Assembly (NCBI GenBank): GCA_027923505.1
Contig: BROI01000006.1
Coordinates: 868,001 to 932,000, forward strand
Direction: 5' to 3'
Length of the DNA: 64,000 nucleotides
Source: Mayamaea pseudoterrestris
Taxonomy: Eukaryota
The translations under genes and the position numbers were made by a program. Positions 1 to 64,000 of the stretch are shown here, piece after piece. The stretch's first letter is position 1; every line of letters starts with the position of its first letter. Under the pieces are notes generated by a model that saw only the letters and a list, made by a program, of their open reading frames with translations, did no database searches and was not told where the DNA came from.

Positions 1-102
1 AGTGGCGCTAGCAAGACGCCACTTAAGAGCCGTCAAGCAACTCCTGTCAAGGGATTGTTTGGCATTGGTGGCGGTCGTTCCAAGAGTGCCAAGGCCGTGT
101 AG
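1..102 (+). CDS. 3' end of a second copy of the ankyrin-repeat gene (runs off the window)
   Basis: Matches 19603-19704 (SGASKTPLKSRQATPVKGLFGIGGGRSKSAKAV*), offset 19602. Confidence 0.85.
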   Translation, partial: SGASKTPLKSRQATPVKGLFGIGGGRSKSAKAV

Positions 103-561
103 TAGATAAAGGGGAATAAGTGTGTATGTTTGCGTTTTACAATGCGTGCAGTGAACATGTAGCCAAGCGCTTGCATTCGCGCTGATTATTTGAGCGTGCC
201 ACACGATCACATTTCTTATTAAGATAACAAATTTTATTATAAACCCCACCAGCTCATGCCTGATATTGCTCGTCTGTCGAATGAATGCATTGTTAGATAT
301 TGTGCTCGACTGCTTTAGCCTGCTTGGAGAAATATTCTCTATATATAGCCTGTCAAGCGCTCTTGCGCTCTTTGATCAATGCAAAGTATTGAATTTTGTG
401 GCATTGAAAGCTGCTGTAGCCATCTGTAAGGGGTCAACAGTATAATATTTTACTGGTACGAGAGAATGGTGAGCATGAAATGCGGGTCTCGTCGGTTGGT
501 TAGCGCAAGGTCATAGCGGTAATGACGGCGGACCGACAGACGCTCGAAGCGACCGCAAAAG

Positions 562-828
562 TGATAACTTCTACAACACACCGTAATGGCCACACCACTG
601 TGTTGCCCCTTAGCCGGTAGGTTGGAGTCTCTATTCCCTCAAAGGTGCTTCGCCTCGATCCGATGATCAAGATGGGTTCAAGGAAATTGTGAGGCTCCAA
701 CCATCGGCCTCGGTATTTACTATTAGGTTATTCTATCCTACTCCCTTTGGTCCACGATTCCAGATTCCAGGCCGTTAGCTAGGTCACCATCGCCAGCACA
801 TCTTCGACACACTGTCGAGATTCTAACA
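562..828 (-). repeat. 3' LTR of copia element A, copy 1 (267 bp, TG...CA)
   Basis: TGATAAC...TCTAACA, the same as 20164-20430 and 26034-26300 except for 4 substitutions. A purine-rich PPT-like tract (minus strand AAGAGGAG) is adjacent at 829-836. Confidence 0.95.
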
Positions 829-3800
829 CTCCTCTTGAGCTACTAATGCACCGTGGCTCACCAAAGCTATTTAACCATACATGAATCCAGCAACCAGCTT
901 CCGAAACGTTGCCTGCGTTTGACCCTTCGTCAAGCAGTCCGCAAAGTTGTCGGTCCCATCAATCTTGATAGGATGCGCAATCCCCGCCGCAGCAGCCTCT
1001 CTCGTCTTGTGGTAAGCAATCGCCACATGCTTCTTCTTCAACAAGCTTTCCTTCATCGTCGAGTTCATGATGACTGCGCCGTTGTCCCCGCAAATGAGAC
1101 TTGGTTTAGACACCTTAACACCCAGACAACGAAGCATGTAACGGGTTGCAATCAGCTCTTCCACAGCCGTTCGCATTGCACAAAACTCAGCCCCATATGT
1201 AGACGTTTCAATCGCTCCTTGTCGTTTGCTCTGATGAAACACAGGAGTCCGACCAATAGCAATCAAAAGTCCTGTAATGGATCGCCTGGTAACCAAATCG
1301 TGAGCATGGTCCGAATCAACGAAAACGGTGATCGCCATCTCATCAATCAATGGTTTTGGTAAACTTGTATCAATCTCCTCGCTGGCTCCTTCATACAAAC
1401 CCGCAAACTCCTTTGTGAAATCAATCTTTAAAGCGTCTGCGCCGCCCTCATAGATTGGATCACGCGAATCAACAACAATGCGCCAATTCGGACGTCGTTT
1501 GAGATAGCCAAAGACTTGTAGCACTCGCTCGAGATGCCCCCTATGCGGGCATGCCGTAAAATGCGCAAGAGACGTATTAGCATGAGCGACATCAATCCTT
1601 CCAATGGTAACAATCCATACCAGCATGCCAATAAGCATTTGATACTTTCGATGCTCATCGTCGTTGAGCAATGGCGAGTCATCCATCTCTGGATGATCAC
1701 CCGTTGCTGTCGGATTAATGTGCTTCCGCAATTCACCAAACATGCCCTCGACACGCTTGATGGCCTCAGTCAAATACTTCCTGCAACCAATACACCAGCG
1801 ACCCCGTTTGTCCTGTTTGTAATCGTTTCCAAGGTAGTAATCCGGCGGACCAATCGCCTTGACCGAGTAAACAAGCTGGATTGCCTCCATGATGGCTTCC
1901 GGCTTCTTAGCGACAATCATAAAATCGTCCACATGCGTACAGATATACTCATAATGAGTCTCGTCTTCAGCCAAACGAATCCATACGTCTTTGTCATACC
2001 CAGTCGGTACAAAACCAATGCCTCGAAGTGTGTCTGCAAAGTGCGCGTGCCATCGTTCACTCGAAGACGACAAACCATACAGCGCCTTGACAATAATAAC
2101 AACACAACCTTCAAGGTCCGGTCCAAATTCGGGACCAGCAATGGCATAAACTTTCTCCTTGGTATAGGCATTAACGTATGCGTTTGCGACATCGCCGCAG
2201 AGCTGTTTCAAACCTGCTTTGTGAGCGATAACATGCAACAAACGAACGCTGATACCCTTTACCGTCGATGAGTATATATTGTGATCCAAAGCATCAACCA
2301 AGTGACCGCCAGCAACCAATCGTGCCTTGCGTCTCAGATCCTGCTTAACGTCAAAAATCATGACAAGCGTCGTCTTCTGATAGCCGCTCCCTGGGTCATG
2401 GTTTGCCGGTTTAAAGTCGAAACAATCGAGATCAGTTAGCGATTTAATCTCCAGCTTTATAGCGTCCTGCCAATAGGTATCGCCATTCTGCTCATCCAAT
2501 TTAATTGCGTCGCGAACATTCCTTGGCACCTGCACTCCATACTTGAGTGTCGGCTTGCGAGCAAAAAGTTTCTTCTTCTTCTTGTGGCTCGTGTTCCGAT
2601 GGACAGCATAAATCTCGTCGATATCGTCAAGACGAAAGTCATATAGATGCTGCATTCGCCGAACTGAATGATCCACATCACGAAGAGTCTTTTGCGCCCA
2701 TCCAAAGAGTCGATCTCGCTCGGTTGCCGCCTTGCCTGACCGAGTAGGCCGTTCCTTTACAACGTATCGCGCCGTGAGTAGCGGATAATCGGCTTTCATA
2801 TCCTTCAGCTCTTCCCACGTCGTATACCCTGAGCTCCATTTAACAATGAAACGCAGTCTGCCTTCTTTCCATCCGTGATTGACGATTGACGTAACTTTCA
2901 CGCCGCCAATCTCCTTGCTCTCTTGTAACGACGACAAAGCATCATTGATCTCATCGACCATTTCAAGCTCCTTTTCCGTCGCTTCCAAGGGATTAAAGCC
3001 CGACAATAGATGCTCCTCTGACTCATCATCGCCAGCGTCGCTCATATCATCATCTTCATTCCTTGGTGAGAGCCCAGGTAAATCATCTTTGTCGTCGCTG
3101 TCGCTGCCATTGTTGCCTGGACCTGCAGTCTCCTCTGACGCCGATAATTCGTCATCACTGGTAGCGTCATCTGCCCCCTTCTCCTCTGAATCCACACTCA
3201 TGGTAGGAGGAGAGTCTTGAACGCTGCCAGAGCTATCGTCATCGCTTCAGTTGCTTTCGTCGCTGCTGCTGTCAGCTCTCGTGTCTCGCTCTGCTCCGAT
3301 CGTTCGCGCTGCTTCTGACGTTTTCGCACAACAGCACGCTTCTTGTTCTCTTTCGCTTTTTATCAAATGTTGTGACACAAGATCGAAAGCCTCGTCGTCA
3401 AGCTTGTACTCGCGACAGACTCGTTGTCTTCGGTTTCGCCGAACTTTAACAACGTTAACGAGATCAGCTCTCTGCCCCTTCTCCCAGTTTCCTTCAGGCG
3501 TCATCCAAATGACATATGTAAATGCATCTCCATGATCCCACGCAATACCAATAAAGCGTCCAGGACAGAAGTTCGGCTCGAAACTTTGCCGTCGGGTTCA
3601 AAGTACCAAACGGGCTGCCAAAAGGTGAACCGAAAAACCGAAATGTCGGCGTCATGCCATGAAAACGTTCATAGGAGTTCTCAATCGAGGGGTCTTGCGA
3701 GCAGTGTAATTCAGACAGTCAACAATAAATTGTAGGCAGTAGCACCAAAACACAAGTGGTGCCTTCGCATAAGCACAAGTTCAAGAATCCTTTCGTTTCT

Positions 3801-4433
3801 TCCACATCATTGTCGCTCGCTCCGCTGATCTTGTTGCTGGTTATGAGGAACAGTCTTTTTTGTTACCACCAAGCGAACTCGGCTGGTCTCCCTTCCATTT
3901 CTTGCCAATTTCCGTCTTTTATCGGTAATCGGGCAAGTTCGAGAAACAAGCGAATAAAATCTTGAAAACACCATGCGACTCCTTTTCCGCGTCTCATGCA
4001 TAACAAAAGGAATTTCGTTGCCACTGAAAGATTTGAACACACATGTATCCGCGGATCGACTTTGTCTTTGCAAAAACGTGTCTGAATCCGTCCCTTCCTT
4101 CAATGCGTCGAGGATGCAAAGGTAAAACCGTTGCTTCCGATGCTGCCTCGGTTGTCCTGTTCTCCATTTCAACAGGTGATGCGCATCTCAATTAGTCGCC
4201 GTGAAGTGTCGCTCGGCCGTTGCCTCGACGAGTACCCAAAGACGAACACGCCAATCCGCTGGCTCCTCTGGCTGAATACTCGATGGTGCCCTGCGCGATG
4301 AACGAAAGATTTGTCCAGTTTCCAAGTTGGACTACCAGGGAGAAGCCAATGAATGTCCAAGTTAGCTAGCTCCCGCTCGATCCGGCTGCGATGATAGAGC
4401 GACATGGTTGAACCATCTACAAAGTCCAGAGCC
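562..4433 (-). mobile_element. 5'-truncated Ty1/copia (CoDi-like) LTR retrotransposon A, copy 1
   Basis: ORF 871-3201 has RT (KARLVAGG, ALYGL, THVDD) and RNase H (FVDSDHA, STYGAEF, ADCLTK). The integrase part (3240-4433) is frameshifted. Confidence 0.95.
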
Positions 4434-7400
4434 CGCCACAACACATCATGAACTCCCACAACTTCGCTCTCCGTCGAGCTTCTTGTTACCAACTTCTGTT
4501 TAGCCGACGTACTGTACACTGATCCTTGGCCAAGTGTCATTGTTCCACCAGTGTGACCCTTCATGTCTGGGTGCACCGCGTACGACGCATCCACCCACCA
4601 CTGGACTATCGGACTGGTCCGCCTTCAGCGTCAACACCATGTCCACGCTTCCGCGTAAATATTTAATCACTCTTGCAGCCTTCTTATAGTCGTCTTCGTC
4701 AGGCTGCTGCAGCCTCGTGCTCAAGAAAGAAATCGCTGTGCGAATATCCGGTCGCGCTCGCTGACTCAGATACAGACACTGCATCACAATCGTCACAAAA
4801 ATCTGCTTCTTCGCTTCGCTCAACATGACAGGATTTTCCGATATCTGAAACAAGTGACTGGCTGCGGAGTAGCTGCCGTTCCATCCATGTCGTCTGGCGC
4901 ATGATGCAGGATGTTCTTCACATATTCAACCATGTTTAGTGCGACGTCTCCATGCGGAGTATATTCCAATACCATGCCGAGGGAGTCTGGCACTTTTCCG
5001 CGTGACTTATTCATTGGAGTCTCCTTGCCAAACTCCTCATCCATCTGCGCGATGAACTCATCCACTACGCTCACGTCGACGTGCGAAATCTTCAAATCGT
5101 CCACGTGCCATCCCACGGTGATTTGCTTCCCATTGACAATCTTGTTGCACACACACGGATCGTACGGGTTCTTCTCGAAGCCCCACTCAAGCAATTTTGC
5201 GGACAACTTCTCCCAGAATAGTCGCGCTGCTCGAAGCGTACCATAAAGCGCCATGAGTAATTCAACATACATGACTTTCTCGCCATTCTCCATTGTGACG
5301 CAAGGCTCGTACATCTCGCGATCAATTTCCAACAGTAGCTCCACCATCTTCCCAGTGAAACGAACGTGCACCAACTCATCCATTTCCGCTTGCATGAAAG
5401 CACCCGGTACATCAACCACAGCAACCTCGCGCCCTTCCATAGCGTCAATGATAGCTGTCAGAAAGATGGCCTCTGTCGCTATCGTTGGAGATGCTGCGTC
5501 TTCCTTTGCAGTGTATGCTCGTTGCTTGCGTCCATCCGCGCATCCGCGTCCCTTCACAGTCCCGCATCTCTTGCGCTTGAGAAACATCAAATACGCCAGA
5601 GCGTCCTTGCGCTGCTGCGGAGTCAGAGTGCATTGAGGCACTGCCTTCATGACGTGCCTGTCGTGTAGCTGCTGCATTTCCTTGCGCACTGCCTCCACTC
5701 CAGCATCGCCAAAAGCCTTTAAACCTTGTCGCATATTCATCTGTGCCGTGACGAGTGGCTCCGACACTTCCTCTGCAGCGTCGAGCGTGAACAAATGAGC
5801 GAACGAGCGAGGTTTGCGCGCACGCAGGCCATACCGACCAGTGCGTGGGCCATAGCGCGCATCGAAATCCTCTTCGTCTGCAGCAGCTGGCACTCCTTCA
5901 ATTTCGCCTTCATCGGGCACTCCTTCAATTTCGCCATCATCCACGGCTGGCGCGTCGTCAAGTTCGCCGTCAATGGCCTCACCATCCTCGTCGTTCGGCA
6001 CTCCTTCGATTGCGCCGTCAGCACCATCGTCGTCGTCGTCGTCGTCATCGGTCGCATTCACTCCTTCGCTTCCGCCGGCAGAGTCGTCGTCACCGCGAGA
6101 AGCGTCGTCATCATAATCAGAGTCATCATCATCCTCGGCGTCATCTTCGTGCCACATGACTGGCTCAGCAGCCTCCGCAACACGGTGGCGGTCCATGAAC
6201 ACGATGCCCGGATTGGCCTTCTGTTGACGAGCGAGACGATGCACGCGCTCAATGACATCATCAGGCATGGGCAAAGGCGTAGCGTGCCCACGATTCAGAA
6301 CTTTGCCCGAAGACAAACTGAGGAAATAAAACCCACCCTGCACATTACCAGTCGGGCGCAGAGCCAGCGCACCGATCGTGCGCGCCTGCATGTCATTGCT
6401 GTGCGACTCATGCGTTTGCACATACTGACCAAATTCATACTTGCAATGCCGATTAAAGTCAACTGTCTGACCAGTCACAATAGTGCGTGGACTGAGATCC
6501 TTCGAAATGCCACGCTCGTTCGGAAACGCATTCAACCAAAACACGGCAGACTTCGTCATTTCGATAACCAAGCGTGCCGGCACGTGCTTAAATGGCAACG
6601 TGTTGTATGTCGCGCGCACCCGTTCTTTCACGACACGGATAAAACGTTCAATTTCGCCAACGTGTTCATCCTCAGATGTCGCATTGAGCGCCACTCCGAG
6701 ATCAGCCAACGCGCCAAGCATTGGAGCGAACTCCCCATCCATCAGAGCCGCGACGACACGGAACCCACCGCGTGCGTAAATCTTCAACACAGACTCGATT
6801 GCCTTCAACATAACCGGAAGCGTACGGTTTTGAATCACCTCAACCGTAGCAAAACGAATGCTGCGGGAGAACGTCACCAACATAGGGACTTTGTTGATAT
6901 ACATGATGTCAGCACAAAGAGTAACGTCTCGATAGCGACTCATGATAGCCGGTGGAAGCTGCTCAACAATCGCAGGCTTCACCAGATGCGACGCGCGACG
7001 CGTCGTCTTTCCTTTTAACGAGCCAACATCTGGTCCAAAGATGTGCTCAGCAGCCAGGATGTCGGCCTTCGTCACAGGACAGTTCGGCAACTGATTGCTA
7101 GTAACGATGCGCAGGTAATCCTTGAGGCTTGGCCGTCCAATTTTGATTTGCAGTTCCCTAGCTCTAACAGCGCGTAAATAGTCATCATTGGTGTAGTTAG
7201 TACGGTTATCGTCTACCGTAGTCAACATCGCCACTCCATCCTTGACATCGCTGCGCTTGCCCTTCGAAAAGCTCTCGCAAACATACAGCCCAGAGTCAGT
7301 CTCGACAAACTCTCGCTGCTTACCATCCGGCTTCTCCACAACGAACATTGGACGATCCACGCCGTGCATGAGATACTCCACGGTAAACTTCTTGCGGACT

Positions 7401-8912
7401 TGCGCCAAACTCAAAATGTTCGCCAGTCCCTGCGGATACCACCACACCGGACCATAGCCCTCCAGGTCGCCCATCATGTTCGTCCTTACTGTACCAGCGT
7501 TGCACTTGATCACCATCCACGTTGGCACCGGGCGAATGTTCGTCAGCATCTTGGCGTTGCAGAACAGATCCACTGTCGACTGATTGTCCAAGAGCACAGC
7601 CTTCTTCGAGATGTTCACCTTCGGCGGCTGCGCGAACATGTATCCGACCTCATCGTCGTCATCGCTTTCTTCCTCGCTACCCAGCGTGAAGTGCTGCGCC
7701 CCACTAGCCTCTGCAGCCGGCGCACTCTCCGTAGACTCCGTTCTCGTAGGACAGTCTCGCTGCACATGACCAACCTGTTGACAGGTCCAGCATCTGGGAG
7801 GGTCACGCGCTGTACCAGTCGTGTGAAACGCCACGCCCTCGTTCGTTGGCAACGTGGCTTCTCCATCCGCATGCTCACGACGCTGCATGATGTTGTATGC
7901 ATCGTGGATCGTCAACGGGAAGTTGTCGTGCCCGTCGAGGTAGCAGTTGCGCAAGTGCTTGCAATACCCAGCGTATTCGCCCGTTGCGCCACGCACGAAA
8001 AGCATCGCAAGCTCGAGCTCTTCGGCGGCCTTGATATCCTCCTTGTTCGCCTTGTTACGATTGTCATCCTTGGCAATGTTCAACGCCACAATCTCGTTGT
8101 GCATCGTGACGCCAACCGCCTTCGCCACGTCTGCCAGCGTGACCATGCTTTCGTAATATTTCTGCAGGCTTTCGCGCGCTCCTTGAGTACGTCCGAACAA
8201 CTCAGCTTGAATGTCCACGACTTGATCCACAAGTTTGCAGCGCCCTTCGTACGTATGCGAGATCTCCTTGATAATCGCCAGCAACTTAATTCCGTCCGTG
8301 TCCTCCTCGGCGTCTCGGAACTTGGCGTGCGACTTGACACGATCCTTCATACGCTCCGTGCATTGTCCATGCAACACGGCGTAGAGACCAGCGAGGAAGT
8401 CGGAGTATACACGCACGCGCTCGACATGCTCTTTCTTGTCGGCCTTGTATTCCTCGAGCATTATGGACCAGTCCGAGTCCGTCGTGTCGGCATCCTTCGT
8501 TGGACGTGCAGGCTCGTCAGGAATCTCCAGTTCCACGTTGCGCATGCCCTTGAGCAGCTCCTTGGTATATTTCTTGTAGGAGCGCCCGACGAAAGTGATG
8601 ATCTCGTTCGTCGTACGGATGAATCCATCGGGATCGCGCGAACCGTTATAGTCGTAGATGAATCCAGCGAGCGTCGGCTCGCTTCCTTGGAAATTTCCAC
8701 TCGGCGCACGACTCGGTCCGTTGAGTCTGTTACCATTGCCTTGATTCCCGGAACGATTCCCAGCACGATTCCCACGACGATAATGACGGTTGCGTCGGTT
8801 TCCTTCGCTTGCTGGCGGAGCGGGAGGTGCACCTCCACCGCTCGACGCCGCTCCTGTCGTCGGAGTATTGCTCGTCGAAGACATGTCTTTTCACTCGCTT
8901 CTTGGAGAAAAT
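4434..8912 (-). mobile_element. Ty1/copia element B (a different CoDi-like family), 3'-truncated in RNase H
   Basis: Gag with CCHC knuckle (CWTCQQVGHVQRDC), protease LLDNQST, integrase (LCADIM..MDGEF..EIERFIR), RT (KGRGCADG, ALYG, WHVDD). RNase H start (DASYAVH..SSTESE) follows after two frameshifts. No 3' LTR in the window. Confidence 0.93.
4820..8884 (-). CDS. Gag-Pol polyprotein of element B; continues by frameshift into 4500-4853 and 4434-4605
   Basis: 1354-aa ORF with domain order Gag-PR-IN-RT, the copia order. Confidence 0.9.
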   Translation of the reverse strand: MSSTSNTPTTGAASSGGGAPPAPPASEGNRRNRHYRRGNRAGNRSGNQGNGNRLNGPSRAPSGNFQGSEPTLAGFIYDYNGSRDPDGFIRTTNEIITFVGRSYKKYTKELLKGMRNVELEIPDEPARPTKDADTTDSDWSIMLEEYKADKKEHVERVRVYSDFLAGLYAVLHGQCTERMKDRVKSHAKFRDAEEDTDGIKLLAIIKEISHTYEGRCKLVDQVVDIQAELFGRTQGARESLQKYYESMVTLADVAKAVGVTMHNEIVALNIAKDDNRNKANKEDIKAAEELELAMLFVRGATGEYAGYCKHLRNCYLDGHDNFPLTIHDAYNIMQRREHADGEATLPTNEGVAFHTTGTARDPPRCWTCQQVGHVQRDCPTRTESTESAPAAEASGAQHFTLGSEEESDDDDEVGYMFAQPPKVNISKKAVLLDNQSTVDLFCNAKMLTNIRPVPTWMVIKCNAGTVRTNMMGDLEGYGPVWWYPQGLANILSLAQVRKKFTVEYLMHGVDRPMFVVEKPDGKQREFVETDSGLYVCESFSKGKRSDVKDGVAMLTTVDDNRTNYTNDDYLRAVRARELQIKIGRPSLKDYLRIVTSNQLPNCPVTKADILAAEHIFGPDVGSLKGKTTRRASHLVKPAIVEQLPPAIMSRYRDVTLCADIMYINKVPMLVTFSRSIRFATVEVIQNRTLPVMLKAIESVLKIYARGGFRVVAALMDGEFAPMLGALADLGVALNATSEDEHVGEIERFIRVVKERVRATYNTLPFKHVPARLVIEMTKSAVFWLNAFPNERGISKDLSPRTIVTGQTVDFNRHCKYEFGQYVQTHESHSNDMQARTIGALALRPTGNVQGGFYFLSLSSGKVLNRGHATPLPMPDDVIERVHRLARQQKANPGIVFMDRHRVAEAAEPVMWHEDDAEDDDDSDYDDDASRGDDDSAGGSEGVNATDDDDDDDDGADGAIEGVPNDEDGEAIDGELDDAPAVDDGEIEGVPDEGEIEGVPAAADEEDFDARYGPRTGRYGLRARKPRSFAHLFTLDAAEEVSEPLVTAQMNMRQGLKAFGDAGVEAVRKEMQQLHDRHVMKAVPQCTLTPQQRKDALAYLMFLKRKRCGTVKGRGCADGRKQRAYTAKEDAASPTIATEAIFLTAIIDAMEGREVAVVDVPGAFMQAEMDELVHVRFTGKMVELLLEIDREMYEPCVTMENGEKVMYVELLMALYGTLRAARLFWEKLSAKLLEWGFEKNPYDPCVCNKIVNGKQITVGWHVDDLKISHVDVSVVDEFIAQMDEEFGKETPMNKSRGKVPDSLGMVLEYTPHGDVALNMVEYVKNILHHAPDDMDGTAATPQPVTCFRYRKILSC

Positions 8913-9051
8913 GTTGGATCTAGAATATATCTTGCGCGCCCTTGAAGCGACACTAATGATTAAGCAGAACAGAGTCAATAAAACCACTTTACTTATTTTC
9001 TCCAAGAAGTGATCGTCCTCGATCCACTCCTTCGGTTGCCGCTTACCGCGC

Positions 9052-10050
9052 TTACTTAAATGTGACCGTCTTCGTGACGTCACCGCTGCCGCTTCGGTTT
9101 GGGTTCTCATCCATGCTCAACACCGTTGCACCATCGTCTAGTCCCAGCGCCGATGCTTTGAGCCTGATGGCACGCTTTTTGCGAGTGCCTGTGGTATGCG
9201 CCCGCTTCGTCGGACTATCAAGTATGGTTTTCGTGACGGGTGTTCCTGGGACGCTGCGTGAGCCGTTCATGTTGAGTGGCCTGACCTCAAATCGTCTGGA
9301 GCGAGGCGACAATATTCGCGGAGACACACCAGGCGGCGTATCGTAGGATGACTGTCGCAGAACGCCACTGCGCACATTGCTGGGCGTGATTGGTGGCGAC
9401 GGCAAGGCATTGTTTCGCGCCGTCCCTTCCTGTCTCATGGTCTGCCATTGCCCAGAGAATTCGGCAATGGACAGTTCTTCCTCTCCTTCGCCCTCGTGAA
9501 TCAAGTCTGATTGCGACATTGTGGTGGCAGCAAAGTGATTTCCTAGAGTTGTTTTCTTCTGGTGCTGTGGAGAGAACTGTACGACACTAAAATCGAACGA
9601 ATCGTGACCACCATCAAGCTCCTCTTCAGCTACCGGTGATCTGACTCTGGAAGATTGCTTGGAAGGAGGCGTGACCACGGGCGGCATGACAATCACTCTT
9701 TTTGGAGATGTCCTTCCACTAGAAGAGAAGGCTGCTTGGTCAATTACATCATTGCTGTTTACATTCCTTCCAAAATCACGGAAGACATTCTTTCTTGTTG
9801 CTACATCATCAAGTATCTGTAGCTCAACATCATCTTGCGTCGAAAATGAATCAGACTGCTGCGGCATCTCTCTCATCGCTCTCATAGCTGCTGCATTGAG
9901 GTTACGAGCGCTCGCTGACTTATACCGGTAGCGCTGGGCCTCTGCAAGAGCGGAAGCAATGTCGTGCTCCTCATCGGTCTCATCGCTGCTGTAAACGTCA
10001 GACGCCTTGGAGGAAAGACGCTGATTTAACGTTCTTGTTCCACGAAACAT
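9052..10050 (-). CDS. Hypothetical low-complexity Ser/Arg/Pro-rich protein
   Basis: 332-aa ATG-started ORF with protein-like composition and no recognisable domain. Confidence 0.65.
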   Translation of the reverse strand: MFRGTRTLNQRLSSKASDVYSSDETDEEHDIASALAEAQRYRYKSASARNLNAAAMRAMREMPQQSDSFSTQDDVELQILDDVATRKNVFRDFGRNVNSNDVIDQAAFSSSGRTSPKRVIVMPPVVTPPSKQSSRVRSPVAEEELDGGHDSFDFSVVQFSPQHQKKTTLGNHFAATTMSQSDLIHEGEGEEELSIAEFSGQWQTMRQEGTARNNALPSPPITPSNVRSGVLRQSSYDTPPGVSPRILSPRSRRFEVRPLNMNGSRSVPGTPVTKTILDSPTKRAHTTGTRKKRAIRLKASALGLDDGATVLSMDENPNRSGSGDVTKTVTFK

Positions 10051-10526
10051 TGTGGCGGCTGTAATAGTTGCCGATACTTTGACGAGATTGGACGCCGAGT
10101 GTTTTGTGAGCCGAGGCGACGGGCTTACAATTGAGCTGCGACGCCCAAGAGCTTGTTTGTGTCGTGGTGTCGACGCAAGAAAGGGAAACGATCGGTCATT
10201 TCCACAAGTGACTCATCGTCGGACAAAGTAGGAGCAGTTTCAATGAAAAATATTATTGCCCCAAGATCGCGCTAACAAACACGATCGATTTAAGTTGAAC
10301 TACGAATAAAAATCGCCAAATGCATGCTGGACGTCTTTAGCTCGTCTAATCCAGGAGCACTTGATCACTTCCTAAAGCAGTCAACCGCCTCCACTGCGCG
10401 GGATTCATGAATAATGCATCGGCACCGTGTCGCTGCAAAGTTTAAAGTACAAGCAAGTATCCTGGCCGTTGAGCGCACTCTGCGAGCATCACATTCTATC
10501 CAATACTCTATTGATTGTCGTCTGCA

Positions 10527-12335
10527 ATGAAACCCTACTACTCCTACACTTTCGATGAATCTGTTGGTCTCGATAATGGACTGAATTGGATAACACCGGA
10601 AGATAATATAACTCATGAATCGGCATACTCTATCTCAAATCAATGTCGATCAGTTTCAGAGACGAGCAAAGCACTTGGATCGTCATCGCATCATACCAAA
10701 GGAAGTTGGAACAGCATTGGTTTAGAAGATGTCTTTCAAAGTCCTAAGGGGCGAAAAAAGCATTCAGCTCGCAAAAGCATGTCGCATCGGCCCATCAACA
10801 ATCGCTATAACGACCTTGACGGAATGAGTGCGGCGTTCCCTTCTGAAATATCGATATATGCTGAGCACGATGAGGGACTTTGCTACTCCCGCAATGACTC
10901 GGCTCTTCAGAGGCAAAGGCGTCTCTCTTTGAGTCAAGTCGGTCAAGCTGAAGAGTCGGCGAGCGAGTTGTCTAAGTCTTCGTCACTGGCAAATTGCAGC
11001 CAGCAAAGCGCTAACACCAATGCAGATGACGATATAAATTTGTCCAAACCAGTCGACGATAGAAAGAAGCAGACAGAAGACACAAGCAACTGCGAATTTA
11101 CGGCGGACCTCACGTGTTCGACGGACCTCGAACAAAGTTACACAGAGCACTTTCGCCCGTACCAGCACCATGATTCCATTTCCCTTGATGCAATTAGGGA
11201 GTTCCAGCCATGTCCGCAAGTGCTTTTGCCCGAAGACTTGATAGAGATTCTCAGTTTATCGACTGTGTCCGACAACGTAGAGTGCCCAGGCGAGCGGCTT
11301 CTGCCGGATCGTCAACGAGGTGACGCCGATCGAAACAATAGACGACGAGCAAGACGTTTGCTGAATGAAGTTCCTCCACATGTTGCACCTCGTGATACGG
11401 AACATTCGCGGCGGCGGGCAAGACAAAGCCCCACAAATACAAAGCGATGTTCTCGCCGTCACAAGAAGTTGCTCCAAAAACTGGAAAATTTTATTGAGGC
11501 AACTCCAGTGGGCAGCAAATGTACCGGTCGTGGTGGCCGGAGTGTTAGCGGTAGAAGCCGATCTACGGCGATAACCGTGGCTTCCGCGACAACGCTCAAC
11601 GGGAATCAACCTGACTCCAGCGCCAGAAACTTGAGACAAAGTAGCGGACAGTCTCACAAGCGCCGAAACCGACGGCAAGTCAGTGACCGTCACACAATGG
11701 CCAACGTTGAGTCGAGGGCCCGAAGAAGGGGTCGAAGTAGGAATTCGTCCGCAAGAAGCGCCGATTGCCGTACACCCGACGACTCGACACGCACTTTACG
11801 CCAAAGAGACCGCCAGTCTCGTTCGCGCACTTCCTCACTGCACCGACGTGTTCAAAGGGAAAGTGTGGATCCGGATCAGGCATTGAGACGTATGAAGAAC
11901 ATGAAAGGTATCATCGCAGGAACCTCCATCCAAACTTCTGATTTTGCATCGTCACCAGACCACGGAAGGAGAGTCAGCCACAACAATGGCAAAGCGAAAG
12001 CGTCTCAACAACTCCAGTTCGACCGACATCGCTCATCTTCGCCATCGAGTCGAAAATCACAGCGGCTGCACCATCTTCCTAGCTCAGACAAGTTGAACGT
12101 AATGGTTCCAGATACTCGCAGCTTCAACTATTCTGGAAGTTATCGTGATGAAGGGATAGTTGGATTTCTCGAACTCGCTCAAAGTGGGACAGACGAATTT
12201 AACACTAAATGTGAAGTTATTGATTCCAGACATAAAAGAGACATTGACGACATCCTCCGGGCTGCAGGGATAACAGACCAGCAGATTGCAGTGCTGCACA
12301 AACATGGCCTAAACATCATACCAGATAACAAGTAG
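10527..12335 (+). CDS. Hypothetical disordered Ser/Arg-rich protein with the conserved C-terminal motif (family member 1)
   Basis: ~600-aa ORF, first ATG at 10527. Ends DIDDILRAAGITDQQIAVLHKHGLNIIPDNK. Confidence 0.75.
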   Translation: MKPYYSYTFDESVGLDNGLNWITPEDNITHESAYSISNQCRSVSETSKALGSSSHHTKGSWNSIGLEDVFQSPKGRKKHSARKSMSHRPINNRYNDLDGMSAAFPSEISIYAEHDEGLCYSRNDSALQRQRRLSLSQVGQAEESASELSKSSSLANCSQQSANTNADDDINLSKPVDDRKKQTEDTSNCEFTADLTCSTDLEQSYTEHFRPYQHHDSISLDAIREFQPCPQVLLPEDLIEILSLSTVSDNVECPGERLLPDRQRGDADRNNRRRARRLLNEVPPHVAPRDTEHSRRRARQSPTNTKRCSRRHKKLLQKLENFIEATPVGSKCTGRGGRSVSGRSRSTAITVASATTLNGNQPDSSARNLRQSSGQSHKRRNRRQVSDRHTMANVESRARRRGRSRNSSARSADCRTPDDSTRTLRQRDRQSRSRTSSLHRRVQRESVDPDQALRRMKNMKGIIAGTSIQTSDFASSPDHGRRVSHNNGKAKASQQLQFDRHRSSSPSSRKSQRLHHLPSSDKLNVMVPDTRSFNYSGSYRDEGIVGFLELAQSGTDEFNTKCEVIDSRHKRDIDDILRAAGITDQQIAVLHKHGLNIIPDNK

Positions 12336-12340
12336 ACCTA

Positions 12341-13520
12341 TCAGCGTTGATTGATAATTTTAGTGATCGTCAGCCCAAGCTCGCGCAGCCCCTCCAGCTG
12401 CTCGCTTGAAATACCGACTTGATCTAACATTTTGAACATTACACTGCCGTCAGGCCGCTTCACGTCAGGCACATGCAAATACCTGCTAAAGTGGGGAGCC
12501 CTTGTGCGCTATTCTAAAGCAATCTCGATTGTCTGAATACCGACTGACAGATCGTCGACGTGATCTTATTGACCCTGTTTTCTCTCCGACAAACTGTAAA
12601 GGAAAATTATACCCTTCTCAGATTTGAACGTCTTAAACGAGTTGCGTTCACCAGCTGATCATTCTTAAACGTAGCAGAACTGTCGCTCCAATCTATGCCT
12701 GTTGCCGCCGACCGCTTACTGTTATCAAGCGCTATCGCATGGACTAGCGAGTTTGACTTCACCAAACTCACGCGGCCTAGACGGCGCTTGAGCAGCGGGC
12801 CAGCACTCTTGGTGCTCGTTCGGTGGTTACCCTCTCTCCGGCTTAGCGACCAGCAAGGTGCTGCTCTTGATGTGACTCGATTATACTTGTTCGACGAGTA
12901 ACGCGTCTGCCACCCGGCGTAACACTTGCACAAGTTGCAAGGTACTTGGACGAAACTAAAATTCGAGAACGCTTCGCTAGCCGTCTGGCTTTCGCTGCGT
13001 CTAATTCCTCTCGTCGCGCATGGCAGATGGGGATCATCAAAGCCATCCTCACCACATCCATTATCCAGTGACGAGAGTGGAGCCTCTTTTCTGTCCGCAG
13101 TCTTTGCTGTGGAGATCGAGTGGGTAGCGGATTATAATTAAATCCAGCGCTTTCGAGATGTCAGGCCCAAATCACTGGCACTTACTCTGACGATACGACG
13201 AAGAGTAGTAGGACGTTGTGCATGGCAGTTCCTCGGTGAATTCAGTGATTTCATGGGGCTCGAAGATGTCCTTTCCAAAACGTCCTCATTTTCATTCTGA
13301 CTGACAGCTCTCATATCAATCTGGTTGTCAATACTTTATCTTTGGGATAGTGGTGTATTGGCTTTGATGCTGATGACGCAGTGTCCCGATGTTTGTTAGG
13401 TGAAGCGACGTTTCTGCTTAGTGAAACTTTGCCTAGACTGCTCTCACCAACGGCAGCGTTCCAGACTGTCTTCGAGGCCGGCGATCGGATATATTGCTTC
13501 CATTGATTTGTCATCCGCAT
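12341..13520 (-). pseudogene. Disrupted (or multiply spliced) gene ending in the same C-terminal motif (family member 2)
   Basis: Minus strand 12450-12341 reads GSVMFKMLDQVGISSEQLEGLRELGLTITKIINQR*. There is an in-frame TAG at 12509-12511 and fragmented ORFs upstream. The 5' limit is uncertain. Confidence 0.55.
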
Positions 13521-14212
13521 CGAAACATGCCCAATTGTGCGTCAAGGATGATTCATTTGTCGTCTGTTGACAATACATTTGCTTACTGATGATCTCCTTG
13601 GTTTTTGCTGAGGCGAGAGCTGCGGCGATTTCGAGTATACATTTCCCGTGCTATTCACAAGCGGCTTTTTTGTGAAAATTTATCATCTGTACTAGCTTCA
13701 AACTTAACTGCAAAAACAATGTTGCCTTCACTCTTGGTTTTTGTTGACTTACTCCTTGTTGGCTGGGTCTACACTGCCGCGTCTTCCGTCGAAAAGAAGA
13801 AATCGTCAACTGAGAATCCTTCATCAGTAGAGTCTTCTCCGCCATCCTGAGCAGACTTTCTTCGCCTAGAAGCTTTGCCTTTTCCAATTAAGAATCGACT
13901 GGCTCGTCGATGAAGCATCATCGACTGACTGTGGACCGGGCTGATCCCAGTCAGGGAGTTGCGCAAATTTTGACGATAATCGCCTACTACCCTTGCCAGG
14001 AGAGCTTCGGGAGCTACTCCATTGATGCTGCTGATTCATTTTGTCATCGACTGAGCACACGTTGCTGTCGGAAGCAAAGGAGAAGGAGAGACTTTCACGG
14101 CTGACCCGACACCAATCGTGATCTTCGGGTGACAGGCTTTACAACTGTGCCTTGACTTCTACATTCATCAAAGCGGCGTCACGCATCTTGTTATTACGTT
14201 TGCAGCAATGGT

Positions 14213-17035
14213 TTATTTGTCTACCGTACTTCGACTTCTGCGTCTCCTAGATTCAGTGCCTGCAGGCCCATTTGCTTCCTCCGAGCTCGACGCATGCGAA
14301 CCACTTCCCTTGCGAGCGGAATGTAGCTCCTGCCGAGAACCGTTCATCTCGGATACACTGACCCTTATCTTGCGCACCCGCCCTTTGGAAGGTCGATGAT
14401 CAGTTGAACTCAAAGATCTATTAACGCCGCGAGAATCCTTTGGCGAGTTATGCCAGGTGCTCCCAAGGTTGTCGCGTGGCGACCGTTCCGAATGATTGCG
14501 GACATGCCCAGCTGCCGTCAAGCTTTCCTTCACCTTGCATTTGATTTGCGCCAGTACTTCAGGATCTTCTACACTGCGACCACTCGAGCGACGTCGAACA
14601 TGTTCTGAATTACGTTCACCACTTAAGCGCCGGCGTCCATGTTCTAAATGCTCTCGCTTGTCGCTGTTTGTACTGGGAGATTCCTCGTGCTTTTGGCGCA
14701 GCGATCGTTGAGTCTGCTTGTCATCTTCCACTTTATCGCCTCCACCTTCATGTCCGTACGAACGACGCCGATGGCTTGAGCTTTCCCCTATCAATTCTTT
14801 CTCTTTACCATCCTTGGCCTTTATTCGCGCCAGAAGGACATTGGCTTCAGGACGACCATGGATTGACTTTTTCTCCTCGTCACCTCGTCGGCTAGTACGA
14901 CGGCGATGCGATGAGCTGTTTGCTGCTTTGCTATCATCTGCATGCTTGTCGCTTGAACTGCTACGGTGCGACGATCGATGACTTCCGCTGGACTTACGCT
15001 CATCAGAGTGTTTGTCGCTTGAACTGCTACGATGGGATGAGCGGTGATTTCCGGTTGACTTTCGCGCCTCGTCGCGTCGATTAGAGCGCCTTTGGTGGGC
15101 CGACGTTTCAGTGTCAGTGTCCTTTTTGTGTGGACTCTCCGACTTGGGCGACCTAGCGTGTCTCGATCGTTCCATTTCTTTTTCCTTGGCTTTGATCAGA
15201 GCTAAAACCTTGTTTTCGGATCGTACAGGTGTAACATTATTAGCAGGCGCGTCTTCGTTGAGCAACTCCGCGCGTAGACTAGCATCAACAGAAGCAGAAC
15301 CCCTTTGCTTGGCTTTTATCATTTGCAACACCTTGTTTTCCGTACTTGCCGGCCGAAGACCAGGAGAATTACGAACATCGTCCTCTGCTAACAATTCCGC
15401 ACGAAGATCAGAGTCCACACTTCGTGTATTGTTCTCTTTGGCTTTTATCATTGCAAGTACCTTGCCTTCTGCAGTGCCTGCACGTGTGCTTGGTAGCTCT
15501 GACGATTCATCATCATCCGTCAAAAAGGACGGAACACCTGTTTCCTCGCGCATCTTCTCGCGTTCCTTTTGTCTTATGAGAGCGAGTACCTTATTTTCGG
15601 CAGTAACTGGTTCCTCTGCGTCTGACCCTTCGGTCGTCGAACGTGAGTTCTCTGCACCCGATTCTTCTGATCCAGATGCACCACCTTTGGACGATTTGGA
15701 TGCTGCCGAAACATCATCGGAATCCATGAAAGCGTGTTTGTTTCGGTTGAAGAAATTTCTTGGATTAAGTCGCTTTCGCTGCGATGGGCTTTTATTGGCA
15801 GCATCATCGCCCTCCCCATCCGCTGACGAATGCTTGAAAATGGCACCAAACACACCGCTAGCCTTGTTATTAATTCCTCCTCCACTATCATCGTTGCCGT
15901 TACTATCATCATTGTCGTTTATTTTTTGTCGTGCCCTTTGAAAGATGGACCGCCCGCCGCGATTGCTTTTATTCATTTCAATTTTTTCGTGCACATCAGT
16001 GGTAGAACCAGCAGCACTGAATACATTTGTACTAGTTGACTCTGTTTTTGGAGCATCCGCTAGCGACGACGATGGCTTGCGAAAACTTTCTTGACGCTTG
16101 CGAGCCAGGCGAGGGTTTCGCGCCTTGGCAATAGCGTCGCTCGAATTTCCTGCAAGAAGTCCAGCAGTACTACTCGAAGTAGCACTGACAGATTGGTCCC
16201 CGTCTGGCATTGTTCCATTACCAAGTGTGCTATTAATACCAAGTAATTGCGGACCTACGGAACGTTGCCGCTGCTGACGCGAAATCCCCTTGGCAGCAGC
16301 ACCTGGCACCAGCAAGGCACTTCCGACCGATTTTTGTCGTTGCTGTCGCGTCGTGACGGGCTTTTCGAAGCGCTTCTGCAGTGGTTGTATCTTGCCCCCA
16401 GCAGCCGGAAGATTAGTCGGTCGCCTTAAATTGGATTGAATTGGTATTTGACGTGCGTTTGCGGAAGGTTTGGCGGAGGAAGCCTTGTCCTTTCCCTCGA
16501 GCCAACCATTAGTCTCGTCGATTCCACTAGCATCGAATTTGAATGCATTATTGTTTCCGAAAAAATCCATTGACAATGTCTCTAAACCCAACGATTCCGG
16601 ATCCAAACCCTTGCTAGATGGACTGTTGCCTCGAGACGACAAGGAATGCCTCGGTGAATCACCTTCGGAATCGTCGTGACAATCAATTTGCATATCTGAC
16701 GTGCTCGTAGCTTTCGTGGTTCTATCGCCATTACCGCTGGCAGCAACACCCTGCGAATCATCAGTGCTCATACTATCAGCGTCTTGCTCGTCATTGTAGT
16801 CATCGAAATCATTATTGGCGTGCAGCAACTGCTTGTGTCGTGATGTCGTCGAGGCATTTTGCTGCTTGGCTGCCGCAAATGCGGATGGATCAAAATCCAC
16901 GGCGGAGAAATCAAAACTTTGCGTCGAGTTATGAAAGAGGTCTTCATTTGATAGCCCGTCTGTCTTTAGCTTGCTCAATGAAGCAAGTTTACTTTGAGGC
17001 TTGGCTCGATCCGATGCGCTGCCGGAGTTTCTCAT
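14213..17035 (-). CDS. Hypothetical 940-aa disordered protein with internal ENKVLxxIKAKE repeats
   Basis: Long uninterrupted ORF. It may splice further 3' (GTACGG...TGTAG near 14229-14159), which I could not resolve. Confidence 0.8.
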   Translation of the reverse strand: MRNSGSASDRAKPQSKLASLSKLKTDGLSNEDLFHNSTQSFDFSAVDFDPSAFAAAKQQNASTTSRHKQLLHANNDFDDYNDEQDADSMSTDDSQGVAASGNGDRTTKATSTSDMQIDCHDDSEGDSPRHSLSSRGNSPSSKGLDPESLGLETLSMDFFGNNNAFKFDASGIDETNGWLEGKDKASSAKPSANARQIPIQSNLRRPTNLPAAGGKIQPLQKRFEKPVTTRQQRQKSVGSALLVPGAAAKGISRQQRQRSVGPQLLGINSTLGNGTMPDGDQSVSATSSSTAGLLAGNSSDAIAKARNPRLARKRQESFRKPSSSLADAPKTESTSTNVFSAAGSTTDVHEKIEMNKSNRGGRSIFQRARQKINDNDDSNGNDDSGGGINNKASGVFGAIFKHSSADGEGDDAANKSPSQRKRLNPRNFFNRNKHAFMDSDDVSAASKSSKGGASGSEESGAENSRSTTEGSDAEEPVTAENKVLALIRQKEREKMREETGVPSFLTDDDESSELPSTRAGTAEGKVLAMIKAKENNTRSVDSDLRAELLAEDDVRNSPGLRPASTENKVLQMIKAKQRGSASVDASLRAELLNEDAPANNVTPVRSENKVLALIKAKEKEMERSRHARSPKSESPHKKDTDTETSAHQRRSNRRDEARKSTGNHRSSHRSSSSDKHSDERKSSGSHRSSHRSSSSDKHADDSKAANSSSHRRRTSRRGDEEKKSIHGRPEANVLLARIKAKDGKEKELIGESSSHRRRSYGHEGGGDKVEDDKQTQRSLRQKHEESPSTNSDKREHLEHGRRRLSGERNSEHVRRRSSGRSVEDPEVLAQIKCKVKESLTAAGHVRNHSERSPRDNLGSTWHNSPKDSRGVNRSLSSTDHRPSKGRVRKIRVSVSEMNGSRQELHSARKGSGSHASSSEEANGPAGTESRRRRSRSTVDK

Positions 17036-17559
17036 CGGCTATCTATAATCTCGTTCCAGCGCAAGTGCCTCAACCCACTAGGTAGCTTTTACCTAGGCAT
17101 CAATTCAAAGGTTTTGTAATTTCCGTCTCGATACGCAAAAGGGCGAGTTACTTCAGCCGTCGTTTGGTCTAATTCTACGAGTTTCGTCTCATGTCTCATC
17201 ATGGTCGACTTTCGAGGCTGCGGCGCGACGGATCGACGATGAGTATTCACGAAAAAGTATTCGTGCAATGACCCTTTCATCCATCTATGCCCCGTCATCG
17301 GATATGCCGGCGCGCTGAAAGATACCATGCGACACGCGGAAGCACTTGCCACCCCTCGTACAAATGCTACGTGAGGAACTCGTAGGAAGGCTCGCCAAAA
17401 GACTCGCCAGAGGTGCGTCCCTCGCATGGTTGGATTGTGTCAAGCACAACGCAAAACGATTGCAAACGAAAGCTCTCTGAGACAGTTGGTTTGTAGTCAA
17501 GCAAAGAAGTCTTATTTGCAATCATTCCTCGCAACGAAAGAAGCAAGTGTATAAGCAGC

Positions 17560-19704
17560 ATGAGTCCATTCAATTGCACTCCAATGGCGGAAGAAACGCA
17601 GGTGGAGGCGATTGAGCGGCAAAATTCGGCCTTTGGCGATAACTACTCCATCAAAAGTCGTTCGACGAATAGTCATCATGCTACTATTCGATACCATGAT
17701 GAGCCGGAAGCTGATTATGATGAGGGAGCGACTCTTTTGTATCGGTAAGTGCCGTATTCGTGCTGTGACAGAAAATGAAAATGGTCAAGGTGCAATTTGC
17801 AATGCCTCGCCAATATGCAAATTCATTATGACACTAACATAACCCACCTGTTCTTTATTATTACACCACACAGGCACATTGAGAACAAAGATTGGGACCA
17901 GGCCCTTGGACGATTGGAAGGCGCACCAGTAGAGGCCAAGACTTGGGTGTTTCGCCGTGAAGCCAACTCGGAAAAAACTCGTTGGCGATTGCTTCCAATT
18001 CACGCCGTCTGCATCTTTCGGGCACCCCTCGCTCTCATTGAAGCCTTGATTGAAGTCTACCCGGATGGTCCGCAAATGAAGGATGACCAGGGCATGCTGC
18101 CAGTACATTTGGCCTGTCGCAATGGAGCGAGCAAGGGAGTCGTCATGACATTGCTCGCGGCTTTTCCAGAGTCCATTCACGTGCGCGATCGCAAGGGGCG
18201 CTCACCTGTCGACCTTGTTCTCAACAGTGCGTCGGCCAATAAGGAAGCCGTGTTGGTGGCCCTCAAGAAGTTTCGTCGCGAGGTACCGGAATCGCCCACA
18301 AACATGAACATGGAAGTCTTGTATCATCACAACAATACGAATACTACAAACCTGAGCAGCACCAGGAGCACGCCACTGACAATTGAGCCGGCCATTTCCA
18401 AGCGAGAAAAGACTCCTCGAAACAACTCGATTGGAAGTAGTGTTGGTGCTGCGCCAACGCCTCACTCACTAGCGGTGCCACCAACTCCTGCTGCTCCAGG
18501 ATCACCCGTCGTCAAGGAAGTTGACTACGAGCATCGCACGATTCTCTTTCGCCTCATTCTCAAGAAAGAATGGAAAGCAGCATCAGCTCGTGCAGCTTCG
18601 CATCCAGAGGAAGCACAGACTTGGATCGTCACCAAGGGGTTCAACGGCAACCTGCGGTTCCTTCCGCTGCACAAGGCGTGCGTTCTGCAACCACCAGACT
18701 ATCTCATTGAGGAGCTGTTGCGGGCGTATAATCCGGCGTCGATGGAAAAGGACCAGGATGGATGGCTGCCCTTGCACTGCGCGTGCTTTTACGGCGCCAA
18801 CGAAAAGGTCATTTCCGTGTTGCTGGCCGCTAATCCTCGCGGAGCACAATCCAAGGACGACGAAGGTCGACTGCCGCTTCACTACGCTTGTCTCAAGGGT
18901 GCCGCGCAAGGCTGCGTTGACGCGTTGCTGCAGTGCTTTCCCAAGGGTGCCATGAGCAAGGATGACGAGGGCCGCTTGCCGATCCATCATGCCTGCGGCA
19001 AGGGAGCACCGGAAGGTGTCATTGACGCCTTGCTCAAGGCATCTCCCAAGGGAGCGCAGTCCAAGGATGACCAGGGACGCTTGCCGCTCCATCATGCCTG
19101 CCGCAAAAATGCAAGTGAGCGCGTCATTCGAACACTCGTCAAGGTATATCCCCGGGCCGCCCAAATCAAGGACGACCAAGACAAGCTGCCGATTCACTAC
19201 GCATGCCAGCATCAAGCGTCATCGCAGGTTGTTTCGCTCCTCCTGCAAACGTATCCCGAATCAATAAGCGTCCAAAACGGATTTGGTTACACGCCACTCG
19301 CAGAAGCCAAGTCGCAGGACAATGTCAAGATGGAAGCTGTGATTAAAATCTTAGAAAAGGCCAAGAAGGAGCAAGACAAGAAAAAGGCTGCCAATAACAG
19401 CGAGTACAACATTTACGACGCCAAGATTGCCAACCTAGAAGATAAAGTGTACAGTTTGGAAAAGACCTTATCAAAGGTTGCCATGTTGGGCAAGGAAATA
19501 AAGGTGGACTTGACACGCAAGCAACGAAACCCGACGGAAGTATTGGAACGGTTTGCCGATCGTCTCATTGAAGTGAGTAGTGGGAAGAGTAGCTCGTCGA
19601 ACAGTGGCGCTAGCAAGACGCCACTTAAGAGCCGTCAAGCAACTCCTGTCAAGGGATTGTTTGGCATTGGTGGCGGTCGTTCCAAGAGTGCCAAGGCCGT
19701 GTAG
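17560..19704 (+). CDS. Ankyrin-repeat protein, two exons (intron 17745-17873)
   Basis: About 7 D..GRLPLHxAC repeats. The intron GTAAGT...CTAAC...CAG joins GATLLY-R-HIENKDW in frame. C-terminal coiled-coil-like segment. Confidence 0.9.
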
Positions 19705-20163
19705 TAGATAAAGGGGAATAAGTGTGTATGTTTGCGTTTTACAATGCGTGCAGTGAACATGTAGCCAAGCGCTTGCATTCGCGCTGATTATTTGAGCGTG
19801 CCACACGATCACATTTCTTATTAAGATAACAAATTTTATTATAAACCCCACCGGCTCATGCCTGATATTGCTCGTCTGTCGAATGAATGCATTGTTAGAT
19901 ATTGTGCTCGACTGCTTTAGCCTGCTTGGAGAAATATTCTCTATATATAGCCTGTCAAGCGCTCTTGCGCTCTTTGATCAATGCAAAGTATTGAATTTTG
20001 TGGCATTGAAAGCTGCTGTAGCCATCTGTAAGGGGTCAACAGTATAATATTTTACTGGTACGAGAGAATGGTGAGCATGAAATGCGGGTCTCGTCGGTTG
20101 GTTAGCGCAAGGTCATAGCGGTAATGACGGCGGACCGACAGACGCTCGAAGCGACCGCAAAAG

Positions 20164-20430
20164 TGATAACTTCTACAACACACCGTAATGGCCACACCAC
20201 TGTGTTGCCCCTTAGCCGGTAGGTTGGAGTCTCTATTCCCTCAAAGGTGCTTCGCCTCGATCCGATGATCAAGATGGGTTCAAGGAAATTGTGAGGCTCC
20301 AACCATCGGCCTCGGTATTTACTATTAGGTTATTCTATCCTACTCCCTTTGGTCCTCGATTCCAGATTCCAGGTCGTTAGCTAGGTCACCTCCGCCAGCA
20401 CATCTTCGACACACTGTCGAGATTCTAACA
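20164..20430 (-). repeat. 3' LTR of element A, copy 2
   Basis: TG...CA direct repeat of 26034-26300. Confidence 0.97.
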
Positions 20431-20472
20431 CTCCTCTTGAGCTACTAACGCACCGTGGCTCACCAAAGCTAT

Positions 20473-23400
20473 TTAACCATACATGAATCCAGCAACCAGT
20501 TTCCGAAACGTTGCCTGCGTTTGACCCTTCGTCAAGCAGTCCGCAAAGTTGTCGGTCCCATCAATCTTGATAGGATGCGCAATCCCCGCCGCAGCAGCCT
20601 CTCTCGTCTTGTGATAAGCAATCGCCACATGCTTCTTCTTCAACAAGCTTTCCTTCATCGTCGAGTTCATGATGACTGCGCCGTTGTCCCCGCAAATGAG
20701 ACTTGGTTTAGACACCTTAACACCCAGACAACGAAGCATGTAACGGGTTGCAATCAGCTCTTCCACAGCTGTTCGCATTGCACAAAACTCAGCCCCATAC
20801 GTAGACGTTTCAATCGCTCCTTGTCGTTTGCTCTGATGAAACACAGGAGTCCGACCAATAGCAATCAAAAGTCCTGTAATGGATCGCCTGGTAACCAAAT
20901 CGTGAGCATGGTCCGAATCAACGAAAATGGTGATCGCCATCTTATCAATCAATGGTTTCGGTAAACTTGTATCAATCTCCTCGCTGGCTCCTTCATACAA
21001 ACCCGCAAACTCCTTTGTGAAATCAATCTTTAAAGCGTCTGCGCCGCCCTCATAGATTGGATCACGCGAATCAACAACAATACGCCGATTCGGACGTCGT
21101 TTGAGATAGCCAAAGACTCGTAGCACTCGCTCGAGATGCCCCCTACGTGGGCATGCCGTAAAACGCGCAAGAGATGTATTAGCATGAGCGACATCAATCC
21201 TTCCAATGGTAACGATCCATACAAGCATGCCAATAAGCATTTGATACTTTCGATGCTCGTCGTCGTTGAGCACTGGCAAATCATCCGTCTCTGGATGATC
21301 ACCCGTTGCTGTCGGATTAATGTGCTTCCGCAATTCACCAAACATGTCCTCGACACGCTTGATGGCCTCAGTCAAATACTTCTTGCAACCAATACACCAG
21401 CGACCGCGTTTGTCCTGTTTGTAATCGTTTCCAAGGTAGTAATCCGGCGGACCAATCGCCTTGACCGAGTAAACAAGCTGGATTGCCTCCATGATGGCTT
21501 CCGGCTTCTTAGCGACAATCATAAAATCGTCAACGTGCGTACAGATATACTCATAGTGAGTCTCGTCTTCTGCCAAACGAATCCATACGTCTTTGTCATA
21601 CCCAGTCGGTACGAAACCAATGCCTCGAAGTGTGTCTGCAAAGTGCGCGTGCCATCGTTCACTTGAAGATGACAAACCATACAGTGCCTTGACAATAATA
21701 ACAACACAACCTTCAAGATCCGGTCCAAATTCGGGACCAGCAATGGCATAAACTTTCTCCTTGGTATAGGCATTAACGTAGGCGTTTGCGACATCGCCGC
21801 AGAGCTGTTTCAAACCCGCTTTGTGAGCGATAACATGCAACAAACGAACGCTGATACCCTTTACCGTCGATGAGTATATATTGTGATCCAAAGCATCAAC
21901 CAAGTGACCGCCAGCAACCAATCGCGCCTTGCGTCTCAGATCCTGCTTAACGTCAAAAATCATGACAAGCGTCGTCTTCTGATAGCCGCTCCCTGGGTCA
22001 TGGTTTGCCGGTTTAAAGTCGAAACAGTCGAGATCGGTCAGCGATTTAATCTCAAGCTTTATAGCGTCCTGCCAATAGGTATCGCCATTCTGCTCATCCA
22101 ACTTAATTGCGTCGCGAACATTCCTTGGCACCTGCACTCCATACTTGAGTGTCGGCTTGCGAGCGAAAGGTTTCTTCTTCTTCTTGTGGCTCGTGTTCCG
22201 ACGGACAGCATAAATCTCGTCATTATCGTCAAGACGAAAGTCATATAGACGCTGCATCCGCCGAACTGAATGATCCACATCACGAAGAGTCTTTTGCGCC
22301 CATCCAAAGAGTCGATCTCGCTCGGTTGCCGCCTTGCCTGATCGGGTAGGCCGTTCCTTTACAACGTATCGCGCCGTGAGTAGCGGATAATCAGCTTTCA
22401 TATCCTTCAGCTCTTCCCACGTCGTATACCCTGAGCTCCATTTAACAATGAAACGCAGTCTGCCTTCTTTCCATCCGTGATTGACGATTGACGTGACTTT
22501 CGCGCCGCCAATCTCCTTGCTCTCTTGTAACGACGACAAAGCATCATTGATCTCGTCGACCATTTCAAGCTCCTTCTCCGTCGCTTCCAAGGGATTAAAG
22601 CCCGACAATAGATGCTCCTCTGACTCATCATTGCCAGCGTCGCTCATATCGTCATCTTCATTCCTTGGTGAAAGCCCAGGTAAATCATCTTCGTCGTCGC
22701 TGTCGCTGCCATTGTCGCCTGGACCTGCAGTCTCCTCTGACGCCGATAATTCGTCATCACTGGTAGCGTCATCTGCCCCCTTCTCCTCTGAATCCACACT
22801 CGTGGTAGGAGGAGAGTCTTGAACGCTGCCATAGCTATCGTCATCGCTTTCGTTGCTTCCGTCGCTGCTGCTGTCGCTCTCGTCGTCTCCGCTGCTCGAT
22901 CGCTCGCGCTGCTTCTGACGTTTTCGCACAACAGCACGCTTCTTGTTTCTCTTTCGCTTTTTATCAAAATGTTGTGACACAAGATCGAAAGCCTCGTCGT
23001 CAAGCTTGTACTCCGCGACAGACTCGTTGTCTTCCGGTTTACGCGCCTTAACAACGTTGCGAATCAGCTCTCTGCCCTTCTCCCAGTTTCCTTCAGGCGT
23101 CGTCCAAATGCGATATGTAAATGCATCTCCATGATCCCACGCAATACCAATAAAGCGTCCAGGACAGAAGTTCGGCTCCGGAAACTTTGCCGTCGGTTCA
23201 AAGTACCAAACGGGCTGCCAAAAGGTGAACCGAAAAACCGAAATGTCCGGCGTCATGCCATGAAAACGTTCATAGGGAGTTCTCCAATCGAGGGTCTTGC
23301 GAGCAGTGTAATTCAGACAGTCAACAATAAATTGTAAGCAGTAGCACCAAAACACAAGTGGTGCCTTCGCATAGCGCAAGTTCAGAATCACTCGTTTCTT

Positions 23401-24837
23401 CACATCATGTACGCTCCGCTCCGCTAGATCTTGTTGCTGGTTATGAGGAACAGTCTTTTGTTGCTTAATACAATAAGCTCGGCTGGTCTCCTTCCATTTC
23501 TTGCCAATTTCCGTCTTCGCGTTATCGGTAATGAGCAAGTTCGGAGCACCAACGAAACGAATAAAATCTTGAAAAGCACCATGCGACTCCTTTTCACGTC
23601 TCATGCACTTAACAAAAAGGAATTTCGTTGCCACTGAGAGAAAGATTTGAACACACGTGTATCCGCGGATCGACTTTGTCTTTGCAAAAAACGTGTCTGA
23701 ATCCGTCCTTCCTTCAATGCGTCGAGGATGCAAAGGTAAAAGCCGTTGCTTCCGATGCTGCCTCGGATTTTCCCTGTTCTCCATTTCAACAGGTGATGCG
23801 CATAGCTGAGTAGTCGCCGTAAGTGTCCGCTCGGCCGTTGCCTCCGGACAGTACCCAAGACGAGCACGCCAATCCGCTGGCTCCTCTGGCTGAATACTCG
23901 ATGGTGCCCTGCGCGATGGACGAAAGATTTGTCCAGTTTCCAAAGTTGGACTACGGGGGAGAAGCCAATGAATGTCCAAGTTCGCTAGCTCCCGCTCGGT
24001 CGGCTTCCGATGATAGAACGACATGGTTGAACCATCTACAAAGTCCAGAGCCACTTCAATCCCATCGACAACAATCTGCTGCTTTCCATCATGCTCCGGT
24101 TTCCTGTCGTCGACCACAACACCTGCATCTCGCAAGTGATGCGAGTTCAACATGGTCTCCATTTGCTGCGGGTCATCATCCATTGCTGCCTCGCCAACGC
24201 CGAGCAAAACCGTTCCTTTGCTTGGATGATCATACGCCGTCACTGCGCTCACTAAAGCCAGCTTCTTTGGCGTCATGCCGACAAGCGCTCCTCCAACATT
24301 GAGAGACTTGTCGATCCGTGAAAGAACTTCCCATCCTACACCACCAACAATGCTAACGTCAGACCCTGGATCAATGATTGCCCGTGGCTTTTCCGATGTC
24401 GCGCGTCCGCGACGAACCGTTGGGATGCGTCTTGAGCTCTTGCTCTTCTTCTTTGGCGCACGCTTCTGCTTGAGCTTGGTCGTTGAAGCCTTGCGCTTCT
24501 TCTTCCCTCCAGCTGAAGACTCATTCTGATCGGTCGTCTTGTTGTCATCGTCTGATTGATCGCTCCCAGAGTCACTATCGTCCTTAAAGTCACCCTTTTC
24601 CTTGAAACGAACTTTGATAGTTGAATCCTTGAGTCCTGACGTAGTAGTCTTGGTGTGCCGAGTGAGAACAGTACCAGCTGGCGACTCGTCGTCGCTGTCG
24701 CTGTCATTGGCTGCCACACTTGTGCGCCGCGACTTGCTGCCTTTCTTTCCTTTCTTCTTCACTGGCGACTTCACCGTCGACTCATCTCCATCTGACTTAT
24801 CCCTGTTATCCGGACTCCTCTGATTAGCGTGGTGGTT
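20473..24837 (-). CDS. Pol (protease, integrase, chromo-like domain, RT, RNase H) of element A
   Basis: 1433-aa ORF. The frame stays open up to the gag TGA at 24838-24840. Motifs: SDTFF, ITDNAKTE, QDLAER, THVDD, FVDSDHA. Confidence 0.93.
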   Translation of the reverse strand, partial: NHHANQRSPDNRDKSDGDESTVKSPVKKKGKKGSKSRRTSVAANDSDSDDESPAGTVLTRHTKTTTSGLKDSTIKVRFKEKGDFKDDSDSGSDQSDDDNKTTDQNESSAGGKKKRKASTTKLKQKRAPKKKSKSSRRIPTVRRGRATSEKPRAIIDPGSDVSIVGGVGWEVLSRIDKSLNVGGALVGMTPKKLALVSAVTAYDHPSKGTVLLGVGEAAMDDDPQQMETMLNSHHLRDAGVVVDDRKPEHDGKQQIVVDGIEVALDFVDGSTMSFYHRKPTERELANLDIHWLLPRSPTLETGQIFRPSRRAPSSIQPEEPADWRARLGYCPEATAERTLTATTQLCASPVEMENRENPRQHRKQRLLPLHPRRIEGRTDSDTFFAKTKSIRGYTCVQIFLSVATKFLFVKCMRREKESHGAFQDFIRFVGAPNLLITDNAKTEIGKKWKETSRAYCIKQQKTVPHNQQQDLAERSVHDVKKRVILNLRYAKAPLVFWCYCLQFIVDCLNYTARKTLDWRTPYERFHGMTPDISVFRFTFWQPVWYFEPTAKFPEPNFCPGRFIGIAWDHGDAFTYRIWTTPEGNWEKGRELIRNVVKARKPEDNESVAEYKLDDEAFDLVSQHFDKKRKRNKKRAVVRKRQKQRERSSSGDDESDSSSDGSNESDDDSYGSVQDSPPTTSVDSEEKGADDATSDDELSASEETAGPGDNGSDSDDEDDLPGLSPRNEDDDMSDAGNDESEEHLLSGFNPLEATEKELEMVDEINDALSSLQESKEIGGAKVTSIVNHGWKEGRLRFIVKWSSGYTTWEELKDMKADYPLLTARYVVKERPTRSGKAATERDRLFGWAQKTLRDVDHSVRRMQRLYDFRLDDNDEIYAVRRNTSHKKKKKPFARKPTLKYGVQVPRNVRDAIKLDEQNGDTYWQDAIKLEIKSLTDLDCFDFKPANHDPGSGYQKTTLVMIFDVKQDLRRKARLVAGGHLVDALDHNIYSSTVKGISVRLLHVIAHKAGLKQLCGDVANAYVNAYTKEKVYAIAGPEFGPDLEGCVVIIVKALYGLSSSSERWHAHFADTLRGIGFVPTGYDKDVWIRLAEDETHYEYICTHVDDFMIVAKKPEAIMEAIQLVYSVKAIGPPDYYLGNDYKQDKRGRWCIGCKKYLTEAIKRVEDMFGELRKHINPTATGDHPETDDLPVLNDDEHRKYQMLIGMLVWIVTIGRIDVAHANTSLARFTACPRRGHLERVLRVFGYLKRRPNRRIVVDSRDPIYEGGADALKIDFTKEFAGLYEGASEEIDTSLPKPLIDKMAITIFVDSDHAHDLVTRRSITGLLIAIGRTPVFHQSKRQGAIETSTYGAEFCAMRTAVEELIATRYMLRCLGVKVSKPSLICGDNGAVIMNSTMKESLLKKKHVAIAYHKTREAAAAGIAHPIKIDGTDNFADCLTKGQTQATFRKLVAGFMYG

Positions 24838-25974
24838 TCAATTGGATCCAGGACTGCCGCCTCCTGCGCCACCACCATTGATGTCGGGGCAATCCTTGGC
24901 CGTAATAATTTTGCGTTCCGAGTTGTAGACGCTCCGCCATTTAAGCAATCCGGCCTTGACTGGACCTTCACACTTGTTCAGCAGAAAGCTCGGAATGTAA
25001 GGAATGACACCGTTGCTCCCCTCCTTCCTCGGACTCGAATCCTTGGAGCGACGACTAATCGCCGGGGAACCACTGTCGCCATTTACTTTAGCCTCGCTCA
25101 TGAGAACCGACTCCCTTTTGCGTACCGCGTCAACGCAATTGTCAAAACTGAGCTCCGACTGGTTCTTCATCAAGTCGGCCTTCGTCCAGTTATAGTCCTC
25201 ATGTTCGATGCCACGAATGAACTGCTCCTTGAGATCCTTTTCCGGGATCGGATCGTCAATGTTCCGAAGCTTGTTCGAGTAGTGATAGAAGTGATTGATA
25301 TACACATGCGCCTCCATCTCATCGTCAAGACGGGCGTTTTTAATCGCTTCCTTCCATCCATAAACAAGTGGTCCGCTCGTATCAGCCGACGCGTACCATT
25401 CTTGCATGTTTTTCCAGCACTTGTAGCCGTCAGCTTCCTTCTGCAGCTTGCTAGAATGATGCTCACCCGATCCGTCCACCAAAGCTCTCGAGAGCATGAA
25501 GAAAAACTCGGTATTTTTGGTCTTTTCCGCTTCGTCTCCCTCCTTTGGTGGTCGTTCTACAAGAAACTTGTAGTCTGATTGACAGATGGTGAATCGAGCT
25601 TGTCTCTCCCAATTTTCCCAGTCTTGCGGCTTGCCCGAGAAAGATTCCAGCGGGTTGACTGTAATCTTGAGAGTGCTCTTTACTTGAGCCTGCGTCGCTT
25701 CCTTGGTTGCTTTGGCCGGGGTCGAGTTGCCTCTGAGCTCGTCGTTGATCAACTTCAACGTCGTCTCGTCCGTCAGCTCTTGTCCATGATCAAACACGTA
25801 CTTGTTCACGTTCAGCATCAGCTTGCGGGATCCCGCCGTCGCATTCGGCAACGCTTCCTTGATATCCTCAGCGTTCATGGTAATGAGAACATCAAAATCT
25901 CCGTATCCAGCTTCCACTAAAGCTTGTTCACTCTCTTGCGAGAGGTTGGTGATGCGTTTGTAGTGATCCATCGT
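24838..25974 (-). CDS. Gag of element A
   Basis: ~380-aa ORF just inside the 5' LTR, with FSGKPQDWENW and FIRGIEHEDY gag-like segments. Same frame as pol. The exact start codon is uncertain. Confidence 0.85.
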   Translation of the reverse strand, partial: TMDHYKRITNLSQESEQALVEAGYGDFDVLITMNAEDIKEALPNATAGSRKLMLNVNKYVFDHGQELTDETTLKLINDELRGNSTPAKATKEATQAQVKSTLKITVNPLESFSGKPQDWENWERQARFTICQSDYKFLVERPPKEGDEAEKTKNTEFFFMLSRALVDGSGEHHSSKLQKEADGYKCWKNMQEWYASADTSGPLVYGWKEAIKNARLDDEMEAHVYINHFYHYSNKLRNIDDPIPEKDLKEQFIRGIEHEDYNWTKADLMKNQSELSFDNCVDAVRKRESVLMSEAKVNGDSGSPAISRRSKDSSPRKEGSNGVIPYIPSFLLNKCEGPVKAGLLKWRSVYNSERKIITAKDCPDINGGGAGGGSPGSN

Positions 25975-26019
25975 CATCGTTCGCACAATCAACTTTCACT
26001 AATGTAGCAGTACTATTCT

Positions 26020-26033
26020 TGGGTCTGATAAAC
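26020..26033 (-). promoter_or_regulatory. Primer-binding site of element A (internal/half-tRNA type)
   Basis: Abuts the 5' LTR. Its complement TGGGT-CTGATAA-AC has the shape of a tRNA anticodon arm. Confidence 0.55.
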
Positions 26034-26300
26034 TGATAACTTCTACAACACACCGTAATGGCCACACCACTGTGTTGCCCCTTAGCCGGTAGGTTGGAGT
26101 CTCTATTCCCTCAAAGGTGCTTCGCCTCGATCCGATGATCAAGATGGGTTCAAGGAAATTGTGAGGCTCCAACCATCGGCCTCGGTATTTACTATTAGGT
26201 TATTCTATCCTACTCCCTTTGGTCCTCGATTCCAGATTCCAGGTCGTTAGCTAGGTCACCTCCGCCAGCACATCTTCGACACACTGTCGAGATTCTAACA
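26034..26300 (-). repeat. 5' LTR of element A, copy 2
   Basis: Direct repeat of 20164-20430. Confidence 0.97.
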
Positions 26301-26394
26301 AAAGAAAACAGCATCACCATGAGGATTGGTTTTCGCCGATTTGATCCGCTCCCTGTACCAATAGCATTCTTGAAGGATCAAAGCGTCACGTAGC

Positions 26395-27529
26395 ATGCTT
26401 CGATCACTCGCTACGCAATCTCAAAGCGCTTGGAAAAGTAGCGACTATAACCCAACGACCAAACGTTTCTGTCAATCTTTGCACCCTTGACGCGTGCTCA
26501 CGCTTGTTGAATTTGCGTCTACAATCTACTATGACGACAAGAGTCTCAGAGGTCCGTCATGTCATTCCTCCAAACCTCAAGATTGGTCCACGGTCATCCT
26601 TTGCTCCCATGCGTTTTGTAATGGTCGAGCCGCGGCTGCCAAGGGACAATGGCAATGAGGACGAGCAAGCAGTTTCATCAAAAGACAAGAAGAAGACAAC
26701 GAGTCTTTTGCAGATGATGAGTCTAAGTATGAAGAAGAGTACGAAGACAACAATCGTCCACTGTTTCTAGCTGCTCCACAAGATCGCTACGTTGTTCCCC
26801 TGCCGGAGCGACTCAAAATGACTGTGCACTCACTGTTCGCTTCCACACCATTGACTGCATCTGGTGCCATTTACTTGGATGAAACCATCTTTGGCCGCGA
26901 CCCCATTCGCATTGACTTGATGAAGCGCACCGTTGACTACTTCCGCGCCAAGAAGCGCGGCATGCGCAAGGCTGTCACCAAGACAATTTCCCAAGTGGCC
27001 ACAAGATGCGACAGCAAAAGGGCACCGGCAAGGCGCGCATGGGTCACTCGCGACCGGCCCATCATCGGGGCGGCGCCAAGGCGCATGGACCGAAGAATGT
27101 CACAAACTATGGAAACACCAAGTTGAATAAAAGGGTGCGGAAGCAAGCGCTGAGTCATGCGCTGTCGCAAAAGTTGTTGGAAGGCAACTTGGTGTTAATC
27201 AATTCACTCTTTGAACTGCCTACACACAAGACAAAAGACTTTGCAAGGTTGCTGCAGCCGTGGGAAATTGGAGGACGGCATGGAACGACGGCACTTGTTC
27301 TGGATTGCTACCATGCTGACAAGCAAGTTGATGCTGCAGTTACAGCCTCTCCACACCAGTTTCGTTGAAGGGTGTTCCGGCAAATGTGGTGGTCGCGTCA
27401 TCAAACATGCATAATGTCACAGTAGGAAATGATCATCAGGGAAGCGTCTATGATATTTTGAAGCACAAAAAATTGGTGCTGACATTGGCGGCGCTCGAAA
27501 AACTAGAGGCTAGGTTAACAGATATATAA
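26395..27529 (+). pseudogene. rplD: Bacterial-type ribosomal protein uL4 (probably mitochondrial), frameshifted
   Basis: TKTISQV/[G]HKMRQQKGTGKARMGHSRPAHHRGGAKAHGPK..KLNKRVRKQALSHALSQK and SVYDILKHKKLVLT are uL4 signatures, split over frames by at least 4 frameshifts. The N-terminus MLRSLATQ is transit-peptide-like. Confidence 0.85.
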
Positions 27530-27604
27530 TCATTTTATTGATTGCCTTGACTTTGTGTTAGATGATTTTGTTGTTTTGAACACACATATTCTGCGCGTCA
27601 AATG

Positions 27605-30600
27605 CGATTCTGAAAGAAATTGGAGGGCTCAGCAGGCAATGCTGATGATCCCTGCAGCCAAAATGGGAGCAGGGCTAGCACATTCAACCATTTGTTGAAT
27701 GTGCGGAGTCTCAGGGCATAGTGACGGCTTCCACGCCCAAATAAACAAGTCTATGAGTCCCATTTATTGTTTCAGTTTATATTGGTTGTACTATGGGGTC
27801 AACAGGCTATTTTGGAAGTCTCACTTGCCACTTGAGGTGCACTGCTACCAGATCCAACAAGTTGTTGGATCTGCTCAGTCTCACTGTGGCATACATGGCG
27901 ATGGATGCTGAGGTGCAACTGACCAACTTATGGCCCATCATTGACAACAAACATGATTTAAAAGAAAAAGGAGGGCTCAGTATACAATGCTGAGGATCCC
28001 TGCAGCCAAAATGGGAGCAGGGCTAGCACATTCAACCATTTGTTGAATGTGCGGAGTCTCAGGGCATAGTGACGGCTTTCCACGCCCAAATAAACAAGTG
28101 TATGAGTCCCATTCATTGTTTCAGTTTATATTGGTTGTACTATGGGGTCAACAGGCCATGTTGGAAGTCTCACTTGCCACTTGAGGTGCACCACTAGCAG
28201 ATCCACTAAGTTGTTGGATCTGCTCAGTCTCACCATGGCATACATGGCGATGGATGCTGAGGTGCAACTGACCAACTTATGGCCCATCATTGACAACAAA
28301 CATGACTTGAAAGACATTGGAGGGCTCAACTGGCAATGCTGATGATCCCTGCAGCCAAAATGGGAGCAGGGCTGGCACATTCAACCAATGGTTGAATGTG
28401 CGGAGTCTCAGGGCATAGTGGCGGCTTCCACGCCCAAATAAACAAGTCTATGAGTCCCATTCATTGTTAAAGTTTATACTGGTGGTACTATGGGGTCTGC
28501 AGGCCATTTTGGAAGACTCACTTGCCACTTGAGGTGCACTGGTAGCTGATCCAACAAGTTGTTGGATCTGCTCAGTCTCACTGTGGCATGCATGGTGATA
28601 AATGCTGAGGTGCAACGTACCAACTTAAGCTTATCATTGACAACAAACATGATTTGAAAGAAATTGGAGGGCTCAACTGGCAATGCTGATGATCCCTGCA
28701 GCCAAAATGGGAGCAGGGCTGGCACATTCAACCATTGGTTGAATGTGCGGAGTCTCAGGGCATAGTGGTGGCTTCCACGCCCAAATAAACAAGTCTATGA
28801 GTCCCATTCATTGTTTAAGTCTATATTGGTTGTACTATGGGGTCAACAGGCCATTTTGGAAGTCTCACTTGCCACTTGAGGTGCACTACTACCAGATCCA
28901 ACAAGTTGTTGGATCTGCTCAGTCTCACTGTGGCATACATGGCGATGGATGCTGAGGTGCAACTGACCAACTTATGGCCCATCATTGACAACAAACATGA
29001 TTTAAAAGAAAAGGAGGGCTTAGTAGGTAATGCTGATGATCCCTGCAGCCAAAATGGGAGCAGGGCTAGCACATTCAACCATTTGTTGAATGTGCGGAGT
29101 CTCAGGGCATAGTGACGGCTTCCACCCCCAAATAAACAAGTCTATGAGTCCCATTTATTGTTTCAGTTTATATTGGTTGTACTATGGGGTCAACAGGCCA
29201 TTTTGGAAGTCTCACTTGCCACTTGAGGTGCACTGCTACCAGATCCAACAAGTTGTTGGATCTGCTCAGTCTCACTGTGGCATACATGGCAATGGATGCT
29301 GAGGTGCAACTGACCAACTTATGGCCCATCATTGACAACAAACATGATTTAAAGGAAAAAGATGGGCTCAGTATACAATGCTGAGGATCCCTGCAGCCAA
29401 AATGGGAGCAGGGCTAGCACATTCAACCATTTGTTGAATGTGCTGAGTATCAGGGTATAGTGACGGCTTTACATGCCCAAATAAACAAGTCTATGAGTCC
29501 CATTCATTGATTAAGTATATATTGGTTGTACTATGGGGTCAACGGGCCATTTTGGAAGTCTCACTTGCCACTTGAGGTGCACTGCTACCAGATCCAACAA
29601 GTTGTTGGATCTGCTCATTCTCACTGTGGCATACATGGCGATGGATGCTGAGGTGCAACTGACCAACTTATGGCCCATCATTGACAACAAACATGACTTG
29701 AAAAAATTGGAGGGCTTAGTAGGCAATGATGATGATCCCTGCAGCCAAAATGGGAGCAGGGCTAGCACATTCAACCGTCGTTGGTTGAATGTACGGAGTC
29801 TCAGGGCATAGTGATGGCTTCCACGCCCAAATGGACAAGTCTATGAGTCCCATTCATTGTTATAGTTTATACTGGTGGTACTATGGGGTCTGCAGGCCAT
29901 TTTGGAAGACTCACTTGCCACTTGAGGTGCACTGGTAGCAGATCCAACAAGTTGTTGGATCTGCTCAGTCTCACTGTGGCATGCATGGTGATGGATGCTG
30001 AGGTGCAACTTACCAACTTATGCTTATCATTTTCAACAAACATGATTTGAAAGAAAATGGAGGGCTCAGCAGGCAATGCTGATGATCCCTGCAGCCAAAA
30101 TGGGAGCAGGGCTAGCACATTCAACCATTTGTTGAATGTGCGGAGTCTCAGGGCATAGTGACGGCTTCCACGCCCAAATAAACAAGTCTATGAGTCCCAT
30201 TCATTGTTTAAGTTTACATTGGTTGTACTATGGGGTCAACAGGCCATTTTGGAAGTCTCACTTGCCTTTGAGGTGCACTGCTACCAGATCCAACAAGTTG
30301 TTGGATCTGCTCAGTCTCACTGTGGCATACATGGCAATGGATGCTGAGGTGCAACTGACCAACTTATGGCCCATCATTGACAACAAACATGATTTAAAAG
30401 AAAAAGGAGGGCTCAGTATACAATGCTGATGATCCCTGCAGCCAAAATGGGAGCAGGGCTAGCACATATGAGGATTCTGAGGGCATAGTGATGGCTTCCA
30501 CGCCCAAATAGACAAGTGTATAAGTTACAATCAATGTTCAAGTTCATAATGGTTGTACTATGGGGTCGGCAGGCCATTTTGGAAGGCTCACTTGCCATTT

Positions 30601-31645
30601 GAGGTGCACCACTAGCAGATCCAACAAGTTGTTGGATCTGCTCAGTCTCACTGTGGCATACATGGTGATGGATGCTGAGGTGCAACTGACCAACTTATGG
30701 CCCATCATTGACAACAAACATGATTTGAAAGAAATTGGAGGGCTTAGTAGGTAATGCTGATGATCCCTGCAGCCAAAATGGGAGCAGGGCTAGCACATTC
30801 AACCAATGGCTGAATGTGCGGAGTCTCAGGGCATAGTGATGGCTTCCACGCCCAAATGGACAAGTCTATGAGTTCTATTCATTGTTCAAGTTTGTATTAG
30901 TTGTATTGTGGGGTCTGCAGGCCATTTTGGAAGTCTCACTTGCCACTTGAGGTGCATTGCTAGCAGATCCAACAAGTTGTTGGATCTGCTCAGTCTCACT
31001 GTGGCATACATGGTGATGGATGCTGAGGTGCAACTGACCATTTTATGGCCCATCATTGACAACAAACATGATTTGAAAGGGATTGGAGGGCTCAGCGGGC
31101 AATGCTGATGATCCCTGCAGCCAAAATGGGAGCAGGGCTGGCACATTCAACCAATGGCTGAATGTGTGGAGTCTCAGGGCATAGTGATGGCTTCCACGCC
31201 CAAATGGACAAGTCTATGAGTCTCAATCAATGTCCAAGTTCATATTGGTTGTATTATGGGGTCTGCAGGCCATTTTTTAAGTCACATTTGCCACTTGAGG
31301 TGCACCGCCAGCAGATCCAACAAGTTGTTGGATCTGCTCAGTCTCACCGTGGCATACATGGCAATGGATGCTGAGGTGCAACTGACCAATTTATGGCCCA
31401 TCATTGACAACAAACATGATTTGAAAGAATTTGGAGGGCTCAGTATACAATGCTGATGATCCCTGCAGCCAAAATGGGAGCAGGGCTGGCACATTCAACT
31501 ATTGGTTGAATGTGCACAGTCTCAGGGCATAGTGATGGCTTCCACGCCCAAATGGACAAGTCTATGAGTCTCATTTAATGTTTGAGTCCACAATTGGGTT
31601 TATTATGGGGTCTGCAGGCCATTTTGGAAGACTTACTTGCCATTG
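27605..31645. repeat. Satellite 1: ~348-bp unit x ~11.6
   Basis: GATCCCTGCAGCCAAAATGGGAGCAGGGCT recurs mostly every 347-349 bp, with one shorter unit near 30470. Confidence 0.97.
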
Positions 31646-32912
31646 AGAACCACCATTCGTCGCTCCCATTCTCCTCCCAGTTACATCCCAGTTGAGCTTA
31701 TCGAGACGCCTCGCAGTGTACGATTATAAACGCCATGAAGTTAAGTATATGCTACTTTTGATTGGCCGGACAGCCATCGGTTACGCTGTAGAAGTTGCCA
31801 CTCCAAGTGCCCGCCACTCCTCGCCCACCACCTTTTAAAATCTCCAGCAAACTTGACCTGCACGGATCGAATGACGCTCATCAAGGATCTAATGCTCTGA
31901 GCTAATTCTGGCTACTAGAATATTCCTAATTTGGCCCCAGCAACTTTTGACTACAAGGCTGCAACTTGCGACTGAGTTGAGCTACCCTGTGTTAAAGCAC
32001 TTGCTGCCTTGACGGTTCGTGCTGGTGCAAAGCCTCTTACTGTTAGTCGTAGTGCTATGTTGTAGTTGGCATGCCTACCTGAGATGAAGCCTTTGTTATA
32101 TCTTTGTGTGTCAGAATATGTTGCCTTGTTATTTAAGTATTTGAGTATCACTACCTTGAACAAAAGACCGGGACTTAACACATCGTGCGAGTGATATTGC
32201 TGCCAGTAGGCAACTTGTCGCACGACAGCATTTTGGCTTCGGTTTTGTCCCCTTCAAAAGCATATGATGTCAGTCAAGGTTGTGTTTCAACGGGTACTTC
32301 TACGATACTACAAGCCTCTTCCTGATTGCAATGATAAGTTCCCTGGAGTGAGCAAAGCAACAGCAGGCACTGACGCATAATGTCAAGGTAGCAGAAGCTA
32401 GCATTGTCAAATTTCAATACATCAGTTTGGGCAGAAGGTAGGATTTGAAAATAATTTCAATGCGGATATCAACAAGCAACCAGCTTGCTTTTCGGAGGAG
32501 GCCGAGGCGCCGGCCGCGGGACATTAACTTAGCTACGTGCTTAAAACATGATTGATTGACATCTTAGCCAATCGCGTCGCACGTGCGTCAATGAACTATA
32601 AGCAAAGTAGTACAATCTGGGCGTGGATTTAATCGTGAAACATGTTTGTAACAATTAGGCTTCTATTGGTCTTCAAAGGCTATATAAAAAGGCTATTTTA
32701 GACGTTTTCACGTGGCACGCTTCATATAGCCCCTACTCCAATTGTTATGTCGGATCAGAAAGCTCAAGTTCCTCTCACTTCGGATTGGAGTCGGGAAGAT
32801 CGCGCTGCAACCTGCCACAATCCGCATGCGAATCACCGATTCAACCTCTCTGCCGGTTTGCTTCACTGATAAGTGCGGCGTCTTCCACTTTGCTACCCTT
32901 ACAACAACCAGC

Positions 32913-33158
32913 ATGAATTCATCGACTCAAACAAGCAAGTCTCGCACCATTGCTGCTTCGTCGCGGCATCGAGGACTGACTCACATGGCCGCTTCAGCTA
33001 GGATTCGCGAGCTTGCTCAAGAGCAAGTCCAAGCTCGTCACATATTGCGCATGGCGCCGCAACGAACAGATATTCCAAGGGCAAAGCTTCGAGCTGTATT
33101 GACAGAAGTGCTACTGATGCTGGATGATACAGAAGGTTTCTTTCAAGATGCTGCTTAG
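32913..33158 (+). CDS. Small hypothetical protein (81 aa)
   Basis: ATG after ACAACAACCAGC, TATATAAAAA at ~32681, amphipathic C-terminus LRAVLTEVLLMLDD. Confidence 0.35.
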   Translation: MNSSTQTSKSRTIAASSRHRGLTHMAASARIRELAQEQVQARHILRMAPQRTDIPRAKLRAVLTEVLLMLDDTEGFFQDAA

Positions 33159-34193
33159 TAAGAGCACCGGAGTCGAATCTATTTCTCTTGGATAGATTCG
33201 TCGGAGCTCAAGGTGAACGATTGGTCCCTCGTCCATCAGTTTTATCACAATATCATGTCCAAGACAGACTGTAATTTAAATTCGTCTTGTTTCCAGAGTT
33301 GTTCATCCCATACTGCCAAAACCAAGTGACCTTTCCCAGTTCCCCACGCACAATGTTTCTCAGTCTACATCGATTTAATATACAAAGACTTAAAGCATAT
33401 ATTTATACCAAATTAGAGAGAGTAAGCAATACTTTAGATTTGGATGCTCAAGTTAAGCACTTTGGCACATCTGTTAGCAAAGTTGGTCGAACGTATGCAT
33501 GGGCACAGCCGCTTTGGTGACAATCAGTGTTCCTTGCGGGATTTTCATCTCCGAGCTTTGCAGCCCGTAGTCCACAGTCCGCAGCGCATGCTTGTAACCA
33601 ACATTTACTCTATGCGCACGCTGCACGCTTCCCTATTCAACAAGCTCATGTTCACTGCAACGCTTGCTGTTCATTCGCTGGCTGGCTTCAACCACTCCAT
33701 CGTCCCGCTGCGTCGTTTCGTTGCCCCGGCCGGCAGCGGGAAGGTTTTCGCTTCCGCGTTCAACGTCGGAAGTAGGAAACGACGCGTGCTTTCAAGGCTG
33801 CACAGGATCTGGATCATTGAGCTTGTGTCAATAAGTAGGCACAGCTGCCGTGATACGCCTGGGGCCGTTGGCAGCATTTCCAAACATCGTCATGAATAGG
33901 TGTCCTAGTGTCAAGTTCCAAGCTTGGTGAATTGCTGGCTGCAAGCGCGATTGTTACTCCAACTTGGTTCGGATAGTCCAAGGCAACGTTCGAAGTGTAT
34001 AGCGCCTGTAAAGATTCGGAAAAGCTATACATAGAAGGTTTGATTGAAAGCGCCTACTTTACCCGCTTTGCTCAAGTGATTCCCTCATTCCGTGTATCTA
34101 AAATCCGTAATCATAACCCAATGCTTGTCGCACTGGGAACTCTTTCGAGCCGTCAAACGCGACGAAAACACCGCCCTCATCACAACCCGCACC

Positions 34194-35956
34194 ATGGCGT
34201 CCTTTCCGGTCCCGACCGTCACAGCCCACCAGGGTTCCTGGGGCCCTCCTTCACTAGAAAACGGAAACAATAATCTAACCGGTTTACCAGGAAACATTGA
34301 AAAGTTTGCTACTCTTCCGTACAGTCCATTTGGAAGATCCGATCGTCTCGGCCGCGTCGCCGACTTCACCGGCGGCCACAACGCCGGCGACAATTACTTT
34401 GGCCGCCGCGCCGACAAGCTACAAAAGGGCCGCCGCGAGTTCAAGCAGCGTCAGGAGGAGGAGGAGCATGCCATTGACAGTTTCCAGCTGGTGGACACGA
34501 CCAAGGCAGCCACGTCGAAGCGATTCGTCAATTTGGCTAGCAAGCGCAAGCAGCAAAGTACGCGCTTGCGGCAAATCAACGCGCGACGAGCCCAAGCGGC
34601 GGGAGGAAGTGCCGGCACTGGAGGACAGCAGCTGGATCGCATGACGCGTCCAACGACTGGAGGTCGCTTTGGTGGTGGCGGACCTGGTGGAAGAGGAGGC
34701 GGACGCGGATATGGCGGAGGTCGGGGTGGACGCGGCACCTGGCAGAATCGACCGGATCGGCAACCGTCTGTTGCAGTGCAAGGGACATGGAAGGCTGTGG
34801 AAGATATTGATTTGGCGAAACTTAGCAAGAACTTGGTTGCTCCGACGACGGTTCCTCCTCCGTCTGACATTTTGTGGTGCGGATTCTTGGACGAGTACAA
34901 TGACAATTATGACAAGGTTACCTCTCGGGTTCCCGTGGCGCTCAAACGCATGGAAAACAAGGAATTTTACCCAGTCACCACGACGGATGATCCAGTCCTT
35001 GAAAAACTTGCGATTGACGGAGCCGGACAAGTGTTTGTGACGGATGCGAGTACGTACAATACGACGCTTTTGCGAGAGCTCTCATTTTGTCACGCTTGCT
35101 GACGCTCTTTACCTTTATTCTCTTTTGTTCAGTCTTGGCGCATCTCATGACTTGCACTCGATCAGTCTATCCTTGGGACATTGTCGTTCAAAAGCTTCCC
35201 AATGGAACATTGTTTTTCGACAAGCGCGACAATAGCCAGCTTGACTATTTGACCGTTCAAGAAACCTCCTATACGCCTCCAACCGATGAGGAAGGCATCA
35301 ACACGGTGGAGCGTCTTGGTTTGGAAGCGACGATTATCAACCAAAACTTTTCGCAGCAAATTTTGAAAAAGGGTTCTCGCAAGGAAATGGACTTGCCGAA
35401 TCCGTTTTTTGACGAGGATGACGCCGACGGCATGGAACCGGCGAGCGTTGCCTACCGCTACCGCAAGTTTGCATTGGACGAATCCACGACTGTCATTTGC
35501 CGCACGGAGATTCACGGCTTGGTCAAGAAGGATCAATACATGACGGCCTTTGCCTTGAACGAGTTTGCCCCCACGACGAGCAATTGGCGTGACAAGATTG
35601 ACCAGCAGCGCGGCGCCGTCTTGGCGACGGAACTCAAGAATAATTCCTTCAAGCTGGCAAAGTGGACGGCGCAGTCGCTCCTGGCGGGTGTGGAGCAAAT
35701 GAAGATTGGTTTCGTCAGTCGCACGCACCCCAAGAATAACTACGAGCACGTTGTCTTGGCGACTCAGTTTTATCGCCCCAAAGATTTTGCGACGCAAATC
35801 ACGCTCAATGAAGGATCCATGTGGGCTATGTTTCGCATGTTTGTAAACTTGTTTCAGAAGCAAGAGCCAGGCAAGTATGTGCTCATGCGCGAGCCAAACA
35901 AGGCGGTTTTGCAAATTTATGCTGTTCCGCCTGAAACGTTTGAGGATGAAGAATAA
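34194..35956 (+). CDS. EIF3D: Eukaryotic translation initiation factor 3 subunit D (intron 35050-35132)
   Basis: [37 protein letters not shown], spliced [43 protein letters not shown]. Intron GTACGT...CTGAC...CAG. Confidence 0.96.
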
Positions 35957-36022
35957 GCAAGCAGGTGGTAGCTAGCAAAATATAAAATAAAATCTTTTGG
36001 TTATAATTACTTATTATATATG

Positions 36023-37102
36023 TCATCGCTTTTTGCGACGCAAGTCTCTCAACGCACTCTTGCTTCTCGCCAAGTCGCAAGTGACCGTTGCTTGCGACTG
36101 TTCGTAACAAAGCTTGATGAGTTCCTCATTCGCGGTACTTGTTCCACCCCAGCAGTACCACATGCTGATGAACGGCGCCGACTTTTTGTGCGTGTCGCTC
36201 CGTTTGGCAGCTCGAAAGTCTTTGGGAGGCGCATACACGTAACGCTTGCGCGGCACCAAGTAGAATGGTTTAACATTTGCGGCTGCACACGAGGCTTCGT
36301 AGTAATCCTTTTTGACTACCCAATTGGGAAGAAGTAGAAAGAATGCTTTGTTGCAATGCTTGACGCTCGTCACGTAAGCAAGTAGTTGTTGTATGTGATC
36401 GCCCGAATAGGGAGGATTTGTCACGATGACGTCCCCAATGCTTGACGCCGACGCATTCCATTGCTCATAGCAATCCTCCTTGCGATTGTAAACATGATCA
36501 AAGCCAATCTCCTTTAAATGCTGACAAACAGCTCCATTGCAGTAATATGGATCGTAGATTGTAAACTCCGATACATTCTTTGAGTTTCGTTCCAGTCGTT
36601 TCAACAGTAGCGCAACGTCCTGATAGGCTTCCAGTGGCGACTCGCAGTGATCATCCTCCTCGGTGGCATATGGAAAATCGACAGCTGCATATAGCATAAA
36701 GGTTGTTAGTTTATTATGATAAGATGTCCGAGGAACTATTGAGAACATTTCCGATGGATGCATTATACATTCAAATGTCACACCCGTCTCTCGATGCCAA
36801 GTTACACTGCAATTTTTGCAGATACATTGGACTAGTCTAGCACGATTATTGACCAAAATCTTGTCCACAATGAAAGGACCAAGTCGGCTTCGATACATGC
36901 AAATAGTAGCAGCAGCATGCTTTCACGTACCTTTTGGCGTTGGCTCGATTGTTGCGACGATCCGCTGTCGCTTGACTGCCGATGCAGTAGTAGCATTTCC
37001 TTCTGCTGCTCCGACTTCCACCTTTTCCGCGCTACTCGAGGCGTTATCAAGAGACTTTATCCTGTTGCGTTTTCGCTTCTTGGAGCTACTAGACTTGCTC
37101 AT
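36023..37102 (-). CDS. Putative SAM-dependent amino (N6-adenine-type) methyltransferase-like protein (intron 36685-36930)
   Basis: IYDPYYCNG (motif I-like) and IVTNPPYS (motif IV). Exon 1 begins MSKSSSSKKRKRNR (NLS-like). Intron GTACGT...CTAAC...CAG is in frame. Confidence 0.8.
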
Positions 37103-37626
37103 TCCATTGCCTTGCTCAAGACGAAACAAGGTCGCGACATCAAAGTGCAGCTCATCGTTTCGATGGCCGCGCTTCATTGACTATGCGACATTAAGCATTC
37201 TCGCCAGCCAAACTGTTGTATGAAACAAACTGTACAAGGGGCACCAGTCGTTGTATCTGTCATTGCTTCCAAAAACTATCACTGGAACTTGTTGCTGCAT
37301 GATTACGACCAAGAAGACGCCTTCTTGTTGAAGTCAAGCATGGAATGCTTGATGATTGTTCCGAGGCATAAACAAACGTGACCCCAGTCACACCACGTCG
37401 ACGCTGTGATCGGAAAAGGCTGACGTTTGCTGTCCCAAACTCGAGGCAACAACTTGAAGAGGCAAAAGTGCGCACTATTCATCGCGCCTCGAAAGAGGCC
37501 CAACGCGAATGTTCGCTTGGGCAAACGCTTTCGTCGCTGCGGAAGACCAGAAAACACAATTATATCGCGTGCCATTTTCACTGTAAAGAGAAGCTGCGGG
37601 ACAAACACTGGTTGTAGGTAACAGGC

Positions 37627-39705
37627 ATGGTTGAGGAGGACAGCGGCATGCAAAGGCAGCAGGCTCGTTTCACAAAGCATGAGCAAAAATCTGCCGTTGC
37701 AGCTGCGAAGGAACATCCGATTTTGCATGTGAACGAAGCAAGCAACAGTAATGAACCACCAGTGACGGAGACAATGCCACCTTCCACAATCTACACTCAA
37801 GTCTTGCTACTTTCGGATGCGCAAATGAGCACCTTGACGCCTCGACGCAGCAGCGACAAAGCAAAGGCGACCATTCCAAGCTCGGCGCCTCATCGATTGG
37901 AGCAGTCATTCGAGGGACGCGGTAGTCTTTGGAACGAGCAAATGCACATGAAACTTCCCTTGACATGTTCACCGACTCCTCGGAAAAAGCATGCCAATCT
38001 ACAAGGTTACATGTTCGATGCTGCTGCTGCATCATCCAATCTAATCTTTCCGCCGCGATCGCCTGCTCGACAAGCGTCATGTTGCAGCTCCGTGAGCATG
38101 AGTAGCAGCTGCGACGATGATGACTGCGAAGACAAGAACTGCAACCCGCCTGGTCGGTTTCCGTCTCAAATCGCTTACACAAACAATAGTATTTCGCCTG
38201 CATCCTCTGCTCGCGTCGTGTTGAGCTTTGCGCAGGCGTCCATCCTGTCGTCGACGCAGTACTCTTCGGTCGATGCAACTACCGCCGCCGCCATTCCAGC
38301 AATGTCTCCGCTTCGTCGGGTTGCTTCTGCTCCCATGAAGGATGCAAGTCATGTCAAGAGTCGTCATCACTACTTGCAGCGCTCCATGACCTTGGACGAT
38401 AGTGACCATCAAATGCAGCAGCCGCTGCAACAACTTGTTCCAGACCGATGGAAGTGCAGCAACGAGTTTACCGTTTCAGCCCGCCGGGAGCTTCTTCACG
38501 GGAATGATGACGCCAGCGAAAACGATTGCAGCTGCGTCCATGAACGAAACGTTACGCAGCCTGCGTTACCGCTTCCACTCATGGGACGCACCAAGAGCAT
38601 GGACATGGCCGTTCCCGTCCCGCGTCGCCGGCGAAGTGTCAGCAGCTCCGACTTGGAGCTCTTTCAGCACTCGCAACATACCTGCAGCACCATGGGAGAC
38701 TGGAGCAGCAGTCGTTTACTCTGCCACGACGAAGTACATTGCTATGAAAGTGGCAGCAACAGTTTCCGACCGCGAAGCGCAAGTCTGGATGAGCCGGCGC
38801 ATGTACCGACCCGGCGGACAAGTATTCGTGCCAATGCTAGCAGTGTTGACCTATACCAAGCTTATAATGATATGAGTGAGCAGTGTAATGTTCCCAGGAG
38901 CTCAGTGCACTCGACGTCTCTGCAAAACACGCATAGTAGCAGCATGCCGATCTTACCACGACGCATCTTGTCGAGCACAGATCTCGCGTCGGATGCATAT
39001 GACGAGCAGCCGCACGCCTCTGGCATGTTTCTGGATGACTATGAGCATTTGAATGAGACGATGGACGATACGCGAGTGACCAAGTCATCAATAGACGATA
39101 AAGTGCAAGCCGTCAAGGTTGTCAACCGCGACGCTGCCGCTGCTTCGTCCTACACTGCCAAGCGCAAATCAATGGGCTCCAAAGTCTCAACAAAGACGGA
39201 AGCTATAGAAAGCTCCGAGGACTCGACTTCAGGCTGGAGCGACAATTGGTCACCGTCGCCTACACGCAACGTTTCAGGTCGATTCGTGGACTTGCACAAG
39301 GCGGCGAGCGTTCCCTGCTTGACATGTCCACAAAAGCCGCATCATCATGGCATGATTCCATCCGCCGTGCGGCGATTGGTCCGTCGCACTCGCTCAGCGA
39401 GTCCGACGAGTCAAGTGCATCCTGGATTCGGCCGACTCATGCAGGTAGTGGCAAACGTTGTACGAAAGGAGCACCACCAACATCGCAAGAGTTATTCCAA
39501 GGACAACGAGTTCCTTTCCTCCACCGAGTTTTTGGAGCCGTCGTCCTTGTACATGGATCAGCCGCAGCACGGACCAACCCGCTTGGTAGTGGTGCAAGAT
39601 GGGAGCGCCGTCACTCACGTTGCTGACATGAAGAAGCGGCGGTCTTCCTCCTCCTCTGGCAGCCAGCCGAGCATGTTCCGAACAAAGCTCTTTGGAAGGT
39701 CATAA
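37627..39705 (+). CDS. Hypothetical disordered Ser-rich protein
   Basis: 692-aa ORF with repeated PxRRxxS motifs. The true start is uncertain; 37378-37617 may be an upstream exon. Confidence 0.7.
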   Translation: MVEEDSGMQRQQARFTKHEQKSAVAAAKEHPILHVNEASNSNEPPVTETMPPSTIYTQVLLLSDAQMSTLTPRRSSDKAKATIPSSAPHRLEQSFEGRGSLWNEQMHMKLPLTCSPTPRKKHANLQGYMFDAAAASSNLIFPPRSPARQASCCSSVSMSSSCDDDDCEDKNCNPPGRFPSQIAYTNNSISPASSARVVLSFAQASILSSTQYSSVDATTAAAIPAMSPLRRVASAPMKDASHVKSRHHYLQRSMTLDDSDHQMQQPLQQLVPDRWKCSNEFTVSARRELLHGNDDASENDCSCVHERNVTQPALPLPLMGRTKSMDMAVPVPRRRRSVSSSDLELFQHSQHTCSTMGDWSSSRLLCHDEVHCYESGSNSFRPRSASLDEPAHVPTRRTSIRANASSVDLYQAYNDMSEQCNVPRSSVHSTSLQNTHSSSMPILPRRILSSTDLASDAYDEQPHASGMFLDDYEHLNETMDDTRVTKSSIDDKVQAVKVVNRDAAAASSYTAKRKSMGSKVSTKTEAIESSEDSTSGWSDNWSPSPTRNVSGRFVDLHKAASVPCLTCPQKPHHHGMIPSAVRRLVRRTRSASPTSQVHPGFGRLMQVVANVVRKEHHQHRKSYSKDNEFLSSTEFLEPSSLYMDQPQHGPTRLVVVQDGSAVTHVADMKKRRSSSSSGSQPSMFRTKLFGRS

Positions 39706-39862
39706 GTATGTAAGCTAAGTTAAAACATAAATCATATCCGTAGCATACAATAGAAAAAGCCATTCACAATCGTTCTTTTATTCATTAACTTGGCTATTCC
39801 ACGCGGTGATTAACATTTCCAAGTGCTCCTTCTATCGCACATGAGAATGTCCGTTGTGAAAG

Positions 39863-41640
39863 CTACGATGGTGTGATCTTCAATCCGGCCTTTTTTAACA
39901 TCTCAAGCTGGTCATTCGTTATACCAATAGCTTCAATGGTCCTGATGGCTTCCCCGGCTTTATCCGTTAATTCTTGGTCCAATGGCAGGTTCCCGGCAGG
40001 GTATACTCGGTTTCTCCTCCCGCAGTTGCAGCCGCCTTCTTCCACAATTTCCCAGCAACCTTAAAGGGCGATTTGGTCACATTCATGAATCTTTTCGAGA
40101 CGCTGGTGTTCATATGAACAACTTCTGGGCGCGATGTTGTCGGCGATTCATCTTTGAGTGCCAGCAAAGCGATCTCAAATTGCGCCGGCTGTCCGTCGGT
40201 CTCTATATCGTCCGACTCATTGTCGGACACGTTTTCATCTGGCAATGGCAAGCTGCCTTTGCCCGCACTCAAGAAGATTTGTCGTACATTTTGCTTCCCG
40301 AGCTGACGCATGTCGCTTGCCCTTACTCGATGACGCATTTTGGCGCGGGGATTGCCATGAAGGTTATCTGTATTCGTTGTGCTGTTGCTCCGACTGTGCA
40401 TTGTAGTATTTGTACAGCGCGGACTAGTTGCAAATTCAAGTTCAGCGCCTTGCTCTGAATCAGTCAGATCGTCCGCAGTTCCGACGGTACCCATGTGAGA
40501 TGACTTGGACTCGTGATTGATTTCTTCGTCCTTTGTTGGGCTTGTAGGTAGCAAGTCGGCACATCCAGATGGCGCTCGCAAAGGCGCTTGACGTTCTGGT
40601 GATTTGTCTTGCATCTTTGATGGCTGCTGAATGGCATCTTTGCGTGGTCGGGTGCTACTTTGTCGATGACGCCGCGACGACTGTCGCAGGTGCGTCGATT
40701 GCTCGTGATTCTGCTGGCCTCCTTCTCCGTCGACCACACGGCGGACAACGTTTTTTCTCCGCCCTTGGACGTCGACAAGTGGAGCTTTGCGAGTGAGGGC
40801 GACAAGCTCGCCGTCAGGACCAATCTCGAGTTGCCGGGTACTTGTCAATGATTTTTTTGGCGATCTAAGCTGGGGAGAATATCCCGTTTTCGTGACTACC
40901 ATAGCCGATGGTCCCTGAGAAGATTTGTTACCGGAACGCCTTGAATGTGCCGTTGATTCGCTCGCAGAATGTTGACGGTGATGTGTTGCCTGTCCAGTTT
41001 TCTCCTTGACTGCTCTCATATCACGGACGCTGTGTGCTCGCCTATTTCGCCTGTCGCTTTCCCTCGTCCCTGGTTCGCTTACTAGATTGCGACTTGAATG
41101 ACTTTTGCAATTCAAACTAAGTATCTTGTCGCTGGTAAAGAGTGGCTGTTTGGGAGTTTCGATTAGTAGTAGATCGTTTCCCAAAGAGACTTGCGATTTG
41201 GGCGCGCGATTCAGCTTCTTTACATCAATAGTTCCAGTCGATGAGTAGTTCTTTACTGCAGCATCAATATCGATGCTCTTTAGCATCAAAATGCTGCTGT
41301 CCAACGACTGTGAACTGGTATCCAAAATACGCTGAAAATCGTCAGTTAGCGCCAGATCTAAACTCGCTTTCGTCGGCCGACTATGAGCGCCTTGTTGATG
41401 ATGTGTCTCGGTCTTTAACGTGGACTTTGGCCTCACTCGTTGAGGCGACGAGGGATCAACTTTTGCAGTTACTGCAGTCCATATGATGTCCAGGGGTTCG
41501 TCGGCAGCTTGAAGGGATAGGGTGCTGTCCTTCTCAGCTCCTTTCTGAATTCGCTTTAACGATGAGCGACGCCGACCGCCCAACCTGCCTCCGTGTTTCT
41601 TGCTTGTAGGGCTGTCAGCCTCGCTCATCGCTGGATTCAT
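39863..41640 (-). CDS. Hypothetical disordered protein with the C-terminal motif (family member 3); frameshift near 40045-39970
   Basis: 557-aa ORF overlapped by a second frame ending EAIRTIEAIGITNDQLEMLKKAGLKITPS*. Confidence 0.7.
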
Positions 41641-42373
41641 CAGGCTAACTTTCTGGTGCTTCCAGGAGATTGCTACTATTTACGGCTTGCCTTTGCTTGC
41701 TCAGCTAACAGCTAAAGGCAAGGAAACGAGAAATGAGGCTCTGACAAATTAATGCACGTCAAGCCTCCAGTCTCAGCTTTCTCTTACTTCTGCTAGCGGA
41801 AAGAATCAAGAGCAGCTGCAATGGCTGCTTGAACGGATACTTTGATTGGCAAGTAAGTTGTCGTGCTGTGCACTTTTGGCTCCTTTGGCTCGCCGCGCGT
41901 GGTGGATCTCGAAGTAAGGTGCTTGGAATTACGAGACCTTCAATTGTCGAAGCGCAGCCCTCTTGATGTTCATTTACAATAACGAAGCTCTTACTTGTTA
42001 ATTGTCTGGTTCGCCAAATGTTATAGTAACCGTCGTCGGAAATGTTTTGATCCCAGAGCTGTGCTCATTGCCGCAGATTCTGGTCTCGCCGCATTTTGTC
42101 CGATACATTCGTGCCAATTTCGCAATGCGGTCATTGAAGTAATCTTTTAGGGCAATAGTAAAGTTTGGTCGTGTGGGCGTCAGCCGTTGCATCAATCAGT
42201 TTTCAAGATGCACGACATCATCGAACCTGCAAGGCGTCACATTACGTAGCTATCTCTACAATGCAAAATAAAATCCGTTTGCATCATACTGTACACCAAG
42301 AAATGATCCAGACAAATTTTTAAGCATTTAAATTAGGCTGACAATCATATTCTTTATATTTTGTTAATTCTAT

Positions 42374-43666
42374 TTACTTCCTTTGAATCGTTACACCCAA
42401 TCGTTCCAGCTTGTCCACCTGTGCCTTGGTGCACGCTATTCCAACGCGTTGCATAATCTCAAAAAGGGATGCTTCCGGCATGGACGAGTCTATGGTATGG
42501 ACCGAACGCGTATCAGATGCAACTGATTGATTACTGCGACACTCAAACGCTCCAATGGACGCTCGTCGTCGCTGCTGCGTTCTACGCTCCGTCACCACTG
42601 GTGCAATGTCATCGAAATGCTCCTCGTTCCATACAATTGGAGATCCAAATTCGGATTCAGTCTCTTGTGCAGGTCCATGAACACTAGCGCTAAGACTGTG
42701 CCGTCGCATGCGACGCTGAAAGGGGCCTTCCTGATGCTTCTCCTGCACCACTGATCTCGCGACTGGCTGGTCATATTCGTACTGATACAAGGCAGGTGCG
42801 CGCCCAATGCTTGTACGTCGAACGTTTGGCCGGATTTGGTTCGCTTTTAGGGTGCTGCGATCAGTGTTGCGCTTGCAGGAGCGGGACCGACGTCGCCGGT
42901 AACTGCCCTGGCGGCCAAAAGAGGGTCGTTGCGGTTGCTGTTGTAGCGGCGATACTGACGTATGATCCGACGATTGGGTGCTGTGAAAGGATGCTTCCGA
43001 AAGATCTTGGTTGCTCGACTTTACCGTGGATCGGTGCTTGGATCGCGATCGTCGCTGTTGTTCCAGTGCTTTGTGTTCGGACGATTTCAATAAACGCGAC
43101 CCTCGTCTTCCTTCGCTTGGCTTGGGAGGTGATTTCGAAGGTCTCGTGTTCTTTCGAGTAGAGTGCGATGATGTCGTAGGTAATGGGCTAACGTCTCGAT
43201 GACTGCTAAATGACTTTTTGACCCCCTCTGCAACTTGTTCCTTTGGCCGACTGCTTTTTCGACTGTGATGTTCTGACTTTGACAAACCTGAATTACTACC
43301 AGAGCTTGCTCGCAACGTCTTGTCATCCGACAGCTTTGGCGAAACGGATGTCGAAGATCCAGAGTAGGAAGACCGACGTGACATGCAGCTGCCATTCGGT
43401 TTCTTTGTTGTGTCAACGTGGCTAGAGAGTCGCTTCCCCTTGTCACGATCGCTTGATCGTTCAGAAGAAGTCTTGTTCGAGGATTGAGACTTGGAACCCA
43501 TTCGCTTTTCACCGTCACATGAGTCATTCGAGCTGCTATTTGCCGTCGCCGTTGTATTTGCCGACTCGGATGCCGATTCATGTTCGCTCCCCTTGTCCAA
43601 CGGACTGAGGTGCGGAAGGGTTGCTGGACGCTGCTTGATAAGCGGAGTGCTTTGAACTCTATGCAT
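42374..43666 (-). CDS. Hypothetical Ser/Arg-rich protein with the C-terminal motif (family member 4)
   Basis: 430-aa ORF ending SLFEIMQRVGIACTKAQVDKLERLGVTIQRK. Confidence 0.75.
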   Translation of the reverse strand: MHRVQSTPLIKQRPATLPHLSPLDKGSEHESASESANTTATANSSSNDSCDGEKRMGSKSQSSNKTSSERSSDRDKGKRLSSHVDTTKKPNGSCMSRRSSYSGSSTSVSPKLSDDKTLRASSGSNSGLSKSEHHSRKSSRPKEQVAEGVKKSFSSHRDVSPLPTTSSHSTRKNTRPSKSPPKPSEGRRGSRLLKSSEHKALEQQRRSRSKHRSTVKSSNQDLSEASFHSTQSSDHTSVSPLQQQPQRPSFGRQGSYRRRRSRSCKRNTDRSTLKANQIRPNVRRTSIGRAPALYQYEYDQPVARSVVQEKHQEGPFQRRMRRHSLSASVHGPAQETESEFGSPIVWNEEHFDDIAPVVTERRTQQRRRASIGAFECRSNQSVASDTRSVHTIDSSMPEASLFEIMQRVGIACTKAQVDKLERLGVTIQRK

Positions 43667-44171
43667 GGCGGCTGTCTTGATGTAAATGTCTTAGTATGCA
43701 GCTGGTTTTTCGTTCTTGCTCCGCGTCTCTTACGACTCGCTTTGCTTGTGGGTTGTGGCTGATTGAGCGGAGAGGGTCGCGCGGATTATTTCCGAAGAAT
43801 CGGCGAAATCGACACTTCGCGGAACCAGTGTAAATGACCTGGTTGACTGGTCAAGCTTATGACTCAGGTAGGGCAATATCGGATTACTCAGATGTTCACG
43901 AAAGCCAAAAGTTCCGTGTACATTCAAGTCAATAGTGATCTGGTCCCGGGTCAGACAGTCATTAGTGAATCTTGCTTGAAAGCGCGCGCGCGTCGCCGTC
44001 GCACCTCGGCGATGGTCTTGGAAGCTGCAGATGCTTCTGGACAAGCACCAAGCCTCTTTGTCGGCTATAATCACGCAAGCATCATTCATCTTCTCGTTGA
44101 AAAACCATTGTAAACTGCAATTGACAACAAAATACACCTGTACTTTATCATCAGGGGATCAAAATTTCGAA

Positions 44172-45938
44172 ATGAACGCCAGCGTTGAAATGCAGTTGCC
44201 TACGAACAACGAGCAGCAGCACCAGCTGTTGCGCGATGATAAAGGAAAGGCGACCATGGTTCAAGATGCAGTCGCTCCATTGCCAGACCTTCAGCAGTCG
44301 CAAACATGGGGAGAATCCGTTCGAAAACCCAATGGAAGGCGGTCATCAATAAAGACGGCGATGAAAATGGAGAATGAGGATGATACCACAGTGAGTCCTC
44401 GTACACCCTTCAAGGGACGTCGACGAGTATCTATGAACCAAGACATTGAGCTGCTTTTAAACTCGCTCGAATGGGAAGGTGAATCTAATCGCGATGCAGA
44501 AAAGGCTAATGGAGTTATTTTTAATAAAGCAAAGCCATTGGCAATAAAAACGGAGAAGAATTCACAAAGGGCCAAGCAGTCGGAGGGAGTTTCTCATAGC
44601 CATGAAGGCAACGAGACGAGAAAGAGCGATGCACGGCAGCAGCATTTTCGTAGCAAGAGCTCAGGAGCTGAGTCATTGGAGAAGAGCCATGATAGCAGCA
44701 AGTCTGGAAGCGAGTTGACAGTGTTTCCGTTGACACTGCTTCCTCATCAGCCACCCGTGCGATTGACTCTTGATGACGATGATGCAGCGAGCCGAACAAT
44801 TAGCACTGCAGCAAGCAAGGATGGCAGTGCGACTACAAAAACAGGAAGAACTACAGCGGAAGAGCTAGCTTTAAAGGCGCTGACGAGACGGCGTGGCAGT
44901 ATAATGGGAGGAACTGAGTTGCCTGCGTCGTCTTCCACACCTATCAGACATGGCCTACTGTACAAGCATCTTCACAAGGTGGAGCAAGAGATTGTTCCAT
45001 CAGCAAGTTTTGTTGTGAATACAGAAGACTCATCCACATCTGCCTCGCTTGCCCTTCGCCAACATCGTCGACAGAGTTCAACTGCAAGTCATTTGGATAC
45101 ACGGCAAAAGATCCGAGCACCAGAAACCACAAGAGTGGAACTGAGGCAGCACATTAGGAACCTGAGTCTTGGTGGCGCAAGCGGTCCAAAGCGACGTGAG
45201 AGACGGCAAGGCAGCAGCAAGTCTCGATTGCACGGCAGCAGCTCAACTTCAATAACTTACGACATGGAAGCGGACAGTCCAATGTCAGTGAAACACATTA
45301 TTTCTGAAAGAAGGCACCGGCGAGTTAAATCTGAAGCTGGTCCCCTTCACGGTGGTGTTAACAGCATGCACCATCACGCTGTTTTGCAGGCGCGGCGGAA
45401 GAGTGGCGATGCGAACGTTGCTTGCAGCAGGCGGAGCGTGCATAGCGAAGAAACAGTTAAAGCTGGCCATGGCGAGTGTATTCAAAGCGACAAGCAAGAT
45501 ATTCAAACCTCTATTCTTACACAGAAGGTTGCTTCGCAGGGTCGAACGCAAAATCAAGGTCCATCGCGTCGGTCGTTGTCTACGCCAGGCCATCGTCGAC
45601 GATCCACTGCGACAGAAATGAAAAGCACAGTAGAAGTTGCAAAGACAAGAGCAACGACTACTAAAGCCATAATGACGCTCGTTGATGAACAAATGGATGA
45701 ACCTTCGACTCGTCAATGGCAACGCGACTCGGCTCAGGAATCTGATGTTGTCGCCGACAAGAGCTTGCGCTTGGCTGAGGCGCGCCAGCGATCTCAAAGT
45801 CGTTCTGCTCGGCGCACGAGTACCCATCGACGCATTGAAAGTGAGTCTGCGATGCTTTCCCAATCGCAACGGCTAGATATGGCCCGGGGACGATCCAAAA
45901 GTGTCCGAAACATTGACGACTGTTCGCAACATGACTAG
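44172..45938 (+). CDS. Hypothetical disordered Ser/Arg-rich protein
   Basis: ~590-aa ORF from a plausible ATG at 44172. The frame is still open after the TAG, to 46175. Confidence 0.7.
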   Translation: MNASVEMQLPTNNEQQHQLLRDDKGKATMVQDAVAPLPDLQQSQTWGESVRKPNGRRSSIKTAMKMENEDDTTVSPRTPFKGRRRVSMNQDIELLLNSLEWEGESNRDAEKANGVIFNKAKPLAIKTEKNSQRAKQSEGVSHSHEGNETRKSDARQQHFRSKSSGAESLEKSHDSSKSGSELTVFPLTLLPHQPPVRLTLDDDDAASRTISTAASKDGSATTKTGRTTAEELALKALTRRRGSIMGGTELPASSSTPIRHGLLYKHLHKVEQEIVPSASFVVNTEDSSTSASLALRQHRRQSSTASHLDTRQKIRAPETTRVELRQHIRNLSLGGASGPKRRERRQGSSKSRLHGSSSTSITYDMEADSPMSVKHIISERRHRRVKSEAGPLHGGVNSMHHHAVLQARRKSGDANVACSRRSVHSEETVKAGHGECIQSDKQDIQTSILTQKVASQGRTQNQGPSRRSLSTPGHRRRSTATEMKSTVEVAKTRATTTKAIMTLVDEQMDEPSTRQWQRDSAQESDVVADKSLRLAEARQRSQSRSARRTSTHRRIESESAMLSQSQRLDMARGRSKSVRNIDDCSQHD

Positions 45939-46381
45939 GAGCGCCGTTTGAGGGCGTCGTTGGGTCAAACTCTTCATAGTTATTACAGCGCGAAAAAGAC
46001 GGACAAAATACTCTGCTGGTGGCAGAACCTCAATCAATGTCGTGAAGCAGGTCCAGTTATATCTATCTACCACAATATAGCTGCTATCACCGACTTTTAC
46101 CGAATTGTTTCAACAGTTTTAAATCATCACTCATTTGTAAATACAACTAAACCACTGCAATCGTCTAGTTTATAGCTGTAACTATGGAACTTCGGCTTTC
46201 GTCGTATCGTGTGAAACCTCTTGGATAGCGTTCCATAGCTGAGCGCGCTGACGTACGCGCGTAAAAAGTGAGTGGGCCGAGATTGCAACCGCGCAACCCA
46301 TCACACAATCGGATCTCTTTTCTTCGCCTTGCCCATTGTCATCAATACCACAACCTACAATCACTTGTACAAGCTACTAAA

Positions 46382-47302
46382 ATGAAGCTGAACATTCTGA
46401 CTACCACTCTGGCTTGCCTTTCGGCGTTTTCCGCGGCGTTTACCGTTTCCGTTCGACCCGGAGCTTCCTCGCGTATACTGCAACCTTTCGATCATCAATC
46501 TTCTTCTATAATAAGTCCACCACGACGCCATGCATTTCAACAATCACCGAGCCGACTCTTTATGGGATGGGGCCCTGATCCAATTTGGTCGGACGCCAAA
46601 GTCACGTCTAATTCGAATGCTTGCGAATCCGGCGCTTCCGTCATGCTGACCGTCAACGTGAATCCAGAAACGGCCGCTTCTTACGCGGTGCCTGGACAGT
46701 ACGTTCAGGTTCGCGCTGGAGATGACGACGAGAAGCCGCTATTTTTGGCTGTTGCGTCACCGCCGAGTCCAGAAAATGCGCAATTCTCCTTCTTGATCAA
46801 AAAGGCGGAAGCCAACGAGTGGTTGACCTCAATCTCGGCGAATACAGCCATTCAAGTCTCGCAAATTCTTGGAAATGGATATGCCATTGACGAACACATT
46901 GAAGGCTTCAAGTACGATTTCCCGGCGCAAAACATTTTACTTTTTGCCGCTGGGTCTGGTATTGCTCCAATCAAGGCTGCCATGGAGAGTGGATCGTTGA
47001 ACAAGGATGGTCGCACCTGCCGGCTATACTATGGCGAACGGACCGCAAAGGACCTGTGCTTTGTCGATCAGTTTAGCGCCTGGGAGCAAGCTGGATTCGA
47101 GGTTGTTCCAGTGCTTTCGCAACCCGATGACTCTTGGAAGGGACGGACTGGCTACGTACAGAATGCGCTCGAGGAGGACGGAATTCCTGTCCCACGCAAC
47201 TCGGGTGTCCTACTCTGTGGGATGAAGGGTATGACGCAAGCTGTTCAAGAATTGGTGGTACAAGCTGGAGTGTTTGAAGGGCGAGTACTATATAACTTCT
47301 AA
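46382..47302 (+). CDS. Plastid-targeted FAD/NAD(P)-binding oxidoreductase (FNR-like family)
   Basis: Signal peptide MKLNILTTTLACLSAFSAA-F (ASAF-type cleavage). Motifs PGQYVQV, LLFAAGSGIAPI, LYYGER, GRTGYVQ, LLCG, and C-terminal NF. Confidence 0.9.
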   Translation: MKLNILTTTLACLSAFSAAFTVSVRPGASSRILQPFDHQSSSIISPPRRHAFQQSPSRLFMGWGPDPIWSDAKVTSNSNACESGASVMLTVNVNPETAASYAVPGQYVQVRAGDDDEKPLFLAVASPPSPENAQFSFLIKKAEANEWLTSISANTAIQVSQILGNGYAIDEHIEGFKYDFPAQNILLFAAGSGIAPIKAAMESGSLNKDGRTCRLYYGERTAKDLCFVDQFSAWEQAGFEVVPVLSQPDDSWKGRTGYVQNALEEDGIPVPRNSGVLLCGMKGMTQAVQELVVQAGVFEGRVLYNF

Positions 47303-47414
47303 TTGTTATAGTACCAGTAATTTGTCCATATGTTTCACTACCTACAACCATGGCGTACCCCAGTTGTCGCCAAATGGATGCCAGTTGTACTACGGTAGTT
47401 GTACTGAATGAAAA

Positions 47415-47630
47415 GTGTCCACAGTAGCTGGCTGCCATGACCCAATATAACGGCCAGAGAGTTATAAATTAAAGCTGGCAGTTAACATGCAGTTTTTCAT
47501 GATGTAGAAAGTGGAATGCATTCATCACTACTCCATGTAGTCTCCAAGTTCTGCCAGTAGGACCGCCTGAATTTCGTGGCCACAGGTTTGTCCACAGTAG
47601 CTGGCTGCCACGACCCACTCCAACGGCCTC
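47415..47630. repeat. Satellite 4, left part (~173-bp unit, ~1.2 copies)
   Basis: GTCCACAGTAGCTGGCTGCCA at 47417 and 47590; same family as 63212-63895. Confidence 0.9.
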
Positions 47631-48630
47631 AAGCATAGCCAGAACATATTTCATGGATCAAGACTTATTGAAGGCCACACACTGAAGCTTAATGGAGCTG
47701 GTTACTATGTAAACGTCTGCCCTCCCAAACAATTGATGCTACACGTGAGCTGGGAATGATTGGTATGCTAAAATCTCACCGCATACATGTCCCCCAAGCA
47801 TAACCAAAACAATATACATGAAACAAGACTGTTGGGGGTAGTCTTTGAGGCCACACATTGAAGCACCATGAAGCTGGTTACTGTGCAAACATCTGCCCTC
47901 CCAAACAAGTGGTGCTACACATGAGCTCGGAATGATTGTTATGCACCAATCTCACAACATATGTGTCCTTAAGCATAGCCAAAACAATTTTCATGGAACA
48001 AGACCATGGGGGGTGGTCTTTGAAGGCCACACATGGTTGCAACATAGAGCTGGTTACTGTTTGGACGTTGTCATCCCAAACAACTGAAGCTTCACATGAG
48101 CTTTGTATGATTGTTATGCACCAATGTCACCGCATACATGTCGTCAAGCATAGCCAAAACCAAATTCATGGAGCACGTCTATTGGGGTAGTCATTGAAGG
48201 CCACACACTGTAGCAACATGGAGCTAATTACTGTGTGGACGTTGCCCTCCCAAACAACTGATGCTACACATGAGCTTTGTATAACTGTTATGCACCAATC
48301 TCACCGCATACATGTCATTAAGCATAGCCAAAACAGAATTCATGGAGCACGAATATTGGGGTAGTTTATGAAGGCCACACACTGTAGCAACATGGAGCTA
48401 ATTACTGTGTGGACGTTGCCCTCCCAAACAACTGATGCTACACGTGAGCTGGGAATGATTGTTGAGCACCAAACTCACTGCTTATTTGTTCCCAAGCATA
48501 GCCAGAACATAAGATATTGGAGCGATACTATTAGGGGTAGTCTATGAAGGCCAAAAACTGTAGCACCATGGAACTAGTTACTGTTACTGTAAAAATGTCT
48601 GCCCTCCCAAACAACTGAATCTACACGCAG
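47631..48630. repeat. Satellite 2: ~175-bp unit x ~5.7, diverged
   Basis: GAAGGCCACAC...CCCTCCCAAACAA recurs at about 47671, 47848, 48023, 48198, 48372 and 48547. Confidence 0.93.
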
Positions 48631-48651
48631 GTTACTGAGTGACACGCCAGG

Positions 48652-51600
48652 CCAAGTTGTCACCAATCACATTGCCATCCCCTGAGACACCAGCTAGGCA
48701 TACCATCTTGTAGCGCAGCCTGAACAATGATGTTGGCACCATTCTGGTGTAATTTGGGCACCTACAGGGCTTGCTGTAGGGGCGTTTGAATGTCACGGCA
48801 TCTGCGGGCTGAGACTGGTGACAAGTTGTCACCAAATACATTGCCATCCCCTGAGACACCAGCCAAGCCAAACATCTTGTGGCGCAGCTGGAATAATGAT
48901 GTTGGTACCATTCTGGTGTGATTTAAGCACCTGCAGGGCTTGCTGTAGGGGCGTTAGAATGTCATAGCATCTGCGGGCTGAGACTGGTGACAAGTTGTCA
49001 CCAATCACATTGCCATCCCCTGAGACACCAGCTAGGCATACCATCTTGTAGCGCAGCCTTAATAAAGATGTTGACACCATTCTTGTGTGATTTAAGCACC
49101 TACAGGGCTTGCTGTAGGGTTGTTTGAATGTCATGGCATCTACAGGCTGAGTTTGGTGACAAGTTGTCACCGGATACATTGCCATCCCCTGAGACACCAG
49201 CCAAGCCAACCATCTTGTAGCGCAGCCTGAATAATGATGTTGACACCATTCTTGTGTGATTTAAGCACTTACAGGGCTTGCTGTATGGTTGTTTGAATGT
49301 CATGGCATCGGCAGGCTGAGTTTGGTGACAAGTTGTCACCAAATACATTGCTATCCCCTGAGATACCAGCTAGGCATACCATCTTGTAGCGCAGCTGAAA
49401 TAATGATGTTGGCACCATTCTGGTGTAATTTGGGCACCTACAGGGCTTGCTGTAGGGGCGTTTGAATGTCACGGCATCTGCGGGCTGAGACTGGTGACAA
49501 GTTGTCACCAAATACATTGCCATCCCCTGAGACACCAGCTAGGCATACCATCTTGTAGCGCAGCTGGAATAATGATGTTGGCACCATTCTGGTGTAATTT
49601 GGGCACCTACAGGGCTTGCTGTAGGGGCGTTTGAATGTTACGGCATCTGCGGGCTGAGACTGGTGACAAGTTGTCACCAATCACAATTCCATCTCCTGAG
49701 ACACCAGCCAGGCATACCATCTTGTAGCGCAGCCGGAATAATGATGTTGGCACCATTCTGGTGTAATTTGGGCACCTACAGGGCTTGCTGTAGGGGCATT
49801 TCATTGTCACAGCATCTGCTGGCTGAGTTTGGTGACAAGTTGTCACCAAATACATTGCCATCCCCTGAGACACCAGCTAGGCATACCATCCTGTAGCGCA
49901 GCTGAAATAATGATGTTGGCACCATTCTGGTGTGATTTAAGCACCTACAGGGCTTGCTGTAGGGGCGTTTGAATGTCACGGCATCTGCGGGCTGAGACTG
50001 GTGACAAGTTGTCACCAAATACATTGCCATCCCCTGAGACACCAGCCAAGCCAACCATCTTGTAGCGCAGCTGGAAAAATGATGTTGGTCCCATTCTGGT
50101 GTAATTTGGGCACCTACACGGCTTGCTGTAGGTGCGTTTGAATGTCACGGCATCTGCGGGCTGAGACTGGTGACAAGTTGTCACCAATCACATTGCCATC
50201 CCCTGAGACACCAGCCAAGCCAACCAACTTGTAGCGCAGCTGGAATAATGTTGTTGGCACCATTCTGGTGTAATTTGGGCACCTACAGGGCTTGCTGTAG
50301 GGGCGTTTGAATGTCATGGCATCTGCGGGCTGAGACTGGTGACAAGTTGTCACCAAATACATTGCCATCCCCTGAGACACCAGCTAGGCATACCATCTTG
50401 TAGCGCAGCCGGAATAATGATGTTGGCACCATTCTGGTGTAATTTGGGCACCTACAGGGCTTGCTGTAGGGGCATTTCATTGTCACAGCATCTGCTGGCT
50501 GAGTTTGGTGACAAGTTGGCACCAAATACATTGCCAACCCCTGAGACACCAGCTAAGCATACCATCTTGTAGCGCAGCAGGAATAATGATGTTGGCACCA
50601 TTCCGGTGTGATTTAAGCACCTACAGGGCTTGCTGTAGGGTTGTTTGAATGTCATGGCATCTGCGGGCTGAGACTGGTGACTAGTTGTCACCAAATACAT
50701 TGCCATCCCCTGAGACACCAGCCAAGCCAACCATCTTGTAGCGCAGCTGGAAAAATGATGTTGGCACCATTCTGGTGTAATTTGGGCACCTACAGGGCTT
50801 GCTGTAGGGGCGTTTGAATGTCATGGCATCTGCGGGCTGAGACTGGTGACAAGTTGTCACCAATCACATTGCCATCCCCTGAGACACCAGCCAAGCCAAC
50901 CATCTTGTAGCGCAGCTGGAATAATGTTGTTGGCACCATTCTGGTGTAATTTGGGCACCTACAGGGCTTGCTGTAGGGGCGTTTGAATGTCATGGCATCT
51001 GCGGGCTGAGACTGGTGACAAGTTGTCACCAAATACATTGCCATCCCCTGAGACACCAGCTAGGCATACCATCTTGTAGCTCAGTCTGAATATTGACGAT
51101 GACACCATTCTTGTGTGATTTAAGCACCTGCAGGGCTTGCTGTAGGGGCGTTTGAATGTCATGGCATCTGTGGGCTGAGACTGGTGACAAGTTGTCACCA
51201 AATACATTGCCATCCCCTGAGACACCAGCCAAGCCATCCATCTTGTAGCGCAGCCTGAATAATGATGTTGGCACCATTCTGGTGTAATTTGGGCACCTAC
51301 AGGGCTTGCTGTAGGGGCGTTTGAATGTCACGGCATCTGCGGGCTGAGACTGGTGACAAGTTGTCACCAAATACATTGCCATCCCCTGAGACACCAGCCA
51401 GGCATACCATCTTGTAGCGCAGCCTGAATAATGATGTTGGCACCATTCTGGTGTAATTTGGGCACCTACAGGGCTTGCTGTAGGGGCGTTTGAATGTCAT
51501 GGCATCTGCGGGCTGAGACTGGTGACAAGTTGTCACCAAATACATTGCCATCCCCTGAGACACCAGCCAGGCATACCATCTTGTAGCGCAGCCTGAATAA

Positions 51601-54600
51601 TGATGTTGGCACCATTCTGGTGTGATTGGGCCAAAAAGGAGCCTGAACCACTGATTTAAGCACCTACAGGGCTTGCTGTAGGGGCGTTTGAATGTCACGG
51701 CATCTGCGGGCTGAGACTGGTGACAAGTTGTCACCAAATACATTGCCATCCCCTGAGACACCAGCCAAGCATACCATCTTGTAGCGCAGCCTGAATAATG
51801 ATGTTGGCACCATTCTTGTGTAATTTGGGCACCTACAGGGCTTGCTGTAGGGGCGTTTGAATGTCACGGCATCTGCGGGCTGAGACTGGTGACAAGTTGT
51901 CACCAATCACATTGCCATCCCCTGAGACACCAGCTAGGCATACCATCTTGTAGCGCAGCATGAATAATGATGTTGGCACCATTCTGGTGTAATTTGGGCA
52001 CCTACAGGGCTTGCTGTAGGGGCGTTTGAATGTCACGGCATCTGCGGGCTGAGACTGGTGACAAGTTGTCACCAAATACATTGCCATCCCCGGAGACACC
52101 AGCCAAGCATACCATCTTGTAGCGCAGCCGGAATAATGATGTTGGCACCATTCTGGTGTAATTTGGGCACCTACAGGGCTTGCTGTAGGGGCGTTTGAAT
52201 GTCACGGCATCTGCAGGCTGAGACTGGTGACAAGTTGTCACCAAATACATTGCCATCCCCGGAGACACCAGCTAGGCATACCATCTTGTAGCGCAGCTGG
52301 AATAATGATGTTGGCACCATTCTGGTGTAATTTGGGCACCTACAGGGCTTGCTGTAGGGGCGTTTGAATGTCACGGCATCTGCGGGCTGAGACTGGTGAC
52401 AAGTTGTCACCAAATACATTGCCATCCCCTGAGACACCAGCTAGGCATACCATCTTGTAGCGCAGCCGGAATAATGATGTTGGCACCATTCTGGTGTAAT
52501 TTGGGCACCTACAGGGCTTGCTGTAGGGGCGTTTGAATGTCATGGCATCTGCGGGCTGAGACTGGTGACAAGTTGTCACCAAATACATTGCCATCCCCTG
52601 AGACACCAGCCAAGCATACCATCTTGTAGCGCAGCCTGAATAATGATGTTGGCACCATTCTGGTGTAATTTGGGCACCTACAGGGCTTGCTGTAGGGGCG
52701 TTTGAATGTCACGGCATCTGCGGGCTGAGACTGGTGACAAGTTGTCACCAATCACATTGCCATCCCCTGAGACACCAGCTAGGCATACCATCTTGTAGCG
52801 CAGCCTGAATAATGATGTTGGCACCATTCTGGTGTAATTTGGGCACCTACAGGGCTTGCTGTAGGGGCGTTTGAATGTCATGGCATCTGCGGGCTGAGAC
52901 TGGTGACAAGTTGTCACCAAATACATTGCCATCCCCTGAGACACCAGCCAAGCCATCCATCTTGTAGCGCAGCCTGAATAATGATGTTGGCACCATTCTG
53001 GTGTAATTTGGGCACCTACAGGGCTTGCTGTAGGGGCGTTTGAATGTCACGGCATCTGCGGGCTGAGACTGGTGACAAGTTGTCACCAAATACATTGCCA
53101 TCCCCTGAGACACCAGCCAAGCATACCATCTTGTAGCGCAGCCTGAATAATGATGTTGGCACCATTCTGGTGTAATTTGGGCACCTACAGGGCTTGCTGT
53201 AGGGGCGTTTGAATGTCATGGCATCTGCGGGCTGAGACTGGTGACAAGTTGTCACCAAACACATTGCCATCCCCTGAGACACCAGCTAGGCATACCATCT
53301 TGTAGCGCAGCCTGAATAATGATGTTGGCACCATTCTGGTGTAATTTGGGCACCTACAGGGCTTGCTGTAGGGGCGTTTGAATGTCACGGCATCTGCGGG
53401 CTGAGACTGGTGACAAGTTGTCACCAAATACATTGCCATCCCCGGAGACACCAGCCAAGCCTACCATCTTGTAGCGCAGCCTGAATAATGATGTTGGCAC
53501 CATTCTTGTGTAATTGGGGCACCTACAGGGCTTGCTGTAGGGGCGTTTGAATGTCACTGCATCTGCGGGCTGAGACTGGTGACAAGTTGTCACCAATCAC
53601 ATTGCCATCCCCTGAGACACCAGCCAAGCCAACCATCTTGTAGCGCAGCTGGAATAATGATGTTGGCACCATTCTGGTGTAATTTGGGCACCTACAGGGC
53701 TTGCTGTAGGGGCGTTTGAATGTCACGGCATCTGCGGGCTGAGACTGGTGACAAGTTGTCACCAAATACATTGCCATCCCCGGAGACACCAGCCAAGCCT
53801 ACCATCTTGTAGCGCAGCCTGAATAATGATGTTGGCACCATTCTGGTGTAATTTGGGCACCTACAGGGCTTGCTGTAGGGGCGTTTGAATGTCACGGCAT
53901 CTGCGGGCTGAGACTGGTGACAAGTTGTCACCAATCACATTGCCATCCCCTGAGACACCAGCTAGGCATACCATCTTGTAGCGCAGCTGGAATAATGATG
54001 TTGGCACCATTCTGGTGTAATTTGGGCACCTACAGGGCTTGCTGTAGGGGCGTTTGAATGTCACGGCATCTGCGGGCTGAGACTGGTGACAAGTTGTCAC
54101 CAATCACATTGCCATCCCCTGAGACACCAGCCAAGCCTACCATCTTGTAGCGCAGCCGGAATAATGATGTTGGCACCATTCTGGTGTAATTTGGGCACCT
54201 ACAGGGCTTGCTGTAGGGGCGTTTGAATGTCACGGCATCTGCGGGCTGAGACTGGTGACAAGTTGTCACCAAATACATTGCCATCCCCTGAGACACCAGC
54301 CAAGCATACCATCTTGTAGCGCAGCCTGAATAATGATGTTGGCACCATTCTGGTGTAATTTGGGCACCTACAGGGCTTGCTGTAGGGGCGTTTGAATGTC
54401 ACGGCATCTGCGGGCTGAGACTGGTGACAAGTTGTCACCAATCACATTGCCATCCCCTGAGACACCAGCCAAGCATACCATTTTGTAGCGCAGCTGGAAT
54501 AATGATGTTGGCACCATTCTGGTGTAATTTGGGCACCTACAGGGCTTGCTGTAGGGGCGTTTGAATGTCATGGCATCTGCGGGCTGAGACTGGTGACAAG

Positions 54601-57600
54601 TTGTCACCAATCACATTGCCATCCCCTGAGACACCAGCCAAGCATACCATCTTGTAGCGCAGCCTGAATAATGATGTTGGCACCATTCTGGTGTAATTTG
54701 GGCACCTACAGATCTTCCTGTAGGGGCGTTTGAATGTCACGGCATCTGCGGACTGAGACTGGTGACAAGTTGTCACCAATCACATTGCCATCACCTGAGA
54801 CACCAGCCAAGCATACCATCTTGAAGCGCAGCCTGAATAATGATGTTGGCACCATTCTGGTGTAATTTGGGCACCTACAGGGCTTGCTGTAGGGGCGTTT
54901 GAATGTCATGGCATCTGCGGGCTGAGACTGGTGACAAGTTGTCACCAAATACATTGCCATCCCCTGAGACACCAGCCAGGCCTACCATCTTGTAGCGCAG
55001 CCTGAATAATGATGTTGGCACCATTCTGGTGTAATTTGGGCACCTACAGGGCTTGCTGTAGGGGCGTTTGAATGTCACGGCATCTGCGGGCTGAGACTGG
55101 TGACAAGTTGTCACCAAATACATTGCCATCCCCGGAGACACCAGCCAAGCCTACCATCTTGTAGCGCAGCCTGAATAATGATGTTGGTACCATTCTTGTG
55201 TAATTAGGGCACCTACAGGGCTTGCTGTAAGGGCGTTTGAATGTCATGGCATCTGCGGGCTGAGACTGGTGACAAGTTGTCACCAATCACATTGCCATTC
55301 CCTGAGACACCAGCCAAGCCTACCATCTTGAAGCGCAGCCTGAATAATGATGTTGGCACCATTCTGGTGTAATTTGGGCACCTACAGGGCTTGCTGTAGG
55401 GGTGTTTGAATGTCATGGCATCTGCTGGCTGAGACTGGTGACAAGTTGTCACCAAATACATTGCCATCCCCGGAGACACCAGCCAAGCATACCATCTTGT
55501 AGCGCAGCTGGAATAATGATGTTGGCACCATTCTGGTGTAATTTGGGCACCTACAGGGCTTGCTGTAGGGGCGTTTGAATGTCATGGCATCTGCGGGCTG
55601 AGACTGGTGACAAGTTGTCACCAAATACATTGCCATCCCCGGAGACACCAGCCAAGCCTACCATCTTGTAGCGCAGCCTGAATAATGATGTTGGCACCAT
55701 TCTGGTGTAATTTGGGCACCTACATGGCTTGTTGTAGGGGCGCTTGAATGTCACGGCATCTGTGCGGCTGAGACTGGTGACAAGTTGTCACCAAATACAT
55801 TGCCATCCCCTGAGACACCAGCCAAGCCTACCATCTTGTAGCGCAGCTGGAATAATGATGTTGGCACCATTCTGGTGTAATTTGGGCACCTACAGGGCTT
55901 GCTGTAGGGGCGTTTGAATGTCACGGCATCTGTGGGCTGAGACTGGTGACAAGTTGTCACCAAATACATTGCCATCCCCGGAGACACCAGCTAGGCATAC
56001 CATCTTGTAGCGCAGCCTGAAAAATGATGTTGGCACCATTCTGGTGTAATTTGGGCACCTACAGGGCTTGCTGTAGGGGCGTTTGAATGTCACGGCATCT
56101 GCGGGCTGAGACTGGTGACAAGTTGTCACCAAATACATTGCCATCCCCGGAGACACCAGCCAAGCATACCATCTTGTAGCGCAGCCTGAATAATGATGTT
56201 GGCACCATTCTGGTGTAATTTGGGCACCTACAGGGCTTGCTGTAGGGGCGTTTGAATGTCACGGCATCTGCGGGCTGAGACTGGTGACAACCAAGCATAC
56301 CATCTTGTAGCGCAGCCTGAATAATGATGTTGGCACCATTCTGGTGTAATTTGGGCACCTACAGGGCTTGCTGTAGGGGCGTTTGAATGTCACGGCATCT
56401 GCGGGCTGAGACTGGTGACAAGTTGTCACCAATCACATTGCCATCCCCTGAGACACCAGCCAAGCATACCATTTTGTAGCGCAGCTGGAATAATGATGTT
56501 GGCACCATTCTGGTGTAATTTGGGCACCTACAGGGCTTGCTGTAGGGGCGTTTGAATGTCATGGCATCTGCGGGCTGAGACTGGTGACAAGTTGTCACCA
56601 ATCACATTGCCATCCCCTGAGACACCAGCCAAGCATACCATCTTGTAGCGCAGCCTGAATAATGATGTTGGCACCATTCTGGTGTAATTTGGGCACCTAC
56701 AGATCTTCCTGTAGGGGCGTTTGAATGTCACGGCATCTGCGGACTGAGACTGGTGACAAGTTGTCACCAATCACATTGCCATCACCTGAGACACCAGCCA
56801 AGCATACCATCTTGAAGCGCAGCCTGAATAATGATGTTGGCACCATTCTGGTGTAATTTGGGCACCTACAGGGCTTGCTGTAGGGGCGTTTGAATGTCAT
56901 GGCATCTGCGGGCTGAGACTGGTGACAAGTTGTCACCAAATACATTGCCATCCCCTGAGACACCAGCCAGGCCTACCATCTTGTAGCGCAGCCTGAATAA
57001 TGATGTTGGCACCATTCTGGTGTAATTTGGGCACCTACAGGGCTTGCTGTAGGGGCGTTTGAATGTCACGGCATCTGCGGGCTGAGACTGGTGACAAGTT
57101 GTCACCAAATACATTGCCATCCCCGGAGACACCAGCCAAGCCTACCATCTTGTAGCGCAGCCTGAATAATGATGTTGGTACCATTCTTGTGTAATTAGGG
57201 CACCTACAGGGCTTGCTGTAAGGGCGTTTGAATGTCATGGCATCTGCGGGCTGAGACTGGTGACAAGTTGTCACCAATCACATTGCCATTCCCTGAGACA
57301 CCAGCCAAGCCTACCATCTTGAAGCGCAGCCTGAATAATGATGTTGGCACCATTCTGGTGTAATTTGGGCACCTACAGGGCTTGCTGTAGGGGTGTTTGA
57401 ATGTCATGGCATCTGCTGGCTGAGACTGGTGACAAGTTGTCACCAAATACATTGCCATCCCCGGAGACACCAGCCAAGCATACCATCTTGTAGCGCAGCT
57501 GGAATAATGATGTTGGCACCATTCTGGTGTAATTTGGGCACCTACAGGGCTTGCTGTAGGGGCGTTTGAATGTCATGGCATCTGCGGGCTGAGACTGGTG

Positions 57601-60600
57601 ACAAGTTGTCACCAAATACATTGCCATCCCCGGAGACACCAGCCAAGCCTACCATCTTGTAGCGCAGCCTGAATAATGATGTTGGCACCATTCTGGTGTA
57701 ATTTGGGCACCTACATGGCTTGTTGTAGGGGCGCTTGAATGTCACGGCATCTGTGCGGCTGAGACTGGTGACAAGTTGTCACCAAATACATTGCCATCCC
57801 CTGAGACACCAGCCAAGCCTACCATCTTGTAGCGCAGCTGGAATAATGATGTTGGCACCATTCTGGTGTAATTTGGGCACCTACAGGGCTTGCTGTAGGG
57901 GCGTTTGAATGTCACGGCATCTGTGGGCTGAGACTGGTGACAAGTTGTCACCAAATACATTGCCATCCCCGGAGACACCAGCTAGGCATACCATCTTGTA
58001 GCGCAGCCTGAAAAATGATGTTGGCACCATTCTGGTGTAATTTGGGCACCTACAGGGCTTGCTGTAGGGGCGTTTGAATGTCACGGCATCTGCGGGCTGA
58101 GACTGGTGACAAGTTGTCACCAAATACATTGCCATCCCCGGAGACACCAGCCAAGCATACCATCTTGTAGCGCAGCCTGAATAATGATGTTGGCACCATT
58201 CTGGTGTAATTTGGGCACCTACAGGGCTTGCTGTAGGGGCGTTTGAATGTCACGGCATCTGCGGGCTGAGACTGGTGACAAGTTGTCACCAAATACATTG
58301 CCATCCCCGGAGACACCAGCCAAGCATACCATCTTGTAGCGCAGCCGGAATAATGATGTTGGCACCATTCTGGTGTAATTTGGGCACCTACAGGGCTTGC
58401 TGTAGGGGCGTTTGAATGTCACGGCATCTGCGGGCTGAGACTGGTGACAAGTTGTCACCAATCACATTGCCATCCCTGGAGACACTAGCTAGGCATACCA
58501 CCTTGTAGCGCAGCTAGAATAATGATGTTAACACCATTCTGGTGTAATTTGGGCACCTACAGGGCTTGCTGTAGGGGCGTTTGAATGTCATGGCATCTGC
58601 GGGCTGAGACTGGTGACAAGTTGTCACCAAATACATTGCCATCCCCTGAGACACCAGCTAGGCATACCATCTTGTAGCGCAGCCTGAATAATGATGTTGG
58701 CACCATTCTGGTGTAATTTGGGCACCTACAGGGCTTGCTGTAGGGGCGTTTGAATGTCACGGCATCTGCGGGCTGAGACTGGTGACAAGTTGTCACCAAA
58801 TACATTGCCATCCCCGGAGACACCAGCCAAGCCTACCATCTTGTAGCGCAGCCTGAATAATGATGTTGGCACCATTCTGGTGTAATTTGGGCACCTACAG
58901 GGCTTGCTGTAGGGGCGTTTGAATGTCACGGCATCTGCGGGCTGAGACTGGTGACAAGTTGTCACCAAATACATTGCCATCCCCTGAGACACCAGCCAAG
59001 CATACCATCTTGTAGCGCAGCCTGAATAATGATGTTGGCACCATTCTGGTGTAATTTGGGCACCTACAGGGCTTGCTGTAGGGGCGTTTGAATGTCACGG
59101 CATCTGCGGGCTGAGACTGGTGACAAGTTGTCACCAAATACATTGCCATCCCCTGAGACACCAGCCAAGCCTACCATCTTGTAGCGCAGCTGGAATAATG
59201 ATGTTGGCACCATTCTGGTGTAATTTGGGCACCTACAGGGCTTGCTGTAGGGGCGTTTGAATGTCACGGCATCTGCGGGCTGAGACTGGTGACAAGTTGT
59301 CACCAAACACATTGCCATCCCCTGAGACACCAGCCAAGCCTACCATCTTGTAGCGCAGCCTGAATAATGATGTTGGCACCATTCTGGTGTAATTTGGGCA
59401 CCTACAGGGCTTGCTGTAGGGGCGTTTGAATGTCATGGCATCTGCGGGCTGAGACTGGTGACAAGTTGTCACCAAATACATTGCCATCCCCTGAGACACC
59501 AGCTAGGCATACCATCTTGTAGCGCAGCTGGAATAATGATGTTGGCACCATTCTGGTGTAATCTGGGCATCTACAGGGCTTGCTGTAGGGGCGTTTGAAT
59601 GTCATGGCATCTGCGGGTTGAGACTGGTGACAAGTTGTCACCAAATACATTGCCATCCCCTGAGACACCAGCTAGGCATACCATCTTGTAGCGCAGCTGG
59701 AATAATGTTGTTGGCACCATTCTGGTGTAATTTGGGCACCTACAAGGCTTGCTGTAGGGGCGTTTGAATGTCACGGCATCTGCGGGCTGAGACTGGTGAC
59801 AAGTTGTCACCAAATACATTGCCATCCCCGGAGACACCAGCCAAGCATACCATCTTGTAGCGCAGCCTGAATAATGATGTTGGCACCATTCTGGTGTAAT
59901 TTGGGCACCTACAGGGCTTGCTGTAGGGGCGTTTGAATGTCATGGCATCTGCGGGCTGAGACTGGTGACAAGTTGTCACCAAATACATTGCCATCCCCGG
60001 AGACACCAACCAAGTCAACCATCTTGTAGCGCAGCAGGAATAATGATGTTGGCACCATTCTGGTGTAATTTGGGCACCTACAGGGCTTGCTGTAGGGGCG
60101 TTAGAATGTCACGGCATCTGCGGGCTGAGACTGGTGACAAGTTGTCACCAATTCCTGAGACACCAGCTAGCGCAGTTGTCACCAAATACATTGCCATCCC
60201 TGGAGACACCAGCTAGGCATACTATTTTGTAGCGCAGCTGGAATAATGATGTTGGCACCATTCTGGTGTAATTTGGGCACCTACAGGGCTTGCTGTAGGG
60301 GCGTTTGAATGTCATGGCATTTGCGGGCTGAGACTGGTGACAAGTTGTCACCAAATACATTGCCATCCCTGGAGACACCAGCCAAGCCTACCATCTTGTA
60401 GCGCAGCTGGAATAATGATGTTGGCACCATTCTGGTGTAATTTGGGCACCTACAGGGCTTGCTGTAGGGGCGTTTGAATGTCACGGCATCTGCGGGCTGA
60501 GACTGGTGACAAGTTGTCACCAAATACATTGCCATCCCCTGAGACACCAGCTAGGCATACCATCTTGTAGCGCAGCCTGAATAATGATGTTGGCACCATT

Positions 60601-63202
60601 CTGGTGTAATTTGGGCACCTACAGGGCTTGCTGTAGGGGCGTTTGAATGTCATGGCATCTGCGGGCTGAGACTGGTGACAAGTTGTCACCAAATACATTG
60701 CCATCCCCTGAGACACCAGCTAGGCATACCATCTTGTAGCGCAGCCTGAATAATGATGTTGGCACCATTCTGGTATTATTTGGGCACCTAAAGGGCTTGC
60801 TGTAGGGGCCTTTGAATATCATGGCCTCTGCCGGCTGAGACTAGTGACAAGTTGTCACCAATCACATTGCCATCCCCGGAGACACCAGCTAGGCATACCA
60901 TCTTGTAGCGCAGCCTAGATAATGATGTTTACACCATTCTGGTGTGATTTAAGCACCTAAAGGGCTTGCTGTGAGGGCGTTTGAATGTCACGGCATCTGC
61001 GGGCTGAGACTGGTGACAAGTTGTCACCAAATACATTGCCATCCCCTGAGACACCAGGAAGGCATACCATCTTGTAGCGCAGCCTAAATAATGATGTTGG
61101 CACCATTCTTGTGTAATTTGGGCACCTACAGTGCATGCTGTAGGGGCGTTTGAATGTCACGGCATCTGCGGGCTGAGACTGGTGACAAGTTGTCACCAAA
61201 TACATTGCCATCCCCTGAGACACCAGCTAGGCATATGATCTTGTAGCGCAGCCTGAAAAATGATGTTGGCACCATTCTGGTGTAATTTGGGCACCTACAG
61301 GGCTTGCTGTAGGGGCGTTTGAATGTCACGGCATCTGCGGGCTGAGACTGGTGACAAGTTGTCACCAATCACATTGACAGCCCCTGAGACACCAGCTAGG
61401 CATACCATCTTGTAGCGCAGCTGGAATAATGATGTTGGCACCATTCTGGTGTAATTTGGGCACCTACAGGGCTTGCTGTAGGGGCGTTTGAATGTCACGG
61501 CATCTGTGGGCTGAGACTGGAGACAAGTTGTCACCAATCACATTGCCATCCCCTGAGACACCAGGAAGGCATACCATCTTGTAGCGCAGCTGGAATAATG
61601 ATGTTGGCACCATTCTGGTGTAATCTAGGCATCTACAGGGCTTGCTGTAGGGGCGTTTGAATGTCACGGCATCTGCGGGCTGAGACTGGTGACAAGTTGT
61701 CACCAAATACATTGCCATCCCTGGAGACACACCAGCCAAGCCTACCATCTTGTAGCGCAGCTTGAATAATGATGTTGGCACCATTCTTGTGTAATTTGGG
61801 CACCTAAAGGGCTTGCTGTAGGGTTGGTTGAATGTCACGGCATCTGTGGGCTGAGACTGGAGACAGGTTGTCACCAAATACATTGCCATCCCCTGAGACA
61901 CCAGCCAAGCCAACCATCTTGTAGCGCAGCTGGAATAATGTTGTTGGCACCATTCTGGTGTAATTTGGGCAACTACAGTGCATGCTGTAGGGGCGTTTGA
62001 ATGTCATGGCATCTGTGGGCTGAGACTGGTGACAAGTTGTCACCAAATACATTGCCATCCCCTGAGACACCAGCTAGGCATATGATCTTGTAGCGCAGCC
62101 TGAAAAATGATGTTGGCACCATTCTGGTGTAATTTGGGCACCTACAGGGCTTGCTGTAGGGGCGTTTGAATGTCATGGCATCTGCGGGCTGAGACTGGTG
62201 ACAAGTTGTCACCAATCACATTGCCATCCCCTGAGACACCAGCTAGGCATACCATCTTGTAGCGCAGCTGGAATAATGATGTTGGCACCATTCTGGTGTA
62301 ATTTGGGCACCTAAAGGGCTTGCTGTAGGGGTGTTTGAATGTCACCGCATCTGTTGGCTGAGTCTGGTGACAAGTTGTCACCAAATACATTGCCATCCCC
62401 GGAGACAACACCCAAGCCAACCATCTTGTAGTGTAGCTGGAATAATGATGTTGGCACCATTCTGGTGTAATTTGGGCACCTACAGGGCTTGCTGTAGGGG
62501 CGTTTGAATGTCACAGCATCTGTTGGCTGAGTCTGGTGACAAGTTGTCATCAAATACATTGCCATCCCCGGAGACACCAGCTAGGCATACCATCTTGTAG
62601 CGCAGCCTGAATAATGATGTTGGCACCATTCTGGTGTAATTTGGGCACCTACAGGGCTTGCTGTAGGGGCGTTTGAATGTCATGGCATCTGCGGGCTGAG
62701 ACTGGAGACAAGTTGTCACAAAATACATTTCCATCCCCTGAGACACCAGCTAGGCATACCATCGTGTAGCGCAGCTTGAATAATGATGTTGGCACCCTTC
62801 TGGTGTAATTTAAGCACCGACAGGGCTTGTTGTAGGGGCGTTTGATTGTCACGGCATCTGCAGGAAGAGACTGGTGACAAGTTGTCACCAAATACATTGC
62901 CAACCCCTGAGACACCAGCCAAGTCTACCATCTTGTAGCGCAGCCGGAAAAATGATGTTGGCACCATTCTGATGGAATTTGGGTACCTACAGGGCTTGCT
63001 GTAGGGGCGTTTGAATGTCACGACATCTGCGGGCTGAGACTGGTGACAAGTTGTCACCAATCACATTGCCATCCCCTGAGACACCAGCTATGCATACCAT
63101 CTTGTAGCGCAGCCTGAATAATGATGTTGGCACCATTCTGGTGTAAATTGGGCACCTACAGGGCTTGCTGTAGGGGCGTTTGAATTTCACAGCATCTGCG
63201 GG
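48652..63202. repeat. Satellite 3: 169-bp unit x ~86, highly homogeneous
   Basis: TGGTGACAAGTTGTCACCA recurs every 169 bp, and the ORF-track period is 169. Confidence 0.99.
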
Positions 63203-63211
63203 CACCAGCTG

Positions 63212-63895
63212 ATGTAGTCTCCAAGTTCTGCCAGTAGGATGGCCTGCATTCTGTGGCCCCAGGCTTGTGCACAGTAGCTGGCTCCCATGACCTGCTCCAA
63301 CGGCCAGAGAGGTATACATGGATAGCTGGCAGTTGCCAGGCATTGTTTCATGATGTAGAAAGTGCAATCCATTCATCACTAGTCCATATAGTCTCCAGTT
63401 CTGCCAGTAGGACTGCTTGAATTTTGTGGCCCCAGGCTTGTCTACAGTAGCTGGCTGCCATATCCCACTTCAGCACCAATGAGGTATAAATGGGTAGCTG
63501 GCAGCTGACAGGCATTGTTTCATGATGTAGAAAGTGCAATCCATTCATTGCTAGTCCATAAATCTCCAAGTTCTGCCAGTAGGACCGCTTGAATTTCGTG
63601 GCCCAAGGCTTGTCCACCGTAGCTGGCTGCCACGACCCACTCCAACTGATGGGGAGGTTTAAATTGATAGCTGGCACTTAACAGGCATTGTTTCATGATA
63701 TATATAGTGCAATCCATTCATCACTGGTCCATGTAGTCTCCAAGTTCTGCCAGTAGGACTGCCTGATTGTGTGGCCCGAGGCTTGTCCACAGTAGCTGAC
63801 TGCCAGGACCCACTCCGTTGACAGGCATTGTTTCATGATGTCAAAAGTCAAATGCATTCATCACTATAGTCTGTGTAGTCTCCAAGTTCTGCAAG
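63212..63895. repeat. Satellite 4, right part (~173-bp unit x ~4)
   Basis: TAGTCTCCAAGTTCTGCCAGTAGG-like motif at about 63214, 63389, 63560, 63733 and 63875. Confidence 0.92.
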
Positions 63896-64000
63896 TAGAG
63901 AAAATAGGAACGGCTCTGATTGTTTGGCTCACCAGCAGCTGTTGACATTTTTTGGTTTGAATACCGGGTGTACGTAACGACTTTGCAATCCCGTTGCGAC

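Follow-up and report, generated by a model that had tools for sequence, protein, structure and literature searches.

What is the short segment with which several otherwise dissimilar genes end in a 64,000-nucleotide stretch (the window) of contig BROI01000006.1 of Mayamaea pseudoterrestris, a freshwater diatom, and what might it do for the proteins that carry it? The original prediction had read four genes as sharing one C-terminal motif, and a regular expression applied to all six frames of the window yields exactly four matches, with the first Gly at 12267(+), 12415(-), 39925(-) and 42442(-), each followed by a stop codon 3-7 residues further on; the tail sequences then quoted are correct, and the starts given for them were accurate to about 15 bp. 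When the first 47.6 kb were resampled by dinucleotides, none of 100 copies gave four matches and one of 100 gave a single match, the pattern having been defined post hoc. A non-circular test was obtained by leaving each ortholog group in turn out of the tail HMM: nine of the ten ortholog groups scored 24-44 bits, compared with at most 10.1 bits for 3006 control C-termini and at most 12.9 bits for shuffled tails (300 shuffles per group). The exception is the group of member 4, whose tail has the expected insertion of two amino acids (aa) and which reached only 5.9-8.6 bits; in a profile-profile alignment with the remaining tails this group scored 23.7 (probability 73%), whereas 100 column shuffles did not exceed 12.8, which supports its membership.

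Member 1 (g1; 10527..12335, +) is an intact Ser/Arg-rich open reading frame (ORF) of 602 aa, at the end of which lies the tail (12240..12332, +), predicted to form a helix, a GIT loop, a second helix and an extended GLxI end. The exact protein is absent from the protein collection, and a duplicate with 89% identity is found at C6:859150-861039. Member 2 (g2; 12341..14039, -; tail 12341..12439, -) lies tail-to-tail with it, the two stops being 5 bp apart as had been noted. This member had been taken for a long body broken by a single premature stop; it is instead a pseudogene that begins near 14039 and contains several in-frame stops and frame changes, a homolog of the intact 588-aa P0013 that retains the tail and an internal motif B near 13197. 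Four of its stops are common to its duplicate at C6:861-862 kb, which rules out an assembly error behind the breaks. The 940-aa ORF 17035-14213 is a separate gene (14213..17035, -), tail-less and Ser/Arg-rich, with motif C at 16892-16918, a variant of motif B at 14345-14371 and six short amphipathic repeats at 14534-15592; its dN/dS relative to its duplicate is 0.15. Another tail-less cluster gene (9052..10050, -; motif C 9574-9600, motif B 9139-9171) is truncated near 9122 by a Copia-type element, and a full-length copy of it is present at C6:857210-858937.

Member 3 (g3; 39863..41640, -) contains a 557-aa ORF with motif B at 40309-40335 and the SPF motif at 40048-40071, and its tail (39863..39946, -), located by both the regular expression and the HMM, is put into another frame by a one-base shift near 39990, as originally proposed; its intact orthologs are P0007 and P0014. 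At the frameshift site an extra base is present in run X1 and none in runs X2 and X5, the contigs of which cross the site gap-free, making an assembly error unlikely (X2 may be the source sample itself); member 3 is a frameshift allele in this assembly. Member 4 (g4; 42374..43666, -) is an intact 430-aa ORF with its tail at about 42377-42465, the orthologous tails of P0004 and P0005 being 72-75% identical. Spliced, RNA-like contigs extend over members 3 and 4; none of the listed sequencing runs is recorded as RNA. Two further Ser/Arg-rich island genes are tail-less, one of 692 aa (37627..39705, +), convergent with member 3, and one of 635 aa (44031..45938, +), in which RRxS is enriched (7 versus 1.0). 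The window thus holds four tails, but in this assembly only two of the four genes code for a protein that carries one.

These genes had been assigned to two clusters; they belong to a single island of about 126 kb, which extends past both ends of the window. In an HMM scan of 664 kb, 11 tail copies (nine loci plus two recent duplicates) were found, all at C6:859-977 kb; seven of them are additional to the original four, and six more tails come from outside this genome, in line with the earlier expectation of further C-terminal copies. Genome-wide pattern searches found no tail copies outside this interval, and 40 other candidate sites in the genome had tail scores of at most 7.2 bits. Eight of the 33 genome-wide matches to a partial tail pattern, and six of the seven to motif C, fall within the island. 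Furthermore, long ORFs that are Ser/Arg-rich and poor in hydrophobic residues make up 15 of 29 within 852-978 kb and one of 104 outside. Several of the island genes lack the tail.

The bodies of the proteins are long, Ser/Arg-rich and of low complexity, and were judged from their composition to be probably disordered; among the tail-bearing proteins no transmembrane-like or signal-like stretch was found (maximum hydropathy 1.02). Motif B occurs in six and motif C in five of 13 island proteins and neither in 31 flanking ORFs, both patterns having been defined post hoc, and where the motifs co-occur they keep the order C, B, SPF, tail. The bodies had been described as bearing no similarity elsewhere; this holds only in part, because an internal motif of members 2 and 3 recurs in other genes of the cluster; the picture of varied proteins recruited by a common tag is accordingly better replaced by one of diverged paralogs. 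Members 1 and 4 lack motifs B, C and SPF, so that for these two full-length paralogy with the rest is putative. Enrichment in RRxS sites, assessed against local shuffles, had been claimed for the bodies generally and holds for member 4 (6 versus 0.9 expected), but not for member 1 (2 versus 1.7) or member 3 (2 versus 0.6, p 0.13); nor was it found in the three full-length orthologs. PP1 RVxF motifs are present in none of the 13 island proteins, and a tau-like charge patterning was rejected, as it differs inconsistently between members. A comparison of motif B with PDB and Pfam gave no match below E 0.028.

The tail itself comprises 27 residues and is always at the C-terminus. Among 16 tails two Gly and one Ile are invariant, and an Ile, a Leu and a Gln nearly so. 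An AlphaFold model of the tail shows a helix-loop-helix with an extended end (pLDDT 77, helices 7-19 and 24-32). The last residues vary among members and the stop lies 3-15 residues past GxxI. This variation speaks for a folded unit and against a terminal tag, including the terminal-carboxylate signals (PTS1, PDZ ligand, EEVD, CaaX). None of the 16 tails exceeds a curated Pfam-A cut-off (best E 0.041), consistent with the claim that the tail is no characterised Pfam domain; Pfam likewise matched none of the four window ORFs and none of eight further members and orthologs, except for ankyrin in the N-terminal part of P0017. The unrecognised small helical module that had been postulated is therefore conserved, strictly terminal and carried on low-complexity bodies, its helices being supported by the model. 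Fold searches gave best Z values of 3.9 and 3.4 for models of 41-42 residues and Foldseek gave no match at E 0.001, neither of which demonstrates a novel fold; a hairpin of the helix-GI(S/T)-helix type is, besides, generic as a capping motif, and designed proteins match it too. A search of the ESM Atlas returned no usable match for the tail or motif B and is uninformative. No description of the tail family was found in the titles and abstract openings of the literature, and five locus tags are absent from two supplementary files of PMC9724779; other supplements or deposited expression tables may give these genes other identifiers.

Six sequences of other assemblies bear the tail, likewise at their C-termini, and between orthologs the tail is about 60-80% identical versus 27-46% for the body: 74% versus 46% for g3/P0007, 62% versus 33% for g3/P0014, and 61% versus 27% for g2/P0013 (body compared through the g2 duplicate, stops included). 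In P0007 and P0014, 20 of the last 25 residues are identical, compared with 3-16 of 25 elsewhere. A profile search with four sequences gave 13 matches, namely member 4 itself, five orthologs and seven generic hairpins or unexplained proteins; it overlooked all five known paralogs that the protein collection contains, and the lack of matches from Phaeodactylum, Fistulifera and Seminavis in this search is therefore no evidence of absence. One protein search was empty, missing even the known ortholog P0007, while others gave only proteins of this genome or only P0004 and P0005. A related-locus search for the island found no relative, and of the 11 loci in a pattern scan of relatives one was a member, lying on a contig of 1.7 kb; two 51-aa frames scoring 20.5 bits were set aside.

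Our tentative answer, put forward as the leading candidate rather than as a settled view, is that the 126-kb island is an old cluster encoding likely paralogous long, probably disordered, soluble Ser/Arg-rich proteins, which the predicted 27-residue hairpin would dock onto one another. The family would have arisen by local duplication, and its bodies would have diverged nearly beyond recognition, retaining only a few short motifs (C, B, SPF and the tail). The conserved aliphatic positions of the tail may build part of a contact surface, with a second tail supplying the rest, and the basic, kinase-site-rich bodies may bind polyanions or other proteins under the control of phosphorylation. The cluster itself turns over by birth and death.

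The same conservation data would fit a tail that docks each protein, with no self-association, on one common receptor outside the family, such as a scaffold, a motor, a kinase or a neighbouring ankyrin-repeat protein. Ankyrin-repeat genes do adjoin tail genes at two places in the island (window 17815-19704 and C6:973342-974850), and the presence of just one tail in each protein would go well with a single docking site. However, ankyrin genes are common in diatoms, so that the adjacency is weak, and paralogous tails are mutually only 11-79% identical with their surface positions free, whereas a fixed receptor would usually constrain exposed residues; we consider this alternative possible but doubtful. 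A bolder extension of co-assembly, which we regard as a speculative and unlikely one, is that the island is an operon-like kit for an undescribed diatom structure, in which about a dozen disordered proteins would co-assemble through the hairpin and reach common targets through motifs B and C, e.g. a scaffold linked to the cytoskeleton and peculiar to raphid pennates; other diatoms would then be expected to show synteny and co-expression.

Three of the 11 tail copies are broken in this assembly, members 2 and 3 among them, and between g1 and its duplicate dN/dS is 0.74 with the tail not visibly protected (0.88 over 32 codons), which indicates that some members here can do without the tail. That the tail is altogether a relic of ancestry in a decaying cluster, now doing little, would moreover fit the pseudogenic state of both copies of member 2 and the RNA-like contigs that still cover the frameshift allele of member 3. 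We nevertheless think this improbable, because the tail is the best-kept part in the orthologs of other assemblies, eight of the 11 copies have it intact, and the base missing in member 3 is present in run X1. A role for the tail as minimal ubiquitin-binding (UBA/WIYLD-like) unit or as degradation signal is very improbable: the first helix and the GI(S/T) loop resemble the helical-hairpin repeats, presumably WIYLD-like, of the profile match P0001, and a UBA domain appeared in the fold search at Z 2.6, a background level, but the 16 tails have no UBA, CUE or WIYLD match in Pfam and the model has two helices, not three. An amphipathic membrane anchor, suggested by the terminal position and the moderate amphipathicity of both helices (moments 0.19-0.93), has the slimmest prospects, as a core charge of -4 to +2 with at most one aromatic residue is unlike typical membrane-binding helices and the invariant Gly, Gln and beta-branched Ile point to tertiary packing.

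A large share of diatom proteomes consists of unannotated low-complexity protein, and the island offers a compact, bounded set of such proteins with three or four short motifs and a single chromosomal address. The 27-residue tail and motifs B and C are ready baits, and a natural comparison is available between runs that have the member 3 frameshift and runs that lack it. If the proteins co-assemble, as in the reading that we favour, they would constitute a eukaryotic scaffold system that is lineage-specific and physically clustered; if they do not, there would still be a small domain without a name and a clear instance of birth-and-death evolution among disordered proteins.

Among known systems, the spacing G-I-x3-Q-h-x2-L-x3-G-h is similar in the Rad51/RadA N-terminal, SAM-like and helix-hairpin-helix domains. 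These are four- or five-helix domains, whereas the tail unit ends after two helices, and they were not among the PDB matches (to E 10 and E 3) or the Pfam matches. The GTPase-binding domain of WASP (PDB 1cee; PBD, PF00786) resembles the hxxhGI(S/T)xxQh half in a weak match (1cee_B, E 1.3, profile positions 9-25), and the beetle protein P0010, a match of the profile search, has a sub-threshold PBD hit; the second half, LxxxGLxI, is unlike this domain, and PF00786 (CRIB/PBD) matched no member tested. WH2, the consensus of which is a helix followed by an LKKT-type motif, was rejected, as PF02205 matched no member and all 16 tails have Ile, not a basic residue, at the third position of the LxIT end. 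An origin from the N-terminal part of Copia Gag is not supported: in hhalign comparisons with only two single Gag sequences of the island the scores were 10.4 and 5.4, below the respective maxima for shuffles, 17.2 and 14.9. The algal disordered linkers EPYC1 and PYCO1 likewise combine a low-complexity chain with short conserved motifs, but the island proteins have no signal- or transit-like N-terminus, carry one terminal copy rather than repeats and are encoded in a multi-gene island. Small terminal oligomerisation modules are known from HNF-1alpha (dimerisation domain), PKA (D/D domain) and p53 (tetramerisation domain). The tail has no sequence match to them, and HNF-1alpha (1jb6) aligns with the tail models at background level (Z 3.5, rmsd 2.7, 33 aligned; Z 2.6, rmsd 4.5 for the better model); the likeness lies in their being, as the tail is predicted to be, helical units of about 30 residues conserved beside a disordered or variable chain.

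The four C-terminal tails of about 27 residues (approximate consensus hxxhGI[ST]xxQhxxLxxxGhxI) lie where the original prediction placed them, 3-7 residues ahead of the stops of members 1 to 4 (10527..12335(+), 12341..14039(-), 39863..41640(-) and 42374..43666(-)), and are the sole matches to the tail regular expression within the window; four matches occurred in 0 of 100 resampled sequences, with a pattern fixed post hoc. When ortholog groups were left out of the tail HMM, 9 of 10 scored 24-44 bits, while none of the 3006 control C-termini exceeded 10.1, and the member 4 group failed (5.9-8.6 bits); profile-profile alignment of this group with the remaining tails gave 23.7 versus at most 12.8 in 100 shuffles. 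Member 4 is the least secure family member. The conserved positions are two Gly, a Gln, the Ser/Thr opening the second helix, and aliphatic residues.

The family had been drawn as four genes in two clusters. In this 30.6-Mb, 41-contig genome, the tail HMM, run over 664 kb of contig BROI01000006.1 (C6:568-1232 kb), recovered 11 copies in one cluster, the best score below them being 7.5 bits; the finding is real and larger than first seen. The copies outside the window lie at C6:859150(+), 861051(-), 943430(-), 960642(+), 965115(+), 968099(-) and 975561(+). Those at 859150 and 861051 are a duplicate of the member 1/2 block, ~19 kb upstream and 92-95% identical, and 965115/968099 form a second tail-to-tail pair with stops 41 bp apart. 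Long open frames are terminated by 8 of the 11 tails. The public annotation of P0017 (C6:968099-974850) presents an ankyrin/coiled-coil ORF and a tail-bearing 1365-codon ORF as a single protein of 1864 aa, which may be a genuine fusion or a product of annotation. Genome-wide, 8 of 33 partial-pattern matches fell inside the cluster, and no further tail appeared at 40 candidate sites elsewhere, all scoring at most 7.2 bits (20 picked candidates plus 20 of the 25 non-cluster matches, the other five being interrupted by in-frame stops in three cases and duplicated in two); members departing from the search patterns would escape such tests. Five further single-tail protein searches returned cluster matches only.

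Within the island (C6:852-978 kb), Ser/Arg-rich, hydrophobic-poor ORFs of at least 400 aa number 15 of 29, versus 1 of 104 outside, by thresholds and bounds set post hoc with the cluster already known. In protein searches, the genes neighbouring the window genes are hypothetical proteins of Mayamaea pseudoterrestris, which a passage of PMC9724779 places in the Naviculales beside Phaeodactylum. The island also houses ordinary genes: eIF3d (34194-35956(+)), with an intron of 83 bp that contigs bear out, and one for an NAD-binding oxidoreductase (46382-47302(+)). Large tandem arrays lie in or beside the island (window 27606-31647 and 48653-63816; C6:977-982 and 998-1007 kb), with units of 169 bp over ~15 kb and of 348 bp in 11.7 copies, and the depth of sequencing run X1 rises ~30-fold at the edge of a 174-bp array near 47.5 kb; a centromeric or heterochromatic context is possible. 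Copia-type retroelements occupy 871-3246, 4820-8890 and 20473-25995, one of which interrupts a gene at 9052-10050 and has an inverted counterpart at C6:833550-838233 that matches it with 99.6% identity. Just beyond the island lies a ~15-kb tandem segmental duplication of 94% identity (C6:982976-998145 and 1007711-1023120), and C6:770379-799097(-) reads as one uninterrupted frame, 9573 codons long.

A tail profile search returned 13 proteins, i.e. member 4 itself, seven that were set aside and five orthologous sequences, P0004 and P0005 matching member 4, P0007 and P0008 member 3, and P0013 member 2; P0014 is a full-length cluster mate of P0008. The search was insensitive, missing 5 of 5 known paralogs, so its hits do not delimit the range across diatoms. 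Among metagenome contigs, a degenerate DNA pattern matched 11 loci, with one new member (L057): its 505-aa ORF is rich in Ser and Arg and closes with the tail, which scored 42 bits when left out of the HMM. We infer a diatom origin for the six outside sequences. Tail versus body identity is 74 versus 46% for member 3 and P0007 and 62 versus 33% for member 3 and P0014; P0007 and P0014 share 20 of their final 25 residues, and the member 4 tail is 72-75% identical to its orthologous tails. The tail is thus the best-kept part of the orthologous proteins. The 83-aa P0009 (ENA, three short contigs) has an unrelated N-terminal part and a final 20-residue stretch with 17 identities to the member 3 tail, an unexplained chimera or convergence.

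Two internal motifs, B (~[KR]x[IV]x[LVM][KR]ASD[LM]G) and C (SFDFSxVx[WF]), recur in the island: among 13 of its proteins, 6 carry B and 5 carry C, and none of 31 flanking ORFs has either. In the four proteins carrying both, C always precedes B. Unrelated ORFs in the 664 kb gave two matches to B and one to C; genome-wide, 6 of 7 C matches are inside the island, a loose B pattern being non-specific (5 of 58). Motif B and a helix-like stretch after it join 965115, 968099 and P0013 (BLASTP, E 3e-4 to 0.014). Neither motif was found in members 1 and 4, for which paralogy beyond the tail is therefore inferred. The tail-less 940-aa gene carries a short amphipathic motif (~ENKVLAxIKAKE) in six copies set apart from one another (14534-15592(-)), a candidate multivalent binding repeat, and has no Pfam match.

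The AlphaFold model of 16 tails (pLDDT 77, pTM 0.46; an earlier 11-sequence model reached pLDDT 65) has two helices, at 7-19 and 24-32, with an extended end after them. Fold searches with the tail models gave background-level scores, and a PDB sequence search only designed repeats or weak partial matches. Our tentative preference is that the tail is a protein-contact module, carried by soluble disordered proteins, that would pair family members with one another. The main rival, docking on one outside receptor, seems to us somewhat less likely. The bodies had been described as rich in RRxS phospho-sites, and RRxS or RSxS is indeed enriched in member 4 and the tail genes near C6 943, 960, 965 kb, though not in members 1 and 3, those near 968 and 975 kb, or the orthologs.

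That the tail is a relic we consider improbable. Three of the 11 copies are broken in this assembly. Member 2, starting near 14039, is a pseudogene, with in-frame stops and pieces over several frames when matched to P0013; four stops are shared with its duplicate, so it was dead before the duplication. Upstream of it, the 940-aa ORF represents a different gene, one under constraint (dN/dS 0.15). For member 1 against its duplicate dN/dS is 0.74, whereas two control pairs taken from a different duplication give 0.04 and 0.07; frameshifts or insertions kept the ankyrin pair and the 9052 pair out of this set. The predicted member 3 frameshift was borne out near 39990, and the NCBI entry is a 557-aa form without the tail; contigs of runs X2 and X5 cross the site gap-free and X1, from another study, has one base more, so the break looks like an allele. 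No run is recorded as RNA, but contigs of X4 and X5, two samples of one study, are RNA-like: they skip the GT..AG intron of eIF3d, track genes, and cover member 3 (40006-42037 and 39855-40828) and member 4 (42481-43744 and 42377-43746), members 1 and 2 being outside this comparison.

No Pfam family exceeded its cut-off for tails or members, and a role in ubiquitin binding or as a degron is a slighter prospect still. A membrane anchor is the least probable. The proteins are positively charged overall and contain no hydrophobic segments. A listing-level literature search found no published description of the tail family. In kind the tail is of a known design, a short helical unit that ends a disordered protein; its sequence family is new, and the layout of its island is unusual.
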